Shown: positions 1 through 64,000 of the stretch, piece by piece | Layout: every line of letters begins with the position of its first letter | Numbering within the stretch: position 1 is the first letter of the stretch | NCBI GenBank assembly: GCA_965240325.2 | Contig: OZ251231.1 | Span: 682,001-746,000 of the forward strand | DNA from: Rebecca billardiae RCC1528 | Taxonomy: Eukaryota; Protista; Haptophyta | Reading direction: 5' to 3' | Length of the DNA: 64,000 nt | Notes under the pieces: generated by a model | Databases searched by the model: none | What the model saw: the letters and a program-made list of their open reading frames with translations, nothing else | Told to the model about the DNA's origin: nothing | Translations under genes and position numbers: made by a program

Positions 1-334
1 GGCTGGGCACTCCTGCAGCGCCGTGCTGGGCGCGGATGGCAGCGTGCACACGTTCGGCGAGAACCACGGGGGCGAGCTGGGTCATGGGCACACGATGGGG
101 CTCGCGGCGCCGGAGCGCGTGCTGAGCCTGGCCCACGAGCGCGTCGTGTGTTGCTCGCTCGGTCGGTCGCACGCGCTGTTTGTGACGGTGGACGGCGGCG
201 TGCACTCGTGCGGTAAGCAGTCGGGTGCGCTCGGGCACGGCGTGAGCGCGGCCGTGGCGACACAGGATGTGAATCGCCCATCGAGCATTGCTCAGCTGCG
301 GTGCGCGAGACGATGCACGGAAAGGAGTGACTAG
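1..334 (+). CDS. RCC1/BLIP-II repeat protein, C-terminal part (5' truncated by window edge)
   Basis: RCC1 repeat motifs DGSVHTFGENHGGELGHG and SLGRSHALFVTVDGGVHSCG..GALGHG; frame is open from the window start. Confidence 0.85.
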   Translation, partial: AGHSCSAVLGADGSVHTFGENHGGELGHGHTMGLAAPERVLSLAHERVVCCSLGRSHALFVTVDGGVHSCGKQSGALGHGVSAAVATQDVNRPSSIAQLRCARRCTERSD

Positions 335-491
335 ACAAGGGCGCCGTATTCATCGTCGTGTCGCGCTATATGATGCGCGCATGTATCTCGTCTCTCTCTC
401 TCTCTCTCTCTCTCTACTTCTAAAGACGACGATGATGATATGTTACCCGGACTGCGCTGGCGAGCTCCGAGGCTCGACTCAGTCGCAGTCG

Positions 492-2633
492 TCACGCCTC
501 GTACGCCGACGACGCTGCCGCAGAGCCTGATGACTCGTAGCCGCCACCATAGTCTTTGAGGTCGTCGCCGAGGTGGTTGTGCTCGCGATGCGGCATGCTG
601 GGGGCGCCACGCTCGGGAGACTCGTCCGGCCGGCCGCCCCTGGCGGACAGATGCCCTCGAAGCCGCGTCTCAGTGCTGCTGCGCTCGCCAAGCCCGGCCG
701 CGCCCAGGCGGTCGGAGCCCGAGCGGTCGGCATCCGCTCGGCCCGCCGTGCCGTCCACAGCCGTCTGTGCCGGCCCGGCGCCGGACTCCATGGAGGAGGA
801 GAGCGACACGCCGAGCGCGAGGAGCCGCTGGCTGAGCTCGGGCGAGAACGGGACCACGTCCGGTGTGCCCTTCGTGCGCGCACGTGGCGCGCGCACGCTG
901 CCCGCCCGCCAGTGCGCGTCTTCCGCCCTTCCGCTCGAGCGGTCCGGACGCACGTCGAGCTGCGCGCCGGCAGCCGGCTCGGGATCGGAGTAATCGGAGT
1001 AGCCCTGCGGCGAGCGCCAGCCGTGCGCAACGAGCTCGGTCGTGGCCTCGCCCTCGTCGACGATCGCGGCGTCGAGACCCACCGCGAAGCGCGTCACGCT
1101 ATGCGCACGCCCGTGCGGCGAGCCCGCGCGGCGCGCGGGCGACGCGCGGCGCCGCGGCCGCGCGAGCGCTGCGCCGTCCAGCGCACCTGCGCCGGCGACG
1201 CTCAGCAGAAGGGAGTCGGCAGACCTGGTGAGATCGGGCTCGAAGGTGCACTCGGCGAGCTCGGCCTGTGCCGCCTCGCGCTGCGCGCGCGCGCGCTTCT
1301 CCTCGAGGCGCTGCTGCCGCATCTCCGCCGCCTCGAAGAGCCGCTCGTACACACTGCCGCCGTCGCCGCCGCCGCCGCCGCCGCCGCGGCCGCCGCGGCT
1401 GCGCGTCGGGCTGCTGCTGCCACGCCCGGCGCGCCACAGTGTGCTGGTCGCCGTGTCGGCGCGCTCGTGCCCAGCGCCGGATGCGCGCGAGTGGGTGTAT
1501 CCCGAGGGCGACGGGGACGGCGCGCGCTCGCCCGCGCGAGAGCTCGGCGCCGGGGACCTCGGCGCCGGCACCTCGCGCGAGGCAGCGCTGCCCGGCCGCG
1601 GCCGCGGGGGCTCGGAGCGCGGGGCGTCCGCGCGCAGGGTCCGGCGCCAGGCGACGGTGGTCAGCGGCGGCGGCGGCGGCGAGGACGGCATGCGCAGAGG
1701 CGAGGTGGCGCGCAGCGGGCGGCGCGGCGAGGAGCGCGCGCGGAGCATCGCCTCCCGCTGCGCCTCCGCCGCCGCCTGCGCCTCCTTCCGCGCGCGCGCC
1801 GCCGCAACCGCCGCCTCTCGCGCGGCGGCGCGCGCCGCGAGCGCGTCCGCTCGCCTCCGCTCGCGTTCGCGCGCCTCGCGGAGGAGCAGGCGGTGCTCGC
1901 GCGTGGCCGGTGGCCACCTGCGCCGCGCGGCGCGCTGGAGGGTGCGCGCGGCGGTGTGCACCGCGCGCATCTCGCGCCGCAGCGCGTACCCGCGCCACGC
2001 CGCCTGGATGCGCACGGCGCGCGGCGCCAGCCGAGGCGCGTGCCGGCTGATGCGCTCGAGAGCGCGCTGCAGCTGCGACGCGGCCTCCTGCCGTCGCGCG
2101 AGCGAGCGCATCTCGGCGTCGGCGCGGACACGCTCAGCGTACGTGCCACGCTCGAACGAGGCGCTACGCGAGGGCGAGGGCGGGCCCTGTTGCCGCCCGT
2201 TCAGCCACGGCGAGCCCGCGCGCGCACGCGCGGTCAGCGCGGGCGCGCGGTGCGCATCTCGGAACAGCCGCTCGTGAATCGAGCCCTCGGCGGCGTCGGA
2301 GGTGGGCTTCGACGCGACGGCGTGCGGGGCGGGGCGTGCGGGCGAGAATGCTCGGTAGTATGCTGACGGCGGCCGTGCGGCGTGCTCGCGGTGCAGCCGC
2401 TCGTGGATCGGGAGGCCATCGTCCGCAGCCGCGCCGTTCGCCCGAAGCGGCACCGCCGACCGCCCCGCGCGCGCAGGCGACGAGGCACGGCCAGCCGATG
2501 ACGGGCGGCGGGCCGGGAGCCTGCCGGTGGGCCGATTCGCCCACCACGACTCAGCCTCGGCACCCGCCTCCATCTGGACGTGTTCGAGGTAGGCAGCGTG
2601 CAGGGTCGCGCCAGCCGTCGAGCTGGGCGACAT
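492..2633 (-). CDS. IQ-motif, low-complexity coiled-coil protein
   Basis: 715-aa ORF with IQ motif AVRIQAAWRGYALRR, repeated IHERL/VYERLF motifs and ELAECTFEP motif; first ATG at 2633. Confidence 0.65.
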   Translation of the reverse strand: MSPSSTAGATLHAAYLEHVQMEAGAEAESWWANRPTGRLPARRPSSAGRASSPARAGRSAVPLRANGAAADDGLPIHERLHREHAARPPSAYYRAFSPARPAPHAVASKPTSDAAEGSIHERLFRDAHRAPALTARARAGSPWLNGRQQGPPSPSRSASFERGTYAERVRADAEMRSLARRQEAASQLQRALERISRHAPRLAPRAVRIQAAWRGYALRREMRAVHTAARTLQRAARRRWPPATREHRLLLREARERERRRADALAARAAAREAAVAAARARKEAQAAAEAQREAMLRARSSPRRPLRATSPLRMPSSPPPPPLTTVAWRRTLRADAPRSEPPRPRPGSAASREVPAPRSPAPSSRAGERAPSPSPSGYTHSRASGAGHERADTATSTLWRAGRGSSSPTRSRGGRGGGGGGGDGGSVYERLFEAAEMRQQRLEEKRARAQREAAQAELAECTFEPDLTRSADSLLLSVAGAGALDGAALARPRRRASPARRAGSPHGRAHSVTRFAVGLDAAIVDEGEATTELVAHGWRSPQGYSDYSDPEPAAGAQLDVRPDRSSGRAEDAHWRAGSVRAPRARTKGTPDVVPFSPELSQRLLALGVSLSSSMESGAGPAQTAVDGTAGRADADRSGSDRLGAAGLGERSSTETRLRGHLSARGGRPDESPERGAPSMPHREHNHLGDDLKDYGGGYESSGSAAASSAYEA

Positions 2634-2736
2634 CCTCACCGGTTGCGTTTGGGGCAGGCGAAAAGCGGCCCAAAAGTTTGGGCCACGATATTCGTCAAAC
2701 TGTGGCTGATTGGGATGAGCAAGAGCAGAGGCAGCA

Positions 2737-4716
2737 ATGGCGGCGCTGTGCGTGCATGTGATCTTCGTGCTCCTCGCCCAGCTCGAGCAGGGCCCGCCCC
2801 CACGCGGCAGGCGGCTCTGCAGCGTGGGTCATCTGCCACCGCGCTTCACGCCCGAGCCCGTCGAGGCGCCGGGCGCGCTCGATCGCATCGTGCGCGCGCG
2901 CTCGTTCGAACGCGAGCTCGTTCTGCTCGGCACGGATGGCCACTACGTGCACACGGCGGCGGACACGCTGCGCAACCTGCACGCCGTCGGCGTGGCGCAC
3001 GTGATGACGATCGTCCTCCAGCGCAGCTTGTGCGACGAGCTCGTCGCGCTCTTCGCGCCCGCGGGCTGTGCGTGGTCGACACTGTTCGCCTCGGGCGGTT
3101 CGGGTCATTCTACCTCCGGCCAGCTGCTCGGCAAGGGCTCGGGCGTGGCGCGGCGGCACTACCTGCTGCACTTTGCGCTGGAGGCGCGGCTGAACGTGCT
3201 GCAGCTTGATCTCGACACCGTCTTCTTCGACAACCCGTACGTCGCCCTCCACGCGATCATCCCGCCCGGTGGCGGCGGGCTCGCCTGCCACCCGACCTCG
3301 CAGTCCATAGCCAACGGCGGCTTGCTCTATCTCGCAGGGGCGAGCGAGCGCCCGCTGCTCGCGCGGATGATGCGCGAGTACCTAGCTCGGCTCCGCCGTG
3401 CGCTCGATGACCCGATCGCCGAGGCCGGCCGCGTGCTCAGCGTGCTCGGCGAGATGCACCTCGCGGCGGACGTGCTGCGCGCCGCGCCCAACGGCACCGC
3501 TGCCGTTGGTGGCGGCGGCGGCGCTGACGCTGCTAGCGGCGGCGCGGGCGGGGCGGTGATGTTCTCGGCGGAGGAGCGTGAGTTCATCTCGCGCACGATC
3601 GGCGAGTCGATCGGCAACGAGCAGAACACCGCGCACGAGACCATCGTCTCCGCGATCGTGGGCGACTACGGGCGCGGACTCGCACCCAAGTCGCTGCGCG
3701 CCGCATCGATCGCTGTGGCGACGATTGTCAAGGAGGGTAGGCGCAGCAGGGGCAGGGGCGGCAAGGGGATGGGCGAGGCGCGGATCAAGGCGCTACTCGC
3801 GGAGAGCGAGCGCCTGATCCAGCGCTCCGACGCCGTGCAAAGGCGCTGCTCCGCCGCCCTCCGCAAGCGCCACCAGCCGTACGCGCCCGCCGCTCTGGAC
3901 GGCTACCGCCAGCTGGCGTGCGGCGCCCACGGTCTGCGCGAGGAGCTGCTGCGCCGCCGCGACAGGACGGGGTCGTGGTGGGCGCTCGCGCGGCCGGCGG
4001 ACGAGCGCGGCCCGCCGTGCGACCACGGGTGCGGCGTCATCGCGCTGCTGCCGCGCTGGACCTACACGATGAATAACGAGCTGATCGTGGAGCTCAAGAT
4101 GTGCGCACACGTGAACTGCGGCAGGCGCCGCGCGCCCGCGAACGGCAGGCTGCCAGACCGGCGCCGGCTGCTCGCGAAAGGGAGCGGCGATGGCGCGGCC
4201 TGGTGGCCGCTCGTCGCAGCGCACCACCTGGACAAGGACGAGCACCGGCTGCTCCAGGCGCGCGTGCTCGCGCAGCTCCTCCCGCTGCAGTCGCCCGCCG
4301 ACGAGCTGGCCGCTGCGCCGGTGGCCATCGAGCGCGCGCCCGCGCACGTCCGCGCCCGCTTGCACGGCATCAAGAGCGTGAAAGTGCCGCCCGGGCGGCG
4401 GCCGGCGTGGTCGGTGGCCTTCGACGTGTGCGCGAAGCTGCGCGCCCGCGGGTTCAACGGCACGTACCCTGAGAGCGGCGGCCGGCTCGCCAACTACTCG
4501 CCCGGGTTTGTGAAGGACCATCGTGAGAAGTGGGCGGTGCTGTGCGACTCGGGGCCTGCGGCCACAGCGATGGACGACGCCGCGGCCCGTGGCGACGCCA
4601 CCCCGGTGCGCCGCTCGTATGCGCGGATGCGCGTGACGGCAGGCGAGTCGCGTTGGCTGTCGTGCCTGCCGCGCAGGGTCTGCGAGCTCAGGGGTGGACC
4701 CCGTCGGGAGCTATAG
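2737..4716 (+). CDS. Nucleotide-diphospho-sugar transferase (GT77-like), secretory
   Basis: Hydrophobic N-terminus; LNVLQLDLDTVFFDNPY (DxD) followed by ANGGLLYL and a later EQ motif, typical of Nucleotid_trans. Confidence 0.7.
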   Translation: MAALCVHVIFVLLAQLEQGPPPRGRRLCSVGHLPPRFTPEPVEAPGALDRIVRARSFERELVLLGTDGHYVHTAADTLRNLHAVGVAHVMTIVLQRSLCDELVALFAPAGCAWSTLFASGGSGHSTSGQLLGKGSGVARRHYLLHFALEARLNVLQLDLDTVFFDNPYVALHAIIPPGGGGLACHPTSQSIANGGLLYLAGASERPLLARMMREYLARLRRALDDPIAEAGRVLSVLGEMHLAADVLRAAPNGTAAVGGGGGADAASGGAGGAVMFSAEEREFISRTIGESIGNEQNTAHETIVSAIVGDYGRGLAPKSLRAASIAVATIVKEGRRSRGRGGKGMGEARIKALLAESERLIQRSDAVQRRCSAALRKRHQPYAPAALDGYRQLACGAHGLREELLRRRDRTGSWWALARPADERGPPCDHGCGVIALLPRWTYTMNNELIVELKMCAHVNCGRRRAPANGRLPDRRRLLAKGSGDGAAWWPLVAAHHLDKDEHRLLQARVLAQLLPLQSPADELAAAPVAIERAPAHVRARLHGIKSVKVPPGRRPAWSVAFDVCAKLRARGFNGTYPESGGRLANYSPGFVKDHREKWAVLCDSGPAATAMDDAAARGDATPVRRSYARMRVTAGESRWLSCLPRRVCELRGGPRREL

Positions 4717-4854
4717 GCTGACTGCGCTGACGACGCGGACAACTTCAGTCGTCTTCAGACGACTGTACGCCACCAGGACTAGATACTAGATATAGTACAT
4801 AGTATATAGCTAACGCGACCAGGACTATAGCTAGGTACTAGATATAGCATACAT

Positions 4855-4919
4855 GTATATATATATATATATCGAGCCAATATATATATTATCGTGCAGC
4901 TAATAATAGCAACCAGCAG

Positions 4920-4953
<34 letters not shown>

Positions 4954-4968
4954 ATATATATATATATA
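4855..4968. repeat. (TA)n microsatellite tracts
   Basis: Direct reading of TA runs. Confidence 0.9.
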
Positions 4969-5267
4969 ACTCATAACTACTAAGTAGTATAACAAGCAGT
5001 CACAAGTAGCTCAGATACATACTACAACTACTACGACAGCTACAGCAGAATCTAGCTAGCAGATGTCATCGGCGTATATAGTGGCGGCTCCTCATCATCT
5101 AGACCAGTCATAGCCTGAGACCTAGTCCGACCTGTGACGGTCTCAGCATACTCTGCAACTTGCTGAACCTGAGGCTGATGCTGCGCTGCCCTGCTGGTGG
5201 CTTAACGGCTGGCTGGTGCGGGTGGACCGGGCGGGAATGAAGCTGGCTAGACGAGTCTGGTCCTCGT

Positions 5268-5679
5268 TATTCGGGCACAGACTCATCATCATTCATCATC
5301 TGGCCGGCTGCGTGGGGCCAGGCCCAGGGGCAGCGCGGTACACTTCATTTAGCTAGTCACTGTCAGCGGGCACTGCTGCGCGCGGCGGCAGACGCCGCCC
5401 CGATCTCGCCTGCCTGAGCTGTGTGCGTCTCTTATTCTTAGTAACTGTAGTACTACATAGCATTACTAATTGAACTATTCGGGCACAGACTCATCATCAT
5501 TCATCATCTGGCCGGCTGCGTGGGGCCAGGCCCAGGGACAGCGCGGTGCACTTCATTTAGCTAGTCACTGTCTGCTGCGCGCGGCGGCAGACGCCGCCCC
5601 GATCTCGCGCCTGCCTGAGCTGTGTGCGTCTCTTGTTCTTAGTAACTGTAGTACTACATAGCATTACTAATTGAACTAT
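5268..5679 (+). repeat. Tandem duplication of ~205-210 bp; each unit carries one copy of dispersed repeat A
   Basis: tattcgggcacagactcatc...ttgaac occurs at 5268 and again at 5477. Confidence 0.9.
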
Positions 5680-6003
5680 GTCCCGCCGGCAGTCAGCCTC
5701 GTCCTGATGCAGGTCTGCAGCCGTCTGCTGCGGGAGCCCTGCCCATCACGCCCACTCCGGGCCGCTCCGCGCCGCCCCGTCACGGACACGGATCGCAGCA
5801 CGGGACGACAACGACTTGTACCGCGTACTAGCAGCTTCCGGTCGTACTAGTATGACGCATCACGCAATGTGAGCTGCACCGTCGACCGCTGCTACGTGCC
5901 GCACTCCGTCATCCATTTCATATATGCCGCGCATCATCCCGGTTATGTCGAGCCGCACGGATGACTGGCGGACGAGTGCTGCTGACGATGCTGGTTTAAG
6001 GCA

Positions 6004-7969
6004 TCATCGTGGCGCGCCGTCACAGGCCATCGCCACCTGCACGCGAAACTTCAAGTTGCCGGCGGGTGACGCTGCGGCAAGGCGCTTACCTGCGGCTGCG
6101 TCGTGAGCGTCATCAGCAGCAGAATTGTTGTATGCCGCTGCTGCTGGCCCCTCCGCATGATTCGTACCATCACCCGCCGTCGGAAGCATCAAGTGCTGCC
6201 GCGCGTTGAGCTCAGCAGGCAGCTTGCGCAGCACCTTGGACATCAGCTTCAGACACGAAATCCCGCGCCAATGCTTCACGCGGCCGGAGTACACAGTGGT
6301 GCCGACGACGTTGCGATCGGCAGCATCATCGTCAATCTTGTCACCGCGTCCGCTCCTGCGAGCGCTGGCGGTGCTGTTGGGGCCAGCTCGCGGGTGCATC
6401 GCGAAACTTTCGACTGCCTTCAGCATCTGCGCAGCGACCCACCGTCGCGCGGGCTCGGATGGCGGCGACGTAATCACAACGCCACCGTAAACGTTGGCCA
6501 GGCGCGCACGCGCGAGCTGCTGCACCGCACCAGCCGTGCACGCACCAGACCGGCTCACGTTGGTCGCGCAGAACTGCGCATACCAGTCGAACGCGCCGCG
6601 CTTGGCCCTGCAGTGCATCTCAGTGCCGGTCTTGTCCTTGGCGTGGACTCCGCCGGCGCCGCCGCACTGTGTGAACCACGGTGGCGTGGCGATGTACTCG
6701 CGCCACGACGACGACCGCTGGCGCACGGCCAGCGCATCCTGGCGACTGGCAGTCGTCATCTCCGAAGGCGCTGCGTGTTCGTCGGCCAGCTGCTCGAGCA
6801 CAACAGTGCCGGCTTGCGCGCTGTGCGGCGGCCAAAAGAGCATGGAGTTGATGATGCAGTAGTCCGAGATGAAGACTTGCGAGTCGAGCGGTCTGTGTGA
6901 TTTCGCCTCCTCCCACCAGTAGGCGTTGACCCAGTGTGATTCCGCACAGGCCGAGGGCCACATGGCGGCGGGCGTACGGCACGCGCGATCGACGCGCACC
7001 TGCATGCCACCAGGCGCCGAAGCGTTGGGCACCACGGGCCATCGCACGTGCACGAGCTCGCGAGCCGCGTGCGGGGACAGCACGTAGGCGGTCGCAGAGA
7101 CTGCGCAAGCATGCGCGGAGGGCACGCGGGCACGACCGCAGAACGTGAGCGCACGTGCCAGCACAGGTGACAGGCCACAGGGGCGGAGGCGCGGACGTCC
7201 AGTCTGCCTAACTGTCGGCAACTGCCGGCACCGTCATGGTATCGTAAGAGCGCGCGCTGTCTCACGTACATGGCAGTGGGCTGAGGCCGCATGGTTCTCC
7301 GCCTCGTCCACGGGCGAAAAGGTGCACCTTGTCCAGCACGTGCGGTCGGCCAAGCCGCGCCCAGAGCCGCATGAGCGCCGCCCAGTGCTCCGCCTGCGAG
7401 ACCTTGGTCTCGAGCTGCACGATCGACCAATGCTCGGGCTCGAGCGAGCCAACGAGAGCCCGTATCGAGCTGCCGTGTGCACCGTGCACCTCGCCGGGCG
7501 CATTTGCCGGGTCGTTGGCCGCCAGCACGCCCTGGTAGCCGACCAGTGGCGTGAAGGCTACATCGTCTTCCAGAATCAGGTACGCCGGCGCGCTCGGCTC
7601 GGTGGCGAGCGCAGTCCAAGCAGCCCTGAGATGCGACAGCGTGATGGCGTCCTCGACGGTCGGCGCGTGGCCATCAGCCCAGTAAGCGCCACGCGCAATG
7701 CGTGCCACATCCGAGACGAGCACGCCCGGCACGCGGGTCGCGCACACGCCCGGTGCCAGCAGGGCAGGCAGGCGCGCCTGCATCTTGCGACGCCTACGAC
7801 CAGCAGCATCCATGTTGATCCAGAACGTTGGCACGTCGATACACGTAAGACGTCGGGGCGCAGAGGTCGCTTCAGCGCGAAACTTCGGACCGCACACGCG
7901 GTCCGAGACGCGGTGCCGCCCCGAGACTCCGACGGCCACGATGGTCGCAAGGAGTGATGCCGCCACCAT
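6004..7969 (-). CDS. GT25-like glycosyltransferase, probably two exons (intron roughly 7101-7330)
   Basis: Signal peptide MVAASLLATIV; FWINMD..RRRKMQ, ITLSHLRAW and YLILEDD in ORF 7262-7984; AYVLSPHAARELV in ORF 6004-7221 after a gcgcag acceptor near 7101. Confidence 0.7.
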
Positions 7970-8164
7970 GGCGGACGACCGCACACATATTCTGAGTTAC
8001 AGTTTACTATGTTTTTACGTGCACACTTGGTTCTATTGATGAGTGTGGCGGTGTCTTGACTATTAGCACGTCCCTATTATAATAATCACGCCTCGACACA
8101 GATAGGACGACGCGGGTCTCCGGCTGATTCGTCGGCTGTATTCGGCCAGTGAGTAGATAGTGCT

Positions 8165-8210
8165 TTTTAAAAATCCCCTTTATAACGGGCTCCGGGTGAT
8201 CAGACTGGCG
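8165..8210 (+). repeat. Dispersed repeat B (TTAAA(A/T)TCCCCTTTATAACGGGCTCCGGGTGATCAGACTGGCG), copy 1
   Basis: Near-identical copies at 31389, 45173 and 58631 (minus strand). Confidence 0.9.
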
Positions 8211-8223
8211 AGCCAAAGGAATC

Positions 8224-9777
8224 TCATGCTCGGAAGTCCCACAGCGGGACTTCTTCGAGCTTACAGGATCGCCAGTGAAGACCTCCCGCGCCCCTCGAGA
8301 TCATACGGAGTTGGCGGCGAGATCGCGCTCTTGCGGCGGGCGGCGGGCGGGAGCGCGCGCCGGCGCTCGCTCGCGCGCTCGCTGCCCGCAGCGCGCGCGT
8401 CAGGTCGTCGTGAGCGCTTGCGCGCCGGCGCTAGGGCGCGTGCCACCTGCGCACGCCGCTGGTTCGCGCCTGCGCGCTCTGCTCCGCCGCTGCGGCGCTT
8501 GCGAGCGCTCGCCGTGTCTTGCGCCGGCTCCCGGCCCGCCGCGTCGAAAGCCTGGTTGTGCGGCCAGCCAAGTGTGGCGTTTGCGGCTTGGCGCGCGAGC
8601 GCGCGACGCAGCGGATGGCGCGTGTGAGCCGTCCAGCCAGTGTCACTCGCCTCGTGCGCCGCGCGCCGACCGCGCGCCCCAGATTCGACGACGAGCGCTG
8701 CTCGGTCACGGTGAGACGGGAGTCGGCGCTCCGCATCGCAGAGCCGCGTGTGGTCGCGCAGAAGAGGCCGCGCGTGGCCGGCGCGGCCGCTTTGTGCCGT
8801 GGTCTAGGCTTCAATCGCGTCCGCAGTCGGTGAGAACGCATGCCTCGCCCACGAGGTCACTCATCTTCTGCCCGTACACAGCGCGTGACACGTGAGGTGG
8901 ATTCCAGAAGGTGTCTCGAGGTCACGCCGTCACCGATCGTAGCCACATAAGCCATTGCGTGGAAGAGCTGCGCTCACGGAGATCGTGCACGTGTCATCAG
9001 CGCGCTACCAGACCATAACCATCGAGTTCTTGAAGCCGTATACCAATGGAGTAGGATGGCTGGATGGGTTTGTTCGAGCCCACGGCTGGCGGCACGAGTG
9101 ATACGGCCCGGCACGCAGAGTCAGGTCAAGTCGCCCACTCGTGAGTGCGGCGTGACCGCTTGGGCAAGGCAAGCAACTGCGGACGCGATTGAAGCCTAGA
9201 CCACGGCACAAAGCGGCCGCGCCGGCCACGCGCGGCCTCTTCTGCGCGACCACACGCGGCTCTGCGATGCGGAGCGCCGACTCCCGTCTCACCGTGACCG
9301 AGCAGCGCTCGTCGTCGAATCTGGGGCGCGCGGTCGGCGCGCGGCGCACGAGGCGAGTGACGCTGGCTGGACGGCTCACACGCGCCATCCGCTGCGTCGC
9401 GCGCTCGCGCGCCAAGCCGCAAACGCCACACTTGGCTGGCCGCACAACCAGGCTTTCGACGCGGCGGGCCGGAACCGGCGCAAGACACGGCGAGCGCTCG
9501 CAAGCGCCGCAGCGGCGGAGCAGAGCGCGCAGGCGCGAACCAGCGGCGTGCGCAGGTGGCACGCGCCCTAGCGCCGGTGCGCAAGCGCTCACGACGACCT
9601 GACGCGCGCGCTGCGGGCAGCGAGCGCGCGAGCGAGCGCCGGCGCGCGCTCCCGCCCGCCGCCGCCGCAAGAGCGCGATCTCGCCGCCAACTCCGTATGA
9701 TCTCGAGGGGCGCGGGAGGTTTTCACTGGCGATCCTGTAAGCTCGGAGAAGTCCCGCTGTGGGACTTCCGAGCATGA
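8224..9777. mobile_element. Non-autonomous foldback DNA transposon, ~600-bp TIRs, 4-bp TSD AATC
   Basis: Arms 8224-8827 and 9176-9777 are reverse complements with few differences; ends TCATGCTCGG...CCGAGCATGA; AATC at 8220-8223 and 9778-9781. Confidence 0.85.
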
Positions 9778-9901
9778 AATCAAGGGCTGGAGCCTGGACA
9801 GCTAGAGGTTTCGGCCGCATTCCTCCGAAGCGAAACCGGATGACGTCAGCCCCTGAGGCTGCTGAGAAGACTTTTCGAAGCCGCGGCGCGGTGAGCTGGC
9901 G

Positions 9902-11929
9902 ATGGCCCCCGCCGTCGCCGCCGCCTTCGCCGCCCTCGCGCTGCTCATGGCGCGCGGCGCGGGCTGCGCGGTGCACGGCCGGATCGAGTGGCTCGACGTC
10001 GAGCGCGTGGTGCCGCCCAACTCCTCGTGGTGGATCACCAACCCGTGCGTGGCGCCGTGCGCGAGCGCAGAGACGGGCGGCCAGCTGCCGGGCGTGGCGT
10101 GGCTGATGCTCAGCCTGGGCGACGGGCGGGCGTGCATGCGCGGCGGGAGGGGCGTGGTGGGCGCCACTGACTGCCGCCTTGCCCACCTCGACGGCGAGCG
10201 CTCCCTCGCCATCGAGTTCGTCCTCGACGCGCGCGAGCCGACGTGCGCGGAGGGCGGCGTGTGCCGCGCGCGGGTGGTGCGCACGATCGGCGAGGGGAGC
10301 GACCCCAAGGTGTTCTGCGTGGCGGGGCAGCCGGTGGTGACAGTGACGACGAAGGCGGGCCTCCTGCTCGACGACTCCGCCGCGCAGCCCCTCACGGTCG
10401 CGCGCAAGGGCCTGCGCCTCTCGCTGTGGGGCGCGCGCGGCGCCGCGCTCTCGGCGCGTCTGCGCGGGCTCGCTGGACTGCAGCTGCTGGCCACAGGGCT
10501 GCCGCAGCTGTCCGATGGGGCGGCGGGCAGCGCGCAGCGCGCATTCGGGCCGCGCGCGGCCGTGAGGCTCATGCGGCGCATGTGCGATCCGCGCCGGCTG
10601 GGGCAGCGCCAGTTCAGCGCGTGCGCGCGCTTCCTGCAGATGGTGGCGCGCCTCCGGCTGGCCGAGCTGTGCGCGGCCGGCGACAACAACAAGCGCGCGC
10701 GGCGGCCACTGCTGCGCGAGCGATGCCACGGCCTCTGCGCCGGCGAGCTACGCGCGGTGCGCGGCTGCGGCGTTGGGTACGCGCGCGTGGACGAGGCATG
10801 CGACCTGCTCCCGCCGCCACCGGACGACGACGCCGACGAGCGCCCTGCTGGTGCGGACGCCGACGCGTCACGCGCTCGGCTGCGCGCCCTCACGCGCTTC
10901 GGGCCAGTGCCGACTAGCGAGTCGTCGGACAAGAACTGGAGCCCGTTCACGAGCGCGCGCGGCGGTGGGCTGGGCATGGTGCACGCGTTCGGGCACGATG
11001 CGCTGCGCACGTGCGAGCTTCGAGCCCCCACCCAGCGCCTCGTCGGCGCCACTCTGACGACGCATGGACGGCAGCAGCCGTGGCATGCGTGCATCGCATG
11101 TGCGCACGAGCCCGCTCGGATGGCCTCCGACTCGAGCGCGCCCTTCCACGCGTGGCTGCTCAACGCGTCGAAAGCGCGCACGGCGGCGTTCTACGGCGAC
11201 CGCGCGCGCTTCCCGACGTGGCGGCTCGCGACCGTCAGGAAGCTCAGAGCGGCGGTGCACCTCAACGGCGTGCGGCTGCTGCGGCTGCGCCCCAGCACCG
11301 CACCCACCGCCATCACAGCGCCGCCGCCGCACGCGCGCGAGGAGGCGGAGGCCGCGGGCGAGGTGCTGCTCGGCGTGCTGCACACGCGGCTGCGTGGCAC
11401 GCTCGAGGGCGCGCACCCCGATTGCAAGCACCAGCCTCGCGCGGGCTTCGTCGACTACGCCCACCACCTGTGGCTGGCGAGCGCGCACGAGCCGCTGCGC
11501 GTGCTCGGCGTGAGCGCGGCGCTGCCGCTGCGCACACAGCCTGCGCACTCGCCATGGTTTGGCAACTGCCGCAAGCTGCTGAGCGCGCGCGGCGCCCGCG
11601 CATGCCATGTGGGGCTGGCCGCGCTGGACCGGGCGAACGGCGGCGTGACCGAGTGCGGCATGCGCGTCGCGTTCGTCGGCAGCATGATGCTCGTGGGAGG
11701 CGCACACGGCACTGATGAGCACGGCGCACACGGCGGCGCGTGGGAGCTGCTCGTAAGCTACGGCGCGGGCGACGCCGAGGCGCGCACGCTGCGACTGAGC
11801 GCGGCCGAGGTGGCCGTGCTCTTCGCCAACGGCGCGCCCGGCGCCGCCCTCGGCGCGGCAGTGGGCTCCGCGCGCGCGCTCGACGCCGACGGCTACTGGT
11901 ACTACCCGCTCCGCGGCAGCGACTACTAG
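9902..11929 (+). CDS. Secreted five-bladed beta-propeller glycan-active protein (GT91 beta-mannosyltransferase/GH130-like)
   Basis: Signal peptide; motifs ITNP, SDPKVF, DKNWSPF, VAFVGSM and LLVSYGAGD resemble this propeller family. Confidence 0.5.
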   Translation: MAPAVAAAFAALALLMARGAGCAVHGRIEWLDVERVVPPNSSWWITNPCVAPCASAETGGQLPGVAWLMLSLGDGRACMRGGRGVVGATDCRLAHLDGERSLAIEFVLDAREPTCAEGGVCRARVVRTIGEGSDPKVFCVAGQPVVTVTTKAGLLLDDSAAQPLTVARKGLRLSLWGARGAALSARLRGLAGLQLLATGLPQLSDGAAGSAQRAFGPRAAVRLMRRMCDPRRLGQRQFSACARFLQMVARLRLAELCAAGDNNKRARRPLLRERCHGLCAGELRAVRGCGVGYARVDEACDLLPPPPDDDADERPAGADADASRARLRALTRFGPVPTSESSDKNWSPFTSARGGGLGMVHAFGHDALRTCELRAPTQRLVGATLTTHGRQQPWHACIACAHEPARMASDSSAPFHAWLLNASKARTAAFYGDRARFPTWRLATVRKLRAAVHLNGVRLLRLRPSTAPTAITAPPPHAREEAEAAGEVLLGVLHTRLRGTLEGAHPDCKHQPRAGFVDYAHHLWLASAHEPLRVLGVSAALPLRTQPAHSPWFGNCRKLLSARGARACHVGLAALDRANGGVTECGMRVAFVGSMMLVGGAHGTDEHGAHGGAWELLVSYGAGDAEARTLRLSAAEVAVLFANGAPGAALGAAVGSARALDADGYWYYPLRGSDY

Positions 11930-13374
11930 CGTAGCAGTAGCGAGCAGTGCGCCGGTCTGAGCCGGCAAGCCGCGCTGCTGCTGCTGACGTGACGTCACGT
12001 CTGGGTGACCCGGGGGAGCATATCGTCGTCAGTCGGGTTAGGTACTATCGAATCGTTACCAACTGCTGTATACCGTGACGGTATGTTTGACTCGCGTGAA
12101 GCCGGCATAGGTGGGTGCGGCCGCCCGGCGAAGCCGCACGAAGCCGGTGAAGCGGGCGCGCGGTGGCCACGGTCGCGGCGATCCGCGCAGTCTAGCGGGT
12201 GGCGAGGCGACAGTGGGCGCGTCCCAGTCGGTCGCCGACGTGCCGCGCCCTGCCGACCAGCCGCCTTGACGCAATGGCCCGCCGACCCCCGGCGTCCGCC
12301 TGGGCTACGTGCACGCGGCGATTTGAATGAGGCGCGCGCTGCCGGCTGGCAAGGAATTCGACGAGGGCGAGGACGAGGGTGATGAGGAATGGATGGCCGT
12401 AGACACTGTGAGCGCTGGCCTCTCTGCTGACTCCAGAGCGCCGCACGCGCACACGTGCAAGCACCCGTCTGGCGCGCCTCCGCATGGCAGAAGGCGGATC
12501 GTCTGTGGTGAAGTGATCCGGAGATACCTGGCGTTGAGTCGCCCCCTTCGGCGGAGGCAAGTTGGCGAGGAGTGTGTGCCGACCCGTGCTTCGCCGCGGA
12601 CCCGTCCGCGTGTGGCCCCGCGACGTGCGGTCTCGCTGCGCCCCCGCCCAGCACTGCTTGGTGCCTGGCTGCGGCGCAGGCGCAGGGCTACCTGGCCGCA
12701 CGCTCGTCAGCAACAGGCTGACGCGGCGACCTGCGGCTCCAAATGGCAGCAGCGGCGGGGTGGTGGTGGAAGAGCGCCATGCCTTACATAGCCACGGTGT
12801 GCGGTCGGCAGGTGCCATCGCCAGTGACCGCCGAGCGGCGACGGCTGAGCTGAGCTGCATGGCGACTGCGGAGCCCGCCGAGCGTCGAGCCGCGCGCCGC
12901 GCCCGGTCGCCCGAATCGGCGGAGGGCAATCGCCTGGACGGAGTCGGCAGCCTCAGGCCTGCTCGGTTGGTCCGCTCACCCCGCTGCCGCCAGCAAGGAG
13001 ACTATGCGCTTAGGCTGGCGCACATGAGACAGTATACGTATGATCGTCGCCGTGCGGTGAATCTCTGGCTGCCCGCGCGCGCGGCGGTGCGCATGCACGG
13101 TGGGCGGGCTGATCTGTGATCATCCGCCCGATGTTGCTCAATGGCGGCTGACCGTGGGGGTGACTGTGGAGCTGGGGGTGGGAGGTGGGGCATGACGCTC
13201 TCCTACTCTTGCCGCAAGGTCCCTCGCGGTCGTCCCGCGCAGCGATTCCCGCACTCGCCCCTCGCCATCATCACGCGCCCTCAGCGGCGCGCCGCTGCGC
13301 GGCGGCGCGCCCAACCCAGCCGGGCGGGGCACGCGCTCGCGTTTGCTCCCACCTCGCCCTCGAGACGAGCGCGG

Positions 13375-13470
13375 GCGGCGGGGCTCCTCCTCCTCCTCCT
13401 CCTCCTCCTCCTCTTGCGCGCGCCGGCGCCGGCGGGGCGGCTCCTCCTCCTCCTCCTCCTCCTCCTCATC
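13375..13470. repeat. Two (CTC)n tracts in a short duplicated unit
   Basis: gcgg..ggctcctcctc... repeated twice. Confidence 0.8.
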
Positions 13471-14033
13471 CTCGCCGGCGCCGCGGCCGCCGGCAGCGGC
13501 GGCGCCGCTGGCGCCGCCGCCGGAGAGGGGCCGCCGAGGGCCAAGAGGGGCGGGAGGGGCGGCAAGGAGCCGCGGCCTGGAATGACCTGCGCGAGCACGG
13601 GTGTCGCCGATGGCGACGGCTGTCGCCGGCTGTCGCCGATGGCGACGGCGCCGGTGCGAATGGCAGCACGGACGGTCGCGGGCGCGTCGTCCATGCTGGC
13701 TTCAGCGCGGCTTCAGCCCGCTTCAGCGGGCTTCAGCGGGCGTGAAGCCGCGCTGAAGCCGCACTGCGCGTCGCTTCAACATTGTGCTGTATTGTTGCCC
13801 CAAACCGTATCTGGCTTCACCCTCTACTAGTAGTATAGAACGTATACCGTACGGTGTGCTAACCGTGCAGGCACAAAACTGCCTCGTCGTCGGTATTACG
13901 GTAGTACAGTACAGTAGCACAGTACTAGATGTACTGTACCATGATGATACATATACAAATACGACAATACAGTATGACAGGATCTGCGCCGGGCCGCCGC
14001 CGACTGCACACGCGGTACAGTAGCCAAGTCAGC

Positions 14034-17000
14034 ATGGCCACGTCGTTCGGCTTGGGCGGTCCGCCTCGTTGGGGCGCCTGCGTGCTGAGCGCGCTCATTG
14101 GCGTGGTCGTCGGCGTGCAGCTCAGGCCTACGGTGGAATGCCAGTGCGGCGGCGCCACGCGCCGCCTCGACGAGGATGCAGGTGGCATGTCGGGCGGGGC
14201 CAAACTCAAAGGCGGCGCTGTGCAGACGGTGAACCGCCTCCTCGGCCTCACGCCGGGCGTTCTCAGCGAGATCTCGCGCGAGCTCGACGCGCTCGGGCTG
14301 CAGCCGCACGAGCGCGAGGCCCCGCCACTCACCATCCCAAGCGGCCGCGCGCTTCCAAAGATGGGCCACGTCGGCCCGGAGAACGGCACGGACCCGTACC
14401 CGTCGCGGCTGCTGCAGGAGGCGTTTGTGCGCTTCACCACGCTCCTCTTCGACCACGGGCTGCTGCCCATCGCGCCGCGCAACGGCACCAGCGGCATCGA
14501 CGGCTGGGGCGTCGGGCGCGGCAGCCCGTCTCTCCACAGCATTCTGAGCCGCGCGGGCATGGAGCTCTTCCTGACCGAGCGCGCGGGCGCGCTCGTCGAG
14601 CCGGGCAGCACGTGCCTGTTCTGGGACGACACGAGCTACTTGGAGCTCGTGCCCGGCTGCGACCCGCGGCGCGCGTGGGTGCTCACCTTCGCGCCCGTGC
14701 GCCCGGACGCGGCGGTCGCTCTCGAGGTCGTCCGCGGCGCGCACAACACGCTTCGAGGCGATCTGGCGGCGATCTCGAACGCGAGCATGGCCGGCGCCGC
14801 GCTCGGCCTGTTCGACGCCGTGCTGTGCGTGCAGGTGTTCGAGCACATCATGCACCCGTTCGCCGCCGCGCGCGCGCTCACGCACCTGCTCAAGCCGGGC
14901 GGCCGCGTCTTCTTCACCGCGCCGTTCGTCGAGCGCTTCCACGGCGTCCCTACCGACGGCTTCAGGTACACGGTCGACGGCGCGGCGGCCATGTTTGAGG
15001 ACGCGGGGCTGAGCGTGGAGGAGCGGTGGCGGATAGGCGACACGCTGCTCGCCAACGCGTTCACGCTGGGCTTCGGCGTGGGCGACTTCGAGTCCAAGCG
15101 CCTCCACGAGCGGCTGCTCATCCCCGACAACCTGGGCCCCGCCGAGCGGCTGAGCCAGCGCGGCCAGATGAACAGCCTGGCCGAGCGCAACTGGGATGGC
15201 ACCCCCGCAGTGCCGCTCGACCAGGACCCGAGGCACTGGCTGTACATCTCGAGCGCGCTGGTCGTGCGTGCGCCGTACCGAGACATGCAGTCGGAGCTCG
15301 CGGCGCTGCGCATTCCGACCAGCCCGCACCGCGTACAGCGCGCTCGGCGCGCCAACTCGAGCGGCTCGCCTGGCGCTGGGCTCGCTGTCGTCGCGATGAT
15401 GCCGCGCGACAGCGCGCAGCGTGCTGCGTTCGCTCATCGCGCGCTGGCAGCGTCGGAGCAGATCTCCGAGGTGCTCTTCGCCGACGCGTGCTTCCTACTC
15501 CGCGACCCTGCCGAGCACGAGCTCGTCCTCGCCGAGCGCACCTTCTCGCACCTGCGCTGCCCGCAATGGATCCGCATGGCGTACAAGCGCGTCGGCAACT
15601 GGGTCGCACAGCTTCGCGCGCTCGAGATTGCCGCGCGGCGCTCAGGGCCCACGATCCTGGTAGAAGAGGATGTGCACTTCTCTGCGGCGCACTTCGCCCT
15701 GTACATCCCCCGTGTGGTGCGCATGGCAAGTGATGCAGACCTCGTCTACCTCGGCAGCTGCTACGAGCTCACCAAGCTGGTGAAGCAGTGCGTGCAGGCA
15801 GCCCCTGGTCTGTTTGCCTTCCGACCGGTGCATGCAACGTGCGGCCATGGCTGGCTGGTGAGCCCAGCCGGCGCGCTCGCCGCCATCCGTGCGTTTCGCG
15901 GCTACCTTGACACGTTCCACGCCGTCACCAAGCTCGTGCAGCCGCCGCGCGACTGCTTGCGCGCGTACGCTTCCGAAGACGGGCTCGTGGCCAAGTCTGG
16001 CGACAAGGAGTTCCAGTTCATATGGGAGTGGTACGTGCAGGTCGGTGCGGACTGGATGATGACGAGCGCGCACCGGCGCGGGCAGATCAGCGCCCTGCAC
16101 GTCTGGCCGCAGCTCGTGGTCCAGGCAAGCGGCACAAGGCGCGTCAACAGGTGGTTCCACTATCAGAGCGACAGCGGAGGAGTCATCCACTTGCCGGCTG
16201 GCTGCAAGTTCGACGACACAGCAGCCAACTGGCGTGCGATGCTCACTTATGGCAAGACTGTCTGCCCGAAGCAGTTCAATGTAGAGGCCAACTTCGACCT
16301 TCATACGACCACGAAACCACCAGCCCTGGGCCAGCTCGTGCCGTGCACTGCCAACTGCTTCCGCCGCGGCCGGCTGGCGCTGAGCCCCTGGCAGCAGCGT
16401 TGCCAGCCTGCCTCTGACGCAGCTGCACTGGCTGGCGGGCTCGTCGACTGGGTCGCAGGGGTCGGCACCAAGCCACCTACGCGTCTGCACGAGCCGATGC
16501 AGGCCATCGCCATCGTGTCCCATGAAGATGCTGCCTCTCCTGCATGCACCTCCTTTGAGCGCTTTCTCGAGCTCGAGGTCCCAACGTACCTGGTCTTCAG
16601 CAGTGCAGTGCTTGCCAAACCAGGCTGTGCAGACTTCCTGCAGCTCTTGCGCCAGCAGGCCCCGCCATCCGTGCAGCTGCTTGTGACAGACGGCACTCCG
16701 ACCGGCGCTGTGCATGCACGGGGGCTCGTACTTGCACTGCTCGATGCGCAGGGCGTGAGCGCTCCAGAGTTCCTCGTTTACTCTGACTGCGAGGTCGACG
16801 TGCTCCCGCCGCAGGAGCAGCGCGCACAGTGCAGTTATGCAGGCGCTGTGCGTGAGCTGGTCACTGAGCTCGTGACGAGGCGTGCCATCGTGGCTGCTGG
16901 CGGACCCCAACACTACGTTCGAGACAGCCAAGACCAGTGCCCTGGCACACACAGGCAGAGGGACGCACGGGCGAGGCTCAAGCCCATCGCCATCATGCCA

Positions 17001-17489
17001 ATCGTCGTCACGACGCGGAATCACAAACGACGGGAGTACACGATAGAGAATGCGGACTTGCCTGCAGCATCGTCGAAAAAGATCCTCCTCCCTATGCGCC
17101 GCCACCGCAGGCCTGCCTTGGACTTTGGGCGCATAAGAGAGACTGGCTTGTGGTGGACAGCCCCCATCATTGCGTACGACCTCCGCAAGTACCACGAGCT
17201 GCACATGCGCTTACTGCCCAGTCGTCATCCCCCTGTGGATGAGCATGGGACGCGGACAGCTGGTGGTAGCATCATCACCATCGAGCAGACACCATCGCCA
17301 GCACGCTGTCAAGGCATGAACTGCAATCAGCAGCTGAATACGTCGCGCTTTCACACTACGTCTTCGGCAGAGTCGTCCGGCCAGGTTGCCAATGCAGCGC
17401 AGCGCATGCTCTGCAAGACTGGCTGGACATCCTTGTTGACAGAAGAGCTGTTCTTCTTGTTGCACAGGCGCCGTGATGCCACTGCTTAA
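14034..17489 (+). CDS. SAM-dependent methyltransferase fused to a GT25-like glycosyltransferase domain, with N-terminal membrane anchor
   Basis: TM segment ACVLSALIGVVVGV; FDAVLCVQVFEH..LLKPGGRVFFTAPF..HGVPTDGFRYT (Methyltransf_11-like); TILVEEDVHF, DLVYLGSC and CGHGWLVSPAGA (GT25-like). Likely start is ATG 14034 within ORF 13929-17489. Confidence 0.75.
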   Translation: MATSFGLGGPPRWGACVLSALIGVVVGVQLRPTVECQCGGATRRLDEDAGGMSGGAKLKGGAVQTVNRLLGLTPGVLSEISRELDALGLQPHEREAPPLTIPSGRALPKMGHVGPENGTDPYPSRLLQEAFVRFTTLLFDHGLLPIAPRNGTSGIDGWGVGRGSPSLHSILSRAGMELFLTERAGALVEPGSTCLFWDDTSYLELVPGCDPRRAWVLTFAPVRPDAAVALEVVRGAHNTLRGDLAAISNASMAGAALGLFDAVLCVQVFEHIMHPFAAARALTHLLKPGGRVFFTAPFVERFHGVPTDGFRYTVDGAAAMFEDAGLSVEERWRIGDTLLANAFTLGFGVGDFESKRLHERLLIPDNLGPAERLSQRGQMNSLAERNWDGTPAVPLDQDPRHWLYISSALVVRAPYRDMQSELAALRIPTSPHRVQRARRANSSGSPGAGLAVVAMMPRDSAQRAAFAHRALAASEQISEVLFADACFLLRDPAEHELVLAERTFSHLRCPQWIRMAYKRVGNWVAQLRALEIAARRSGPTILVEEDVHFSAAHFALYIPRVVRMASDADLVYLGSCYELTKLVKQCVQAAPGLFAFRPVHATCGHGWLVSPAGALAAIRAFRGYLDTFHAVTKLVQPPRDCLRAYASEDGLVAKSGDKEFQFIWEWYVQVGADWMMTSAHRRGQISALHVWPQLVVQASGTRRVNRWFHYQSDSGGVIHLPAGCKFDDTAANWRAMLTYGKTVCPKQFNVEANFDLHTTTKPPALGQLVPCTANCFRRGRLALSPWQQRCQPASDAAALAGGLVDWVAGVGTKPPTRLHEPMQAIAIVSHEDAASPACTSFERFLELEVPTYLVFSSAVLAKPGCADFLQLLRQQAPPSVQLLVTDGTPTGAVHARGLVLALLDAQGVSAPEFLVYSDCEVDVLPPQEQRAQCSYAGAVRELVTELVTRRAIVAAGGPQHYVRDSQDQCPGTHRQRDARARLKPIAIMPIVVTTRNHKRREYTIENADLPAASSKKILLPMRRHRRPALDFGRIRETGLWWTAPIIAYDLRKYHELHMRLLPSRHPPVDEHGTRTAGGSIITIEQTPSPARCQGMNCNQQLNTSRFHTTSSAESSGQVANAAQRMLCKTGWTSLLTEELFFLLHRRRDATA

Positions 17490-17544
17490 AGCACACGGAC
17501 TATGAGCGCCGATCAGCGCACCAGCTATTTATTATTATTATGAT

Positions 17545-17915
17545 GGCCCGCGGTGCAGGGCGGAGCGCGCAGCGTGGAGCCCGCTCCGTGGGCCCTAACC
17601 ACGTTTCAAAAAGATCTTTGATCAAGATAGAAAAAAGGAACGGGGGACGATTTTCAGGGCTGCATGGAGGAGACCGAGTTTCGAATTTTGAGACCGCGCG
17701 CATAGAGAGGTATCCATTCGGCGTACGAAATGGACGCGCCCACAACAAGTTCATAAGCAAAGCGTGCCGGAGTGACGCCCGTCCAAAAAAATCACGCCCG
17801 CCTTTAGGATGCGTAACGTAACGAACGAAGCGTTACAAGCGTTTTTTTCGGCCAATGAGATTGCCGCAAGGTCAAGGAGCGACGACGTATCTGATTCTGG
17901 ATAGGGAGCCGGCAC
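17545..17915 (+). mobile_element. ~350-bp MITE (family D), copy with decayed right end
   Basis: Begins AT|GGCCCGCGGTGC; inverted homolog of 21460-21807 over its whole length. Confidence 0.7.
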
Positions 17916-18499
17916 AGCATTTATTACTTGGGTGCTGGACTGAGGCCGTTTGCTTGAGTGGTGAGATTGATGCCCGGCCAAAATGCGCTGAAAGATGAGA
18001 CGTCGACGCCCCTGAAGCGTCACCAACTCGCGAAAGCCGGCGAAGCTCAAAGCGGGGGGCTGCCCACACGGGCGAGCCCTCGTCCTCGACCACCATCGGT
18101 GTGGACGACCGCGCGGAGCGCGCGCCGCGCGCGCGCCGCGCGCGCGGCCGCGGGCGCCTCCCGCGCGGGCGGCGCACGCACGCCCGCGCGCCCGCCCGCC
18201 CGCGCGTCCGCGTTTGCGGGCGCGCGCGGATCAGCCATCAGGCTTCCGTGTCGGGCGTTGCGTCCGACATGCGCCATGTCGTGCCATGTCGTGGCGTGCG
18301 CATGTGCGTACTCTCGGTGGGGTGGTGCGCGGGCGGCGGCGCTCTCCTGATTTCTACCCCGCGCCCGTGTCGCTGTGCGTGCGCCCTGCGTCGCGCAGGC
18401 ACGCGAGTGCGCGGGAGCCATCCGCGTGCTCGCGACGACGGCCGGCCGACGGCCGGCATCCGGCCGGATGGAGACAGAGCAGACAATTGACAGGCAGGT

Positions 18500-19416
18500 A
18501 CTCGCGTGGAGGCGCTGGGCGCCGAGCCGGCGAAGCGCCACGCCGAGCTCGACGCGTGCGCGCAGAGGCGCTGGGCGCCGACCTGGCGAAGCGAGACGCC
18601 GAGCTCGACGCGCTGCGCGCGCGGTACGCCGGACGCGCTGGGCGGTCGCGCTGCCCTAGTGTCGACGCCCTGCAGCAGCTCGAGCAGGTGTGGACGGCCC
18701 TCGAAGCGACCGTGGGCGAGCGCGCGCGACTCAGCCTGCCGCTGGCCGCCGCCGTCCTCGAGGCCGACGTGGCGGAGCAGGCGGCGGGCGAGCACGGCGG
18801 CGCGGTGCGGAGCAAGCGCACGCGCGCACCGCCGTCTTGGTTGGGTCTAGGGCGGCGGGCGCGACACGCCACTCACCTCGTTCCACCCCGAGCTCCGCTC
18901 GGTCTGCGCGTGGCTGCGCAGCGCGGGCGGGCAGCAGTCAGTGGCGCGCGCTCTCGCTCTGCCGGCACGAGGCGCGCCGGCTGAGCGACCAGCGGCCCTT
19001 CGTCGAGCGCATGGCGCAGCGCGAGCACCTCAAGCAGGTGCGCCCGCACACGCGCGCACGCGCCCCCGCGCCGCGCGGCGCCTCTCGCCCTGCGCGCGCG
19101 CCGCCCCGCTGGCCGCTTCCCCGCGCAGCCCGTCCGCGCCTCTCGCTCGCCCTGCGCGCGCGCCGCCCCGCTTCCCCGCGCGGCCCGTCCGCTGGTAGTG
19201 TCCCATGCCACCCTTGGCCGTGCGCGCCCGCATACTCCGCGCCGAGTCCGAGACGGGTCTGACTCTCACTCTTAGTAGTCAGAGTGGCTGAACTGTCTTT
19301 CTGACTGACTCAGACTGACTCGTCAGTCAGTCCGCATTCTCAACCACTGCGCCGCAGGCCCCCAACTGGCAACTGCGTTGGTTCTACGGAAAAGGACCGC
19401 GGAACGCGGTCATTAA

Positions 19417-19464
<48 letters not shown>

Positions 19465-20235
19465 CAGTATATATATATACATATATATATATATGACCGC
19501 GTTCCGCGGTCTTTTTCCGTAGAACGAACGTAGTTCGGGGCCCGCGGCGCACCCTCCGTCGGCTGCTGTGTCAGTCTGACATGTGTAACAGTTCGCCTGA
19601 GCTGCCACCGCCAACTCAGTCACTGCCGCCCACCGGGCCGGCGGGCCGAGGACTGTCGCCGCGGGTCCGCGGGCCGCCGCGGGGACTAGCGGCCGGCGCG
19701 CGCGCGCAGGCAGGACGAGAGGCGCTGGCGCGGCGCGAGCCGGCGCGTGCGCGCGAGCGGGCGCACCTGCTTGAGGTACTCGCCCTGCGCCATGCGCTCG
19801 ACGACGGGCCGCTGGTCGCTCGTGCCGGCAGAGCGAGAGCGCGCGCCACTGCTGGCCCCGGCCTGCCGGCTGCGCAGCCTCGCACCGAGACCGACCGAGC
19901 GGAGCTCGGGGCGGTGGAACGAGGCGAGCGGCGCGTCGCGCCTGCCGCCGCGCGTGCGCGCCTGCTCCACCGCGCCGCCGTGCTCGCCCGCCGCCTCCTC
20001 CGCCGCGTCGGCCTCGAAGACGGCGGCTGCCAGCGGCAGGCTGAGCCGCGCGCCGGCTCACTCACACTGTGAGTCACACCCGCGGTCGCCTCGACGGCCA
20101 ACTATCCACAGCTGCTCGAGCTGCTGGAGGGCGCCGCGACGATGGCGGCGCGGGCGCCCAGCGCGTCCGTTGCCGCGTCGCTCAGCTCGTCGAGCTCGGC
20201 GCCGCACTTCGCCAGCTTGGCGCCTAGCGCCTCCG
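18500..20235. repeat. Degenerate inverted duplication (arms ~18500-19050 and ~19735-20235) around a central hairpin
   Basis: gagcgaccagcggcccttcgtcgagcgcatggcgcag (near 18983) matches the reverse complement of the sequence near 19785-19820; similar matches occur along both arms. Confidence 0.75.
19348..19550. repeat. Short inverted repeat (33-bp core, 1 mismatch) enclosing (TAG)n and (TA)n microsatellites
   Basis: gttctacggaaaaggaccgcggaacgcggtcat at 19381-19413 and its reverse complement at 19493-19525; weaker outer arms at 19348 and 19532-19550. Confidence 0.9.
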
Positions 20236-21459
20236 CGTGTCACGTGCTCGTGCACGTCAGCCTGCTGATACGCCGCCGCCCATCGGCACTTCTGGCATCT
20301 GCGCGCGCAGCTGCTGCAGCTCGACGGCGGAGTCGTCGCGGCTGGCGGCGAGGGTGCGCACCGCGTCGATTGCCGAGGCCTGCAGCCCGGTGATCGCCGC
20401 GTCGACGCGCGCGGCGATTTCCCCACGCAGCTCCTCGCGCCACGTGGCCGCCGCTCGCGTGGCAGGCAGCTGGGCACCGCTGCGCGACCCGGAACCGGCG
20501 CGCGTTTCACTGATGCTCCTGCTCGTCCTCACGCTGCTGCACCTCCGCGCCGCCGTCGACCGAGTTGAGGAGGAGCTCGCGCTCGGCGTCGAGGCGCGAG
20601 CTCGCGTGCTCGAGCTCGCCCTTCAGCCGCGCGAGCTCCGGGCGCATCCGGCTCATCAGCTCTGCCGCGCCCGCTCGCTCGCAGCGGCGCGCTCTGCTCC
20701 GGGCGGCGAGCGACGAGCTCGCGTGCTCCGGACTCGGCTCGCCCTTGCGCGCTGCTCCTCGAGTGACGAACGCCTGCGGGGCACGAACGAAAGTCGGTGA
20801 TCAACCGCGCAGCGCCACCGCTGCCGAGTGCGCCCTCCGCCGCCAGCACCTTGCGGACCTGGCCAAGGAGCTGCTTGATCGCTTTTGTTGACGTACGCCG
20901 TACTCGCTCGCGGCGCCGGGGATGGTCTGCTTGTGCCTGGCGACGGAGATGGCGGCAGCGGTGCTCTGGAACGTGGTGTTGTTCACCCGCGTCACCGTCC
21001 TCGAGTCGAGCAGCGCGTTCAATACGCGGCGAACGTAGTCCTGGTCGGCGTCGCCGGTCGAGGTGCTGCTTGCCATCGCCCCCCACCCACGTGCGATCGG
21101 GCCCACCTCTGTTGTTTTGCGTCGGTGACGGGGCCGCGACGACTTGACGGGAGCATCTTCAATAATCTATGATCATCTCAGGGTTATTACTACGTGAAGC
21201 GGTAGAATAGAATTTCATTTACGAGCATTGATACGACGCGGTGCAACGTGAAGCGGTTTTTTTAAGATACGACGCGGTCTAATGACCCATTGTTCATACA
21301 TGTACATGAATGGGTCGTCATAAACGGCGGGCGGCTCATTTATGACCAGACCGGGCCCTGGGTGATTGATGATCAGAACCCGCAAAAGCTAGCGGCAGTC
21401 CAGCACACAAGTAATGAATTAATAACAAGCGCAGTCCAGCACACAAGTAATGAACGAAT

Positions 21460-21807
21460 GGCCCGCGGTGCCGGCTGGCTATCTAGATACGTCGTCATCG
21501 CTCCTTGATGACCTTGCGGCAATCTCATTGGCTGGAAAAAATCGCTTGTAACGGTTCGTTACGTTATGGATCCTAAAGGGCGTGAAGTTTTTTGGACGGG
21601 CGTCACTCCAATATGAACTTGCCGTGGGCGCGACCTTTTTCGACGCTAATGCACCTGTAAGGGAGTCTCAAAATTCGAAACTCGGTCTCCTCCAGCCCTG
21701 AAAATCGTCCCCCGTCCCTTTTTTCTTGATCAAAGATCTTTTTGAAACGTTGTTCGGGCCCGCTGGTGCGGGCTCCACGCTGCGCGCTCCGCCCTGCACC
21801 GCGGGCC
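21460..21807 (-). mobile_element. ~350-bp MITE (family D), intact copy, 12-bp TIR, AT flanks
   Basis: AT|GGCCCGCGGTGC ... GCACCGCGGGCC|AT. Confidence 0.8.
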
Positions 21808-22107
21808 ATAATGATTACTTTCGTCATGGCGCACGACCCATCAATCAGTGATCAGGCATTGGCACCCACCCACCCAGACCCACCCACCCACCCAAGGCTG
21901 AGCGTGAGCGGAGGGGGGGGGGGGGGCGACACACGTGGTCCGCAAAATCAAAACATGCGCAGTTTGAGCTATAATGCGTGCATGTCGATTTTATTGATGG
22001 GGGAAGGTACGTAGTGAGTGGATATGCCAGTCCGCTGATTAGATTTGATTGCGTTTGTACTACCGCGTTCGCCGTTCCCGCCCGGACCCGCCCATATTAA
22101 TCCCTAT

Positions 22108-22110
<3 letters not shown>

Positions 22111-22142
<32 letters not shown>
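22111..22142. repeat. (CA)n microsatellite
   Basis: Direct reading. Confidence 0.9.
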
Positions 22143-22148
<6 letters not shown>

Positions 22149-23099
22149 GCCAAGCCTAGCTTACAGAAATTCAATCATAATGCCTGGCGCCAATAAATAG
22201 AAACGCGAAAATGTTGGACCTTTCCCAGATCGAGATCCGCCTCTTGATACAGTAGCTGACAATCGGCGTATTGACTCAAAGCCTCAATGCGGCAGTGAGT
22301 CAATGCGGCGGGTGTCAAGATCGATCAGTATTCAAATTTTCTCTATTGAAATTACAACCAAATAAGCCCTGATGAATCGAACATAGCTTATTCTCTCTGC
22401 TAATGAGATTCAATGTGAAGGCGATTGCCCGCGATTACCCGCGCGACTCAAGTGTAAGTAAGCCTGAACTCAGCAGCTCGCCGATCAGCATAGGAATGAA
22501 ACGTGAATATAAAGGTCGCCTCTCCATACAGTAGTCAAGAGACGCACACAGCTCCGAAGGCAGGCGAGATAACAATCTCGGCCGTGTGCCCGATTCGGGC
22601 GCGGCGGAGGCGGACTCGGAGACTGACATACCCCTTGCCCTCCTTGCGCCGCGCAACGCCGCCCACGCGCATCGCCGCTCGCACGCGCAGGCACTGCCAG
22701 TGCCATATTCCTTGCCCTCCTCGCGCCGCGCAGCGCTGCCCACGCGCATCGCCACTCGCACGAGTGCAGGCCCTCCTTGACCTTCCGCGCGCGTGCGGCC
22801 GAGGCCGCCGAGGGCTCCGCCACCGGGCCGGCCAGATGCGGCTGATGCCGGGGCCTCGCCGAGACTTGACTGAAGCGTGATGGGTGGTGCCATGCGCCTG
22901 CCAGTGGTGCTAATCTGCCCTACTGTACTGACCGTCAGGGCACTCTAAAAGTAACTACATCAGACTTTTTTACTAACGAATAGAATAAAGTTAATAAAGA
23001 GACGCGCGCACACAGCTCTCCGCTCAGGTGTGCAGCAGGCAAGGGAGGTCCGGGCCGGTCGGGAGCTCCCAGCGAGCGGCCAGCGCGACGTCACTGCAA

Positions 23100-24109
23100 A
23101 GTTTTCCCTGAGCGCCGGGCGGCGGCAGCGGCGAGGGCGAGTACTCCGCTGGCGGGGCGCGCACGGGGCACAGCGCTGCGGGCGCGGATGTGCCCGCAGA
23201 GCCGGCGCGCGCGGACGGGCTGTTGCGGGAGAGTACTCGGCGCCCTCCTGCGCCGCGCGTCTTGCGCCACGCCTCTTTCGCCTCGGCTCAGGGCAGCGCG
23301 CACATTCGCGCCGCGTCAACGGGCCAGCCTTGCCTGCGCCGCAGCCGACCGCGCGCGCGCCGTGCGCGGCGTGGTCGGGAAGGAACGGGCGCTGCCGCGG
23401 GGCGAGGTGGCGACACCATGCGCGCACGCCATGCCGCCCCGCCACGCCTTGACGAGCGTGTCGTCGGTCCGTTTGCATGCCTCTTTGACTTGTCACAAAT
23501 GGTGTGCACGGCCGTGCGGTCGTGTCACTCGTGACCCTTGTCGGGACGATCATTGAGACGCAGAACAGTGCCAGACGGGCGCGCGGGCTACTCTTACATG
23601 GATATTCATCACCGTGTGGTCAAGTAGAGGTGCTGGATGCGACGCTTTCCTCGCGCTGATGCTCTTTCATCATCTTCTTCGAGCTCAGGTCCGTGGCCGT
23701 TGGCACGACAAGTGATCAGCACTCGTCAACAGCTGTGCAGATCTATTTCCGTGCCCTTTCGCGGCATCACGGGGCGGCATGGCGTGCGCGCATGGTGTCG
23801 CCACCTCGCCCCGCGGCAGCGCCCGTTCCTTCCCGACCACGCCGCGCACGGCGCGCGCGCGGTCGGCTGCGGCGCAGGCAAGGCTGGCCTTGACGCGGCG
23901 CGAATGTGCGCGCTGCCCTGAGCCGAGGCGAAAGAGGCGTGGCGCAAGACGCGCGGCGCAGGAGGGCGCCGAGTACTCTCCCGCAACAGCCCGTCCGCGC
24001 GCGCCGGCTCTGCGGGCACATCCGCGCCCGCAGCGCTGTGCCCCGTGCGCGCCCCGCCAGCGGAGTACTCGCCCTCGCCGCTGCCGCCGCCCGGCGCTCA
24101 GGGAAAACT
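23100..24109. mobile_element. Foldback element, ~340-bp TIRs, possible CAA target duplication
   Basis: Arms 23100-23441 and 23770-24109 are near-perfect reverse complements (AGTTTTCCCTGAGC...GCTCAGGGAAAACT); CAA lies on both flanks. Confidence 0.75.
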
Positions 24110-24211
24110 CAAAGACCACCTTGGTCTGCCGCCTGCCGCGCCGCGCCGGTGGCGGACGCCGTCGGACTCCACTCCATCACATGGCCGGAGGGCCGGCGGG
24201 GCAGCCCTGCC

Positions 24212-27200
24212 ATGCGCGGTCGCGCGCTGCTATGGCTGCTGGCATGCGCGGCGTGGCTTGCTGCGCGCGTGCACGCTCCTTCTGCTCCCGCCAAGGCGCC
24301 CGACGCATCGCCTGAGCGCGACCCGGGCCCCCTGGGCGGCGCAGACAGCTTCCTGCTCAGCGCATCGCAGCGCGCGGCCTTGACGGCGCCATTGCCGCCC
24401 GTCATCTTTGCCAAGACGCACAAGACCGCCTCGTCGACGGTGCTCAACATCCTGCATCGTGCGGCCGACCTGCGCAACCTCAGTGTCATGCTGCCTCGAG
24501 TCGCCAGCGCGGGTGGACCGCGCGGGGCTCCTGCTCTGTCTGCGCTCGGATGGCCGCACGCGTTCCCTGGCTCGGGGTTCGAGCCGCCCTCGCACCAATT
24601 CGACGTGATCCTGTACCACGCGGTGCTAGACGCGTCGCGCATGCGCGCGTACGCGCGCGTGGTGCCGCCTCCACGCCGCGCGCTCATCGTGACGATCGTG
24701 CGCGAGCCAGTCGCCGCAGCTGAGAGCGCGTTCGCCTTCTTCGAAGCCCGGCGGTGCTGCGGTGCCGATGTGCCCGAGCACCTGCGCTGGCTTGAAGGCT
24801 TGCGCGCAGTGCGCTCCGTCGCCGAGGCCACGTTCCGCAACCCGCAGGCGCACGATCTGGGCTGGTACGCGCGGCACAACGGCTCGACCGCGCGCGACGG
24901 CGACGCGCGCGCCGTGCGAGAGTGGCTGCGCGCCGAGATTGAGGCCGAGATTGACCTGGTTCTGCTGACTGAGCGGCTCGAGGACGGGCTGCTCGTGCTG
25001 CGCGAGGCGCTGGGTGGGCCAGCCGCGCTCGCGCTCGAGGAGCTCGCGCACATCCGGCTCAAGGCGCGCGCCGTGAAGCCGCGCGCGCTCAGTGCCACTC
25101 CCGACGCACGCGCACGGCTGCTGCGAGCCAACAGCGTCGATGCGGCCCTGCACGCGCACTTCGCGGCGGCGTTCGAGCGCCGGTGGGCGCAGGCGCCCGC
25201 GCGCGTGCACCGCGAGCGTGAGGCCCTCAGTCAGCTGCTCGCGCGCCTCGAGCGCGCGTGCGCGCGCGCACCGGCGTGGTCGCGCCAGCTGCGCTCGGCG
25301 TCACGGCGTGGCGGCGCGCACGATGCCTCGCTCGCGGGCGCGCGCGCTGCGCCGCCGATCTGCGGGCACGAGCGCTGGGTTTGGATCGCACCCGGGGCGC
25401 CGGACGCCGCCGTCGACAGCGCGCGCGTGCGCAGTCACGCCCGTCTTCCTCCAGCTGGCGCGGCCGCACGCCCGCCGCCGGCGGACTCGGGGACTCGTGG
25501 CGCACCGGTCTGTCCCCTGGCCGTCCGCACCGACGAGTGGCCCTACAGGCAGCACCTGCTCAGCCGCGCGCTCGCTCGTCGCGAGCTCGAGCCCGTGCAC
25601 CTTGGCGGTGCAGCACGGCGCGAGCGGGTGGGCAGCGCGAGCGAGCACACGCGCGCGTGCGCGTACGCGCGGCCGCCCACGATGGCGATGGCGCGCTCTG
25701 GCGCGGACGCCGCCGTCGGCGCGGCGTCACTGCCGAGTGCACTGAATGAGTCCGCGCTGCCGCCCTTCACCGCGCTGCTGCTGGGATACGACGGCGCGCG
25801 GCTGCGGCTCAACGCCCTGCGCGTGCTCGGCGAGCTGCGCGCGCACCGCGCGTGCGTGCGCGCGCTGCTGGTCTGGAACGGCGGGGTGGCCGAGCTGCGC
25901 GCCGCCCTCGCGGCGGCAGGCAGCTCTGAGCCGCAGCTGCGCGCGGGCGCGCCCGGCGACGCGCCGCTCGAGCTGATCGTCGAGCCGCGCAACTCGCTGA
26001 ACAACCGGTACATGCACGGCGCGCGCGTGCCCACGCCCGTGTGCGTGATCGTCGACGACGACCTACGGCCGCAGTTTGCGCGAGAGCTCGCCTCGGCCGT
26101 GCTCGCGCACTGGGCGGCGCACCGCGAGCAGCTGGTGGGCGTGAGCGCGCGCGTCGTGCGCCCGCCCGGCGGGTACGTGCCGGTCAGTCGGGCGCGCGAC
26201 GTGCGCGAGGCGAACGCGCTGCTCCCGCACGTGCTCGCGGTGCCCAAAGCGCTGCTGTCCGCTTACTCGGCGCCGGCGAACGCGGCAGAGCGCGCGTGGG
26301 TCGACGCGGACGCGGCGCACTGCGACGACCTGCTGCTCAACTACGTGCAGCATGCGCGGCGGGGCGCGAGCGAGCACGCGCGGGCCGCGCTGCTCGCGGC
26401 GCCCGAGCACCTCATTCTGGACCTCAGCCTCGGCGGCGGGATCTCCGGTGGGCGCGGGGACAACCGCACGCGCGAGCGCGCCGCGTGCGCCGCGCACCTG
26501 CACGCGCGGCTGCGGCCGGGCGGGCCGCTGCCGCCCGTGGAGCTCGTGGGTGTGGCGTGGTCGTTCGTGGCGGCCATGCTGCCGCGCGAGCTCGGCTTCA
26601 TGCGCCGAGTGGCGCGCGCGGCAGGCGCGCCGGCGGTCGTCCGACGGCACTACGCGGACGGCGCGCGAGCGCCCGAGCGCGTGCGCGGCACACCGGAGCT
26701 CACGCCGAGCTCGGACGCGGACGGCCTCGGCGCGCCATGCGCTTCGTGCCCCGACCTTCTCGGCGTGGGCCTGCAGAAGGGCGGCACCACCGCCGTGCTC
26801 GCCACGCTTGGGGCGACGCTCGACGCGCTGCGTGCGCGTGGCGTGGCGCGCGAGGGCGCGCGCGAAGGCGCGCGCGAGGGTGCCGCGCCTGCGGTAATCG
26901 CTCAGAACGACATCCCGCAGACGTGGCGCTGGTGGGCACGGGGCCGAGTCGACAGGCAGGACGCAGCCTCCGTCTGCGCGGCGCTCGCCACCGTGCCCAG
27001 CCGAGACCCGCGCCGCCTCATCCCGCTGCAGCGCGCGACACCCCCCGACGGCGCAAGCCGCGGCGGCGGCGCGGCGGCGCACGAGGACGGTGCTGCGGCG
27101 ACGGCGACGGCGTCCGATCCGAGCGGCTCGTTCGCGCGGGGCGCGCCGCTTGTGCTCGCCAAGGAAGCGAGCCTCACGCCGTACGCGCGCACCCTGCTCG

Positions 27201-30200
27201 CCGCGGCCGGCCCTGCCGCCTGCCCCGCGCACACGCGCTTCTATCTTGTCGTCCGCGCGCCGCTCGCAACCGCGCGCGCGCTTCTGCGAAGCGCAGGGTT
27301 GGAGCACCTGGCTCGGAGCTCGCTGCGCGAGGCGCTGGCCGAGCCCGACGCCGAGCGCGGCGCAGGGCTGGCTGCTCGCGGCGGCGAGGCCGCTCGCGCT
27401 GGCGAGGCTGCTCGCGAGGCCGTGTGGCGCGCCATCCTCCTCCGCTCCGCAGGCTACTCCGGTTACTCCGGTTTCTCCGAGACGGTGTCGCGCGCGCGCG
27501 CTGCGCGCACTCGGCTGCCCTCTGCCGTCCCCGCAGCGAGCGAGCGCAACCGCTCGGCACAGCCCGGTACGCCCAGCGGGAGCGGCAGCGGCGGCACGGT
27601 CATTGGCCAGCTGCTCTCACTCTGGGCACGCTTCGCAGGGCATGAGTACGCCGCTGCTCGGCGCGTCGCCGAGCGCGCCGCGGCCGACGCTGCGGCCGAC
27701 GCGCCGCGCGCGCGCACGGCGGCGCGGGCCTATCAGACAGATGGCGACGGCGGCGCGGCTGGCGCAGGCAGCGCGCGGCGCATACGGCTGGGCGCGATAC
27801 GGTACGAGGACTTTGTGCGCGACCCTCTGCGCGCAGCCGGCGCGCTGCTCGAGGAGCTCGGGCTCACGACGAGCGCGCACATGCGCGAGCTCGAGCGCTC
27901 GGAGCACGGCTCGGCCGTGCGAGCGTTTGCCCAGACGCGCTGGCAGCGCCGAGCGCGCGCGCCGGCGGCCACAGCCGCCGTGTGCGCCGGCGTCGGCGAC
28001 GGCGTCGGCGGCGGCGCGTGCTTCGAGCGCGCGCAGTGCGCGGCGGCGCTCGAGCTGCCCGCCGTGCGCCGCGCGGCTGCGCTGTGGGGCTACGAGCTGC
28101 ACGCCCGCAACTGCACCGAGCGCGCTCTCACCGGGAGCTGGCGCGGTCCCTTATCGGCGGCTCGGCTGCGGCTGACAGCGAGCCCGCCGCCGCCGGCCTC
28201 GCCGCCGCCAGCGCCGCCGGCTCCGCCGCCGCCCGCGCTGGGCTTCACGCCCCTCCGGTTCGCGTGCCCGCCGCCCGCCGCCGCCGCTCTCGCCGCCTCC
28301 GCGCGCCCGAGCCTCGCGGTGCTCACAGTTGTCAGCAGCTCGCGCGCGGCTCACGTCGCCGAGCTCGCGGCGCATTACATGGAGGAGGGCGCGGCGCATC
28401 TGTTCGTGGTGGACACCTCCGGGCCGTGGCAGCGCGGCGTGCGGGACGCGGTGGCGGCGCTGCCTCGCGGCTGGGCGACGCGCCTGCCCGCCGCGACGCT
28501 GCTCGGCGGGCGCGACGCCGCCGCCTCCGGCAGCGGCGCGCCCTCAGCTGGCACAGACGCGCTCACAGGCGAGCTGATAGCGACGACGCTGCTTCGCAAT
28601 CGTCACGCGCGCGCCGACGATGGCGGCGGCGGCGGCGGCGCGTGGCAGGCGCACCGCTACGACGCGCGCGTGCAGCGCAGGCTGCTCAACCGCGCGCTCG
28701 GCGTCGCGCGGCGCACGCCGCCGCCCGGCGCCGCGCCTGACGGCCGCTTCGAGTGGGTGCTTCCGATCGACTCCGACGAATACGTCACGTCGCGAGGGTG
28801 TGCGGGCACGCCTCTGGCCGATCTGCTCGGGGGGCCTCTGCGCACGTGCGCGCTCGTGTATCTGCCGTGGCTGGCGTTCTCGTGGGGCGGGCACGAGGCC
28901 GAGCCGTGCGGCGCGGAGCGTGACGCGGCGGAGTGGCGCTGGGCGCTGCGCGCGGCGGAGGCCGCGCGGCCGCGCGACGGTGAGATCGTTTCGCTCGACA
29001 GCGCGGCGGCGCGCGCGTCGGCCAGCGCCGGCCTTCTCAAGGACAAGTTCGCGCCCAAGCTGTCGGGGCTGAGCAAGTACGCGGTGCGGATGGACGCGGT
29101 GCTCGCGCTCGACCTGCACAGGCCGAGGCGCATGGCGCCGCACGCGGGCGGCGGGCAGCACGCGAGCTGCCTGATGGTCGGGCCAGCGGCGGAGCAGCGC
29201 AGCGCGCGCGGCCCTCCGACCGCCGATGGCGGCGGCGCGGACGCCGACGCGGATGCCGACGCAGACGCGGACGCGGACGCCGACGCCGACGCCGGCGCGG
29301 ACGAGGGTGGGCACGGCTCGAGGGCGCAGTGGCCGACGGCGTGGCGCATCGAGCACCCCTGGCCGCACGCGCACGCCGCGGCGCTCAACGTCTCCCTCAG
29401 CGAGGCGGCGGTGCCTGGACTCGTCCTCGCCAGCCACCACATGCGCGTGAGCTCGTGGGCGCAGTGGCGGGTCAAGACCGAGCCAGACCGCTACTACGCG
29501 GTCTGGTACGATCGGTTCACGGATGACGACGCGGCAGTCGACGCGGTGGCGAACCGGCGCGACGTGCACGACAGCTTCCTGCGCGATGTGCGCTCGCCGC
29601 GCGTGCGGCCGCGCGCGCGGCCCGCCACCGCGCGCCCGCCCGCCGCCAGCCAGCTGCACGCGGCGCACACGTGCGAGCCGGCTGGCGGCGCCGCCGCCGC
29701 GCCGGTCGGCGCCGCTGCCGCTGGGGCGGCGCGCGCGCCGGGCTGGCGGAGCTCGCTCCTCCGACAACCCTCCGTGTGCGCGGCCGCCGTCGCTTCGAGC
29801 ACGGCCCCAGCGACGGCCGTCGCTTCGAGCACGGCCCCAGCGACGGCCTCTGCGCGCGAGGCGGCACGCGCGCTCCGGCCAGCGCTCAAGCTGAGCCGTA
29901 TCCGCGGCGCGCCGGTGCGCGTGCTGAGCGCGGGCCTCGACGGCGCCGGATCGAGCGCGCTGTTCCTCGCGCTGTGCGCCGCGGGCGTGCCGAGCGTGCG
30001 CGGCGCCGAGGCGTGCCACGCTGGGCCTGAGGCGCTGCGCCGGCACCTGGCCCTGCTGGAGCTCTGGGACGAGCTCAGCGCGTGCGCGCGCTGCGCTGCG
30101 GCGCGCCGCGCGCGAGCTGGCGCCAGTACCGCTGACGCGGGCGCCTATGCTGGCGGATGCAACGGCACGGTGGGCCGGAGGGTGCTCGGGCTCGCAGCCG

Positions 30201-30979
30201 CGCCGCGCACGCTCGCGTGCGAGCGCCACGACTGGCTGCGTCGGCTGCACGCAGCCCTGCGCGCCGTCGTCCTCTCTGGCATCCACGCACTCCTCGATTC
30301 GCCCTACCCAGAGCTGCTGCCAGAGCTGCGCGCGCTCGCGCCGCGCGCGATCGTCGCTCACGCCGTGCGCGCGCCCAGTGAGTGGGCGCGGCGGCTCGTG
30401 CCGCACTCGCCGCCCGAGCTCGTCTGCAGGCGGCAGCGCGACACGCTCGCGCGCGCGCGCGGCGGCCGGCGCTCGCCGTGGCACATCGTCGCGTGCGTCG
30501 TGGCGGGCAAGGCGGGCGCACTTGGGGCAAGCTTCGCGCCGTGGCGCTTCGGGCGGCGCCCGCGAGCCGAGCCGCAAGCGCACGTTGGCGGCGCGGGCCT
30601 GGCAGCACGCGCACGACCAGAGCCGCTCGGGCTGCACGTGGCCGCGACCTCTGACGCGCTTGACGAGCAGGCGCTCGCACGCGCGTACGCGACGCACGGG
30701 CACCTCGTGCGCACGGCCATCCTCGCGCAGCACGCCCACGCGGCTGGCTCGAGGGCGGTGGCACACGGATACTGGGAGCTGTGCACACGCGACGGCAACA
30801 AGGCGCGGTACGAGCGAATGCGCGCGCAAGCCCTGGCGGGCATGGACGAGGCCTCAGGCTTGAGTCCACAGGTGGTGGGAGGCGTGAGCCTAGCCGCCAA
30901 CGTGTCGTGCGCCGGCATGGAGCTCTTCCTCCACGTGGCGGCCGAAGCGAGCTCGGCATACTTCCAATGCGAGCGATGA
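24212..30979 (+). CDS. Giant multidomain glycan-synthesis protein: Gal-3-O-sulfotransferase + GT64 (EXTL-like) + sulfotransferase + GT2/GT92-like + Sulfotransfer_4-like
   Basis: Signal peptide MRGRALLWLLAC at ATG 24212; FAKTHKTASSTV..IVREP; NSLNNRY..IVDDD..HCDDLLLNY; GVGLQKGGTT..VRAP..RYEDF; EWVLPIDSDEY; RVLSAGLDGAGSSAL..LLDSPY, all in one open frame. Confidence 0.8.
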   Translation: MRGRALLWLLACAAWLAARVHAPSAPAKAPDASPERDPGPLGGADSFLLSASQRAALTAPLPPVIFAKTHKTASSTVLNILHRAADLRNLSVMLPRVASAGGPRGAPALSALGWPHAFPGSGFEPPSHQFDVILYHAVLDASRMRAYARVVPPPRRALIVTIVREPVAAAESAFAFFEARRCCGADVPEHLRWLEGLRAVRSVAEATFRNPQAHDLGWYARHNGSTARDGDARAVREWLRAEIEAEIDLVLLTERLEDGLLVLREALGGPAALALEELAHIRLKARAVKPRALSATPDARARLLRANSVDAALHAHFAAAFERRWAQAPARVHREREALSQLLARLERACARAPAWSRQLRSASRRGGAHDASLAGARAAPPICGHERWVWIAPGAPDAAVDSARVRSHARLPPAGAAARPPPADSGTRGAPVCPLAVRTDEWPYRQHLLSRALARRELEPVHLGGAARRERVGSASEHTRACAYARPPTMAMARSGADAAVGAASLPSALNESALPPFTALLLGYDGARLRLNALRVLGELRAHRACVRALLVWNGGVAELRAALAAAGSSEPQLRAGAPGDAPLELIVEPRNSLNNRYMHGARVPTPVCVIVDDDLRPQFARELASAVLAHWAAHREQLVGVSARVVRPPGGYVPVSRARDVREANALLPHVLAVPKALLSAYSAPANAAERAWVDADAAHCDDLLLNYVQHARRGASEHARAALLAAPEHLILDLSLGGGISGGRGDNRTRERAACAAHLHARLRPGGPLPPVELVGVAWSFVAAMLPRELGFMRRVARAAGAPAVVRRHYADGARAPERVRGTPELTPSSDADGLGAPCASCPDLLGVGLQKGGTTAVLATLGATLDALRARGVAREGAREGAREGAAPAVIAQNDIPQTWRWWARGRVDRQDAASVCAALATVPSRDPRRLIPLQRATPPDGASRGGGAAAHEDGAAATATASDPSGSFARGAPLVLAKEASLTPYARTLLAAAGPAACPAHTRFYLVVRAPLATARALLRSAGLEHLARSSLREALAEPDAERGAGLAARGGEAARAGEAAREAVWRAILLRSAGYSGYSGFSETVSRARAARTRLPSAVPAASERNRSAQPGTPSGSGSGGTVIGQLLSLWARFAGHEYAAARRVAERAAADAAADAPRARTAARAYQTDGDGGAAGAGSARRIRLGAIRYEDFVRDPLRAAGALLEELGLTTSAHMRELERSEHGSAVRAFAQTRWQRRARAPAATAAVCAGVGDGVGGGACFERAQCAAALELPAVRRAAALWGYELHARNCTERALTGSWRGPLSAARLRLTASPPPPASPPPAPPAPPPPALGFTPLRFACPPPAAAALAASARPSLAVLTVVSSSRAAHVAELAAHYMEEGAAHLFVVDTSGPWQRGVRDAVAALPRGWATRLPAATLLGGRDAAASGSGAPSAGTDALTGELIATTLLRNRHARADDGGGGGGAWQAHRYDARVQRRLLNRALGVARRTPPPGAAPDGRFEWVLPIDSDEYVTSRGCAGTPLADLLGGPLRTCALVYLPWLAFSWGGHEAEPCGAERDAAEWRWALRAAEAARPRDGEIVSLDSAAARASASAGLLKDKFAPKLSGLSKYAVRMDAVLALDLHRPRRMAPHAGGGQHASCLMVGPAAEQRSARGPPTADGGGADADADADADADADADADAGADEGGHGSRAQWPTAWRIEHPWPHAHAAALNVSLSEAAVPGLVLASHHMRVSSWAQWRVKTEPDRYYAVWYDRFTDDDAAVDAVANRRDVHDSFLRDVRSPRVRPRARPATARPPAASQLHAAHTCEPAGGAAAAPVGAAAAGAARAPGWRSSLLRQPSVCAAAVASSTAPATAVASSTAPATASAREAARALRPALKLSRIRGAPVRVLSAGLDGAGSSALFLALCAAGVPSVRGAEACHAGPEALRRHLALLELWDELSACARCAAARRARAGASTADAGAYAGGCNGTVGRRVLGLAAAPRTLACERHDWLRRLHAALRAVVLSGIHALLDSPYPELLPELRALAPRAIVAHAVRAPSEWARRLVPHSPPELVCRRQRDTLARARGGRRSPWHIVACVVAGKAGALGASFAPWRFGRRPRAEPQAHVGGAGLAARARPEPLGLHVAATSDALDEQALARAYATHGHLVRTAILAQHAHAAGSRAVAHGYWELCTRDGNKARYERMRAQALAGMDEASGLSPQVVGGVSLAANVSCAGMELFLHVAAEASSAYFQCER

Positions 30980-31171
30980 CGGCGAGAAGCGCCGCAGCGC
31001 AGGTCCGCAGCGCCCGCGGCATGACCGCGCACGATGGTTGAGTGGTGTGGCGCAAGAGCACTAGAGCGCCGTGAGGGACGGGTCACGGGCCGGGGGAGAG
31101 CGTTGTGGCATTCATGAGTTCTCCCGCTCTTTGGACAATAATATTGGACCAACTTGAATAAGAACTGAATA

Positions 31172-31219
31172 ATCTCGCCTGCCTGAGCTGTGTGCGTCTC
31201 TTATTCTTAGTAAACTGTA
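31172..31219 (+). repeat. Dispersed repeat A (ATCTCGCCTGCCTGAGCTGTGTGCGTCTCTTATTCTTAGTAAACTGTA)
   Basis: Other copies at 5403, 5602, 22527 (-), 31432 (-, partial), 52311 and a degenerate copy near 22970-23047 (-). Confidence 0.9.
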
Positions 31220-31358
31220 TTACCGCGTATCATCGTGAATGAGCAGGAACCTACCCACGTCGTTAAAGTCGTTGCACCAACAGTACGACTTTTAACGACG
31301 TGGGTAAGTTTGTCATCAACCATCACAGATAGCTATCCTCGAGACCTCGAGTCGTTTG

Positions 31359-31388
<30 letters not shown>

Positions 31389-31389
<1 letters not shown>

Positions 31390-31426
31390 TCCCCTTTATA
31401 AGGGGCTCTGGGTGATCAGACTGGCG
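31389..31426 (+). repeat. Dispersed repeat B, copy 2
   Basis: ttcccctttataaggggctctgggtgatcagactggcg. Confidence 0.85.
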
Positions 31427-31585
31427 CCTAGTACAGTTTACTATAAGAATAAGAGACGCACAGTAACATCTATTAATGATCCTCAGTTGAAAGTGGTGGA
31501 TGAAAGTTACCGACCGCTCGGCCCTCGTCGGCTCGTCCCCCCCCGCCCCCCTTTCGACTCGCTACCAGTACACCACTCAACCATC

Positions 31586-32695
31586 ATGCGCGGTCATGCT
31601 CTGGCTCTGCTTGGGTTCGTGGGCGTGGCAGTGGCAGAAGTCGCCCTTCCGGACCTTGCACCACCGGTGGTACCCCGCAGCATGCAGCTCGACGACGAGC
31701 TCCCAACCACGCACGTGGACGACGCACTGCCAGCGTCCCTTCCGCTCAACATCGACTTGACTGCCGAGGTGCTTGCGGCGGAGGCCATGCAGGAGTCGCG
31801 CAGGCTGCAGGTGTATACGGGAAGCAAGCCGCCAAATCCGTTCCCCAAGGAAGTGCGGCGGTATGGTTGCGCCACTATTGACGGCAGCGACGCGATGTGG
31901 CTCTACTTCAGGGTGGAGTTGGCCGAGCCCGGGTGCCCGGATGGGTGCACCGAAGGGACCCGACTTGTACATGCGCTGCACAGGCAGCTCGATCCGTCGT
32001 ACACGAATGCGGAGCATGAACATTTGTTTCGATGCAGCACGAACTTGCAGCCGATCATTGGCTACAAGTTCGCTGGGTACCCACCAATGTCATGGTGGTT
32101 CGGCTCGTATGATGCTAAGGGCGGGCAACGCTTCCGCTTCCCCTGGAGCAGGTGCAACTTGTCCCCATCCCACCCCGCTGTCTTCCGCTATCGGATCTTC
32201 AAGTCCAAGGAGGCTGAGATCCGTCAGAACCTGGCCAATCTCAAGCTGGACAAGGAGCGCTTCGTGTGTCGGGCGTTCTGCTGTGATGCAGACGTCACGA
32301 TCACTGAGCTTGTGGCTGGCTGCATGGACCAAGCTGCACAGAACTGGGACAGCTCAGCCACATTCCAGCCGTACCGTGCATGTGACTACTCGCTGTCGCC
32401 CACGCTCGGCCAAGAAGCCAACCGCGCCAGCCCGCTCGCCCCTGGACTGGACTGGGCGCCGCACAGCCTGGCCTTGATTATCGCTGGTGTGGCCCTGGTG
32501 TGTGCACAGCTAGTCTGCTTGGTGTTGGTTGCGTGCTACAAGTTCTCTCCGACCATTCGCCGCCGTTATGCTCAGTACAAGATGACCCGCCAGCCGCCTC
32601 ACGAGGTCAGCGAGGTCGACGAAGCACCAGCGCCTGCCCGCCCGGCGCAGCAGAAGGCCAAGGGCGGCCGAGCCTCTGCGCACGCCATCGCATGA
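31586..32695 (+). CDS. Type I membrane protein with a Cys-containing ectodomain
   Basis: Signal peptide MRGHALALLGFVGVAVA; GCMDQAAQNWDSSAT..ACDY motif; C-terminal TM segment followed by a basic tail. Confidence 0.75.
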   Translation: MRGHALALLGFVGVAVAEVALPDLAPPVVPRSMQLDDELPTTHVDDALPASLPLNIDLTAEVLAAEAMQESRRLQVYTGSKPPNPFPKEVRRYGCATIDGSDAMWLYFRVELAEPGCPDGCTEGTRLVHALHRQLDPSYTNAEHEHLFRCSTNLQPIIGYKFAGYPPMSWWFGSYDAKGGQRFRFPWSRCNLSPSHPAVFRYRIFKSKEAEIRQNLANLKLDKERFVCRAFCCDADVTITELVAGCMDQAAQNWDSSATFQPYRACDYSLSPTLGQEANRASPLAPGLDWAPHSLALIIAGVALVCAQLVCLVLVACYKFSPTIRRRYAQYKMTRQPPHEVSEVDEAPAPARPAQQKAKGGRASAHAIA

Positions 32696-33122
32696 TTTGC
32701 CCAAGTTTTGCCATTCGGAGTGCCGCCAGTGCTTGCAGCCGTGGGCAGCTCGGGCACCGGCCGGGCTCCAGACCGAGGCCAGGCGCCATCCTGCCTGCCC
32801 GCGCCCGCGTGATCGTGTGAGTGGCACGTCGTAGCCTGAGTACATTTCCGCCGGTACGGCTTATTGATGGGCACGGACCGTTCGGGCCGACAAGTGATAG
32901 ACAAGTGATATATAGCTACCGTGTGATGAGTGTGACTGCATGAGTCTCGGGCCGGCGAGGACTCCGACTCGGCAGCCCTGCGCCGCCTGCGGCACGGGCC
33001 TGCGGCTGCGGCCTGCCGGCGGGTCAAGTCCGCGTCACGTGACCCAATGATTATGATCCGCCACGTAGCCCGAATCAGGGATGACGGAAAATCGCTCGTT
33101 TGTCTCATTGTCAGCCCGTAGC

Positions 33123-34487
33123 TTAGTTAGTACTTAGTACTTGGGCGGTCTGCTTGAGCGCCCCACGTGTGCCGTCGTCGGCCAGCAGCACCTCTGCGCG
33201 CAGCCGCGCCGGCGGCCCCGCAAATGGCGTCGTGTGCATCGGCTGGGTGCCATCCTCGTGCAGCAATGCCGTCAGGTGGGCGGCGTGAGGTTGATAGAAT
33301 GTGTTGAGCTCTGCCTCGATGCGCGGCCCGAAGGGCGTGCGCTGCCCCTGAGTCGTCCGGTTGGCCGCTGCGATCGTGCCGTTCGGCTCGCCACATGCAC
33401 CAGAGGCCCAGGTCATTTCTGAGCCGATGAAGGCCGCAAGATCGCGCAGGGTGCGCTCAGGCGCGGCGAGGTAGCCGACAAAGGAGACGAGCGAGACCTG
33501 GTCTGGCGCGAACGCACCAAGCAGAGCGCGCAGCTGGGGCGCATACACTCCCGCAGCGATCGGGCTGTGCCGGCCGCCACACGAAGTGTTGTAGAGCGCG
33601 TCGGCACCCGCCAGGTTGAGCCCCCGTGCCGTCGCGCATGCACGCGTCGCGTTCAGCCATTCCGCAGCCCACGCGTCCAGCCCCTCCTGACCCTGAGCCG
33701 CGTGGGCAGTGGACTCGGGGGCGTCGCCAAAGGTGGGGCCATGCAGCTTGCCCTTGCGCCACCACATGTCGTACACTGAGCGCAGCCGCGAGACTGGGTT
33801 GCGTACGATCGCCACAAGCCGTACGCGCGAGAGCGGAGACGGCATGCCTGGCTCCGGTCCTATTGGCAGAGCCGCATATAGCTCTCTCGCGCGCGCCGGG
33901 AAATTTGGATCGCGCATGTAGTTCGGCGTGGCGTCGATCGCCAGGCTGGGAGCGCTGCGCTGCGGTGGCTGCACGCGCCCGTGTGCGCTTTGAGTTTGGC
34001 GACAAGCGCCACCTCTCTCCGCTTCGGCAGGCCCCGCCTCTGCGGCTGCCGTCCGCTCGCTCAGCTCGCAGCGGGGGAATAGGTGCGCATACTCGCGCGC
34101 GTGCCTCGCAGTAAAGCGACGCTCGCGGTCAAAGAAGTGCACCTCCTTGCGATGCCCGTGAGCCCTGCGCGCCCTCGAGCCCCCGTGGGCGTGGGCGCCA
34201 CGAGCACTCGGCGCATGCCCCATGGCTGGCGCAACGCCGTCAATGTGCGTGATGATGTCGGTCCACAGCGACGACGTGGCGCATTTTTGGCAGCCTACCA
34301 GTAGGAGTGTCGGCAGCATGAACCCGTCGATGCACAAAGGGTGCCAGGTGTGCGTGGGACCAGTTCTAGTAGCGACGACAGCGCTGGACGGCATGTTGCC
34401 AGCCTGCCACCCCAGCTGGCGGGGGGCCGCGGCGGCGCGACGGCCGACGGGCCCCCCGCTCCAAACAAGCAAAATGGCGGCCGCCAA
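33123..34487 (-). CDS. Heparan-sulfate 3-O/N-sulfotransferase-like PAPS sulfotransferase (start uncertain; first in-frame ATG at 34394)
   Basis: LLVGCQKCATSSL (5'-PSB), KEVHFFD, DATPNY, IVRNPVSRLRS (3'-PB). Confidence 0.8.
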   Translation of the reverse strand: MAAAILLVWSGGPVGRRAAAAPRQLGWQAGNMPSSAVVATRTGPTHTWHPLCIDGFMLPTLLLVGCQKCATSSLWTDIITHIDGVAPAMGHAPSARGAHAHGGSRARRAHGHRKEVHFFDRERRFTARHAREYAHLFPRCELSERTAAAEAGPAEAERGGACRQTQSAHGRVQPPQRSAPSLAIDATPNYMRDPNFPARARELYAALPIGPEPGMPSPLSRVRLVAIVRNPVSRLRSVYDMWWRKGKLHGPTFGDAPESTAHAAQGQEGLDAWAAEWLNATRACATARGLNLAGADALYNTSCGGRHSPIAAGVYAPQLRALLGAFAPDQVSLVSFVGYLAAPERTLRDLAAFIGSEMTWASGACGEPNGTIAAANRTTQGQRTPFGPRIEAELNTFYQPHAAHLTALLHEDGTQPMHTTPFAGPPARLRAEVLLADDGTRGALKQTAQVLSTN

Positions 34488-34505
34488 GATGAAGGGTGAG
34501 CGCCC

Positions 34506-35795
34506 ATGAGGTCGTCACGTTCGGCAGTCGCCGCTGTGGTATGGGCAACTCTCGCAGCCAGCCGTGCTAGGGGAGAGCATACACCGGGCGCGTCCCCGTG
34601 CGTAGGAGGGCGCCTACTTCCGACCGTCCTCATTGTTGGTGCGCAGAAGTGTGGCACGAGCTCACTCAAGCGCGACCTGCTCATGCACGCGCGCGGTGTC
34701 ATGGTCCCCCTCACTTCAAAGCTCAAACACAAGAGCTGCGGCCGGGCTGACTGCGACTTTCATCGGTTTCGGCCGCGGCTGCTCCAGCGCGAGCTCCACT
34801 TCTTGGACAACGGCACGGGTGAGCTCAGTCGTGGCGCAGTTGGGTACGCATCGTACTACCCACTGTGTCCGGCGGATGGGCAGCCGCAGTTCGCACTTGA
34901 CAAGACGCCAAACTACATGCGACATGTGGGCTTTTCCGCCGCGGCGGCAGCGCTGTACGGCCGTGTCCCGGCCGTCGGGCTCGAAGCTACGCTCGATCGC
35001 GTCCGGCTAATCGTCTCTGTGCGCCATCCTGTCCAGCGCCTCCGCTCATTCTATGACATGCGAACATTCCGTGACAGGCGAATGCGGACCAAGCCGAGCG
35101 GGGGAGGCGATGCAGGCGCGTCGGTGCGCAATTTTGAGCTGAGCGAGTGGGCAATCGCGCTCCTCAATGCTACCATGCGATGCGCCGCTTCGCACGCCCT
35201 CGACGTGTCCGGACCCCTCGGGCTGCATGGCTCGGAGTGCGCCGCGCGCCGCGGGCCCGGACGAGAGCTCGAGACGGGCATCTATGCCCCTCAGCTGCGC
35301 GAGATGCTGGCGTCATTCCCCGCTCGGCAGCTGGCTCTGGTCTCCTTTGCGGGGTACGTGTGCGCCCCGCAGCGCACGGTGTGTGACCTTGCGCGCTTCA
35401 TCGGCAGCAGCGCACCGGCGCTGGGCAGTGCCTGCGGAGATGGCCCTTCCACCGGCGCTCGTGCCGTCACACCCCCGCCTGCGCACGCCGAGCGCACCGG
35501 GCAGGGGAGCGACATGCCCCTTGGGCGCGAAAATGCGTCCTCCTTCGCCGCGGCGAACCCTGCTCGAAGGCGACACGCGTTCGGCGCTGCAGCTCGCACC
35601 GCGCTTGACGCATTCTACAAGCCACATGCCGCCCACCTGACGGCACTGCTGCGCGAGGATGGCACCCAGCCGATGCTCACGACGCCATTTGCGGGGCCGC
35701 CGGCGCGGCTGCGCGCAGAGGTGCTGCTGGCCGACGACGGCGCAGCTGAAGCCATGGCGGAAGCGTGTAGCAGCATCAGAGCGCGGCTGCAATAA
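34506..35795 (+). CDS. Heparan-sulfate 3-O/N-sulfotransferase-like PAPS sulfotransferase
   Basis: Signal-like N-terminus; IVGAQKCGTSSL, RELHFLD, DKTPNY, VRHPVQRLRS. Confidence 0.85.
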   Translation: MRSSRSAVAAVVWATLAASRARGEHTPGASPCVGGRLLPTVLIVGAQKCGTSSLKRDLLMHARGVMVPLTSKLKHKSCGRADCDFHRFRPRLLQRELHFLDNGTGELSRGAVGYASYYPLCPADGQPQFALDKTPNYMRHVGFSAAAAALYGRVPAVGLEATLDRVRLIVSVRHPVQRLRSFYDMRTFRDRRMRTKPSGGGDAGASVRNFELSEWAIALLNATMRCAASHALDVSGPLGLHGSECAARRGPGRELETGIYAPQLREMLASFPARQLALVSFAGYVCAPQRTVCDLARFIGSSAPALGSACGDGPSTGARAVTPPPAHAERTGQGSDMPLGRENASSFAAANPARRRHAFGAAARTALDAFYKPHAAHLTALLREDGTQPMLTTPFAGPPARLRAEVLLADDGAAEAMAEACSSIRARLQ

Positions 35796-35967
35796 GCAGC
35801 TGTCGTCACTGATCATTGACAATGATGATAGACGACTCAATGATCGATGATATGAATGATATATGAATCATCATCATCATCATCGTCGGCGTCATGGGTG
35901 TTATTATTGCTGGGTGATCGGTCGTCATCATCATTTGTGATTTTGTCGGTCCGACGGGCAACGATAA

Positions 35968-35971
<4 letters not shown>

Positions 35972-36064
<93 letters not shown>
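35972..36064. repeat. (AG)n microsatellite
   Basis: Direct reading. Confidence 0.9.
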
Positions 36065-36066
<2 letters not shown>

Positions 36067-37267
36067 ATTCTACACATGCATGACGACGCGAGTACGGAGT
36101 AGCTAACATCACTGCTCTAAATAATGTCACATCACAGTCCGTCTGACGGCGCGCGTTGACCGCGTTGTGGTTTTACAATTTTACAGCAGACGATGATGAT
36201 GCGCAGCAGCAGCCGGGGGCAAAGCGTACCCGGCACGCCGCAGCAGCGCCAGCCGCCGCCAGCAAGCCAGCTGAGCAGAGCGGCAAGCGGGCACGCGGCC
36301 GCGCAGGGCACACGGGGCCGACGACTACATCACCGCTGGACCACCCGCCAGGGCTCAGCGGCTGGGACGGCCGTCTGACATCCGGACCTGCACCCTCGCC
36401 CTCGCTCGGGGCACAGCAGCCAGCAGGTCCATGCGAGCAGCGCAGCGCAGGTGGATCGCGCTCCAGCAGCTCAATTTCAAGGCCGCGCTCAAGCCATTCG
36501 CGATGATCGATCGCGGTTCAGGCTATGCTCTGCCACCAACACCGACTTCGTGTCGACGATCGGGCACTGCCGACGACGAATCAGGACGGACCTGCGCCGT
36601 CCTACCTACGTGCTGTCGTTGACCTGCGCCGCCCTAGCTACCTGTGTCGTTAAATCAAAATACATAGAATAAGAATATCATGATGAGTATAGGCACCCCG
36701 CCACGTGCGGTTCCGCCAATATCAATAATCGTCATTTATATTATGGCCACATATCATATTGGCCATGGGCGGGGTGAATTGTACGGCACTACTTGGCAGC
36801 TATGTGACGAGACTGCTCGTAACCACTGAGTAGTGTCAGTCATCATCGCGTATATATGAGTGTCAGTGCCGAAGTCATCTGCCAAACTATACCGTGAATA
36901 AACTACTCACTCGGTAACGGACACGGTAACGGTGATGAATCTGAATGCCCGCGAATGGTCGTCACTATCAGATGGTGCCACTATACTCTGACGGCTGACT
37001 GTGACTAGCTGTGAGCTGTGAGACAGTCAACGGTGCGGCCGCTCAGAGTCAGACACGACAGCGCGGTGCACCGCAGCGTGGCCGTGCCGGCGGCGGCGCG
37101 CACGGCGCGTGTAGTTACTAGTTAGGGTCACGAGCTGGAGCAGCGCGCTGCCGGCGCGCGCGCTGCCAAGCAGCCGGCCGGGCGACAAGGCGACACGCTG
37201 AGCCAGCCGGCCAAGAGGCAGCGTGAGCGGCCCGCGGGGAGCACGCGCCACGCTGGCGGCTCATCAG

Positions 37268-40200
37268 TCACGTGCTCACGTTGGCAGGCGGCGCAAACAT
37301 GGCGAGGAAGTCCGGGCTGAGCGAGGAGGCGAATGGCGGCGTCGTCGGCTCGGAGGGCGCCGACGCGCCGGACGGACCGCCGGCGATGCAGCTACACGAG
37401 CACCGAGCCTCCGCATGCGCGCGCCTGCCGCTCGAGAGCGACCGGCGGCGCGGCTGCACGGCGGCTGCGCCCGGCGACTCGAAGGTCGAGACGGCACACG
37501 AGGCCGTCTCGAGCGAAGGGCGGCGTTCTGCGCCGCGGGCGCGCGCGCGCACGGCGGGCTCGTCCCGCAGCGAGTCGCCGGCCGGCGAGAAGGCGTAGCC
37601 GTGGCCGAGCATGCTGAGCGCGGGCGCCTCTGACGCGCCGCCGCCCGACAGCCGCCGCGCGCCGGTGGCGCCGCCGCCTGTCCCGCTGTGCTTGCGGCTG
37701 CCGCCAGCGGCCGTGCCGGTGGGCGTGCCCGCAGCGGAGACGCACGGGCTGCCGAACACCTTGAGCGGCGGCTCGCGCGCGTGCGTCGGCTTGGCACCGC
37801 CGCCGACGCCTGCGCCGCCGCCGAGCACGGCGCCGGGCTCGCGCATGGCGCGGTGCGGACCCCCTGGCTTCCGCGCGGCGCCTGAAGACTTAGTCGAGCG
37901 CTCGGCTGCGGCCCGGTGCGCGCCCGCCGCCGAGCGGGGCAGCGCGCTGCTGCGCAGGACGCTCGCGCCGCCGCCGCCGCCGCCCGCCGCCGCCCACGGC
38001 GCGCCAGGCAGCGCGTGCGATCCGTCGTCATCGCCGCCGCCGGGCCGCGGCGCGCCGCCCGCTGCGCTCCCCAGCCCTTGTCTCTCGTGCGCCGCGTAGC
38101 CCGCACCCGCACCCGCGCCGGCGCCGGCGCCGGCGCCTCCGGCGCCTCCGGCGCTCTGTGCGGTGCGCGGGGAGAAGCTCTCGAATGCCACGTCGCTCAC
38201 CACCACGGCCGCCCGCGAGGAGCCGCGCGCCGCCGCCGGGCGGTCGTGCGGCCCCCAGCCGCCCGTCGCGTCGTGCATCTCGCCGTCGGACAGCTGCGCA
38301 TACGCCGGCCGAAGGGCGTGTAGGAACGGGTCTGCCTGTGCCTGCGGCGCGCGCGGCGCAGGAGCGCGCGTCGCGCGGCGCGGGGCGCACGCGCGGCGGG
38401 GCGGGCAGGAGAGGGGCGCGGCGGAGGTGTGAGCGCGCACGCGCGGGCGGCGTCGCGCGGAAGGGTGCCCTCGGCGGCGTGCGCCCGCAGCACCGCCCCA
38501 GCAGCCGGCCCCGCAGCACAGCAGGCCGGGCAGCGCGCAGGCGCGCGCGGCACAGCGCGGTCCCCCGGGGCGGCACACACCAGCGCTGGGCCCAGACCGG
38601 TCGGTGAGCTCGCCGTCAGCGGGAGCAGCGACTGCGGCGGCGAGAAGTCGTTCAGCCCGGTGCGCTTGCGCGCACGCGCCGCCGACGCCTGCCTGCGCGC
38701 GTTCAGGTGCTCCTCCAGCGATCGGATCCCCGCCTGCTGCGCGCCGGCCGCGCCGGCCGCGCCGGCCGCGCCGGCCGCGCCGGCCGCGCCGGCCGCGCCG
38801 GCCGCTGCCGTCGCCCCAGGCTCATCGAGCATGCGCCCGGTGGGTGAGCCCAGGATGGCGCCCGCGCCGCCGGCTGCCGCGCTGGCCGAGATGGGCGCGG
38901 GCGCGGCGGACGGCTTGCGCGCCTCGCGCGCCTCGCGCCCGTCCGCCGCCGACCGCTCCGCTGAGCGCTCCAGCCGGCCCTGCCGCTCGGCGCGATCTCG
39001 ATCGCGATCTCGCAGATCGCGATCTCGCTCGGCCGAGCGATCGGCGGCGCGCTGCTGCTGCTTGGCGCTGCCGCCGTGCGGCCCGGCCGCGCTCGGGTTG
39101 CCGGGCGTGGCCGGCGCCGCGGCCGGCAGCTTGGCGGCAGAGGGCGGCGGATCTTCGAGGAACAGCGCCTGCGCGCGCGCGGTGCCGCGCCGCGCCGTGC
39201 CGCGCGCGCTCGAGTCAGCAGCCGCCGGGCACGGGCGCGGGCAGGTGTCGCACGCAGCCAAGGCCGGGGGCTCGGGCGCGCGCGCGCGCGTGGGTCGCGC
39301 GGGGCGTGGCGCGCACGCACCTGCCCGGGCACCTTGCCCCGCGAGTGCGGCCTCTGCGCGAACAGCCGCGCGCCGCCCGGCGGCGGCATCGGCGCGCCGC
39401 CCTCCACCGAGCCCATTAGCAGGCTGTGGCCATCCATCCCGCCCATGTCAGCCATGCGCCCGCCGCTGGCGGAGGAGGTGGAGGCGACGGAGAGGAACAT
39501 GGCCTCCTGCGGGGGCCGCTGCCGCGACGGCGGCCGCTCGCCGAGCAGCGAGCCCGAGCCCTCGGCACCCGCCTCGTGCTCTCCTGGCACCGCCGGCCGC
39601 TGCGAGCGGTAGCGGCCGGCGCTGTTGAACATTCGCGTCACGGGCACGATCGGTGGCGGCCGTGGGCCGCGCGCGCTCGAGTGGCGCAGCCCGCGCGGCC
39701 CGGCGGGGAGGAGCGGGTGCACGCCGCCCGCGCCCCCGCCGCCGTCGACGCAGCTACCCACGTCGCCTGCCGCGCCCGCGCCGCCGCCCGCCGCGCCGCC
39801 TGCGCCGCCGCCCGCTGCGGACTCCGCGTTGGCACAGCCTGCCAGCGGTGCTGGCCGGCCGGCCGCGGCGAGCGGGGCGCGGCTATCCGCAGAGACGGGC
39901 GACATGGGGCTCTCGTGAGCCGCGGGCAGCCGCGTCCGTCCGGCGGCCGACGAGCCCGCGGACGCGCCGGTCTGCGCGGAGCGCGGGACCTCGCGGGTCG
40001 GCGACTGCAGCTGGCGCGCGCCTCCGCTCGACTCGAGAGCGTCGACCAAGCCAGGGCTGGGGTGGTCGGACGAGGCCGACACGTCCGAGAGGTACGAGTA
40101 CGCCTCGACGGCGCCGAGGGAGCCGAACGGCGAGCCCAGGTTGCCCGTCGGCGAGAGAGGCGAGCCGGGCGTTGGCGGCGGGATTGGATCCTCGCCGACA

Positions 40201-40510
40201 GGCAGGGCTGCGCGGCGCGTGCGCGCGAGTGAGCGGGAGCGGGCGCCCACGGGCGTGAGCGCTCAGCCTCGGCCTTGCGCGCGTGGGCGCACGAGCGGGC
40301 GCACACGGCACGCGCGTGGGAGCCGCAAGGGCTTGCGCCGCGCGAACAAAGCGCGGCGCGGCGCGCACAGGTGAATCCAAACTCGCGCTCGATGACTTGG
40401 CCGGGCTCGCTTCCGCCGACGCCACCGCGTGCCGAGTCACGCGCCGGCGCAGTGGCGCACTCGCGGTTGAGCTGCCACGCGCCGAGGCCGGGGACCTCGG
40501 CGTGCGCCAT
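37268..40510 (-). CDS. Multi-exon low-complexity hypothetical protein
   Basis: Coding-like segments in ORFs 38703-40250, 38197-39261 and 37268-38578 separated by GC-rich GT..CAG intron-like stretches; candidate ATG at 40510; no recognisable domain. Confidence 0.45.
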
Positions 40511-40626
40511 CGTCAGTGCCGACCCTCCCTCCGCCCGAGACACCGGGAGGCCGGGTCGGGGCTTGTTGCGGGAACCGCCTGGCTCGCTGAGCGCGTTGCT
40601 GTGTGCCTGTGTCGACCTTCGGCAGC

Positions 40627-43206
40627 ATGGCGCCCCCGACGCAGACGTCTCGCAAGAGGGCCCTCCCACCAGCGATCCGCGCGCTGGACTTCGCGCAGGC
40701 GCGCGCTGATGAGCTCCTCGACGTGGCGCGCTCGCTCGAGGGCGAGCCACGCCCCAAGCGCCCTCGTCTCCTCCGCCGGCGCGCGCGCAGCCACGCGCCC
40801 AACATCTGGCTCGCCAAGTTTCGCACGCTGCGCGTCGCTCGCGCGCGCCGCGCGCTCCTGCGGCACGTCACGGACGAGCGGCTCGACGGCGAGGAGCGCA
40901 TCGACCGCAGACACGTGCCTCAGCGCCTGCCCACGCACGTGTGGCACGCCAAGCGCTTCCACATGCGCACGCTCGCGTGCGGCCTGCAGCTGCCCGAGCG
41001 CGCGTGCGATCGCGGCGCGCGCTCGGCGCTGCGCGCGGCGCTGCGCGGGGGCGCGCTGCTGCACGACCGGTCGTACGAGTGGGTGGTGGAGGTGCGTGGC
41101 TCCGCGCCCGCGCTTCGCGAGCTCCTCGAGCTCACCCTCATCGCCGAGCCCCCCGCCGACCTCGCCGCGGCCCAACGCGGCGAGCTCGCGCTGAGCGGGC
41201 TCCTGCACTGGCCGGGCGTGCACCCCGCCGGCCTTGTGGGCCCCGCATGCGCCGTGTGGCGTCCCGGGGCGGCGGGGCGCGAGGGGATGGACGACGGGCC
41301 AGCCGGCAGCGCGACGCTCGACGCGTGCGTCTGGGTGGCCGTGCACGCCGCCGCGTGGGGCGAGGCGGTGGGCGCGCTGCGCGCCGGCGCGCGCGCGTGC
41401 GCCGGTGGCGACGGTGGCGCGCCGCTCGGCGCGGACGGCGCGCCGCTCGTGGACGAGCGGCCGGTGGAGGTGTGCTGCTTCGACGTGCTCGGCATCGACG
41501 GCCACGGCCGGCTGATGCAGCTGCTCTCCGACTCAGGCGCGCGCGAGACCGCCGGCGTGGGCGCACAGGGCGGCCTGCTCGAGCGCGCCACCGCGGCGCG
41601 GCAGCCGCAGTCGGCCGTGCGCGCGCGTGCGGTGCTGTCCCTGGAGTGGCCGCTGCCCGCGCCGCGCGGCGTGGCGGAGACGCGTGACGGCCAGGGGCGC
41701 GAGGAGGGCGCAGGGTCGATCTGGGACGCGCACGTGCGGCGCGCGCTCGCGCGGCGGCGCTGCGCGGCCGCGTCGCGCCGCGCGCCAGCCCGGCCAGCGG
41801 CGGCCAGTGGCGACTCGCCTCGACCGCGCCAGTGTGCGCCTGTGCTGCTGATCCAGCTGCCCGCGGCGGCGGCGGCGGCGACGAGCGATCCAATCCGGGC
41901 GCGGCCGTGGCTCAACCGGCGAGCGCGCGCCGCGCTCTCCGGCTGGCGCGTGCTCGTGCCCACCGCGCTCGCGCGCGACGCGTGGCAGCAGCTCGTGCGC
42001 GCACGGCTGCGACCGGTGGGTGTGCTCGAGCTGCGCGCGCTTGCGCTGGAGTCGGGCGCGCATGCGTTTCCGGCCGATTTTCCGGAGGCGGCGGCCGCGG
42101 CGGCGGAGGCGGCGGCGGACAAGGCCGCCGGCGCCGCGCGGCACCGCGCACTGCCCCCGCGCGTGCGCCCCAACTACGCCGCGCTGCGCTCGGCGCACCC
42201 CTTCGGTCCGGACTGGGCTGCGGTCCTGAGCGGCGGCGGCGGAGCCGGCGCGCCCGGCGGCGGCGACGGCCGCGGCGGCGCGGCGCCACCGCCGCTCGCG
42301 GCGGCCAAGGCGGAGAACAGCGCGGCGCGGCGACGGCGACGGCGGGCTGAGGCGCGTGCCGCGCGCGAGCCCGCGCTCGCGCCGTCCGCCGCCGCCCCAG
42401 CCGCGCACGCCGACACCCCGGGAGGCACCGACGGCGGCAGTGGCGGCCAAACTGGCGGAGTTGGCGGCGGCCGGAGCGGCGGGGGCGAGGGCAACGGCCA
42501 TGGCGGCACGCCTCCGGTGCCGCCTGCGCACGCGCCCGGCGTCGCCGTCGCGGCCGCGGAGCCGGCGGGGCTGCCAGCGCACCTCATCCCGGCGGAGGCG
42601 CCGCCCGTCCCCGCCTTCATCGTGGTGCGCACGGCGGCACAGCTCAACGCTCTGCTCGCGCCCGCGGCGGCGGCGGCGCTCGACGGCCAGCCGCAGCCTG
42701 AGCTGCCTCTTTTCTGGCAGCCGATTGCACCGCACTGCCTGTGCGCGGTGCGCGTGCGGTACCTCGGCCGCGGCCGGCCGCGCGCGGGCTCGTTCGTGTG
42801 CGCGCCCTCGGACGCCGACCGCGCCGCCCTGCTGCCCGAGCACGCGCGCGCGCGCGCGGCCTCGCACGGCGCCAGCCCGTGGCAGGATGCGGCGCTGGAC
42901 GCCCGGGACGGCCGCAGCCGCGCACTCGTCGGCTTCCTCACGAGTGCGGGCATCTCCGAGCTGGGCGGCGCGGGTGTTGGCGTGGGCTGCGCGAGCGTGC
43001 AGGCGGTGCGCGAGATGTACGCGCGGGGCCTATCCCTCGGCGCGCCAAAGACGCCCACGCCTCGCGCCCACACGGCCGCCGCTGGCCAGCCGCCTGGCCA
43101 GCCGCCGCCGGCACCGCCGCCGCCCCTGCTCGCGCTTGTGCGCACGCCCACGTCCGCTGCCTTCCGGCCAGTGGCGCTGCAGATCATCATGTGCAGTAGT
43201 AGTTAG
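40627..43206 (+). CDS. POP1: RNase P/MRP subunit POP1
   Basis: RRRARSH, RLPTHVWHAKRFHM, LHDRSY, GWRVLVP, FPADFP, LPPRVRPNY and VGFLTS motifs. Confidence 0.9.
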   Translation: MAPPTQTSRKRALPPAIRALDFAQARADELLDVARSLEGEPRPKRPRLLRRRARSHAPNIWLAKFRTLRVARARRALLRHVTDERLDGEERIDRRHVPQRLPTHVWHAKRFHMRTLACGLQLPERACDRGARSALRAALRGGALLHDRSYEWVVEVRGSAPALRELLELTLIAEPPADLAAAQRGELALSGLLHWPGVHPAGLVGPACAVWRPGAAGREGMDDGPAGSATLDACVWVAVHAAAWGEAVGALRAGARACAGGDGGAPLGADGAPLVDERPVEVCCFDVLGIDGHGRLMQLLSDSGARETAGVGAQGGLLERATAARQPQSAVRARAVLSLEWPLPAPRGVAETRDGQGREEGAGSIWDAHVRRALARRRCAAASRRAPARPAAASGDSPRPRQCAPVLLIQLPAAAAAATSDPIRARPWLNRRARAALSGWRVLVPTALARDAWQQLVRARLRPVGVLELRALALESGAHAFPADFPEAAAAAAEAAADKAAGAARHRALPPRVRPNYAALRSAHPFGPDWAAVLSGGGGAGAPGGGDGRGGAAPPPLAAAKAENSAARRRRRRAEARAAREPALAPSAAAPAAHADTPGGTDGGSGGQTGGVGGGRSGGGEGNGHGGTPPVPPAHAPGVAVAAAEPAGLPAHLIPAEAPPVPAFIVVRTAAQLNALLAPAAAAALDGQPQPELPLFWQPIAPHCLCAVRVRYLGRGRPRAGSFVCAPSDADRAALLPEHARARAASHGASPWQDAALDARDGRSRALVGFLTSAGISELGGAGVGVGCASVQAVREMYARGLSLGAPKTPTPRAHTAAAGQPPGQPPPAPPPPLLALVRTPTSAAFRPVALQIIMCSSS

Positions 43207-43574
43207 TGTAGTTATGCAGCAGAGTCTCAACTGACGCTGCTGCTGTCATCAGCAGCAGCAAACCGTGACTCCGAGCATCAGCGCCGCGCAGCCAGCGGCG
43301 GATGTACAAAAGTAGGGCCGGGCCGCCACCGGCGGTCGACGGAGACGTCAGACTCAGAGTCCCGGTCCGAACGACCGAACTCCGAAGCCTGACGACGTAG
43401 CCTGACGAGTGCGGAGTGTCGTCCTGACGAGCTGACGACTCCGCGACACTGGAGTCGACGCCGACGGGCGGCGCGGCAATAAAGAAAAAAGCGCCGTGAA
43501 CCGAAACTCACATGGCGCGCGTAGCCGCACGAGCGGGACCAAAGGCCACCGCCACCGACTGCCAGGGCGAGGGG

Positions 43575-44971
43575 CTATTCCACCACCGACGACGACGCCT
43601 CGGCGGGGCCGCGGTGGCCAGATTCGCGCCCTTCGCGCGGCGACTCTCGCGGCACAGCGAGGCCGTGTTCGGGGTGAGCTCCGGCATCAGGCCCCGCGAC
43701 GGGCCGGGGTGGACTTGCCTGCGCGGGCGCATCGCTGCCGCGCGGCGGTCCGGCGTCGGCCGCAGACGGCACAGCCGCGGGCAACGCCGAGCTCGCACCT
43801 CGCTCCGCGCCCGGAGACGCCAGCGGCACGATGCGATCGCCCTGCAGATGCGTGGGCGAGCCTCCGCCCTCGCGGCCGTCCGGCCGCGCCTCGTGCGGCC
43901 TGTCGACGGGTGCGAGTGGCGGCGGCACAGGCGCAGCCTCGCCCACCGGCGGTGCGGGCGGCGCGGCCTGCGCGGCTGGCCGCTCGCCGACGTGCTCCCC
44001 GCCACCGCCAGCGGCCTCGCCGCCGTCACCGCCGCCGCCACCGCCGCCGCCTGGCAGCTGGTGCTGCTCGCGTGGCGCGCCGCCGGCCGGCGGCGCCGGG
44101 CTTATGGGCGCCAATTCGTGCGGCGGGCTGCCGCCTTCCACCGCGGGGAGCTCCGCCGGCACCGTGTCGCCCTGCGACGCGCGGTACCCCGCCGCCTCGA
44201 ACGTGATCATCTTTCGCCTCATCTCCTCGAAGCCGGCGCCGACTCTGACCGGTGACTGCAGCTGCTCAGTGATCGCCGGAAGCATCGCCTTCGTGCGCGG
44301 CGAGTCGTCGTACGAGCGCGGCTTCTCGCCCGGGTCGACGCGGTCGATGGTGATGCCCGGCTTTGTCACCGAGCAGCACGGGCACGGCATGCCCAGCGCC
44401 AGCGGAAGCGAGCGCTCCGCGATCGAATCGAGCACGATGCCATGCCTCTTGCCGTACTCGGCGACGCAGTAGTCGCACACGTACTCCGAGCAGCAGGACA
44501 TCCGGTTGATCGACTTGAAGTAGAGCATGCACAACGGGCAGTAATACCGGAACACGTCCGCGTCCGCGCCTGACGGCGTCTCCGCCATCGCCACATCCGT
44601 GCGCGAGCCGCCGAGCTCGATGGAGAGCTCCCCGCCAAACGGGTGCGGACGCCCGGCGTGGTGCGGCGGTGGGGTGGCGAACTCCGGGAGCGGATCGACG
44701 GGTGGCTGTCGGTCGGCCACAGGGGCGGCCTGCGCGAGCAGGCGCAGCGAGCGACCCGCGCACGCACGCGCGGTCAGCACGCCTGCGAGCGCGTGCAGGC
44801 GCGCCCGCGGCGCAGGCGATCAACGCACGCGCGCGCGCGCACCCTGGCCTGGTCGACGATCGGCTCGGCCAAGACTCGGCGCTGCGGCCCACGTTCGTGT
44901 GGCCCGACCTTGTCGGCTCCGCCGCCCCTTCGCTTCCACCACTTGTGCTGCAAGCATGGGGCGCACGGCAT
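43575..44971 (-). CDS. RING-type zinc finger protein (probable short first exon from ATG 44971)
   Basis: YYCPLCMLYF..SCCSEYVCDYC..CPCC in ORF 43575-44780. Confidence 0.65.
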
Positions 44972-45172
44972 GGCACACCAGGCCGCTCCCAGCCAGACGG
45001 AGGGGGCGGCAAGAAGCCACCCTCAAACTGGCGGCTTGCGCACGCACGCGTGAGATGGCCATCTCAAAATAATGACGGGCGGAAGGCTTGGAGCGGAAGC
45101 CCAACATTTACTTACTATACTTACTCTGAACAGGGGGGTATTCACGGCCATTAATCATTGGGCGGTTTACGG

Positions 45173-45222
45173 TTTTAAATTCCCCTTTATAACGGTCTCC
45201 GGGTGATCAGACTGGCGGCCGA
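45173..45222 (+). repeat. Dispersed repeat B, copy 3
   Basis: ttttaaattcccctttataacggtctccgggtgatcagactggcggccga. Confidence 0.9.
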
Positions 45223-45369
45223 AGCCTCCAGCCCTACCCTGGCCAGCCCCCAACCAACCACCACCCTCACGGTCATACCAAGGAGACTTAAAAAATTGGG
45301 TTATTTGTAAGACCCCTTGGTCATACGGCCTCATGAAGATAGTAGCAATCAACATAGTAGTAGGCGGTG

Positions 45370-47250
45370 ATGAACAGGCACGGCGAGAACCCCATCGAGT
45401 GTGATCACGCCGGCTGCACCAAGGTGCCCCACTTCGGCATGACGGGCGACGCGCACGCCAGCCTGTGCGCTGCGCACAAGCTGGCCGGCATGGTCGACGT
45501 GAAGCACCCCAAGTGTGATCACGTGGGCTGCACCACGGTGCCTTCGTTCGGCATGCCGGGCGACGCGCGCGCCAGCCGGTGCGCTGAGCACAAGCTGGCG
45601 GGCATGGTCAACGCGAAGCACCCTGGATGTGATCACGTCGGCTGCAACAAGCAGCCTTCGTTCGGCATGCCGGGCGACGCGCGCGGCAGCCGGTGCGCTG
45701 CGCACAAGCTGGCCAGCATGGTCGACATGAAGCACCCCAAGTGTGATCACGCCGGCTCCACCAAGGTGCCTTCGTTCGGAATGCCGGGCGACGCGCGCGC
45801 CAGCCGGTGCGCTGCGCACAAGCTGGCCGGCATGGTCGACGTGAAGCACCCCAAGTGTGATCACGTGGGCTGCACCACGGTGCCTTCGTTCGGCATGCCG
45901 GGCGACGCGTGCGCCAGCCGGTGCGCTGAGCACAAGCTGGCCGGCATGGTCGACGTGAAGAACCCCAAGTGTTATCACGTCGGCTGCACCAAGCGGCCTT
46001 CGTTCGGCATGCCGGGCGACGCGCGCGCCAGCCGGTGCGCTGAGCACAAGCTGGCCGGCATGGTCGACGTGGTGAGCCGCAAGTGTGATCACGTCGGCTG
46101 CACCAAGATGCCTCACTTCGGCATGCCGGGCGACGCGCGCGCCAGCCGGTGCGCTGAGCACAAGCTGGCCGACATGGTCGACGTGAAGAACCCCAAGTGT
46201 GATCACGTCGGCTGCACCAAGCGGCCTTCGTTCGGCATGCCGGGCGACGCGCGCGCCAGCCGGTGCGCTGAGCACAAGCTGGCCGGCATGGTCGACGTGA
46301 AGCACCCCACGTGTGATCACGTAGGCTGCACCAAGGTGCCTTCGTTCGGCATGCCAGGCGACGCGCGCGCCAGCCGGTGCGCTGAGCACAAGCTGGCCGG
46401 CATGGTCGACGTGCAGCACCCCAAGTGTGATCACGCCAGCTGCACCAAGCGGCCTTCGTTCGGCATGCCGGGCGATGCGCGCGCCAGCCGGTGCGCTGCG
46501 CACAAGCTGGCCGGCATGGTCGACGTGAAGAGCCGCAAGTGTGATCACATCGGCTGCACCAAGATGCCTCACTTCGGCATGCCAGGCGACGCGCGCGCCA
46601 GCCGGTGCGCTGAGCACAAGCTGGCCGGCATGGTCGACGTGAAGCACCCCACGTGTGATCACGCCGGCTGCACCACGGTGCCTTCGTTCGGCATGCCGGG
46701 CGACGCGCGCGTCAGCCGGTGTGCTGCGCACAAGCTTGCCGGCATGGTTAACAGCCAGCTCGCCGTCCACAAGCGCAGGCTGGAGCATGGCACCGGCGAC
46801 CAGGGCACGCGTGCTGCGAAGCGACAGCACACGCACGCGAGCCGCATTGCCGCTTTATCGGACGCTGCGCCGCAGCTTTCCTCACCGCCGCCGCTGGTCG
46901 AAGTCAGCATCGTCCGCTGGCGCTCGCCAGATGGCAAGATCCATTCGGTTGACGACGGGGTGGTCGATGATGGTGCCTGGGCCCTGGACGAGCGGCATCA
47001 GCGTGGCAATGCCGATGATGCCGCCATCTGGGCTGCCCCTGGCATGAGTGGCAGCTACGACCAGGGACTACCAGCAGGCATCAACACTACCGCTGCGCCA
47101 GCACTACCATCATCCTCGATTACGATGGCGGCGGTCCGAGCACGACTCCAGCAGCCACGGCCACAGGTCGTACCCGTGGACGTGGTGATGGCGAGGAGGG
47201 CCCGGGTCGATGCTGGTGACTGCAGCGGCACAGCAGCGCGTATATACTAG
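45370..47250 (+). CDS. EsV-1-7-type cysteine-rich repeat protein with 12 repeats of 38 aa
   Basis: Repeat CDHxGCTKxPSFGMPGDARASRCAEHKLAGMVDVKxPK (114-bp unit) from ~45400 to ~46750. Confidence 0.85.
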   Translation: MNRHGENPIECDHAGCTKVPHFGMTGDAHASLCAAHKLAGMVDVKHPKCDHVGCTTVPSFGMPGDARASRCAEHKLAGMVNAKHPGCDHVGCNKQPSFGMPGDARGSRCAAHKLASMVDMKHPKCDHAGSTKVPSFGMPGDARASRCAAHKLAGMVDVKHPKCDHVGCTTVPSFGMPGDACASRCAEHKLAGMVDVKNPKCYHVGCTKRPSFGMPGDARASRCAEHKLAGMVDVVSRKCDHVGCTKMPHFGMPGDARASRCAEHKLADMVDVKNPKCDHVGCTKRPSFGMPGDARASRCAEHKLAGMVDVKHPTCDHVGCTKVPSFGMPGDARASRCAEHKLAGMVDVQHPKCDHASCTKRPSFGMPGDARASRCAAHKLAGMVDVKSRKCDHIGCTKMPHFGMPGDARASRCAEHKLAGMVDVKHPTCDHAGCTTVPSFGMPGDARVSRCAAHKLAGMVNSQLAVHKRRLEHGTGDQGTRAAKRQHTHASRIAALSDAAPQLSSPPPLVEVSIVRWRSPDGKIHSVDDGVVDDGAWALDERHQRGNADDAAIWAAPGMSGSYDQGLPAGINTTAAPALPSSSITMAAVRARLQQPRPQVVPVDVVMARRARVDAGDCSGTAARIY

Positions 47251-49091
47251 CTAGCTACTTTTAACACTATTATCTAGGCGAAGAGTACTCTCTAAGACCG
47301 AGGCTACAAGTTTGTCTGACTACTGTTAGCTCACCGGACGCAGATAATCAATCAAATCGGCATAATATCGGCGTCACGGCGCGGAGGGCGCCGGAGAGAG
47401 CTGCGGAGCCGTCCGCGACGGCCCCGGGCCCGCGGTCCACGGACTAGCAGGCAGAGTGGCGGCAACACTGACCAATCGTAGAAATACCATACGGGTCAAC
47501 TGCACAGATCATCGAGGGGGTCGCGACGGCTCGTAAGCGGACGAGCATGAGCACCAGCTGGGGGTCGCCGCGACGGCGCACGATGCCTTTGCTGAATTCA
47601 CCCGGTCGCGGGACACCGTTCGTCTGCGCACGCGCCAGGACGCGCTTCTCGCCGTCTTCGCCTTGTTTCATGAGTGCCGCGCACACGACTGAACGCCAGC
47701 GTTTCAAGCCTTAAGAGGCCAGACGCGTGCGCAGACTCAGAGGAAGGGCAGACTCCGAGGGCAAGCGCGCAACGTGGGTAAGTCGCAGAGCAACCGTCCA
47801 AGCTGTTTTACATGTTTTCTTCGTGCGCGCGTCTCTGAGCTCGATTCTCATGCCTCAGCCAGTGCTAGGGTCCATTGGACAGGCCGCCAGCCCGCCAAGC
47901 GCAACGCGGAGACGGGCGCGCCGCGCAGAAAGCGTGCTGCGGGCGCCGGGGCCGCTCGGCCGCACGCCTATGTAGTATTAATCATCAAGGCGGCTGTATT
48001 TCGTCATGCAACTTTAATTGAACTTATTCTGGAAACCCACGAGAACAAAGGCACGACTTCACGCTGGGGACCAGCCCGTCGCGGGCCTTTATTTGACGCC
48101 CACTCACGTGTCGGTCACATAAGCGCAATTCGCGTACCCGCTTACGCGCGCGATAGGGCAAAAGCCGCTCGTCGTTCAGTCAAAAACCGCTCGTCGTTCG
48201 GCGCTTTGCGTGCTCACATTCGCGCGAATCGCATCGGCCCATTATTCGTCGTGTCGCGAGTTCACACATTTCACGAGCGAAAGGGCGCGTTGATAGAGGC
48301 ACGCGGGTATCATCTTGCATTGGACTACGAGCATCGGAGCAACCTCGCGCGGCCTCGCGTCGACGACGTCCCGTGAAGGACGCCACGACGACAGGCGGGT
48401 GAGCCCACTGCGGCGCCAAGCGAGCGACGCGGGGCGCGCGGCGGGCGCACGCGCGAGGCTGCCCACCACGCGCACGCGCGCGAACCCGCCGGCTCGGGCG
48501 ACACGCGCCGCCTCAGCTCGAGCACGAGCGCGAGGCGTGGCGCCGGCTCGCCGTGGCGGCGGAGGGCTCGACCTGCATTGCGCGCGACGAGCGGCTCGCC
48601 TGCGGTGCCAGCGGATGAAGCGGCAAGCCCGGCGGGCGCATACGCGCAGGTCCGCCCTCCACGCGCGAGCGCGCGACTGCGTGTTCCACGAGCTGCAGCA
48701 GGCGGCCGCGGGCTGGTCGGCGGCCGGCGAGGTCGGCGGAGTGCCGCCCGGCCCGCGTTCTCGCTTGGGCGCGGGCCACACTCTCACTCACAGCGCGGGG
48801 CGTGGTGCTGCAGACGGGCCGGTCATTGCAGCGCGCACTCCGTGGTCAGACGTGCACACGCGCGCGCGTCGTCAGCCCCGCCGCTGCGCCCCTGTGGCGC
48901 CCTTGGCAGCGTCGGAATTCCGAGCTCGAAGCCACCGGCCGCGAGCTGCCATCGTGCGTTTCAGAAACAGGTTTCCAGCCCAAGTTGACGCGCAGCGCCA
49001 ACCCATATTGGATTCTCCGATTCTCCGCCCCCAGCTGCAGCTGGGCAAGGCCGAGCCGAGCGAGCGGGAGGGGTTGCTCAGCCCTGCAACC

Positions 49092-51794
49092 TCAGCCGAG
49101 AGAGGTGGCATTGCCACCTCTCGCGCGAGTTGGGGAAACGTTGAGTTCCCGAGTTTTTACACGGGGCGGCAATTTCTGGCGCGCGCAATCTTCCGATTTT
49201 AAGGCGGTGGGTGGCGCCGCCGCCGTCGCGCTCTCGACGCGCGCGAGCTGCGCGCGCGCGGCGGCGGTTTTGGCCGCGCGGCACTGGGCCGGCTGGGTCC
49301 GCGCGGCCGAGGAGGCCACTCTTGCCGCGGTGGTCGTGGCGCGGGGACGTCCCCGCCGCTCGCCAACCTCCCGCGAGCGCCTCGCGCCGCCTCGCGCCGC
49401 CTTCACGCCATCTCCGCGCGCCAACTGCACGCTCTGGACGCCTCGGCGGCAGAGCCGCGCGCGGCGCGGTTGTGTGCCGTGTAGACTGGGCCCATGCGCG
49501 TCCGCTGTCGGTGCGCCCCGGCCACGCACGCGCGCAGCCCAGACCTCTCGCCTCACGCGTCGCCGCCGAGCGCGGCTGTGCACCTCAGTCTGCCGTGGTG
49601 CCGCGCGCGCGGCCGAGCGAGCAGGCGGCGCGTTGTGGAGCGTGTGACGCACGAGACGGGAAGGCGTCCGAGCGTCCGAGCCACCGCCGACCGGCGGCGC
49701 GCACGCGATTGGCTTGAGCCATCGGCGCCGACGGCGCGCGCGCGCTGAGCCAGCTGAAGGCTTGTGCGCCATGGCACGGCAGCCGCCAATCGCGGCCTGC
49801 GGCCGTACTGTGCGGCAGGCGCGCTCGGTGCGGGCGCTTCGGGGCGTGGCCTCACGAGACCGGAGCCCCTGGAAGCGCGACGCCTATGAGCTCGCCCCGG
49901 CCTGAGTGAGCGCGCATCTGTCAGTGATCGGCACACGCAGCAGCACGGGGTGGCCGTCGTCATGAGCCATGGCCTTGACACGGCCGCGCTGAGCGCGCCA
50001 CGACACACCGCACGGCGCCGCGTGAAGAGTAGATGTATGACCCCCGGCACTTACCTTGGCCCGTGTGCTCTTGCGCGCACGCACGCGAGCACTCGCATGC
50101 TGCCGCGCACCTGCCTCAACGCGTTTCATCTGAGCGTCTGTCCGATGCCAGCCACGTGCTTCCATTGACAGAGAGAGTGACTATACCAGTCAGAAGTCGT
50201 AATCCTCCAGTTGAACCGCACAGTTCCATGGTTGCAGTGCTGCTGGTCCGCTGACTCCGAGGTGGGCGCGCCACGGCAGCTCTCTCTCTCACGGCGCACG
50301 GTCCTTGTGCGCCGGGAGCAGCCGCGTCTGCGCAGACCGACTGCTTACCAGGAAGTTTGAGACTGTATCTCCTTCCATCCCAGCTGCTGCAACGTCTACC
50401 ACGGCTGGTAGCCTGCTGACCCAGACGACCAGCGAGCAAGTATGTCTCCTCGGTGAGCGCGAGCGAGCGCTGCTGCTGACACTCGATTCGTGCGCACACG
50501 CGCCCGCCCGACGCACTCTCACGTTGGCCCGAGGTGGCGTGTGCGCGCGCCCACGCGCGATGATGCCAACTGCTGCTCAGGTCATCCGACTACATGGGCT
50601 GAATAGTGGGTCGTGCTACCTGGCCGCGCGGCGCTCGAAGCTCGCGTTTCTGGCTGACACGAGCGCTTCAAGGTGTCAGCGTAGGTGAAGGGTGGGATAC
50701 TGGGATCCCAGCCTTCTGCCGGTACGGAGACAGCGCACACGCACGCGTGGCGCCTGCGCCGCCGGCCATCGCACACAGCCCTGCTGAATGGTCTCGCATG
50801 CGCCAGCATGACCGTGCACGCCTAGCGCCGCACCATGCAGGTGAGAACTTCAAAAGTGCGCATGCTCGCTTGTTCTTTGTGCCTGGTCGACACCCAGCGT
50901 GGGAGCGCTCAGCGCGGAGCTCATGACGACGGCCACCCCGTGCTGCTGCGTGTGCCGATCACTGACAGATGCGCGCTCACTCAGGCCGGGGCGAGCTCAT
51001 AGGCGTCGCGCTTCCAGGGGCTCCGGTCTCGTGAGGCCACGCCCCGAAGCGCCCGCACCGAGCGCGCCTGCCGCACAGTACGGCCGCAGGCCGCGATTGG
51101 CGGCTGCCGTGCCATGGCGCACAAGCCTTCAGCTGGCTCAGCGCGCGCGCGCCGTCGGCGCCGATGGCTCAAGCCAATCGCGTGCGCGCCGCCGGTCGGC
51201 GGTGGCTCGGACGCTCGGACGCCTTCCCGTCTCGTGCGTCACACGCTCCACAACGCGCCGCCTGCTCGCTCGGCCGCGCGCGCGGCACCACGGCAGACTG
51301 AGGTGCACAGCCGTGCTCGGCGGCGACGCGTGAGGCGAGAGGTCTGGGCTGCGCGCGTGCGTGGCCGGGGCGCACCGACAGCGGACGCGCATGGGCCCAG
51401 TCTACACGGCACACAACCGCGCCGCGAGCGGCTCTGCCGCCGAGGCGTCCAGAGCGTGCAGTTGGCGCGCGGAGATGGCGTGAAGGCGGCGCGAGGCGGC
51501 GCGAGGCGCTCGCGGGAGGTTGGCGAGCGGCGGGGACGTCCCCGCGCCACGACCACCGCGGCAAGAGTGGCCTCCTCGGCCGTGCGGACCCAGCCGGCCC
51601 AGTGCCGCGCGGCCAAAACCGCCGCCGCGCGCGCGCAGCTCGCGCGCGTCGAGAGCGCGACGGCGGCGGCGCCACCCACCGCCTTAAAATCGGAAGATTG
51701 CGCGCGCCAGAAATTGCCGCCCCGTGTAAAAACTCGGGAACTCAACGTTTCCCCAACTCGCGCGAGAGGTGGCAATGCCACCTCTCTCGGCTGA
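49092..51794. mobile_element. Non-autonomous foldback DNA transposon, ~876-bp TIRs, 4-bp TSD AACC
   Basis: Arms 49092-49967 and 50919-51794 are near-identical reverse complements; ends TCAGCCGAG...CTCGGCTGA; AACC at 49088-49091 and 51795-51798. Confidence 0.9.
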
Positions 51795-52310
51795 AACCGC
51801 CTCTGACCTTGGGCAGCAGCCATACATGCAGGCCAGCATGAGCGGCGGGGTGGCATCAGAGCCGGCCCCGGCCCGCAAACGCAAACAGCCGGACGCCCCG
51901 GCCCACACAGCTGATGCGCCAGCAAACCCTGCTCCGGGCCACAGAACCCTGCCGCCGGCTTTGAGGCCGACACGCCACACTGGGGCACATATCACCTGAG
52001 GGCCGGGCCTTCTGTGTGATAAGCTACCCCAGTCATGCCGCTTGATACACACCTTCCCCAACTGACAGTGGGGCTCTACATTCCCTACTACATCCTCATC
52101 CTGTCGGCGCGCTGTCGCATCGGCGCCCAGTCGGCGAGTTCGGACGACGACGTTTTGTGGACGACGGTGGGGCGAGGACGACGGGCGCTGGCGCGCCGCG
52201 AGGCGGCCGCAGCCCTCATCCAGGCCTCGCAGGCGGACGGCTGAACGAATTTTTCCGGCGGCGCTACCATCGGCGACGGCTTCATGGGCGGTGACAGTTG
52301 GCGGGCGTCA

Positions 52311-52358
52311 ATCTCGCCTGCCTGAGCTGTGTGCGTCTCTTATTCTTAGTAAACTGTA
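52311..52358 (+). repeat. Dispersed repeat A copy at the 5' end of the pyruvyltransferase gene
   Basis: Identical to 31172-31219. Confidence 0.9.
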
Positions 52359-53743
52359 TGCGATTGGGCTGCGAGAAGCGCTGGCGACTGGCTCTCTCAG
52401 CGTTGCTGCTGCTGATCGCGCGGTTCGCAATCGCGTTGGCATCGCCGACGAGCAGCGAGACCTTCGGCGCTGACGCTGCGACAGGCCGCAACTTCCCCGT
52501 CCGATGTGCTCCCATGGCTGAGAAGGACATGCATCGCTTCCGACCAAGCCCGGAGGCTCTCGCGCGCGTGCGGCGCGAGCTCCGCACGGCGATCGATAGC
52601 AGGTGGCCGCCTGGCGGCTGCGCATCACCGGCCCCGGTGGTGCACTGGGTCGCGCCGCCGACGGGCAGGTGGCACGGGCGAAACTTCGGCGACGACCTCA
52701 ACCTAGACCTATGGGCCGCCATCCTGCGCACACCACGCGACGCAGCGCCGCACGTGCCATTGCCAGGCTCCTTCGGCAAGGCCGAACTTCGCAGGCCGGG
52801 TGAGCTGCTGTTGGTCGGCTCGCTCCTCGAGGCGGTAGTCAGCCCGCGAGATGTCGTGGCCGGAGCCGGCATCAGAAGGATGCCGCTCCCAGCGCATGCT
52901 GCTCGGATTCTCAGGGATGGTAACGTCACCGTTGCAGCTGTGCGCGGCAAGTACTCGCTCACAGCCCTGCGACCAGTACTCCGGGGCCCTACCCCAGCCC
53001 TCGGCGATCCTGGGCTTTTCGCCGGCTTGCTCGTCCCCAGCTTCTTTGACATCGCGGTGCGCGGAGGTGGCGGACTGTGCGCCGTCGTGCACGGCCGTGA
53101 CAGGCTTCTCGGGCCGGCCGCCGCCGCGCTCAACTTCACGATGATCGGGCACGACCAGGATCCAGCCGACGTTGCGAGGGCCATCGCGAGCTGTGATCTC
53201 GTCGTCTCAAGCTCGCTTCACGGCCTCATCTTCTCGGACGCCCTGGGCGTGCCATCAGTGCTCTTCTCCCCGCTTCCCGACCCAGCCCTCAAGTACTGGG
53301 ACTACGCCAGCGCACTCATGCCGGGGCGCAGCGAGCGGCACACCCTCGAGGAACCAGGTAAAGATCTGCGACTCAACCGACTGGTAGGCATGGATCGGGG
53401 GGCGTGGATGCAGCCCGACCTGCACGCGGTGGTGCGCGCCTGCCGCGCGGGGTCGATCAAGCCACGTGTCAGCTTCATGCAGCTGAAGGCATTGGCCGTG
53501 CGCTATGTGCAGGCGCTGCCGCTGAGGCGTCTGTGTGAATTCACTGCAGCGACACACGAGGAGAAGGCGCGCTGGTGGGACATGAACTTGCTCGGGCCGC
53601 GCGCGCTTGGCGACTCGCAGGTTGCGTCATCCGATTCCGGCGCGGGACGCGGTCGCGAGGCGCGCTTCAGTCAATCGTCGTCATTCGTCAAACCTAGCAT
53701 CATGAACTCTGTCGTCTCTGTCTCACTAGACTCTAGAGAGTAG
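52358..53743 (+). CDS. Polysaccharide pyruvyl transferase family protein (ExoV-like)
   Basis: N-terminal hydrophobic anchor; NFGDDL, VGSLL, AVRG, LGDP, SSSLHGLIFSDALGVPS and KYWDY motifs. Confidence 0.85.
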   Translation: MRLGCEKRWRLALSALLLLIARFAIALASPTSSETFGADAATGRNFPVRCAPMAEKDMHRFRPSPEALARVRRELRTAIDSRWPPGGCASPAPVVHWVAPPTGRWHGRNFGDDLNLDLWAAILRTPRDAAPHVPLPGSFGKAELRRPGELLLVGSLLEAVVSPRDVVAGAGIRRMPLPAHAARILRDGNVTVAAVRGKYSLTALRPVLRGPTPALGDPGLFAGLLVPSFFDIAVRGGGGLCAVVHGRDRLLGPAAAALNFTMIGHDQDPADVARAIASCDLVVSSSLHGLIFSDALGVPSVLFSPLPDPALKYWDYASALMPGRSERHTLEEPGKDLRLNRLVGMDRGAWMQPDLHAVVRACRAGSIKPRVSFMQLKALAVRYVQALPLRRLCEFTAATHEEKARWWDMNLLGPRALGDSQVASSDSGAGRGREARFSQSSSFVKPSIMNSVVSVSLDSRE

Positions 53744-54203
53744 AGAATAGAGATCCATACTATTCCATACGCATCATTGATCCATACTGTATAACTACGC
53801 GTCGTAGTCAGAATATATATACTCGTCATAAATAAAGCCGAGTGAGCATCGGCAGTATGCGGCTTGCGCCGACGTGATACTCTGTGATCGCGTACGCGCC
53901 GCCGGCCGATAGACCTCGCCGAGGACGATGCATGCGCACCATCACAGTGCCTCAAAGTGTCACGCTTCGACGGGCACTACTGCACCGCACTGGTGCGTGC
54001 ATGGCACCATGCAGCATGCTGGCGCTGGCGGGTGAGGCTGCGTGCACGCCCTCCCGGGGTTCGGCTGTTCGGCCTGTTGGTGAGCACGCGGCCCTGAGAG
54101 CGTGAGCGACAATGATGCCACTACGCTAGCCATAATATTGACGAGTCCGCCGCCGAGCCCGCTGTTTTCCTCCCAGTAGCCCTCCAGGCTCCATCGCCGA
54201 GCC

Positions 54204-54720
54204 GTGCGTCCGCACCCATGCTGGCTTTGTCGCTCGCTACCGCGTCGGCAGCAACAAGAACCTGAACCGGCTCAACTCGCGGACCCCGACACAAGCTCCG
54301 ATGGCACCAAGGCCGCGGTTGGGTGCTGCCTCAGGAACGGCTTGGAGTCGTCGAACGAGTGCGCGTCGCTCTGGCGGCCCGACGAGGAGACCGGGAAGAT
54401 CCTGAGCTACAGTATGGCGTGGTCGATGGGCCTGCGGGACTACGCCAACGCGAAGACGGTGTGCGACGAGTACGCCGACTCGGGCAAGTCGCCCGGCAAC
54501 GGCGGCACGGCCGGCGACTGGCGTCTGTGCACGTACCAGGAGGCGGCCGAGATGTTCAAGCCGACGCCTGTGATGCAACACGGGCGGCGAGTAACAAAAT
54601 GATCCGACGTGGGTGTCGTGCGGCGCGCCGATGCCGCCCAGCGCGCCACCGTCGCCGCCGTCGCCGCCGCCACCGCAACCCGTTTCGGAATGCTGCACCC
54701 GGCTTGAGAAGCACGCGGTG
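54204..54720 (+). pseudogene. Degenerate Cys-rich extracellular module with a proline linker
   Basis: AVGCC..AKTVC..WRLCTYQEA continues in another frame as CNTGG*..TWV, then PPSPPSPPPP; frameshift and stop break the frame. Confidence 0.35.
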
Positions 54721-54893
54721 ACCGACGACGCCTCCCTCTCCACCACCGCGACGGCAGTTCACCGCCATCGGCGCGGCATGCGGTGGACCGAGAGCCACCG
54801 ATCGACAGCCATCGACAGCCACCAAACCACCCAGCCGCAAGGGCCAGTCCGGACGGGGAAGGGTCGAAGCGCGACGACGCGGTTCGCGGCGCC

Positions 54894-56908
54894 ATGGCGA
54901 CTCCCGCGCGCCGTCAGTCGCCAATGGCGTGCCATGCGGTGGCGCCGTTCATCGCGGCGGCGGGTGCCGAGGACATGGTGCTCATTTACGACGTCGTGCG
55001 CCGGGCGTTCTGCGCGCCCAGGCTCTCGCACGCGCTGCAGCACGACATTGCGTGCATGGCCTGGGAGCCGCTGCAGCCGACAAGGTGCGCACGCCGCGCG
55101 CCACGGGCCGCCGCGCTGCTTCGCCGCGCGCGCGCCGGACGGTGGCGCGTTCGCGCGCGCGAGGTGACGCCATCCCGCACCCCACGCTGCGCGCTGCGCT
55201 TGCGCGGCCAGCCTCGCCGTCGGGTGCGCGCGTGGTGTGTGCATGTGGCGACTGGTCCTCGACGCACAGAGCGAAGCGGCCACCGTGACGGGGGCGCACC
55301 TCGTGCGCCTGCTGCCGCACCCGGCGGGCGCGCCGGTGCGCTCGCTCTCGTGGTGCCCCTTCGGCGGCCAGCTCGCCTCCGCCTCGCCCTCGCACCCCGC
55401 CGTGCTCGTCTGGGACACCGCGACGGGTGAGCACGAGGCTCTTTGGTTCCGCTCGGGCGGCGGGATCGGGGCTCTGGCGTGGGCGCCGGGTGCGGGCGCG
55501 CACTTGCTCGCGGCGAGCGTGCGCGGGCACGTGCGGCTGTGGGAGGCGGCGTCGTGGCACTGGGAGACGCTGCACTCGCTGCCCGCCCCGTGCACGGCCG
55601 CGTGCTGGAGCGCCGATGGCAGCGCACTGCTGCTCGCCACCGCGGACTCCGCTGCGGTTCGGTACCTCCACCTGCGGCGCGCGCCGCCGGCCATCGGCGC
55701 GATTGACGGCGGGCTTCACCTGCTCCCGCTGAGCGGCACGCGCGGCGCGGCCGACGAGCCGAGCGGCGCGCAGCCCGACGCGCCCGCCGCGCTCCTCGTC
55801 CACGGCGAGGGCGTGCGCGCCGCGCTGATCCGCGCCGCGCTGCCGCGAGCGTCTGTTCTCGAGCATACTGCCGCGCGCGCTTGTTCAGAGGGTGACGGCG
55901 GCGGCGGCGGCGGCGGCGGGGAGGGCGGGGCGGCGGCGGGCTTGGCGCTCGTCGTCGCGTGCGCGGACGAGCGCGCCGCCTCAGACGCCGCGATCGAGCT
56001 CGCCGGCCTCGGCCTCTCCCACGGCTGGAGCATCGAGCGCTGCGCCGTCACGCGCCGCATCGCGCAGCTGTCGTGGGATGGGCCGTCGGCGCGCCTCGCC
56101 GTCGTCGTGCACACGGTGCGTGCGGCGGGGCGCGGGGACGGAGGGGGTCGTGTGCGTGCGGCGGAGGGACGGCGGGGCGCGGGCACGGAGCGTGCGGCGG
56201 AGCGCGGGGACGGTGGGGGGAGCGCGGGGCGGCTCGCGGACGCGGGGCGCTGGCTCCGAGGGGTGAGCGGAGCGCGCGCGGGCGGCGCGTGTGGTGCACA
56301 CGCCCACGCGCATCTTCGCACGCCGCCGCTGCTCAGCCGCCCCTCCTGCTGTCCGCGCCGCGCGTGCCTCTGGCTGCGCGCGCTCTGCTGCCCCCGCGCC
56401 TCGCGCTCTCAGGAGTACGCGTGCAAGGGGCGGGCGGCGCTTGACGCGCGCGCGCACCTCTTTGACGCGCACTTGCAGCCTGTGCGTGCCGCGCGCCGCG
56501 TGCGTACACCGCGGGCCGCGCGCTTCGCGCGGCAGGCGAGAGCGGGCCCACGCCAACACACGCCCGCGCCGCTCCGGCACGGCGCGCGCGCGCGCGCGCC
56601 CCCGCTGATGGCGACGCCCACAGGTGCTGCAACTGACGGCCCTGGGCGCCGTGGCTGAGCCCGCGCTCGCACCGCCGCTGGCGGATGGCAGCGAGGAGCT
56701 GGTCTCGATCCCCGGCACTCAAGCGGAGCGCAGCGGGCCCGCCGACGCTGCCGCATGTGCGATGCCTGAGCACATTGGATTCATCCGGCTGCCTGCGCCG
56801 TCGCGCGACGGCGGGGTCGCGGCCGTGCCTGCGCCGATGCTCGTCACTCGATGGTCCAGCGGGCACATCTCGCTCAGACGCACGGCTCGGAGCTCTGGGC
56901 TCGCGTGA
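54894..56908 (+). CDS. AAAS: Aladin (AAAS)-like WD40 nucleoporin, multi-exon
   Basis: LSHALQHDIACMAWEP, GVCMW, PVRSLSWCPFGGQLASAS..LVWD, GGGIGALAW, RLWE..WHWE, CTAACWSADG and C-terminal TRWSSGHI, spread over several frames. Confidence 0.7.
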
Positions 56909-57229
56909 TCAGACACTGTGATGGGTTCGAAGCGAGCCGCTCGCAGGCCGCCCCACAGGCCACGTGGCGCGAGACCACAGACCGGGATTGGTGCCGCTGC
57001 CATCACTTTGTCACTGAATGTCCTCGGGATCGAGGCCGACCGTCGGTCACCAGAGTGTGAGATGGCAGTGGCAGCAGACGCGGAACGCGCCATCAAGTTC
57101 AACTGCTGCTAGTAACTGCCACTCTGCCAGGTACCAATCGGCGGCGGCTAATATATATGATCGGCTACGCCGATCTTCGGGTAGTAAACAACGAAGTTGA
57201 GGGCGCACGGCCCTGGTAGTTGTCGCGTT

Positions 57230-58500
57230 CTTCACCGAATCACGATGCGCGCGCCCGGCGCGTATCCGTGCAGGAGGCGCGGGCGCGAGTAATCGACGCG
57301 ATCGACGGCCTCGGGGGGCTGCGCCGTGTCGCGGCTCTTCACGCAGCCGGCGTGCCCCTCGAGCGCGCGCACGCACTCGGCGGTGTCCACGCCCACAGCC
57401 GCACGACCGCGTCGCTGTCGTCGCCCGCGCTCGCCGCGACGCGCCCGTCGGCCGAGAGTGCGACCGCCTCCACCCAGCCGGCGTGCGCTACCAGCACTCG
57501 CGCGCAGTGCTCGCGCCCGCGCGCCCAGCTGGCGCGGGCGGCCGGGTGCGCGGCGCGCGGCGCGCGCCGCGCTCACGCGGACTCGGCCTCGGGGGGCTGC
57601 GCCGTGTCGCGGCTCTTCACGCAGCCGGCGTGCCCCTCGAGCGCGCGCACGCACTCGGCGGTGTCCCACGCCCACAGCCGCACGACCGCGTCGCTGTCGT
57701 CGCTCGCGCTCGCCGCGACGCGCCCGTCGGCCGAGAGTGCGACCGCCTCCACCCAGCCGGCGTGCGCTAGCAGCACAGCCTCGCACGGCCCGCGCGCGGC
57801 GAGCAGGGGCGCTCGCGCGCAGTGCTCGCGCCCGCGCGCCCAGCTGGCGCGGGCGGCCGGGTGCGCGGCGCGCGGCGCGCGCCGCGCCCACGCGGACTCG
57901 TGCGGCGCCGAGCCAACCGGCTGCTCGAGGCACAGCGCGAGGCAGCGGCCCGGCGCCGCGGCGGCGGCGGAGGCGCTCAGCCGCGCGAGCTGCAGTCAGT
58001 CCGCGACGCGCGCGCGCAGCGCCGCAGCCTCCGCGCGCGCGGCCGCGCCCGGCTCGCCGCCGCCGCCGCCGCGCGCGTCGGCGTCGGCGAGCGCCGCGGC
58101 CGTGTCCGCGAGGTCGCGCACGTACTCGGTCTCGAGGCCGTGCCGCGCGCGCGCCTCCCACCCGTCCGCGCCCGCGTCGGTGAGCTCGAGCGCCGCGTCG
58201 GCCGCACGCCCGGCCGCGAGCAGCGCTTGCACTAGCTCCTCGCACCGGCGCACATTGAGCACGGCGGCGTCGCGGCCGGCGAGGCCGAGGCGCGCGGCGG
58301 AGAGGAGCAGGGGCTGCGGCGCGACGCGCCGCCGCCCGTCCTCGCCGCCGGTGGCCTTCGGGTGGCGCAGCGGCTTGGCGGCCTCGCCCGCCCACGTGCT
58401 CCGCCGCCGCGTCGGCGAGCAGCACGGCGTGCAGCGCGCTCGGCGCCTCTCCGAGTGCCGAGCGCACCGGGCGCCTCGGCCTGCCGCGTTCGTGTGGCCA
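57230..58500 (-). pseudogene. Degenerate WD40-repeat gene fragment with internal ~280-bp tandem duplication
   Basis: HAGWVEAVALSADGRVAASASDD..VRLW..ECVRALEGHAG appears twice, in broken frames. Confidence 0.55.
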
Positions 58501-58630
58501 AGCTACTAGCTAGGCAGCGCCTTTTGTCATCGCGCGAAGCCGTGTGGAGCAGTATTCATCAACGGGACGAGAGGGGGCTTGCTCCTTACAACGTGGATCC
58601 TTGCTCGTGATCTCAGAAATAAGGATACGG

Positions 58631-58680
58631 TCGGCCGCCAGCCTGATCACCCGGAGCCCGTTATAAAGGGGAATTTAAAA
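58631..58680 (-). repeat. Dispersed repeat B, copy 4 (minus strand)
   Basis: tcggccgccagcctgatcacccggagcccgttataaaggggaatttaaaa. Confidence 0.9.
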
Positions 58681-58818
58681 AAGGTTATGAATCGCGCGCG
58701 GGAACGCCCTCGGGCTACCCGCGTCAATGATATCTCGTCGCCCGCGAGGGTTCGTGCGAAACGGTGCGAAGACGTCCTGCTATAATACTTCCCTTCGCTG
58801 GCCACCCGGCTTTAAGAG

Positions 58819-60924
58819 AAACAGCGGGGGCCTAGCGGCCTTTTCCCGGTGGGGCTGGTCGAACACAGCGCGTCTAGGACGCGACGGAGAAGCTTGCCAG
58901 GGCCGGCAGACCCGACGACGATGAGACGAGTTGGCCGTTCAGCGCTGACTAACGGTATCATCCGGGCTGCCGCGTCTTCGCGCGTCGCGTGTGCGATTTA
59001 GCCATTAGCCAGGTGCGGCAGCGTGGCTCTCCCAGTTCTGCAAGGCCCACCGAGGCGCCAGCGAGGCGCGCGTCGATGCAGTCGTCGCTGCGCACGGCCG
59101 CTCGGGCACGGCGGCACGGCAACGGCACGCACCGATCACGCCGTGCGTGCGCGCGTCGGCCATCGACGCGTGGTAGTCGTGCAGCAACTGCAGTCCGCAC
59201 GTCGTGCGCGCTGCTGCCGCCGGACGCCCAGATGGCGCGCGACCGCGTCGGTCGCGGCGGCCTCGCGCGCCGCGCGCGGTTCGGCTCGACGCGCGGCGTG
59301 ACCCTCGCGGCGCTCCGCGTTGCGCGCCTCGTCCACGCCGTTCAGCGTGCTCGCCAGCCGCGCTGCGCGAGGCACGCGTCGAGCGCTGCCGGCGTCTCGC
59401 AGTTTGGGTGCGAGGCCGCGGGCGCGCGCGCGCCGGGGCGCGTGGCCTCGTGCGGTGCACGGCGAGGCGCGCCAGGTCCGTACCGTTACCGTATTGTATA
59501 GGCGGTATGAACTGGGTAAGACGGTAGCTAAGATCGCCGCCAGATTTGTGGGAATCGCAACGACATCTCCATGCGGCGCGCGCAAAAATTAACCACATGC
59601 GCTTCGATTCCCGAGGCGTGCCCTAATTGGCGCAAAAATTAACCAAGTGCGTTCTCGATTCCCGAGGCGTGCCTAATCAAAAAACGTTTGAGGCCCCATT
59701 GTTCGTATTCCTACTCTGGTATTACTTGGGACAGCAGTACGTCACACACAATTAAAGGGGGTCGGAGCTGGGTCTCCCAGGGCTTTGTCACGAATTAAAA
59801 TTGTTTAAAGCTGTGTTCACCAGAATATTACCCGTGTATGAATCTTAACCTGATGATATCCGCCCCTGAGAAGCGACGGTTCATGACTTCAGATGCCGGC
59901 AAACAGCGGGGGCCTAGCGGCCTTTTCCCGGTGGGGCTGGTCGAACACAGCGCGTCTAGGACGCGACGGAGAAGCTTGCCAGGGCCGGCAGACCCGACGA
60001 CGATGAGACGAGTTGGCCGTTCAGCGCTGACTAACGGTATCATCCAAGCTGCCGCGTCTTCGCGCGTCGCGTGTGCGATTTAGCCATTAGCCAGGTGCGG
60101 CAGCGTGGCTCTCCCAGTTCTGCAAGGCCCACCGAGGCGCCAGCGAGGCGCGCGTCGATGCAGTCGATGCAGTCGTCGCTGCGCACGGCCGCTCGGGCAC
60201 GGCGGCACGGCAACGGCACGCACCGATCACGCCGTGCGTGCGCGCGTCGGCCATCGACGCGTGGTAGTCGTGCAGCAACTGCAGTCCGCACGTCGTGCGC
60301 GCTGCTGCCGCCGGACGCCCAGATGGCGCGCGACCGCGTCGGTCGCGGCGGCCTCGCGCGCCGCGCGCGGTTCGGCTCGACGCGCGGCGTGACCCTCGCG
60401 GCGCTCCGCGTTGCGCGCCTCGTCCACGCCGTTCAGCGTGCTCGCCAGCCGCGCTGCGCGAGGCACGCGTCGAGCGCTGCCGGCGTCTCGCAGTTTGGGT
60501 GCGAGGCCGCGGGCGCGCGCGCGCCGGGGGGCGTGGCCTCGTGCGGGCGCACGGCGAGGCGCGCCAGGTCCGTACCGTTACCGTATTGTATAGGCGGTAT
60601 GAACTGGGTAAGAAGGGGGTACCGCTAAGATCGCCGCCAGATTTGTGGGAATCGCAACGACATCTCTATGCGGCGCGCGCAAAAATTAACCACATGCGCT
60701 TCGATTCCCGAGGCGTGCCTTAATTGGCGCAAAAATTAACCAAGTGCGTTCTCGATTCCCGAGGCGTGCCTAATCAAAAAACGTTTGAGGCCCCATTCTT
60801 CGTATTCCTACTCCGGTATTACTTGGGACAGCAGTACGTCACACACAATTAAAGGGGGTCGGAGCTGGGTCTCCCAGGGCTTTGTCACGAATTAAAATTG
60901 TTTAAAGCTGTGTTCACCAGAATA
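58819..60924 (+). repeat. ~1-kb direct repeat (58819-59827 and 59901-60924), each unit with an internal ~50-bp dimer
   Basis: aaacagcgggggcctagcgg...tgttcaccagaata occurs twice at high identity with small indels. Confidence 0.9.
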
Positions 60925-61953
60925 ATACTTTACTTCAACTCGGAGGTGTGGCCGCATGCACGCTTCGAACGGCGGCACACCGCGGATGCTCGTGGTCGGT
61001 TATCGAAACGGCAAGGCGTTCCGCACGGCATAGGATAGCACGAATGGCATATGCGAGTGAGTACCTCTGCACACATTCTTGTAGGTTGTCCTAGGAGGAC
61101 GGTTTGTATGAAAGTAAACGATTTCGCACATACGAAGATTGGACGCCTCGCGCGCGAACATTGTCCTATTTGCCCATACGGTAGAGGAGTCGGGGGGGGA
61201 GCATCAGGTAGAAGTGTGTTTTGTGTAATACTTTACTTCAAGCGACATAAAAGCCGACCCAACCTCTCAGTCTCTTTTCTATGGTTGGCGAGCTGTTTCA
61301 GGCCCTTACAATTCAGCCATCTTACTTTGACGGAATGTTCTAACACACGGCTGGTGTTATGTGCTATTCCACCCTGCATTCCCCTAAGTGTTACTATCGT
61401 TAAAATTAAGGGGCAGTACAAACGCAATCATTGCGGCAGCGATATCCACTCATACGCTAGGCAAGGCCACCTACAAAAACCCCAAAATCCTGCGCGCATC
61501 CTCTTTTTGATTTTGCGGAGCACGTGCGCCGCCCCCCCCCCGGCTTTCGCTCACGCTCAGACCTTTCGGGGGGGGGGGCCGTGCGCCACAAGTTCACTGT
61601 AGTAACTTAAACGATATATATAGTCGTCGTAGTTCATAAATGCGCGCGATCGACGACTGCTGAGAGAGCAGAGAGAGAGAGAGAGTAGCTAAGATGCTGA
61701 CAGCTCCGGGAGGCCGTACCGAGCTAACCGACTTAACAGCCGATGCATGTGATTGCATGAGCAGGCTGCTGACGACAGCACTGCGCACAATAATTGCATA
61801 TGCATCATGCTGAATACCATCGTCGTCATCGTCAGCATTCATCCGCCGAGTGTCCGATCCGATCACGACATCATCTTGCAGCAGTGGAGACTGCGACCAT
61901 ACCGTGTACGGAGAGTAAGCCTCAGTTCAGATTCGCGTCATACGTGCGGGACG

Positions 61954-63084
61954 CTACTGCGCGCCATCGGGCGTCGTCCGTCGCTCTGAGTCGGCGGCGG
62001 CGTCGAAGTCGGCGAGAACGTAGGGCATGAGCGTGTCCATCCAGATGCACGTGGACACCTCGGGGAGGAGTCGCTTGAAAACGAGGAGCACGAGCTTCGC
62101 GCGCCACTGCGTGCGCAGCTCCTGTAGGTGGTGGGTCTGCACGGACCACGCGCCGTGGGCGCCGAGGATCATGCGCGCCGTGACCGTGTCCGCGTGCCGC
62201 TGCGCCTCATAGATGAGCTCTGGGGAAGTGCCCGCGCGGTCCGAGGCCTGGCGCATGCTGCCAGGCGTGTCGGCCCGCATCGCCCCGTACCGCAGCAAGA
62301 CGCTCACTTCGCTGGGAGACATGGTCCTAAAGCTGTAGAGGGAGTCGCAGAAGAAGCGCTCGCCGCGCTCGTAGAGGAGGCACGTGCACCGCTCGGCGGC
62401 CGCCATCTTGGCGGCGGCTCGCGCGAGGCGCACGCCCGCCTGCAGGCGCTCCGCGCGCGCCTCCGCCACGGACACGTTTATCGTTGGACTCTCCAGGAGT
62501 TCGAGGGTCGCGTTGAGCCGATCCATCTGGGCCCCGAGTGCGTCCACCCGCTTGCTGAGGCTGGCCCAGAGCTTGAACAGAGTGCGCATCGCATTCGAAC
62601 CACCCAGCTGGTTCGTGCGGATGAACTGGCGATCCGCGGCCTCCAAGATCTCCTCGAGAATTGGGACGTGTGCCGCGGCGCACGCCTCCGTGAGGGGCGT
62701 GCACACCGAGTCGCTGTACTCGTCGTGCGAATCGTGCAGCAGGGATGCTCCCACCTGTAGCAGTGCTCGGACTACGTCGAGTTGTCCCGCGCGGACGGCG
62801 TGCAGGAGCGGTGAGAATCGGCGGCCGTCGTTGGGGTTGGCGCCATTCTCAACGAGGCAGTGCACGATCACCTCGTCCGCGCAATGTGCCGCGACCGCCA
62901 GCGGGGTTGAGTCGTCGCACTTGCACCGCGGGCAGGTGAGCCTGCACGAGAGATCCACGCCCTTGCCGCAAAGGCGAGCAACGGCGAGTGTGTCGCGCGC
63001 GAGGATGGCGCGCCTCAGCCGCGCCTCCATGCCCGATGAGCGTGTGGTCGGGGACTCGGGGCTGGTGAGCACCGCAAGCATCAT
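61954..63084 (-). CDS. Ankyrin repeat protein
   Basis: TPLAVAA..LVENGANPN, SPLLHAVRAGQLDVVRALLQVGA, TPLTEAC. Confidence 0.85.
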   Translation of the reverse strand: MMLAVLTSPESPTTRSSGMEARLRRAILARDTLAVARLCGKGVDLSCRLTCPRCKCDDSTPLAVAAHCADEVIVHCLVENGANPNDGRRFSPLLHAVRAGQLDVVRALLQVGASLLHDSHDEYSDSVCTPLTEACAAAHVPILEEILEAADRQFIRTNQLGGSNAMRTLFKLWASLSKRVDALGAQMDRLNATLELLESPTINVSVAEARAERLQAGVRLARAAAKMAAAERCTCLLYERGERFFCDSLYSFRTMSPSEVSVLLRYGAMRADTPGSMRQASDRAGTSPELIYEAQRHADTVTARMILGAHGAWSVQTHHLQELRTQWRAKLVLLVFKRLLPEVSTCIWMDTLMPYVLADFDAAADSERRTTPDGAQ

Positions 63085-63274
63085 TCTGGAATCTGGCGGC
63101 TCTGATTTTCACGCCCGGCCGTTATTACTGAAGGAAAATCCGAAATCGCGCCGCAGCGCCGCACGGCATCACCGATCTGGATCCCGCACGCGCCATTTTT
63201 TTCACGGCTTGCTGATGTTGATTTTTGACGGCGATCAATAAAATCATCAAGGGGAGACGCCGCGTCGCGTCGCC

Positions 63275-63757
63275 ATGCTGCTCGCACGTGTGTTCGGCCA
63301 TGCGGCGCGCGTCGCGCGGCTGCCGATGGCCAGCCATTCATGGCCGGCGTTTGGGACGAGGGCGAGCGATACCGCCCGTATGCTCTCCACTCAGAGCGCT
63401 GTCGCGAACGACGAGCTGCCGCGAGCCTCGCAGTTTGCAGTCATCGAGCTGAGCGGCACGCAGTACAAGGTCACTCCTGGGTGCGTCGTGTGCACGCAGA
63501 AGCTCGACGTGCCCGTCGGATCATTGCATCGCGTGACTCGCGTCCTGCTGGCGGGGACGGCCGACAAAACTGTCATCGGCCAGCCGCAGATCCCCGGGGC
63601 ATCCGTCACGTTGCAAATTGCGGAGCACAACCTAATGGACAAGGTCATCATCTTCAAGAAGAAGCGACGAAAGGGCTACAAGAGGTGGAATGGCCATCGT
63701 CAGCCCGTCACGATCTTCCGAGTGGAGGGGATCTCGGTCCCAGAGCTCGGGACCTGA
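63275..63757 (+). CDS. rpl21: Nuclear-encoded organellar (likely mitochondrial) ribosomal protein bL21
   Basis: Transit-peptide-like N-terminus; FAVIELSGTQYKV, IGQPQIPGA, KVIIFKKKRRKGYKRWNGHRQ. Confidence 0.9.
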   Translation: MLLARVFGHAARVARLPMASHSWPAFGTRASDTARMLSTQSAVANDELPRASQFAVIELSGTQYKVTPGCVVCTQKLDVPVGSLHRVTRVLLAGTADKTVIGQPQIPGASVTLQIAEHNLMDKVIIFKKKRRKGYKRWNGHRQPVTIFRVEGISVPELGT

Positions 63758-64000
63758 CCGCACGGAAATGTACAATCGAAAGCGGGCGACGTCGCCGATC
63801 CTGAAGACCCGGCGCGCGTCGGACCGGTCGTGCCGACGTCCGGGACGCCCGGACACGTGCCGAGACGACTGACGGTGCTGACGCAGCCTGGCTCGCGTAG
63901 TAAACTGTGAACGGCGAAGTCGTCAAATCGTCACTACTGCACTGTTAGTGGCGTGATGCCATCACGCACTATTCAGACTCAATCCTCTGCTTCGATCATC

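What the first reader, a model, noticed from the sequence alone, without database searches (positions are those of the whole stretch)
2737..35795. Candidate eukaryotic sulfated-glycan biosynthetic gene cluster
Seen: seven of the eight recognisable intact genes in ~33 kb carry glycan-active motifs, and most have signal or anchor sequences. They are GT77-like, GT25-like, GT91/GH130-like propeller, methyltransferase-GT25, a five-domain sulfotransferase/GT protein and two HS-type sulfotransferases. The eighth is a type I membrane protein, and a pyruvyltransferase lies 17 kb further on. Known: these families build, sulfate, methylate and pyruvylate Golgi glycans, and such genes are usually dispersed in eukaryotes. 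Inference: a clustered pathway for a sulfated, methylated extracellular polysaccharide, sitting in a transposon-rich accessory region.
Basis: partly seen in the sequence, partly recalled or inferred. Interest (0 to 1): 0.8.

Follow-up and report, generated by a model that had tools for sequence, protein, structure and literature searches.

The report
Algal sulfated-glycan enzyme gene cluster
In a GC-rich, haptophyte-like alga, seven of eight neighbouring genes in 33 kb encode secretory-pathway enzymes that build, sulfate or methylate sugar chains. This density is far above the genome's background, but it has not been shown that the genes work as one pathway.

Summary
Window 2.7-35.8 kb holds eight codon-bias-supported genes, and seven look like secretory-pathway glycan enzymes.

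**Support by gene**
- Strong: the 2,255-aa g5, with Gal-3-O-sulfotransferase and GT64 domains, a GT2_4/GT92-like domain inferred through paralogs, and two weak sulfotransferase-like modules.
- Strong: g4 (SAM methyltransferase plus a GT25-like GT-A fold, Z 14.7 to COLGALT1), the g7/g8 sulfotransferase pair, and the pyruvyltransferase at 52 kb.
- Moderate: g1 (GT77-like) and g2 (GT25-like).
- Lead only: g3 (GH130/GT91-like).

**Chance test**
Each family has only 5-40 loci in 72 Mb. Outside the window, about 100 loci give 5 inter-family pairs within 35 kb, against 5.0 expected. The window carries seven family labels, against a maximum of 3 in 2,000 simulations. Neighbours of paralogs elsewhere, and the window's right half, are ordinary genes. 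The physical cluster is real and exceptional.

**Still open**
A single co-regulated pathway is untested. No RNA run was listed, no relatives were found for synteny, and the promoters share no motif. Foldback elements fill 21% of the interval and abut g3, g5 and the pyruvyltransferase, so TE-driven accretion is a serious rival. First readers noted similar glycan islands elsewhere in this genome.

The parts
2737..4716 (+). g1: 659-aa protein with an N-terminal hydrophobic segment and a GT77-like nucleotide-diphospho-sugar transferase domain (about aa 40-230, DxD at D158/D160). The C-terminal 400 aa have no recognised domain.
   Evidence: GC3 0.89. Own PF03407 E 0.039. 10 paralog loci. 4 of 7 paralogs hit PF03407, best 2.3e-5. 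Invariant residues.
6007..7969 (-). g2: GT25-like glycosyltransferase with a signal anchor, probably two exons. Exon 1 runs from 7969 down to about 7265-7340; exon 2 runs from about 7100-7222 down to 6007.
   Evidence: Codon-position GC. Pfam GT25 E 0.34 at the EDD motif. ESM Atlas gives 92/100 best hits in GT25 clusters, recognition 3054. Several GT-AG introns of 58-211 nt give a 585-635 aa product. Splicing was not verified by RNA.
8221..9780 (.). Foldback element 1 (nested perfect or near-perfect inverted arms). It ends about 120 bp upstream of the g3 ATG.
   Evidence: Inverted repeats I1, I3 and I6.
9902..11929 (+). g3: 675-aa secreted protein of a lineage-restricted family, possibly a GH130/GT91-like beta-propeller. 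Its family is unproven.
   Evidence: GC3 0.91. 5 loci in the genome, including a 95.7% identical copy on C15. ESM lead to GH130/BMT at 0.90-0.92. No Pfam or PDB hits. AF2 pLDDT 40.
14034..17489 (+). g4: type II-anchored three-part protein. It has a class I SAM methyltransferase (ORF aa 250-335), a GT25-like GT-A glycosyltransferase domain (ORF aa about 480-740) and a third conserved domain (aa about 800-1093). The ORF is open from 13929.
   Evidence: Pfam Methyltransf_23 3e-6. PDB UbiG-type MT 1e-4. AF2 pLDDT 73.5. Foldseek COLGALT1 E 1.3e-6. VIA Z 14.7. Paralogs.
17537..21815 (.). Degenerate 4.3-kb palindromic (foldback-like) repeat without a convincing gene. Pieces of it recur on C15.
   Evidence: Inverted pairs I7-I11, I13 and I14. 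The ORFs show no coding signal. Repeats shared with C15.
23100..24109 (.). Foldback element with 100% complementary 220-nt arms plus 127-nt inner arms. It ends about 100 bp upstream of the g5 ATG.
   Evidence: I2/I3 and I2, I5.
24212..30979 (+). g5: 2,255-aa single-ORF secreted multi-enzyme. In window DNA coordinates the domains are Gal-3-O-sulfotransferase (about 24344-25264), GT64 (about 25820-26353, DDD motif), a sulfotransferase-like module (GGTT P-loop motif; Sulfotransfer_3 hit at about 27722-27871), a GT2_4/GT92-like GT-A (about 28592-29599) and a Sulfotransfer_4-like module (about 30263-30391).
   Evidence: No protein with the same architecture among 740 hits.
31586..32695 (+). g6: type I membrane protein (signal peptide, Cys-rich ectodomain, one C-terminal TM). 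It has no enzyme signature and could be a carrier or substrate.
   Evidence: Translation. No Pfam hit.
33123..34397 (-). g7: HS-type (Sulfotransfer_1 superfamily) sulfotransferase, head-to-head with g8. The first ATG leaves no signal peptide, and the ORF is open to 34487.
   Evidence: PSB motifs in the translation. PF00685 E 0.011. About 15 paralog loci, several above the PF00685 cut-off.
34506..35795 (+). g8: HS-type sulfotransferase with a signal peptide. It is a paralog of g7 (44-64% aa identity), and the 3' ends are homogenised (142-nt inverted repeat, 92%).
   Evidence: PDB 3rnl 1.3e-4; HS 3-OST-3A 0.01; I4.
52358..53743 (+). Polysaccharide pyruvyltransferase with a signal anchor, 16.5 kb beyond the cluster and just downstream of foldback element 2 (49092-51794). 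An 87% paralog lies head-to-head with the g3 copy on C15.
   Evidence: PF04230 5e-12. 14 loci genome-wide. C15 comparison.

Best explanation
This is a genuine, statistically exceptional physical cluster of eight genes in a haptophyte-like alga. Seven encode Golgi or secretory-pathway enzymes of different families: GT77-like, two GT25-like, GT64, GT2_4/GT92-like, a Gal-3-O-sulfotransferase, HS-type sulfotransferases, a SAM methyltransferase and a possible GH130/GT91-like enzyme. The eighth is a type I membrane protein.

The most likely working model is inferred, not shown. The enzymes act in the same compartment on the same class of secreted or cell-surface glycan. The GT domains extend a Gal/HexNAc-containing chain. 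The 2,255-aa g5 couples chain extension to sulfation on one polypeptide, much as animal EXT, NDST and chondroitin synthases couple steps. g7/g8 add further sulfate esters and g4 adds O-methyl groups. The nearby pyruvyltransferase may add ketal pyruvate. Co-location in one chromatin neighbourhood would allow joint regulation.

The cluster was assembled piecemeal by relocation and duplication of single, mostly intronless genes, probably helped by the foldback elements that abut g3, g5 and the pyruvyltransferase. It did not arise by block duplication or bacterial transfer.
For: Shown:
- The domain assignments above rest.
- Family sizes are modest: Sulfotransfer_1 about 31 loci plus 8 g7-type, Gal3ST 10, GT64 5, g1 family 10, g3 family 5, g4 family 16, pyruvyltransferase 14, g5 domain-4 family 13.
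- Outside the window these about 100 loci give 5 inter-family pairs within 35 kb against 4.97 expected. The window has 7 family labels in 35 kb, against a maximum of 3 in 2,000 random placements.
- With a generous 2-5% glycan-gene background, the genome-wide expectation of such a run is 1.6e-7 to 9e-5 (6 of 7 neighbours). It is 8e-4 to 8e-2 under the harshest treatment, with g3 dropped and g7/g8 merged.
- Of the 19 neighbour ORFs of paralogs elsewhere that were not chosen for a known sulfotransferase, none has a glycan-enzyme Pfam hit. They include RRM, PIN, SNF transporter, prenyltransferase, ion channel and CXXC proteins.
- The right half of the same window is housekeeping: POP1, Aladin-like WD40, L21, Ank, EsV-1-7.
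- Two independent recurrences of the same pairings exist elsewhere. A sulfotransferase lies next to a GT64-GT4 gene on C23 (0.026 such pairs expected). A pyruvyltransferase lies head-to-head with a g3 paralog on C15 (0.003 expected).
- Gal3ST and GT64 are eukaryotic families, with 0 of 14 bacterial controls matching. Codon-position GC matches the host.
Against: - There is no expression data, because no RNA run was listed.
- No orthologous locus in another species was recovered, so conserved linkage is untested.
- No 11-mer is shared by three or more of the upstream regions.
- The one conspicuous shared 26-nt motif is a generic repeat with about 1,272 genomic copies.
- There are no nucleotide-sugar synthesis, transporter or PAPS-supply genes in the cluster.
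- g3's family and g5 domains 3 and 5 are weakly supported.
- g7 lacks a signal peptide from its first ATG.
- 21% of the interval is foldback DNA, and g3 has a 95.7% copy elsewhere. This fits turnover-driven accretion as well as selection for linkage.
Confidence: 0.45

Rival explanations
1. The genes are co-located but share no pathway. On this view the interval is a TE-rich, fast-evolving compartment in which single-gene duplicates of rapidly diversifying surface-glycan decoration families accumulate. Accumulation could come from foldback or TIR-element-mediated capture or relocation, or from relaxed constraint on insertion. The genes would then serve different glycans and be regulated independently.
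For: - Three foldback structures make up 21% of the interval. They sit directly upstream of g3 and g5, and a fourth sits upstream of the pyruvyltransferase.
- g3 is a recent single-gene duplicate: 95.7% identity over 2.2 kb, with homology ending at the gene's edges.
- g4 has 74-75% paralogs elsewhere.
- g7/g8 are an inverted duplicate pair with homogenised 3' ends.
- No shared promoter motif was found.
- Unverified first-reader notes describe other TE-embedded islands of glycan-decorating genes in this genome.
Against: - The same families show no excess inter-family proximity anywhere else (5 pairs observed, 5.0 expected). A general sink for these families would produce more such islands.
- Immediate neighbours of 19 paralogs elsewhere are ordinary genes.
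- The cluster members are mostly old, divergent paralogs (30-45% to their nearest relatives), not a pile of recent copies.
- The same pairings recur elsewhere: sulfotransferase with GT64, and pyruvyltransferase with g3.
Confidence: 0.38
2. The run of glycan genes is a chance coincidence in a genome rich in glycosyltransferases and sulfotransferases.
For: - The genome has many glycan-related genes: 28-29 first-reader notes mention glycosyltransferases or sulfotransferases.
- Under the harshest assumptions (5% of all genes are glycan genes, g3 dropped, g7/g8 merged), the genome-wide expectation of such a run rises to 0.08.
Against: - The random-placement simulation never exceeded 3 family labels per 35 kb, against 7 observed.
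- Realistic backgrounds give expectations of 1e-7 to 6e-3.
- Empirical neighbours of paralogs are not glycan genes.
Confidence: 0.04
3. The cluster is a remnant of an integrated giant-virus (Nucleocytoviricota) glycosylation gene island.
For: - ESM-Atlas nearest clusters for g2 and g3 include many Nucleocytoviricota proteins.
- The g4 GT domain resembles Mimivirus R655 (Z 13.5).
- An EsV-1-7 repeat protein lies 10 kb downstream.
- From my own knowledge, giant viruses carry clustered glycan genes.
Against: - No viral hallmark gene (capsid, PolB, packaging ATPase, primase) appears in any Pfam scan of the window.
- Codon-position GC is host-like.
- Every member has multiple dispersed host paralogs.
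- The IMG/VR scan for g3 relatives was blank.
- EsV-1-7 repeats are also ordinary cellular genes in several algal groups (my own knowledge).
Confidence: 0.03

Closest known systems
Bacterial sulfated exopolysaccharide gene clusters, such as the cyanobacterial synechan xss cluster (PMC8205485; seen)
   Same: Non-homologous glycosyltransferases and sulfotransferases are physically clustered with decorating enzymes, and are presumed to build one sulfated extracellular glycan.
   Different: Those are prokaryotic operon-type clusters with Wzx/Wzy or ABC export and dedicated regulators. Here the genes are monocistronic and eukaryotic, with signal anchors, Golgi-type families (Gal3ST, GT64, GT25, GT77) and no export genes. 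Gal3ST and GT64 matched none of 14 bacterial control genomes.
Animal glycosaminoglycan machinery (EXT1/2 GT47-GT64, NDST, HS 3-OST, chondroitin synthases)
   Same: It shares the GT64 domain and HS-3-OST-like sulfotransferases. It also shares the principle of fusing successive steps in one Golgi polypeptide, as g5 does here. The genome's other GT64 genes are GT64-GT4 fusions.
   Different: The animal genes are dispersed and their fusions have two domains. g5 strings five modules in a sulfotransferase-GT-sulfotransferase-GT-sulfotransferase order, and no protein with that architecture was found among 740 hits. There is no evidence that the product is heparan-like.
Eukaryotic metabolic gene clusters of fungi and plants (secondary-metabolite BGCs; my own knowledge)
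   Same: Non-homologous genes of one presumed pathway are clustered in a TE-rich, dynamic region, and were assembled by relocation and duplication.
   Different: Those clusters make small molecules, usually with a signature scaffold enzyme and often a cluster-specific regulator, and their co-expression is documented. Here the presumed product is a polymer, there is no regulator, and co-expression is untested.
Giant-virus glycosylation gene clusters (Mimivirus, chloroviruses; my own knowledge, plus PDB hits 9crz and 2p6w)
   Same: Several GT-A glycosyltransferases, including GT25-like ones, are clustered with sugar-modifying enzymes in a eukaryote-associated genome.
   Different: There are no viral core genes, the codon usage is host-like, and every member has host paralogs.

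Membership tests
Gal-3-O-sulfotransferase (PF06990), g5 domain 1 | Sequence match above Pfam's curated cut-off over most of the domain | tested here: met
   111.8 bits against a cut-off of 27, profile positions 61-339 of 402. It is the best of 10 loci in the genome.
GT64 (PF09258), g5 domain 2 | Match above the curated cut-off, and an acidic DxD-type motif | tested here: met
   30-34 bits against a cut-off of 21.3. A DDD motif is readable in the translation. The match is partial, covering profile positions 17-180 of 245.
Sulfotransfer_1/3 superfamily (HS-type), g7 and g8 | Match above the curated cut-off | tested here: not met
   g7 scores 15.5 bits on PF00685 (cut-off 22). g8 scores 19.3 bits on PF13469 (cut-off 27).
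Sulfotransfer_1/3 superfamily (HS-type), g7 and g8 | 5'-PSB (K-x-x-T-S/T) and 3'-PB (R-x-P-x-x-R-x-x-S) PAPS-binding motifs, and homology to members that do pass the cut-off | tested here: met
   Both motifs are readable. g7 matches paralogs on C34, C22, C23 and C3 at 1e-10 to 1e-21, and these pass PF00685. PDB hits are 3rnl at 1.3e-4 and HS 3-OST-3A at 0.01.
GT25 (PF01755), g2 | Match above the curated cut-off | tested here: not met
   11.2 bits against a cut-off of 24. The ESM-Atlas feature search gives 92 of 100 best hits in GT25 clusters. This amounts to family resemblance, not proven membership.
GT25, g4 domain 2 | Sequence match to PF01755 | tested here: not met
   No Pfam hit in g4 or in 8 paralogs.
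GT25, g4 domain 2 | GT-A fold closest to a solved GT25 catalytic domain, with an acidic metal-binding motif | tested here: met
   The model has pLDDT 73.5. COLGALT1 is the top match, with Foldseek E 1.3e-6 and VIA Z 14.7, rmsd 3.4 A over 196 aa. E130 and D132 are invariant in the EED motif.
GT77 / Nucleotid_trans (PF03407), g1 | Match above the curated cut-off, and a DxD motif | tested here: inconclusive
   g1's own match is 14.4 bits against a cut-off of 22. Four of 7 paralogs match at E<=0.01, best 2.3e-5. D158 and D160 are invariant.
GH130 / GT91 (BMT) beta-propeller, g3 | Sequence or fold match to PF04041 or PF12141 | tested here: inconclusive
   No Pfam hit at E<=5 in 4 paralogs, and no PDB hit. 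The AF2 model is unusable. The only support is ESM feature similarity of 0.90-0.92 with recognition below threshold.
GT2_4 / GT92 GT-A, g5 domain 4 | Match to PF13704 or PF01697 | tested here: inconclusive
   g5's own match is E 0.021, below the cut-off. Seven of 7 paralogs hit PF13704, two of them above the cut-off (55.7 and 48.6 bits), and these two also hit GT92.
Polysaccharide pyruvyltransferase (PF04230) | Match above the curated cut-off | tested here: met
   46.7 bits against a cut-off of 25.3, though only the C-terminal 70 profile positions match.
Biosynthetic gene cluster (functional sense) | Physical clustering of non-homologous genes beyond chance | tested here: met
Biosynthetic gene cluster (functional sense) | Co-expression or co-regulation of members | not testable with these tools
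   No RNA run was listed. No shared upstream 11-mer was found.
Biosynthetic gene cluster (functional sense) | Conserved linkage in related species | tested here: inconclusive
   No relatives with usable context were found. Only within-genome recurrences of two pairings are known.
Biosynthetic gene cluster (functional sense) | Members contribute to one product | not testable with these tools
   This needs genetics and glycan chemistry.

The most novel reading that the evidence does not exclude
A eukaryotic alga keeps a true biosynthetic gene cluster for a sulfated, methylated and possibly pyruvylated extracellular or scale-associated polysaccharide. The cluster is centred on a five-module 'assembly-line' Golgi enzyme that alternates sulfotransferase and glycosyltransferase domains, and its members are co-regulated as a unit. 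As far as my searches show, this would be the first glycan BGC described in a eukaryote, and it would give direct genetic access to algal sulfated-polysaccharide synthesis.
Probability: 0.3. Interest if true: 0.85.

Novelty: new variant of a known kind. Interest (0 to 1): 0.55.

Why it matters
Sulfated algal polysaccharides matter for marine carbon export, virus and grazer interactions, and as biomaterials. Almost none of their biosynthetic genes are assigned, partly because eukaryotic glycan genes are normally dispersed and give no guilt-by-association signal.

A real cluster would nominate a complete candidate enzyme set for one polymer: chain-building glycosyltransferases, three kinds of sulfotransferase, a methyltransferase and a nearby pyruvyltransferase. 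It would also nominate a five-module enzyme that may couple polymerisation to sulfation. That would make the pathway testable with a few knock-outs.

If the cluster instead reflects TE-driven accretion, it documents a 'two-speed' compartment for surface-glycan genes in a haptophyte-like genome. That is of interest for host-virus arms races.

Tried and rejected
**Homology searches**
- The search for homologous proteins on g5 (whole), g3 (whole) and g3 (residues 335-640) all returned nothing. In each, the 8,000 candidates sharing most words were scored and none passed. I suspect Ala/Arg-rich words dominated the candidates, so these blanks say little.
- A full HMMER search with g5 residues 1-1200 found 740 proteins. 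All matched on the Gal3ST domain at 45% identity or less, and none had the same architecture. The top hits come from short Logan contigs. The two contexts I looked up showed no glycan neighbours.

**Structure**
- AF2 on g3 with 4 paralogs gave pLDDT 40 and was not used for fold search.

**Expression and synteny**
- Exact-product look-ups of g3 and g8 are not on record.
- Metagenome and IMG/VR scans for g3 and for the g4 domain were blank. One alignment was too divergent to seed a scan.

- Two 'own genome' searches with the g5 C-terminal 1,458 aa failed technically but were counted. As a result g2 and g6 paralogs were never counted.

**Regulatory motifs**
- I rejected a cluster-specific regulatory motif. 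No 11-mer is shared by three or more upstream regions. The 26-nt motif near g1/g2, g6 and the pyruvyltransferase has about 1,272 genomic copies.

**Origin of the cluster**
- I rejected block duplication as the origin. The C15 region shares only g3, a pyruvyltransferase and TE fragments with the window, and is otherwise ordinary.
- g2 and the g4 GT domain are not detectably related to each other beyond the EDD motif.
- I rejected bacterial transfer, because the families are eukaryotic.

Full report
**Setting.** The window is C14:682001-746000 of a 72-Mb, 41-contig genome with about 70% GC. It is eukaryotic: the window encodes POP1, an EsV-1-7 repeat protein, ankyrin and Aladin-like WD40 proteins, and an organellar-type L21. 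Earlier follow-up notes of this scan call the organism haptophyte-like. My only independent hint is that the nearest ESM-Atlas cluster of g3 is mostly haptophyte. Random ORFs are long at this GC content, so I accepted a gene only if GC3 > GC1 > GC2.

**Gene inventory of 2.7-35.8 kb.** Eight genes pass the codon-position test:
- g1, 2737-4716 (+)
- g2, 6007-7969 (-), two ORFs joined by a short intron
- g3, 9902-11929 (+)
- g4, 14034-17489 (+)
- g5, 24212-30979 (+)
- g6, 31586-32695 (+)
- g7, 33123-34397 (-)
- g8, 34506-35795 (+)

Coding sequence fills 60% of the interval. The gaps hold foldback elements at 8221-9780 and 23100-24109, and a degenerate 4.3-kb palindrome at 17537-21815. Together these make up 21% of the interval. 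The ORFs at 17.5-23.9 kb and 12.2-13.8 kb show no convincing coding signal or domain.

**What each gene is.**
- **g5** is the anchor of the cluster. It has Gal-3-O-sulfotransferase (E 5e-32) and GT64 (E 4e-7) domains.
  - A third module has a GGTT P-loop-type motif and a Sulfotransfer_3 hit at 2e-4.
  - A fourth module's own hit to Glyco_tranf_2_4 is weak (0.02). However, its 7 sampled genomic paralogs all hit PF13704, up to 7e-15, and two also hit GT92.
  - A fifth module has only a marginal Sulfotransfer_4 hit at 0.07.
- **g4** has a class I SAM methyltransferase (Pfam 3e-6; PDB UbiG 1e-4). A second domain has no Pfam hit, even among 8 paralogs. Its AF2 model (pLDDT 73.5) is closest to the GT25 catalytic domain of human COLGALT1. 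Foldseek gives E 1.3e-6, and VIA gives Z 14.7 with rmsd 3.4 A over 196 residues. Mimivirus R655 and bacterial beta-1,4-galactosyltransferases come next.
- **g2** has the GT25 opening and EDD motifs, a sub-threshold Pfam GT25 hit, and 92 of 100 best ESM-Atlas hits in GT25 clusters. Several GT-AG introns of 58-211 nt join its two ORFs into a 585-635 aa product.
- **g1** is GT77-like by transitivity. Its own E is 0.039, but 4 of 7 paralogs hit PF03407, and the DxD aspartates are invariant.
- **g7 and g8** carry both PAPS-binding motifs. Their direct hits are weak, including HS 3-O-sulfotransferase. Their paralogs pass the Sulfotransfer_1 cut-off.
- **g6** is a signal-peptide plus single-TM protein without an enzyme signature.
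- **g3** remains open. It has no Pfam or PDB sequence hit even with paralogs, and its model failed. An ESM-Atlas lead to GH130/BMT clusters has recognition below the tool's own threshold.
- **The pyruvyltransferase** at 52.3-53.7 kb is confirmed.

Six-frame searches of the whole genome give modest family sizes:

| Family | Loci in the genome |
|---|---|
| Sulfotransfer_1 | about 31 |
| g7-type sulfotransferases (additional) | 8 |
| Gal3ST | 10 |
| GT64 | 5 |
| g1 family | 10 |
| g3 family | 5 |
| g4 family | 16 |
| Pyruvyltransferase | 14 |
| g5 domain-4 family | 13 |

- I pooled the 112 loci. Outside the window they give 5 inter-family pairs within 35 kb, against 4.97 expected under random placement. 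So these families are normally dispersed, apart from tandem duplicates.
- The window carries 7 family labels in 35 kb, while 2,000 simulations never exceeded 3.
- The families were chosen from the window, so I also computed an ascertainment-free bound. If 2-5% of about 18,000 genes were glycan genes, the expected number of runs with 6 of 7 neighbours is 1.6e-7 to 9e-5. With g3 dropped and g7/g8 merged it is 8e-4 to 8e-2.
- As an empirical control I scanned 20 ORFs lying next to paralogs of g1, g4 and g5 domain 4 elsewhere in the genome. Ten have unrelated domains (RRM/WW, lectin-like, esterase, CFAP95, PIN/HHH, SNF transporter, prenyltransferase, ion channel, CXXC and a marginal FAZ1 hit). Nine have none. 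Only the one I had picked knowingly is a sulfotransferase.
- The right half of the same window is housekeeping.

The physical cluster is therefore real and unusual for this genome.

**How it arose.** It did not arise by block duplication.
- g3 has a 95.7% identical single-gene copy on C15. The homology ends at the gene's edges.
- On C15 that copy sits head-to-head with an 87% paralog of the window's pyruvyltransferase. The remaining 60 kb there is ordinary or transposon DNA: EF-hand, Wbp11, NOB1, copia-type RT and Ulp1.
- g4 has 74-75% paralogs on C14 and C3.
- g1 and the g5 domains are only 30-45% identical to their nearest relatives.
- g7 and g8 are an inverted pair whose 3' ends are homogenised (142 nt at 92%).

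So the members have different ages and came together piecemeal. Foldback elements lie immediately 5' of g3, g5 and the pyruvyltransferase. This suggests either promoter-targeted insertion or a role in moving genes.

**Evidence bearing on function.** Two pairings seen in the window recur independently elsewhere.
- A Sulfotransfer_1 gene lies next to a GT64-GT4 fusion gene on C23. About 0.026 such pairs are expected by chance.
- A pyruvyltransferase lies next to a g3 paralog on C15. About 0.003 are expected.

These recurrences favour functional coupling of these activities. Against a tight regulon, no 11-mer is shared by three or more upstream regions. The conspicuous 26-nt motif found four times in the window is a generic repeat with about 1,272 copies. 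Expression could not be examined, because no RNA run was listed for the stretch. Synteny could not be examined either. Word-indexed protein searches were blank. The exhaustive HMMER search found only Gal3ST-domain relatives at 45% identity or less, on short contigs. Contig scans were blank.

**Most likely mechanism (inferred).** All members except possibly g7 start with a hydrophobic signal or anchor (read by eye). They would therefore meet in the Golgi or secretory lumen. From established knowledge of these families, the GT-A domains (GT64, GT25-like, GT2_4/GT92-like, GT77-like) typically transfer HexNAc, Gal/Glc, Gal and Ara/Xyl respectively. Gal3ST sulfates O-3 of galactose. The HS-type enzymes sulfate hexosamine or uronate hydroxyls. 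The SAM methyltransferase and the pyruvyltransferase add O-methyl and ketal pyruvate.

A galactose-rich, sulfated, methylated heteroglycan on a secreted polymer or glycoprotein is a reasonable product. g6 could be a carrier. g5 would couple extension and sulfation on one chain.

My confidence is about 0.9 that the physical cluster of glycan enzymes is real. It is about 0.45 that the genes serve a common pathway, about 0.38 for TE-driven co-location without a shared pathway, and a few percent each for chance and for a viral remnant.

**Comparison with known systems.** Clustered GT plus sulfotransferase genes for a sulfated exopolysaccharide are known in bacteria, such as synechan xss (PMC8205485). 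My literature searches found no eukaryotic counterpart. The enzyme families are those of the animal glycosaminoglycan machinery, which is dispersed in the genome. In organisation the locus resembles fungal and plant metabolic clusters. I therefore rate it a new variant of a known kind, if it proves functional. First readers of this scan flagged further glycan islands and multi-domain 'assembly-line' proteins elsewhere in the same genome (unverified). That makes the phenomenon more interesting at the genome level, and it also strengthens the TE-compartment rival.

Noticed in passing
window 5408-5433, 5609-5634, 31177-31202, 52316-52341 (all +): An identical 26-nt motif (GCCTGCCTGAGCTGTGTGCGTCTCTT) occurs 4 times in the window and about 1,272 times genome-wide (663 forward, 609 reverse; 0 for the reversed control). 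The listed copies are perfect. It looks like the conserved end of a very abundant short dispersed element. One copy sits about 40 nt upstream of the pyruvyltransferase ATG.
   Followed up: partly
window 23100-24109: A third foldback element with 100% complementary 220-nt arms plus 127-nt inner arms. It ends about 100 bp before the g5 start codon, and the long upstream ORF extension of g5 (23906-24211) runs into its arm. Foldbacks also sit directly 5' of g3 (8221-9780) and of the pyruvyltransferase (49092-51794).
   Followed up: partly
window 17537-21815: A degenerate (80-90%) nested palindrome of about 4.3 kb with no convincing gene. Fragments of it recur at 78-93% identity on C15 about 8-11 kb from the g3 paralog.
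   Followed up: partly
L003:8684 to L004:2470 (C15:1115684-1119470): A pyruvyltransferase paralog (87% nt identity to the window's) lies head-to-head, about 450 bp apart, with a 95.7% identical copy of g3. A further, more divergent pyruvyltransferase-like ORF (64% nt) lies 4 kb downstream.
   Followed up: partly
L025:2728-7267 (C23:1297728-1302267); L035:3080-5860; L036:2525-5461: The genome's other GT64 genes are GT64 plus GT4 (Glycos_transf_1) two-domain fusions of 926-1,037 aa. One of them lies directly beside a Sulfotransfer_1 gene. This could be an EXT-like bifunctional polymerase with its own sulfotransferase.
   Followed up: partly
window 45284-46837: Twelve tandem 114-nt (38-aa) units encode an EsV-1-7 cysteine-rich repeat protein (Pfam E 5e-160).
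   Followed up: no
window 58819-60923: A 99-100% identical tandem duplication with a period of about 1.09 kb. Its units also match C15 at 76-88%, so it is probably a repeat element.
   Followed up: no
L004:9593 to L006:5293 (C15:1126593-1142293): Two giant ORFs on C15. One is a 2,218-aa copia-type polyprotein (RVT_2). The other is a 2,711-aa ORF with weak Ulp1 protease and DUF6570 hits, and may be a Helitron-like or other large element.
   Followed up: no

Follow-up and report, generated by a model that had tools for sequence, protein, structure and literature searches.

Long-armed foldback transposons of the haptophyte Rebecca billardiae combine TCA tips with non-TTAA 4-bp target-site duplications and are probably moved by a divergent piggyBac lineage

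The stretch of DNA studied here, which we refer to as the window, comprises 64,000 nucleotides from Rebecca billardiae RCC1528 (C14:682001-746000; genome of 72 Mb in 41 contigs with a GC content of about 68%). At positions 8224-9777 it carries a real, recently active, non-coding foldback transposon, element 1. We judge it probable that a divergent piggyBac lineage, no longer specific for TTAA, moves this element and the other foldback families described below, which would be its non-autonomous derivatives.

Results

Anatomy of element 1

Element 1 is a foldback of 1554 bp with inverted arms of 604 and 602 bp, 98.8% alike overall and composed of three contiguous blocks with complementarities of 100%, 98%, and 97%, around a spacer of 348 bp. 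Its tips are TCATGCTCGG...CCGAGCATGA (TCA...TGA), and a palindrome begins four bases inside each of them. Folded as single-stranded DNA, the palindrome at 8228-8260 reaches -12.8 kcal/mol, compared with -4.0 +/- 1.6 kcal/mol for shuffled sequences (z = -5.6), and none of 200 shuffles was as stable. No Pfam match was obtained for any of the seven longest open reading frames overlapping the element, nor did tblastn detect piggyBac-like coding content in it. These data bear out an earlier note on this DNA, which had described terminal inverted repeats of about 600 bp around a spacer of about 350 bp devoid of recognizable coding content, an exact AATC duplication, and a subterminal hairpin. The features of element 1 are as follows (window coordinates).

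8220..8223, no strand: left target-site duplication AATC, same as 9778-9781; other tetranucleotides in other copies
8224..8827, + strand: left arm, terminal inverted repeat of 604 bp with TCA start; its terminal 30 bp are invariant in 14/14 genomic copies
8228..8260, no strand: subterminal palindrome with 5-bp and 8-bp stems around ACAGC; putative binding site of a dimer of the transposase Cys-rich domain
8828..9175, no strand: spacer, unique, 348 bp, non-coding; part 8866-9027 matches C11:1415500-1415656 (91%)
9176..9777, - strand: right arm of 602 bp with TGA end, inverted copy of the left arm
9741..9773, no strand: subterminal palindrome, mirror copy of 8228-8260
9778..9781, no strand: right target-site duplication AATC, same as 8220-8223

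The 160-bp piece of the spacer matches a single other locus (L045:5001-5157 in our set of extracted loci); this homologue was checked for traces of a parent element and gave no transposase.

Genomic copies of family 1 and of its sister family 1b

A DNA search of the genome recovered 14 copies of family 1, all of them with exactly the same terminal 30 bp. Thirteen copies have both flanks, and each of these 13 is bordered by a perfect 4-bp duplication that differs from site to site; the fifth base beyond it does not match. Identical tips in 14 copies and perfect, differing duplications in 13 of 13 insertions demonstrate that element 1 is mobile and is not a chance repeat. The copies form three young groups and a singleton, with identities of 99.4-100%, 98.2-99.3%, and 99.7-99.9% within the groups and of 95-96% between them, a pattern that implies successive bursts of transposition. 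One of the 13 copies with both flanks is interrupted by a 3.4-kb transposon of an unrelated family (L044:3817-7195; C5:1763816-1767194), which has the ends CAGCGCTAAA...TTTAGCGCTG, inner inverted arms (3824-4163 and 5890-6166), and GC-rich tandem repeats of 18 bp.

A sister family, 1b, is represented by four full copies and two solo ends. Its body is 76-78% identical to that of family 1, while its first approximately 35 bp, with the tip TCATAACGGAGAGG, are different; the duplications TATC, GATT, and AACT found at its insertions are perfect. The family 1b copy at C25:1241866-1245180 (partly in L016) measures 3.3 kb, as approximately 1.75 kb with the end CCCTTG is inserted past base ~17 of its left tip. 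Furthermore, at least 10 loci contain inverted pairs of 160-bp matches with 72% identity to positions 135-293 of the family 1 arm, the members of a pair being separated by about 2.5 kb; examples are C8:1085826/1088341, C25:1291645/1294207, C16:2040446/2042966, C10:65956/68490, and C5:3609789/3612323. These pairs are probably another foldback family that shares a piece of the family 1 arm.

A second foldback in the window and its relatives

The earlier note had also pointed to an element at 49092-51794 with the same architecture, and this proved correct: element 2 consists of two 876-bp arms around a spacer of 951 bp, framed by an AACC duplication.

49088..49091, no strand: left target-site duplication AACC
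49092..49967, + strand: left arm of 876 bp with the tip TCAGCC; contains a perfect 23-bp palindrome at 49100-49122 (z = -4.3)
49968..50918, no strand: spacer of 951 bp, no recognizable coding content; part 50371-50698 is akin to a dispersed repeat
50919..51794, - strand: right arm of 876 bp with the end GGCTGA
51795..51798, no strand: right target-site duplication AACC

Family 2, to which this 2.7-kb element belongs, has eight copies that are 99-100% alike, and perfect duplications border all seven intact ones. Retrieving the copies by their tips and tabulating their duplications, as the earlier note had proposed, hence yielded consistent 4-bp duplications for family 1 and family 2 alike. A 3.1-kb relative, family 2b, is 85-90% identical to family 2 and is present in at least seven copies. 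It retains the outer half-sites GAGGTG/CACCTC of the family 2 palindrome; its inner seven bases are swapped and are still palindromic, two of its three inner pairs being altered on both sides. This compensatory change fits a binding site for a dimeric protein and an intrastrand hairpin equally well.

The spacer of element 2 seems to include a captured fragment of another repeat. Its segment 50371-50698 has at least 12 dispersed relatives with identities of 72-84%; among these, three copies on C1 (L046) are spaced 3.57 kb apart (1429883, 1433448, 1437031), and another one (L047:4857-5195) is flanked by direct repeats 7.9 kb apart in an LTR-like manner. Examined likewise for a parent element, these homologues led to a dispersed repeat and to no transposase. 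A further repeat also includes the family 2 palindrome of 23 bp (GAGAGGTGGCA-T-TGCCACCTCTC), its context there being TTAGCAGAGAGAGG...CTCGGCTGC (C16:1244803, C16:2346763, C27:23339, C1:5073510, C12:7584, and C13:2804584; several of these sites are no more than about 25 kb away from a contig end). In this repeat, the palindrome may be a common protein-binding site or part of a subtelomeric repeat.

Among the copies recovered with 30-31-bp tip patterns, namely 14 of family 1 and eight of family 2, all non-coding, plus solo and decayed ends, there were no longer elements with the same tips, and we found no element that combines a transposase gene with the arms or tips of family 1 or 2. Solo arms on C20 have neither an inverted partner nor piggyBac-like coding content.

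Shared end structure and target preference

The earlier note had seen no sequence similarity between the arms of elements 1 and 2. This view holds for the arms themselves, which are unrelated, but not for the TCA tips, the nearby palindrome, and the target preference, which the two have in common. All foldback families begin with TCA, possess arms of 600-880 bp, and carry a palindrome approximately 5-40 bp from the tip (z-scores of -3 to -5.6). Furthermore, a perfect 4-bp duplication was present at all 23 intact insertions examined from three families (1, 1b, and 2), none of which reads TTAA. Reading the element ends in a shifted frame yields no consistent duplication. The base composition of the 23 duplications is as follows.

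Position 1: A 18, G 4, T 1
Position 2: A 18, C 2, G 2, T 1
Position 3: T 10, G 8, C 3, A 2
Position 4: T 15, C 8

A cytosine precedes the duplication in 13 of these cases and a guanine follows it in 12, so that the symmetrized target consensus is c|AATT|g. Given the bias toward A or G at position 1 and toward T or C at position 4 in a genome with a GC content of about 68%, target choice is strongly non-random; a palindromic, AT-rich target in such GC-rich DNA is what one would expect for a dimeric enzyme.

Resident piggyBac-type genes and their boundaries

Searching the genome with the Pfam model PF13843 (DDE_Tnp_1_7) returned three loci, two copies of a gene that we call PB-A and a single PB-B gene. 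The PB-A copies, located on C37 and C19 (L053, L055), are 99.8% identical to each other, from which we conclude that PB-A has been recently active. The gene contains at least three exons, and the core of its product scores 74 bits against a PF13843 cut-off of 22.4. PB-B, on C1, encodes a protein 47% identical to PB-A. Both proteins have kept the DDD motifs (LDEAM, ADSWF, and VDRFD in PB-A) and a Cys-rich C-terminus, and their sole match among solved structures is the T. ni piggyBac transposase (6x67).

Homology between the PB-A copies starts exactly at TCACAACGGATCC, and the unrelated flanks in front of it end in TATC and AAAC, respectively; the 28-bp terminus is present at a third site on C15. 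The first 10 bp of PB-A match the family 1b tip TCATAACGGA at nine of ten positions and are followed by a 10-bp palindrome, ACGGATCCGT; past these 10 bp, PB-A and the foldback arms have nothing in common. The palindromes near the tips of PB-A and PB-B (z-scores of -2.5 and -1.9) are weaker than those of the foldbacks. No inverted 28-mer or 14-mer of the PB-A tip was detected near the PB-A copies, which therefore either have asymmetric ends or are truncated; a Logan contig lengthens PB-A by 310 bp only. On the 5' side of PB-A, the sequence read extends to C37:613504 and C19:843536 and does not reach the second end of the element. PB-A was considered as the parent of family 1b and dismissed, since no family 1b tip lies near its copies. 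A sequence one base off the PB-A tip, TCGCAACGGATCCG, occurs at approximately 40 sites on both strands (e.g., C14:1632991, C14:2035773, and C14:2156632), never as nearby inverted pairs, and may represent one terminus of an abundant element whose ends are asymmetric.

The PB-B locus (C1:2179888-2185406; L054) is itself a 5.5-kb foldback in which a piggyBac-like gene has its 3' 1.39 kb repeated in inverted orientation: the arm L054:114-1500 is approximately 100% identical to the inverted copy at C1:2184020-2185406, and a second, partial transposase copy faces the first. The inverted arm starts exactly at TCATTATCC. The composite lacks a duplication, its left flank being TTGA and its right flank different, and L054:21, tried as a candidate for the PB-B tip, proved to be single-copy. 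Hence, both definable piggyBac-like boundaries, one each for PB-A and PB-B, start with TCA, a coincidence with an estimated chance of approximately (1/64)^2.

Relatives of the transposases in other organisms

A word-based search found three to five proteins; an exhaustive one found 1349 piggyBac-like representatives, of which five had E < 1e-30 and none exceeded 43% identity over a long stretch. Apart from one fragment with 39%, the nearest database relatives are 25-36% identical to the PB transposases. Around the genes of these relatives, no convincing inverted ends were detected on six contigs, five of them metagenome or read-assembly contigs of 2.4-4.6 kb and the sixth, with a distant relative, of 2.9 Mb. 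One metagenomic relative of PB-A, the 937-aa protein P0011 (L059, a contig of JGI 3300060725), carries an N-terminal RNase_T domain (DEDDh exonuclease, E = 4.5e-13) in addition to its piggyBac transposase domain; we know of no description of such a fusion. The long N-terminal extension of PB-A showed no similarity to this exonuclease domain in Pfam and BLASTP comparisons. PiggyBac families are also present in another haptophyte, for which the report gives neither end nor target data (PMC5963040).

Discussion

Judged by their tips and by the sequence of their duplications, the features by which non-autonomous elements are assigned to a superfamily (MER75/MER85-type MITEs, for instance, are non-autonomous piggyBac derivatives), the R. 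billardiae foldbacks are not canonical piggyBac elements. Their target is A-A-N-T-like (0/23 TTAA) rather than the near-universal TTAA, their tips read TCA rather than C-C/A/T-C/A/T (CCC / CCY), and their arms extend over 600-880 bp instead of 12-19 bp. The PB transposases, too, are distant from their database relatives, at least one of which bears the N-terminal RNase_T exonuclease domain. A survey covering 157 piggyBac-like elements names TTAA and the conserved C at the first position as common features, the rare exceptions being single mutated copies (PMC5381638). With these hallmarks absent, the statement of the earlier note that TCA ends and non-TTAA targets fit no canonical signature can be upheld.

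Judged instead by the length of the duplication, the palindrome near the tip, and the matching ends of the resident piggyBac genes, the foldbacks most likely share the mechanism of piggyBac and depend on it for their movement. They share with this superfamily the 4-bp duplication, and the same genome encodes a DDD transposase (PF13843) whose C-terminal domain is Cys-rich; the palindrome close to the foldback tip recalls the 19-bp internal repeat of piggyBac that is bound by a dimer of this domain, and the chemistry would predict seamless excision in both cases. In the piggyBac structures, the 4-bp offset is dictated by the geometry of the active site, hairpin formation uses the four flanking nucleotides, and a palindromic repeat of 19 bp, located at bp 17-33 of the end, is bound by the two Cys-rich C-terminal domains in dimeric form (PMC7351741). 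With a fixed 4-bp duplication and a palindrome inside each tip, the anatomy of the foldbacks matches these structures. The proposal in the earlier note of an uncharacterized DNA transposon group thus stands insofar as no canonical signature fits, but the definable boundaries of the resident piggyBac-family genes (PF13843) start with TCA as well, and it is most likely more accurate to regard the foldbacks as a divergent offshoot of a superfamily already known than as a new group. The link to these genes is an indirect one, as none of the coding copies carries the foldback arms.

These considerations lend themselves to a simple model for the movement of the foldbacks. A divergent DDD transposase of the piggyBac family, encoded elsewhere in the genome, would mobilize them in trans; we infer cross-mobilization by PB-A, by PB-B, or by an unassembled relative. 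A dimer of this enzyme would recognize the TCA tips, while its C-terminal Cys-rich domains would occupy the subterminal palindrome in dimeric form, as they do in T. ni piggyBac. The enzyme would make the 4-nt staggered cuts that characterize its family and would integrate the elements at A-A-N-T-like sites (c|AATT|g) instead of TTAA. Excision would then leave complementary 4-nt overhangs, one from each copy of the duplication, and as such overhangs are complementary for any tetranucleotide, seamless repair should outlast the loss of TTAA targeting. The foldback build, in which one end is duplicated in inverted orientation, would provide the same binding sites at both tips. How foldbacks of this kind can arise is illustrated by the PB-B locus, where inverted copies of the 3' end of the transposase gene, 1.39 kb each, flank that gene.

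We have weighed three other explanations against this model. Template switching or misassembly can produce long and near-perfect inverted repeats, so that the structure might in principle be a locally inverted duplication or an error of the assembly, and no transposon at all; 14 and eight dispersed copies on many contigs, with the same tips, unrelated flanks, and a perfect 4-bp duplication of their own at each site, render this extremely improbable. Membership of the foldbacks in another known superfamily with 4-bp duplications, in which case the piggyBac-like genes would have TCA ends by mere coincidence, is unlikely as well. The main candidate here is Sola, for which Bao et al. are said to have reported in 2009 4-bp duplications along with termini and targets that are specific to each group; no autonomous piggyBac copy with foldback arms was found. 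Sola has no Pfam model (PMC5751038). Such a coincidence would, however, have to extend to TCA at both of the independently defined piggyBac-like boundaries and to the 9/10 match between the tips of PB-A and family 1b. Ginger and Chapaev-type elements are less likely sources than Sola, as Ginger ends in TGT...ACA and Chapaev, like CACTA, in CAC.

Quite doubtful as well is the idea that a transposase family not yet described moves the foldbacks. An end and target signature unlike that of any described superfamily would speak for it, as would the lack of a coding partner with the same arms among the 14 and eight copies. Yet, a known family with matching TCA ends and recent activity, as indicated by the 99.8% identity of the PB-A copies, is sufficient to account for the data, and the 4-bp stagger is exactly the one made by the piggyBac family. 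We therefore continue to favor mobilization by a divergent piggyBac lineage.

Among other systems with comparable features, the FB element of Drosophila and Galileo (P superfamily) are likewise non-coding, have very long inverted arms around a short unique spacer, and are mobilized in trans. However, FB makes duplications of 9 bp and Galileo of 7 bp, and both have other termini, whereas the families related to element 1 strictly produce 4-bp duplications. A Helitron origin (5'-TC, 3' hairpin, no terminal inverted repeats, no duplication) was rejected, as the foldbacks are symmetric, have long arms, and duplicate 4 bp of target DNA. The domesticated piggyBac transposases of ciliates, PiggyMac and Tpb2, cut with a 4-nt stagger at sites other than TTAA. 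These are immobile host genes that serve programmed DNA elimination, whereas the foldbacks described here transpose and create duplications. PiggyMac is treated in PMC3408717.

Taken as a whole, our data give a slightly better than even chance to a picture that goes beyond the movement of individual foldbacks: an active natural branch of piggyBac in a haptophyte-type alga that has abandoned TTAA, uses TCA tips and loose A-A-N-T targets, has spawned several foldback families with paired palindromes as its binding sites, and has relatives equipped with an exonuclease domain. TTAA targeting is regarded as the hallmark by which piggyBac is known, and it is this targeting that chiefly limits its use as a vector for genome engineering. 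The prediction from the structural account of piggyBac transposition is that neither the 4-nt stagger nor seamless excision depends on the TTAA sequence (PMC7351741). If our interpretation is true, a lineage that has kept the stagger and uses many tetranucleotides would allow a direct test of this prediction, and it might be a source of enzymes with relaxed or altered target choice. The compensatory change in the palindrome between sister families offers a handle on the co-evolution of transposase and transposon ends. For genome annotation, it follows that transposable element classifiers requiring TTAA will miss these abundant algal elements.

Follow-up and report, generated by a model that had tools for sequence, protein, structure and literature searches.

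This locus raises the question of whether one long open frame encodes a single protein in which glycosyltransferase (GT) and sulfotransferase (ST) domains are joined, and what such a protein might do. An earlier note on this DNA had read the stop-free frame at 24212-30979 (+) of the window (the whole 64,000-nt stretch analysed here), 2,255 codons by translation, as a signal peptide followed by five domains in the order ST-GT-ST-GT-ST. That order is confirmed, with the identity of the middle sulfotransferase probable only (Table 1). The best explanation, and a reasonably probable one, is a single secretory GT/sulfotransferase fusion protein of 2,255 residues acting on one acceptor.

Table 1. 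Features of the five-domain reading frame (nucleotide positions in the window).
Feature	Residues	Position	Strand	Basis
Start codon (first Met)		24212	+	translation, giving 2,255 aa
Start codon and N-terminal signal peptide MRGRALLWLLACAAWLAARVHA		24212..24277	+	translation
Domain 1, Gal-3-O-sulfotransferase (PF06990)	46-351	24347..25264	+	Pfam E 2.4e-33
Linker 1, Ala/Arg/Pro-rich	352-515	25265..25756	+	between domains 1 and 2
Domain 2, GT64 glycosyltransferase (PF09258)	516-775	25757..26536	+	Pfam E 1.5e-8
DDD metal/UDP motif	615-617	26054-26062	+	translation
Domain 3, probable PAPS sulfotransferase (Sulfotransfer_3/1 type)	845-1240	26744..27931	+	weak Pfam match and motifs
Pro-rich linker SPPPPASPPPAPPAPPPPAL	1324-1343	28181..28240	+	translation
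Domain 4, GT-A glycosyltransferase, Glyco_tranf_2_4/GT92 neighbourhood (PF13704/PF01697)	1365-1795	28304..29596	+	homologues
DXD motif DSDEY	1520-1524	28769-28783	+	translation
Linker 4	1796-1894	29597..29893	+	between domains 4 and 5
Domain 5, Sulfotransfer_4 fold (PF17784), Cys-rich	1895-2217	29894..30862	+	fold match and relatives
Domain 5 phosphate loop GLDGAGSS, lacking Arg	1908-1915	29933-29956	+	translation
Stop codon		30977..30979	+	translation; coding signal and GC content drop directly 3′

The frame itself (23906..30979 (+) in the ORF list, with the part upstream of the first Met) behaves as coding sequence. It has no in-frame stops, compared to 10-36 in the other five frames and a mean of 22-27 (minimum 11) in 500 shuffles. 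GC3 exceeds GC2 in a single unchanging phase from ~24150 to 30980, a pattern that is gone in both flanks; the codon-usage score in the ORF frame is likewise negative in both flanks and positive for each linker and insert, being marginal at linker 4 (0.08) and at the Pro-rich linker, which lies where such a linker had been proposed. Linker 1, with no Pfam match and no recognisable domain, scores 0.22 in the ORF frame vs. -0.26 and -0.36 in the others, and has no stops where 1.3 are expected; the four linkers together have none against ~3.1 expected. In the strong tandem arrays the repeat unit is 12, 18, 24, or 30 nt long, in each case a multiple of 3; the array in the Pro-rich linker has a 24-nt period, and linker 4 carries a perfect in-frame 30-nt duplication (AVASSTAPAT twice; TRF period 30, 100% match). 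The five-domain gene is uninterrupted and probably intron-less and nuclear, in a GC-rich haptophyte host; some of the low-complexity inserts described below could be in-frame introns.

When each domain is compared with Pfam on its own sequence, the earlier assignments divide: domains 1 and 2 exceed their gathering scores, while domains 3, 4, and 5 fall below theirs. Domain 1 matches the Gal3ST1-4 family (PF06990) at E 2e-33, scoring 116 bits (cut-off 27) and spanning model positions 61-339 of 402, and neither PAPS motif is disrupted: its 5′-phosphosulfate loop, FAKTHKTASS, includes the family motif KTHKTxSS, and its 3′-phosphate motif, TIVREPVAAAES, has the 3′-PB R...S pattern as VREPVAAAES. 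It agrees with six metagenomic relatives (29-39% identity) at every one of the 28 invariant columns of their alignment (A5). Known members of the family, like these relatives, are stand-alone single-domain proteins of ~430 aa, whereas domain 1 here forms the N-terminal part of a chain of five domains. Domain 2 scores 34.7 bits against PF09258 (cut-off 21.3) over aa 538-713, model positions 17-179 of 245. In an alignment with the GT64 half of human EXT2, itself weak (E 0.17), FTAxxLxYD, VWN, NxLNNR, DDD, and CDDxxxNY coincide; the DDD, previously called intact and found so here, and CDDLLLNY pair with DDD and CEDIAMNF of EXT2.

Domain 3 is the most difficult to place, being interrupted by two long low-complexity inserts. 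Its motifs occur in order (GLQKGGTT at aa 852-859, then VVRAPLATARALLRS at aa 1013-1027), followed by a Pfam match at aa 1171-1220 that covers just the last 50 positions of the Sulfotransfer_3 model (E 2e-4, 22.1 bits, below the cut-off of 27, in the PF13469/PF00685 test); its N-terminal pieces have no Pfam match. By language-model features its nearest neighbors are sulfotransferase clusters (0.94, 24 of 30 matches), with just 135-140 features in common, and hhalign pairs its QKGGTT loop weakly (E 0.066) with the QKCGTSS loop of adjoining sulfotransferase genes. A single-sequence structure model gave no usable fold (pLDDT 38). Its identity as a PAPS sulfotransferase is no more than probable.

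For domain 4, the assignment comes from homologues. Its own match to Glyco_tranf_2_4 is below the cut-off (E 0.023, 15.6 bits against 27.5), but the best of its 56 homologues (E 1e-26 to 1e-22) carry this domain above threshold (E 1e-13 to 1e-17, 51-64 bits); GT92 is weak in these, and among the homologues it is above threshold in P0011 only. Domain 4 keeps all 38 invariant columns of their alignment (A3), in which D169, D171, and E172 are invariant and correspond to DSDEY here, has a C-terminal HHxRxSSW motif, and contains two low-complexity inserts, one of them (DA)n. Atlas features likewise point to GT92 (0.95, 189 in common). Judged by these relatives, the GT2_4/GT92-like identity can be taken as established, in agreement with the earlier reading.

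Domain 5 also falls short alone (Sulfotransfer_4, E 0.046, 14 bits, cut-off 22.8), and its relatives score above threshold on PF17784. An AF2 model from a 19-sequence alignment (pLDDT 72, pTM 0.73) has Sulfotransfer_4-type structures as all of its top 19 PDB matches (Z 10.1-11.6, 158-179 residues aligned; next 8.5), and its Atlas shape rows are sulfotransferases without exception. With relatives and predicted fold in agreement, a Sulfotransfer_4 fold may be considered established. Of the invariant residues, domain 5 retains SG, P, and the three Cys, and the 3′-phosphate-like motif (VRAPSEWARR) still has its Arg. The phosphate loop is another matter: where the solved Schistosoma Sulfotransfer_4 enzymes have AGLPRTGT, with a basic Arg, domain 5 has AGLDGAGS. 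The note had remarked that this loop (GLDGAGSSAL) lacks the usual K/R and might be inactive, and the Arg of the solved enzymes is indeed missing. It is absent throughout the subfamily (consensus AGxGTT[AG]T), from which the domain 5 loop departs as well, and in other proteins with a domain 4-5 fusion this position is degenerate too, more so than in the rest of the subfamily. Because of this subfamily-wide loss, more severe in the fused members, domain 5 is probably non-catalytic.

All five domains lie in one frame, for which the chance with independent genes is (1/3)^4. The pairing of domains 4 and 5 is conserved elsewhere: three algal sequences of unrelated origin carry it in a single frame; in contigs of other organisms it forms one same-frame HSP (L001, E 2e-37; L003/L004, E 2e-31), with an unbroken frame across the linker 4 junction. 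The uncharacterised algal proteins P0001, P0003, and P0005 have the same pair in the same order, 25-27% identical over ~700 residues, and share DxDE(F/Y)xxSRxC, EPCG, HHYRxSSW, and the same kind of degenerate sulfotransferase-like loop; they differ in being only 635-923 aa, without domains 1-3, and in coming from other organisms (contig GC 57-68%). P0005 and P0001 have signal-like N-termini. No relative with all five domains was found in protein and metagenome contig searches, nor any domain 1-2 or 2-3 fusion among the relatives searched, and the metagenome contigs do not contain an exact 28-mer taken from the gene. The note had not recognised the architecture as described, and no description of a five-domain ST-GT-ST-GT-ST layout was found in the literature.

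The proposed signal peptide also stands. MRGRALLWLLACAAWLAARVHA has a hydrophobic core of 14 residues and a V-H-A cleavage-type end, and only the first Met leads into such a stretch (12-residue Kyte-Doolittle mean 2.24; at most 1.56 for every other Met). No 19-residue window anywhere in the chain attains a mean of 1.6, so there is no other transmembrane segment. With the signal peptide cleavable and a membrane anchor absent, Golgi retention is unaccounted for, which counts against the explanation preferred here.

Other accounts of the frame have to be set against this evidence. That it is a GC-rich read-through, a mis-assembly, or a recent fusion decaying without function is highly improbable. 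Long spurious ORFs are common at the 75-78% GC content found here, and the opposite strand has a 769-codon ORF overlapping the 2,255-codon one; domains 3 and 5 are divergent, and no close orthologue was found among ~15 billion proteins. Against this, every one of the 500 shuffles gave at least 11 stops, codon phase and codon usage are unbroken, domains 1 and 4 keep all their invariant residues, repeat periods are in frame, and composition breaks cleanly at the stop codon. A frame yielding several products, either by cleavage of the linkers after secretory entry or from internally started transcripts, would make the fusion a device for co-expressing or co-targeting separate enzymes. The linkers are long, of low complexity, and probably disordered, domain 1 relatives stand alone, as do many of those related to domains 4 and 5, and domains 2 and 3 are each closely preceded by Met residues (aa 491/493 and 789/797, respectively). 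The protein contains only 17 Met, however, with none at aa 1224-1390, yet the conserved N-terminus of domain 4 begins at ~1365, and none at aa 1744-2203, yet domain 5 spans 1895-2217, so that neither could begin at its own AUG. Internally started chains would also lack a signal peptide, as none of the internal Met residues is followed by a signal sequence; domains 4 and 5 stay fused in other organisms; and the TATA-containing upstream repeat of the window does not occur inside the ORF. (One copy of this repeat, at 31391-31412, points into the next ORF.) Several products seem unlikely, and sequence logic favours a single one.

A single chain might instead be a five-enzyme assembly line, with all three sulfotransferase-type domains active and the alternating domain order mirroring the alternating steps by which a repeating, sulfated polymer of glycosaminoglycan-like type is built. 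This fits the confirmed order and domain types, and the fold and conserved residues that domain 5 retains; the chlorovirus PBCV-1 protein A064R is a precedent for domain order matching reaction order (PMC9614988). It is nonetheless quite unlikely. The domain 5 loop, GLDGAGSS, lacks the Arg of AGLPRTGT and is off the subfamily GxGTTxT consensus, and this loop is degenerate, too, in other proteins that fuse domains 4 and 5; since the subfamily lacks this Arg throughout, five active enzymes in regular alternation are improbable. There is also no sign of processive polymerisation. Synthesis of heparan-type glycosaminoglycans requires a GT47 glucuronosyltransferase beside GT64, plus an N-deacetylase; a Pfam search of all 2,255 aa found no GT47/exostosin match at E up to 1, no other uronyl-transferase, and no deacetylase. 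The "glycosaminoglycan-like" product of the earlier note is unsupported for want of these partners, as is a heparan-type synthase, the second transferase being GT2_4/GT92-like instead.

The preferred secretory fusion protein would enter the secretory pathway by its one N-terminal signal peptide. In the Golgi lumen, it would hold together two GT-A glycosyltransferases, the GT64 and GT2_4/GT92-like domains, and, in the same chain, two sulfotransferases whose PAPS motifs are intact, in domain 3 apparently so, one of the Gal-3-O type and one probably of the Sulfotransfer_3 type. Domain 5, having lost the loop Arg, would most likely assist the transferase before it in a binding or scaffolding role, without catalysis of its own. 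The likely function would be to attach two sugars to an acceptor, either a glycan or a glycolipid, and to sulfate that acceptor on the spot, the long flexible linkers tethering the domains and so replacing the multi-protein complexes of animals.

To our knowledge, glycosyltransferase and sulfotransferase domains never share one chain in the animal heparan system. Its GT47+GT64 proteins EXT1, EXT2, and EXTL3 include a GT64 domain, the family of domain 2, and the system differs from this protein in having GT47 and deacetylase domains. These proteins and NDST (deacetylase+sulfotransferase) are described in PMC9675754 as two-domain Golgi proteins that combine steps in sulfated-glycan synthesis. 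A064R (and A111/114R) of PBCV-1 also joins glycosyltransferase domains and a glycan-tailoring transferase in one polypeptide; its D1, D2, and D3 work one after another on a single glycan, and a review counts it among few described proteins with three transferase domains (PMC9614988; PMC7826918). It is viral, cytosolic, and 638 aa long, with a methyltransferase as tailoring domain, in contrast to five domains of other families, 2,255 aa, a secretory route, and sulfation here; no sequence relation was seen. In the brown alga Nemacystus decipiens, a gene of a sulfated-glycan pathway likewise joins a sulfotransferase to another enzyme, although there the partner is an alpha/beta hydrolase rather than a glycosyltransferase, in a two-domain fusion from another lineage (PMC6418280). 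The neighbors of the five-domain gene in the window are ordinary nuclear genes (POP1, Aladin, ankyrin), with glycan-tailoring genes nearby.

Long spurious open reading frames are frequent in DNA of 75-78% G+C, the composition of the five-domain gene region, and the five-domain frame was therefore tested against chance. It contains no stop codons, whereas each of the other five frames of this DNA has 10-36; a 769-codon antisense frame overlaps it. Shuffling gives a mean of 27 stops when mononucleotides are permuted and of 22 when codon-position composition is preserved, with a minimum of 11 over 500 shuffles. From about 24150 to 30980, GC3 is higher than GC2 in a single unchanging phase, a pattern that is gone in both flanks. 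The single stop-free frame of 2,255 aa described in the earlier note is thus well supported. A codon-usage log-odds score, trained on the clear domains of this gene and on three other genes in the window, favours frame 0: for almost all linkers and low-complexity inserts it takes positive values there and negative values in the remaining frames. The score is low for the Pro linker (0.11, with one other frame tying) and linker 4 (0.08), and slightly negative (-0.03) for a 35-residue insert in domain 5. Both upstream and downstream of the open reading frame it is negative in all frames. The strong tandem arrays within the frame have periods of 12, 18, 24, and 30 nt, each a multiple of 3.

Positions of features in the window; copies of the TATA-containing repeat, CCCCTTTATAACGGGCTCCGGG, have 0-2 mismatches
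Feature	Position	Strand	Remarks
Open reading frame around the five-domain gene	23906-30979	+	from the ORF listing of the window
Five-domain coding sequence	24212-30979	+	first ATG at 24212; 2,255 codons; stop codon 30977-30979
TATA-containing repeat	8175-8196	+	
TATA-containing repeat	31391-31412	+	
TATA-containing repeat	45182-45203	+	
TATA-containing repeat	58650-58671	-	
Methyltransferase-containing frame	13929-17486	+	1,186 codons
Head-to-head ORF	33126-34514	-	
Head-to-head ORF	34500-35792	+	
EsV-1-7 repeat ORF	45364-47247	+	628 aa; 12 repeats; E 5e-160
Polysaccharide pyruvyl transferase ORF	52295-53740	+	E 5e-12

Four arguments from sequence suggest that the five domains form a single chain. 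The four linkers joining these same-frame domains would be expected to hold about 3.1 stops and hold none; their G+C is 78-83%, against 43-65% in the flanks, and their codon usage is that of coding sequence. If domains were instead translated separately, domains 4 and 5 would need start codons of their own. The whole protein has 17 Met residues, with none in aa 1224-1390, a stretch that includes the conserved start of domain 4 (about 1365), and none in aa 1744-2203 (domain 5 occupies 1895-2217), so neither domain could be translated from its own AUG. A signal sequence follows the first Met only, although GT64 domains, like the Cys-rich domain 5, are of secretory-pathway type, which again argues for one chain. 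The domain 4-5 pair also recurs in contigs from other organisms as one continuous tblastn HSP (L001, E 2e-37; L003/L004, E 2e-31). The uncharacterised algal proteins of these loci (P0001, P0003, and P0005) are 635-923 aa long, and the N-termini of P0001 and P0005 are signal-like. The window also contains four copies of a TATA-containing repeat, where none is expected by chance. Those at 31391 and 45182 lie immediately upstream of same-strand ORFs, the former marking the gene after the five-domain gene; none of the four window copies is inside or upstream of the five-domain gene itself.

The first two domains can be assigned directly. Domain 1 (aa 46-351) matches the Pfam Gal-3-O-sulfotransferase family with E 2e-33 and domain 2 (aa 538-713) matches GT64 with E 1.5e-8, both exceeding the curated cut-offs, in agreement with the initial reading of these regions as a Gal-3-O-sulfotransferase and a GT64 enzyme with its DDD motif intact. 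Domain 1 retains the PAPS motifs KTHKTxSS and R...S, and keeps all invariant columns when aligned with six metagenomic relatives, each a stand-alone protein. Aligned to the GT64 half of EXT2, domain 2 has DDD, FTAxxLxYD, VWN, NxLNNR, and CDDxxxNY in register, with a PDB E-value of only 0.17. Domain 4 alone matches Glyco_tranf_2_4 with E 0.023. An exhaustive HMMER search with aa 1000-2199 yielded 56 relatives; those matching aa 1352-1800 score E 1e-13 to 1e-17 against Glyco_tranf_2_4, with a weak GT92 match as well. All 38 invariant columns of the relatives' alignment are kept in domain 4, including the D-x-D-E motif, and its Atlas features point to GT92, so that the GT2/GT92-like character first proposed for it is upheld through its relatives.

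Domain 3 is the weakest of the five domain calls, and is probably a sulfotransferase. Its GLQKGGTT loop pairs with QKCGTSS, a loop encoded by neighbouring sulfotransferase genes (E 0.066), a VVRAP...S motif stands at the expected position between this loop and a 50-residue C-terminal Sulfotransfer_3 match, and sulfotransferase clusters are the nearest by Atlas features. The Sulfotransfer_3 match itself (E 2e-4) is under the Pfam threshold; N-terminal pieces of the domain have no match in Pfam, NCBIfam, or PHROGs, phmmer found no match to the domain in the PDB, and BLASTP against the neighbouring sulfotransferase gave nothing significant. A single-sequence AlphaFold2 model (pLDDT 38) was unusable. 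The middle PAPS sulfotransferase of the earlier note is retained as probable only.

The neighbouring sulfotransferase genes are two head-to-head ORFs, 45% identical, lying downstream of the five-domain gene at a distance of 2 kb; they are not closely related to its domain 3. Each has a VGAQKCGTSSL-type PAPS loop, and one has a weak Sulfotransfer_3 match (E 0.0015).

Domain 5 alone matches Sulfotransfer_4 with E 0.046, while its relatives are above that family's threshold. A model built with 19 relatives (pLDDT 72, pTM 0.73) has as its 19 best PDB matches only Sulfotransfer_4-type enzymes (Schistosoma sulfotransferases, SgdX2, and Cpz8; Z 10.1-11.6, the next being 8.5), and an Atlas shape search returned sulfotransferase clusters exclusively. 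The Sulfotransfer_4-like fold proposed for the last domain is thus confirmed, as is the lack of a basic residue in its loop, GLDGAGSSAL. That this lack is a private defect of the five-domain gene can be rejected: the consensus over a 19-sequence alignment is AGxGTT[AG]T, and in an alignment of the relative P0010 with the Schistosoma haematobium enzyme AGLGSSGT pairs with AGLPRTGT, so the phosphate-loop Arg is absent throughout the subfamily; three invariant Cys are a further hallmark of this group. The loops of the five-domain protein (AGLDGAGS) and of the fused P0001, P0003, and P0005 diverge further from this consensus. We consider it likely that domain 5 is a non-catalytic partner of domain 4.

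More broadly, P0010, P0012, P0016, P0018, P0019, P0022, P0026, P0034, and P0039 (alignment A1) represent an uncharacterised, widely distributed subfamily of Cys-rich Sulfotransfer_4-like proteins; among its members is a transcript from the dinoflagellate Polykrikos. In these proteins the phosphate loop is GxGTT[AG]T, lacking the usual Arg, and the 3'-phosphate motif terminates in R, not S; their donor may be another one, or they may be no sulfotransferases at all.

A search of 1.84 billion cluster representatives with the C-terminal 1,200 residues returned neither the protein itself nor an orthologue, the top relative reaching only 108 bits at 36% identity. The relatives found for domain 1 stand alone and are about 430 aa long, and neither the domain 1-2 nor the 2-3 junction was seen in any relative, word-indexed searches being weak for such composition. 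Protein homologue searches with the whole protein, the domain 1 region, and domains 1-2 (as a 1,330-aa piece) gave no matches; low-complexity Ala/Arg/Gly words probably dominated their 8,000 word-sharing candidates, so the lack of matches carries little weight. An exact 28-mer (28129-28156) is not present in metagenome contigs, and neither phmmer nor tblastn found a paralogue within the window. Other arrangements occur among the relatives: P0009 (980 aa) has the reversed order, Sulfotransfer_4-like then GT2_4-like; P0011 and P0045 have tandem GT2_4-like (domain 4) copies; and P0021 has a domain 5 relative fused to PDZ domains. On two contigs of another very GC-rich organism (L011/L012; Logan ERR14847151/ERR14847148; 71-74% G+C), from the same study as P0005, a stand-alone domain 4 relative adjoins an SKN1/KRE6-type glucan synthesis gene.

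Multi-domain glycan enzymes are known in animals, including EXT1/2, each with GT47 and GT64 domains, and NDST. The chlorovirus proteins A064R and A111/114R have three transferase domains each (PMC9614988; PMC7826918); those of A064R work in sequence, and a review counts it among the few proteins in which three transferase domains are combined (PMC9614988). In a brown alga, a sulfotransferase is fused to a hydrolase (PMC6418280). Full-text literature searches turned up no relevant report of a sulfotransferase fused to a glycosyltransferase, and such fusions go unmentioned in a recent review of polysaccharide sulfotransferases, consistent with the original impression of an undescribed architecture.

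In the best-supported reading, the protein would be soluble or weakly retained in the Golgi lumen, its domains held together by long flexible tethers. It would add two sugars, one by the GT64 and one by the GT2_4/GT92-like transferase, and the product would be sulfated by the Gal-3-O-type and the second sulfotransferase. Characterised GT64 enzymes are retaining alpha-hexosaminyl or hexosyl transferases, and GT92 enzymes are beta-1,4-galactosyltransferases; it is an obvious guess, to be taken as such, that domain 4 might add a galactose and domain 1 sulfate it. The glycosaminoglycan-like product suggested earlier is unsupported, since the protein has neither a GT47 domain nor a deacetylase. A bolder and rather unlikely reading is a colinear eukaryotic glycan megasynthase, in which the sequence of domains would dictate when each sugar and sulfate is attached to a single acceptor, so that a sulfated oligosaccharide of defined structure results. 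Possible acceptors are a polysaccharide of the scales or cell surface and the head group of a sulfated glycosphingolipid. The glycolipid option is suggested by characterised relatives that act on glycolipids, namely cerebroside sulfotransferase for domain 1 and plant GIPC glycosyltransferases for domain 2. If so, haptophytes would hard-wire glycan sequences into multi-domain enzymes, and glycan structure would be readable from gene architecture.

How cells set glycan sequence and sulfation pattern with no template to copy is a long-standing question; in animals the steps are distributed over many separate Golgi enzymes. A natural protein tethering a pair of glycosyltransferases to two or three domains of sulfotransferase type would be compact and genetically tractable, would permit testing whether proximity and domain order determine glycan structure, and would supply enzymes for defined sulfated oligosaccharides. 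It would also open an entry to the very little-known sulfated glycans of haptophytes, which are major marine carbon fixers.

A dedicated gene cluster was considered and rejected, as POP1, Aladin, and ankyrin genes are interspersed among the glycan-tailoring genes. The latter include the polysaccharide pyruvyl transferase ORF, within 22 kb of the five-domain gene. The methyltransferase-containing frame has clear coding periodicity; a class-I methyltransferase (aa 250-335) is its sole recognised domain, leaving about 1,000 residues unexplained. The EsV-1-7 cysteine-rich motif is best known from the Ectocarpus virus and brown algae, and is found here repeated in a haptophyte ORF.

Follow-up and report, generated by a model that had tools for sequence, protein, structure and literature searches.

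A recently mobile, non-autonomous foldback element in the haptophyte Rebecca billardiae and its relation to a second foldback family with a similar tip architecture

The FB and Galileo elements of Drosophila have very long, near-identical arms around a short non-coding middle and are mostly non-autonomous. The element described here, element 2, resembles them in all these respects, but FB and Galileo generate 7-9-bp target duplications and belong to other superfamilies. The same genome also has a foldback family with 7-bp duplications. Foldback denotes a shape and not a family. With regard to the duplication, Sola elements are closer. A 4-bp duplication of the type AWWT or AWDT has been called the hallmark of Sola1 (PMC3845634), Sola2 elements have AWWT duplications (PMC3627910), and up to 2017 no Pfam similarity had been detectable for Sola (PMC5751038). 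The Repbase rule for membership demands that positions 1-11 of a tip be alignable with known Sola tips with one mismatch (PMC4455052), and the published Sola1 and Sola2 tips begin with G (GGACC..., GAAT..., GAGC...). The piggyBac transposons also make 4-bp duplications, at TTAA targets and with CCC...GGG tips. In the insect element the palindromic repeat of 19 bp, located at bp 17-33 of the end, is bound by the cysteine-rich domain as a dimer (PMC7351741).

We have analyzed a 64,000-nucleotide stretch of the Rebecca billardiae RCC1528 genome (contig OZ251231.1), referred to below as the window. Element 2 extends from position 49092 to 51794 of the window (2,703 bp), or from 49088 to 51798 with its target duplications, which read AACC on the left (49088-49091) and on the right (51795-51798). 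The tips read TCAGCC...GGCTGA. Its two terminal inverted repeats of 876 bp, the left arm on the plus strand (49092-49967, tip TCAGCC) and the right arm on the minus strand (50919-51794, tip GGCTGA), differ by 3 mismatches, at arm nt 212, 368 and 481. The preliminary description had reported arms of this length with few differences, TCA...TGA ends, the AACC duplication and an 11-bp palindrome beginning within 10 bp of each end, and all of these were recovered. Specifically, nt 9-31 of each end form a perfect 11+1+11 palindrome. On the left side this core (49100-49122) is an 11-bp stem with a 1-nt loop, followed by two more outer pairs, and the whole hairpin or palindrome covers 49097-49125, its right counterpart lying at 51761-51789. 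Further inside, a 21-nt block, GGGCGGCAATTTCTGGCGCGC, is found at 49164-49184 (plus strand) in the left arm and at 51702-51722 (minus strand) in the right one.

The spacer between the arms (49968-50918, 951 bp) is non-coding and a mosaic of other repeats. Its nt 281-392 (50248-50359) and 773-939 (50740-50906) have ~72% and ~75% identity, respectively, to one and the same dispersed or tandem repeat, in which both segments are 9 bp apart. Between them, nt 404-731 (50371-50698) derive from a separate ~930-bp repeat family, one that seems to produce TA duplications.

The 72-Mb genome contains 8 full copies of the subfamily of element 2 (subfamily A, 98-100% identity) and 7 copies of a sister subfamily B (arms 89-91%), besides solo arms. 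All 13 copies of A and B with both flanks readable carry perfect 4-bp duplications, distinct from each other. The copies designated C17 and C3b are located inside paralogous repeats, and each locus is the exact empty site of the other. The divergence between copies was 0.3-1.9%, which does indicate recent activity of the family. Element 2 is thereby confirmed as a genuine, recently mobile, non-autonomous element. As to its coding capacity, the spacer had been described as ~950 bp long and devoid of a recognisable transposase, and in fact Pfam gave no match in any ORF of the spacer or the arms. Nor was a transposase detected with Pfam in the 20 large ORFs of the window that were tested, and Rfam found no RNA family matching element 2. 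Substitutions between the arms of A and B are distributed over the codon positions as 13/10/9, with no bias (p = 0.67). Element 2 encodes nothing. A 14-nt palindrome beside one B copy, TCAGCCCGGGCTGA, was first thought to be an excision footprint and was rejected; it is a repeat unit with 110 occurrences in the terminal arrays of another family of ~2.3 kb.

Of the differences between A and B, 106 are present in both arms versus 7 in a single arm. Four sites that mark sub-lineages of subfamily A are also mirrored in both arms. The arms co-evolve, and therefore their identity gives no insertion date. Judging from this pattern, the near-identity of the arms reflects homogenisation between them and not the age of the insertion, and the young insertion that had been deduced from it is unsound. 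The divergence is also very uneven along the arms, with identities of 56-70% at the tips versus 90-98% in the arm body.

The tip of element 2, folded as single-stranded DNA, had a free energy of -13.4 kcal/mol versus -5.1 +/- 2.0 in shuffled sequences (z -4.2). Similar values were obtained for subfamily B (-13.2) and for element 1, another foldback element of the window (-12.8), with z between -3.7 and -6.5, and the three hairpins are ~30 nt long and begin at nt 5-6. Following a proposal of the preliminary description, we looked for compensatory changes and found three double changes between A and B, at the hairpin pairs 10-30, 17-23 and 19-21, where both sides are altered. The hairpin is thus preserved between the subfamilies via compensatory changes. 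Such co-variation of a palindrome is equally expected from hairpin recognition and from binding of a protein dimer. The tips of A and B have in common islands of sequence at nt 1-15 and 24-36, and the 21-nt block, which is constant in A, B and the solo variants in spite of the 56-70% conservation of the tip around it. A search of the genome found this block only in A and B copies, and a metagenome scan with the invariant 21-mer gave a single chance bacterial match. The block is a candidate inner binding site. The high-copy word GCAGTCGAGGGAGGTG, considered as a relative of the tip, was discarded, having no hairpin partner.

Element 1 (window 8224-9777) provides the comparison for these features. 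Like element 2, it is a foldback with TCA...TGA tips, a hairpin starting at nt 5 and a 4-bp duplication, perfect in 14/14 copies, and it has been recently active (4 copies at ~100% identity). Unlike element 2, it is 1.55 kb long with arms of ~600 bp, and beyond TCA it has no sequence similarity to element 2, just as had been noted before. The target rule is the same in both. Position 1 of the duplication is a purine and position 4 a pyrimidine in 54/54 half-sites (28/28 in element 1), and AAGT is the commonest duplication in either family. In the element 2 family, 22/26 half-sites have the A/T outer positions, versus an expected rate of ~0.15 (p = 6e-15), and in element 1 21/28 do. The consensus of element 2 is A-N-N-T, with inner positions that tolerate G and C; AWDT fits 14/27 duplications of both elements together. 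Of the features that the preliminary description had considered shared, the TCA/TGA tips, the 4-bp duplication and the hairpin offset stand, but the AAYC motif does not hold as a family rule, as the duplications vary. Its proposal of two families belonging to one transposition system fares better. The target rule, together with the ~30-nt hairpin from nt 5-6 common to both, supports the view that elements 1 and 2 use one system.

We have compared both elements with the described groups. The non-autonomous elements of Sola1 and Sola2 are cut-and-paste transposons that share with element 2 terminal inverted repeats and a 4-bp duplication whose first position is A and whose fourth is T. The duplication was found in 13/13 copies of element 2 and 14/14 of element 1, with the outer A/T preference given above and inner positions that are looser here than W. 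The Sola elements used for comparison have repeats of 12-36 bp, in contrast to the 876-bp arms of element 2, and tips starting with G(G/A) and not with TCAG; the element 2 tip TCAGCCGAGAG failed to align with the published GGACCGTTTAT, GAATATTTATT and GAGCATTTATT. In its duplication pattern element 2 is best matched by Sola, towards which we lean; its tips match no described family. Chapaev, of the CMC group, has invariable CAC...GTG tips (PMC4079192) in place of the TCAG...CTGA of element 2. Ginger2 makes TATA-type 4-bp duplications (PMC3845634), and TATA is absent from the 27 duplications of elements 1 and 2. Helitron2-type elements produce no regular duplication and have short asymmetric inverted repeats, unlike the constant 4 bp and the symmetric 876-bp arms found here.

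Taken as a whole, we consider it probable that element 2 is a copy of a non-autonomous cut-and-paste foldback family mobilised in trans. A transposase would make cuts staggered by 4 bp at targets of the type purine-N-N-pyrimidine (mostly A-N-N-T and most often AAGT) and would join to them tips reading TCA...TGA. The ~30-bp palindrome located 5-6 nt from each tip would be its putative binding site, acting either as dimer-bound double-stranded DNA or as an extruded hairpin, and the invariant 21-nt block ~73 nt inside may be a second one. The long arms would be passengers, held identical through copying between arms. Divergence is much quicker in the first ~150 nt than in the arm body, and this would be expected if the tips track the transposase. 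An autonomous partner with a catalytic fold, which the preliminary description had suggested identifying, was sought by tip sequence and none was found in the assembly: apart from the known copies, the terminal 16-mer retrieved nothing but three solo ends (C26:534290, C29:1135616 and C8:2061391). The larger paired copies were discarded as partners, all being nests; foreign insertions of 1.6 kb and 2.1 kb are found inside two B copies, a 1.1-kb foldback inside one A copy, and the 4.9-kb and 10.4-kb copies of element 1 also bear insertions. The solo arms were likewise rejected as ends of autonomous copies. One adjoins unique DNA and the other an ORF with no match in Pfam, presumably a sulfotransferase gene from its appearance by eye.

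There is a small chance that the enzyme belongs to a eukaryotic lineage, undescribed or highly divergent, which reads the tip largely by its shape (TCA with a hairpin at a constant distance), and that this single transposase mobilises element 1, A and B, foldback families unrelated in sequence. What the three share is limited to TCA, the offset of the hairpin and the target rule, the central stem differs between A and B yet remains paired, and neither tip sequence was found in an autonomous copy. Nevertheless, the stretches of sequence that A and B have in common, the 21-nt block among them, point to recognition of sequence, the partners could be specific to each family, in unread sequence or lost, and no protein was identified.

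An improbable alternative is that a piggyBac lineage devoid of TTAA specificity moves both elements, with the C-terminal domain dimer of a resident transposase bound to the tip palindrome. Besides the 4-bp duplication, piggyBac shares with element 2 a palindrome that lies inwards of the tip by a few to ~15 bp, and the layout bound in the insect element (PMC7351741) much resembles nt 9-31 of element 2. Three piggyBac genes that look intact are found in the genome (PF13843, 73-74 bits); a sequence search of solved structures with the piggyBac protein gave no match. Two of them are 99.7% identical copies and therefore recently active, the left end of this two-copy element is readable as TATC followed by TCAC, and one gene lies inside an element with inverted arms of 1,736 bp. 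Against this, none of the three loci, the only ones with PF13843 in the genome, has element 1-like or 2-like tips or a match to the terminal 16/17-mers nearby. The single-copy element has canonical piggyBac-like ends, CCCGTAG...CTACGGG, with the TTAA-like flank TTAT on both sides. This flank begins with T, where elements 1 and 2 have the purine rule in 54/54 half-sites, and TTAA itself is absent from the 27 insertions. No strong hairpin is formed at the tips of the piggyBac elements (z -1.6 and -1.9, versus -3.7 to -6.5). Because the ends and flanks of the three genes differ from those of element 2, our comparison does not support piggyBac membership for element 2, whose tips are TCA...TGA. 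Finally, long perfect inverted repeats are a familiar mode of assembly error, but it is scarcely credible that element 2 is a chimera or an immobile local inverted duplication, because at least 15 copies on eleven contigs have identical boundaries, the 4-bp duplications revealed by the genome scan proposed earlier are consistent in length and differ from copy to copy, and paralogous empty sites are present.

These data describe two foldback families, unrelated in sequence, that obey the same precise insertion rule and have the same architecture at their tips, in a poorly studied and very GC-rich alga. They also advise caution, in that foldback insertions should not be dated by the identity of their arms. 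If the partner of the trans-mobilised family were Sola-like, these elements would be unusually well-defined substrates of an active Sola; if not, they may represent a new lineage. If recognition were by shape, old bodies could acquire new tips, and this would be why the tips diverge much faster than the arms behind them. The two families offer a clean natural test for distinguishing between shape and sequence as the feature read by a eukaryotic cut-and-paste transposase, and subfamilies A and B already provide naturally occurring compensatory mutations in the tip hairpin.

Element 2, the foldback element at window positions 49092-51794 (2,703 bp), lies in a eukaryotic assembly of 72 Mb, 41 contigs and roughly 70% GC. 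It consists of two inverted arms of 876 nt, mismatched at three positions, and a spacer of 951 nt, with TCAGCC...GGCTGA tips and AACC on both flanks. Each end contains a perfect stem of 11 bp with a one-base loop (nt 9-31), lengthened to nt 6-34 by two further pairs. Folded as single-stranded DNA, the tip reached -13.4 kcal/mol versus -5.1 +/- 2.0 in shuffles. Arms, ends, flanks and palindromes were thus re-measured as in the preliminary description. The gene at one side codes for a protein of 12 or more EsV-1-7 cysteine-rich repeats (window 45367-47250, + strand, 627 residues; PF19114, E = 5e-160), a motif whose name first came from a brown-alga virus, and the gene at the other side matched the polysaccharide pyruvyl transferase family.

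Genome-wide searches with the arm and with the spacer separately retrieved the same set of loci. Eight full copies, 98-100% identical, form subfamily A, to which element 2 belongs, and seven copies of about 3.07 kb with arms 89-91% identical form the sister subfamily B; a few solo arms were found besides. In 13/13 copies with both flanks readable, a perfect 4-bp target-site duplication, different in each copy, was located directly beside TCA...TGA. Two copies (C17 and C3b) are inserted in paralogous copies of another repeat, and each locus aligned without gaps to the reconstructed empty site of the other, which confirms a duplication of exactly four bases. Element 2 belongs to a real and well-defined mobile family, and the copy set, the distinct duplications and the empty sites rule out an assembly artefact as its origin. 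Pairwise differences among the A copies number 8-51 over about 2,700 positions, so the family was active recently.

Element 2 has no coding capacity. Its arm and spacer ORFs are read-throughs rich in arginine and alanine, as typical in GC-rich DNA; none of them had a Pfam match, agreeing with the earlier remark that the spacer lacks a recognisable transposase, and substitutions between A and B showed no codon-position bias. It probably works as a cut-and-paste element mobilised in trans. The spacer is a mosaic of other repeats, with nt 404-731 derived from a separate family of ~930 bp and two further pieces matching another repeat at 72-75% identity. The ~930-bp family, non-coding and embedded only partly in the spacer, has short TCTCTT...AAGAGA ends (L053-L058, e.g. 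L053:1078-2000), GAAGGGTGGG/CCCACCCTTC hairpins and duplications that appear to be TA.

Other repeat families were noted as well. A third foldback family, starting with CAAGGGAGG, is present at L019:401-1500 and at window 23040-24109, the latter copy without its right tip. Its target-site duplication is 7 bp long (GCCGTGC for the copy that lies within the C18 copy of element 2), so that in this genome the foldback shape is not bound to one transposase type. One B copy is inserted, upstream of a sodium-symporter-like gene, in an array of the 14-nt palindrome TCAGCCCGGGCTGA, which occurs 110 times genome-wide (control 1), including L017:1370-1500. Its clusters have 2-4 units at 26-37 bp spacing, and many are paired about 2.25 kb apart, an arrangement like that of terminal arrays in another family of elements.

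The 13 insertion sites were symmetrised to 26 half-sites before counting. The first position of the duplication was A in 22 of them (expected rate about 0.15; p = 6e-15) and G in the remaining four, and C was weakly preferred immediately outside. The duplications were AAGT (three), AAGC (two, counting GCTT), AACT, AACC, AAAT/ATTT, ATTC, AGGT, ATGT and ACGT; given this variety, the AAYC proposed initially was a coincidence of two copies. We compared element 1, the second foldback element of the window (8224-9777; 14 paired copies genome-wide), taking the five bases next to each tip by two pattern searches. A perfect 4-bp duplication was found in 14/14 copies: AAGT five times (counting ACTT), AAGC and AATT twice each, and AAAT, AATC, GAAT, AGTC and GATC once each. 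At position 1, all 28 half-sites had a purine, which was A in 21. TCA is the only sequence that both elements have in common, and both tips have four or five unpaired bases beginning with TCA followed by a hairpin of roughly 30 nt (-12.8 kcal/mol, z -6.5, for element 1). Folding and sequence comparison therefore agree with the shared ends, duplication length and hairpin offset, free of primary-sequence similarity, that were first described. The same duplication length, target rule and tip layout support the suggestion that elements 1 and 2 share one transposition system.

Over the first 40 nt, subfamilies A and B agree at nt 1-4, 6-9 and 11-16 and in the distal stem half. In its centre the stem has changed in sequence and kept its pairing. 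Specifically, three pairs changed on both sides, 10-30 (A-T to T-A), 17-23 (G-C to C-G) and 19-21 (A-T to C-G), the kind of compensatory change set beforehand as a check, and solo variants with 3-7-nt insertions at the loop keep the folding. These paired changes show selection for two-fold symmetry of the tip. They do not demonstrate hairpin extrusion, since a palindrome bound by a dimer would co-vary likewise; insect piggyBac has such a site, a palindromic repeat at bp 17-33 of its double-stranded end to which the cysteine-rich domain binds as a dimer (PMC7351741). The tip palindrome is probably the recognition site. At nt 73-93, a block of 21 nt does not vary among A, B and solo variants, and the rest of the genome lacks it. 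Tip palindromes may also be insertion hot spots for other mobile elements: a 1.6-kb element with TTATCCCAC ends lies at nt 16 of one B tip (L020:2370-3825, C11), a second B tip is interrupted near nt 26-29 by a 2.1-kb element (L023:2360-3825, C1), and one tip of element 1 carries 8.9 kb of inserted DNA near nt 21 (G000:C5:791029-801474).

In a genome search for an autonomous partner, the terminal 16-mer at up to one mismatch, like the hairpin pattern and the 21-nt block, retrieved only the known copies and three solo ends (C26:534290, C29:1135616 and C8:2061391), the first two with the same 4-nt-loop hairpin variant. Every larger tip pair was a nest of insertions. Among superfamilies with 4-bp duplications, Sola fits best on duplication pattern, with A-W-W-T or A-W-D-T described as a hallmark of Sola1 (PMC3845634) and AWWT in Sola2 (PMC3627910), matching the A..T rule of element 2. 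However, published Sola tips begin with G, and a Sola-like partner is a tentative reading that we would hold as possible rather than probable. As of 2017, no similarity to Pfam families was detectable in Sola transposases (PMC5751038). That an undescribed transposase lineage moves element 2 appears unlikely. Mobilisation by piggyBac is not supported and we regard it as quite improbable, since the piggyBac elements of this genome have unlike tips, weak folding and flanks starting with T. There are only three loci with piggyBac-type genes: two are copies of a 4.5-kb element, 99.7% identical to each other, and the third lies within an element bearing 1,736-bp inverted arms. The single-copy element has canonical piggyBac-like tips (CCCGTAG...CTACGGG) between TTAA-like TTAT flanks. 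One copy of the other has TTAT before a left end CTCAC, and its two copies give no single consistent duplication. Tips resembling those of element 1 or 2 are absent from both. The two have weakly folding ends (z -1.6 and -1.9) and flanks starting with T, a base that begins none of the 54 half-sites in elements 1 and 2, and TTAA, required by piggyBac, is absent among the duplications of elements 1 and 2. Cross-mobilisation by piggyBac is possible. Chapaev, which requires CAC...GTG tips (PMC4079192), and Ginger2, which prefers TATA (PMC3845634), are rejected by the absence of these tips and of this duplication.

The piggyBac elements had peculiarities of their own. In L068:3189-8707 (C1:2179888-2185406) the near-perfect 1,736-bp arms overlap the 3' part of the transposase gene, so that the C-terminal coding part is present twice (second match at 96% identity, residues 161-514). 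The other element (L067:3126-9285) adjoins the 1.6-kb TTATCCCAC element, the pair being bracketed by the 8-nt repeat GCCGTAGG; its second copy (L069) has neither.

Arms and tips have evolved differently. For 106 A/B arm differences the two arms of each subfamily agree, and only 7 concern one arm; four sub-lineage sites within A are likewise mirrored, indicating that the arms were repeatedly homogenised or one was re-copied from the other. The arm identity of 99.7% is therefore uninformative on the age of the insertion; the few mismatches taken before as a sign of youth are real, but co-evolving arms do not date it. A and B are 56-70% identical over the first ~150 nt and 90-98% over nt 151-800. 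For element 1, too, a sister subfamily (G000:C11:2851842, C25:1243651, C5:1367138, C11:2511264) is 76-78% identical over nt 46-1509 with the first 45 nt unalignable, a pattern of conserved body and changed tips common to both pairs. Rapid change at the tips of a conserved body is compatible either with tips co-evolving with a transposase or with tip replacement. Besides the clear evidence of arm co-evolution, the interest of the family is that the tips of A, B and element 1 make up a natural test of shape versus sequence.
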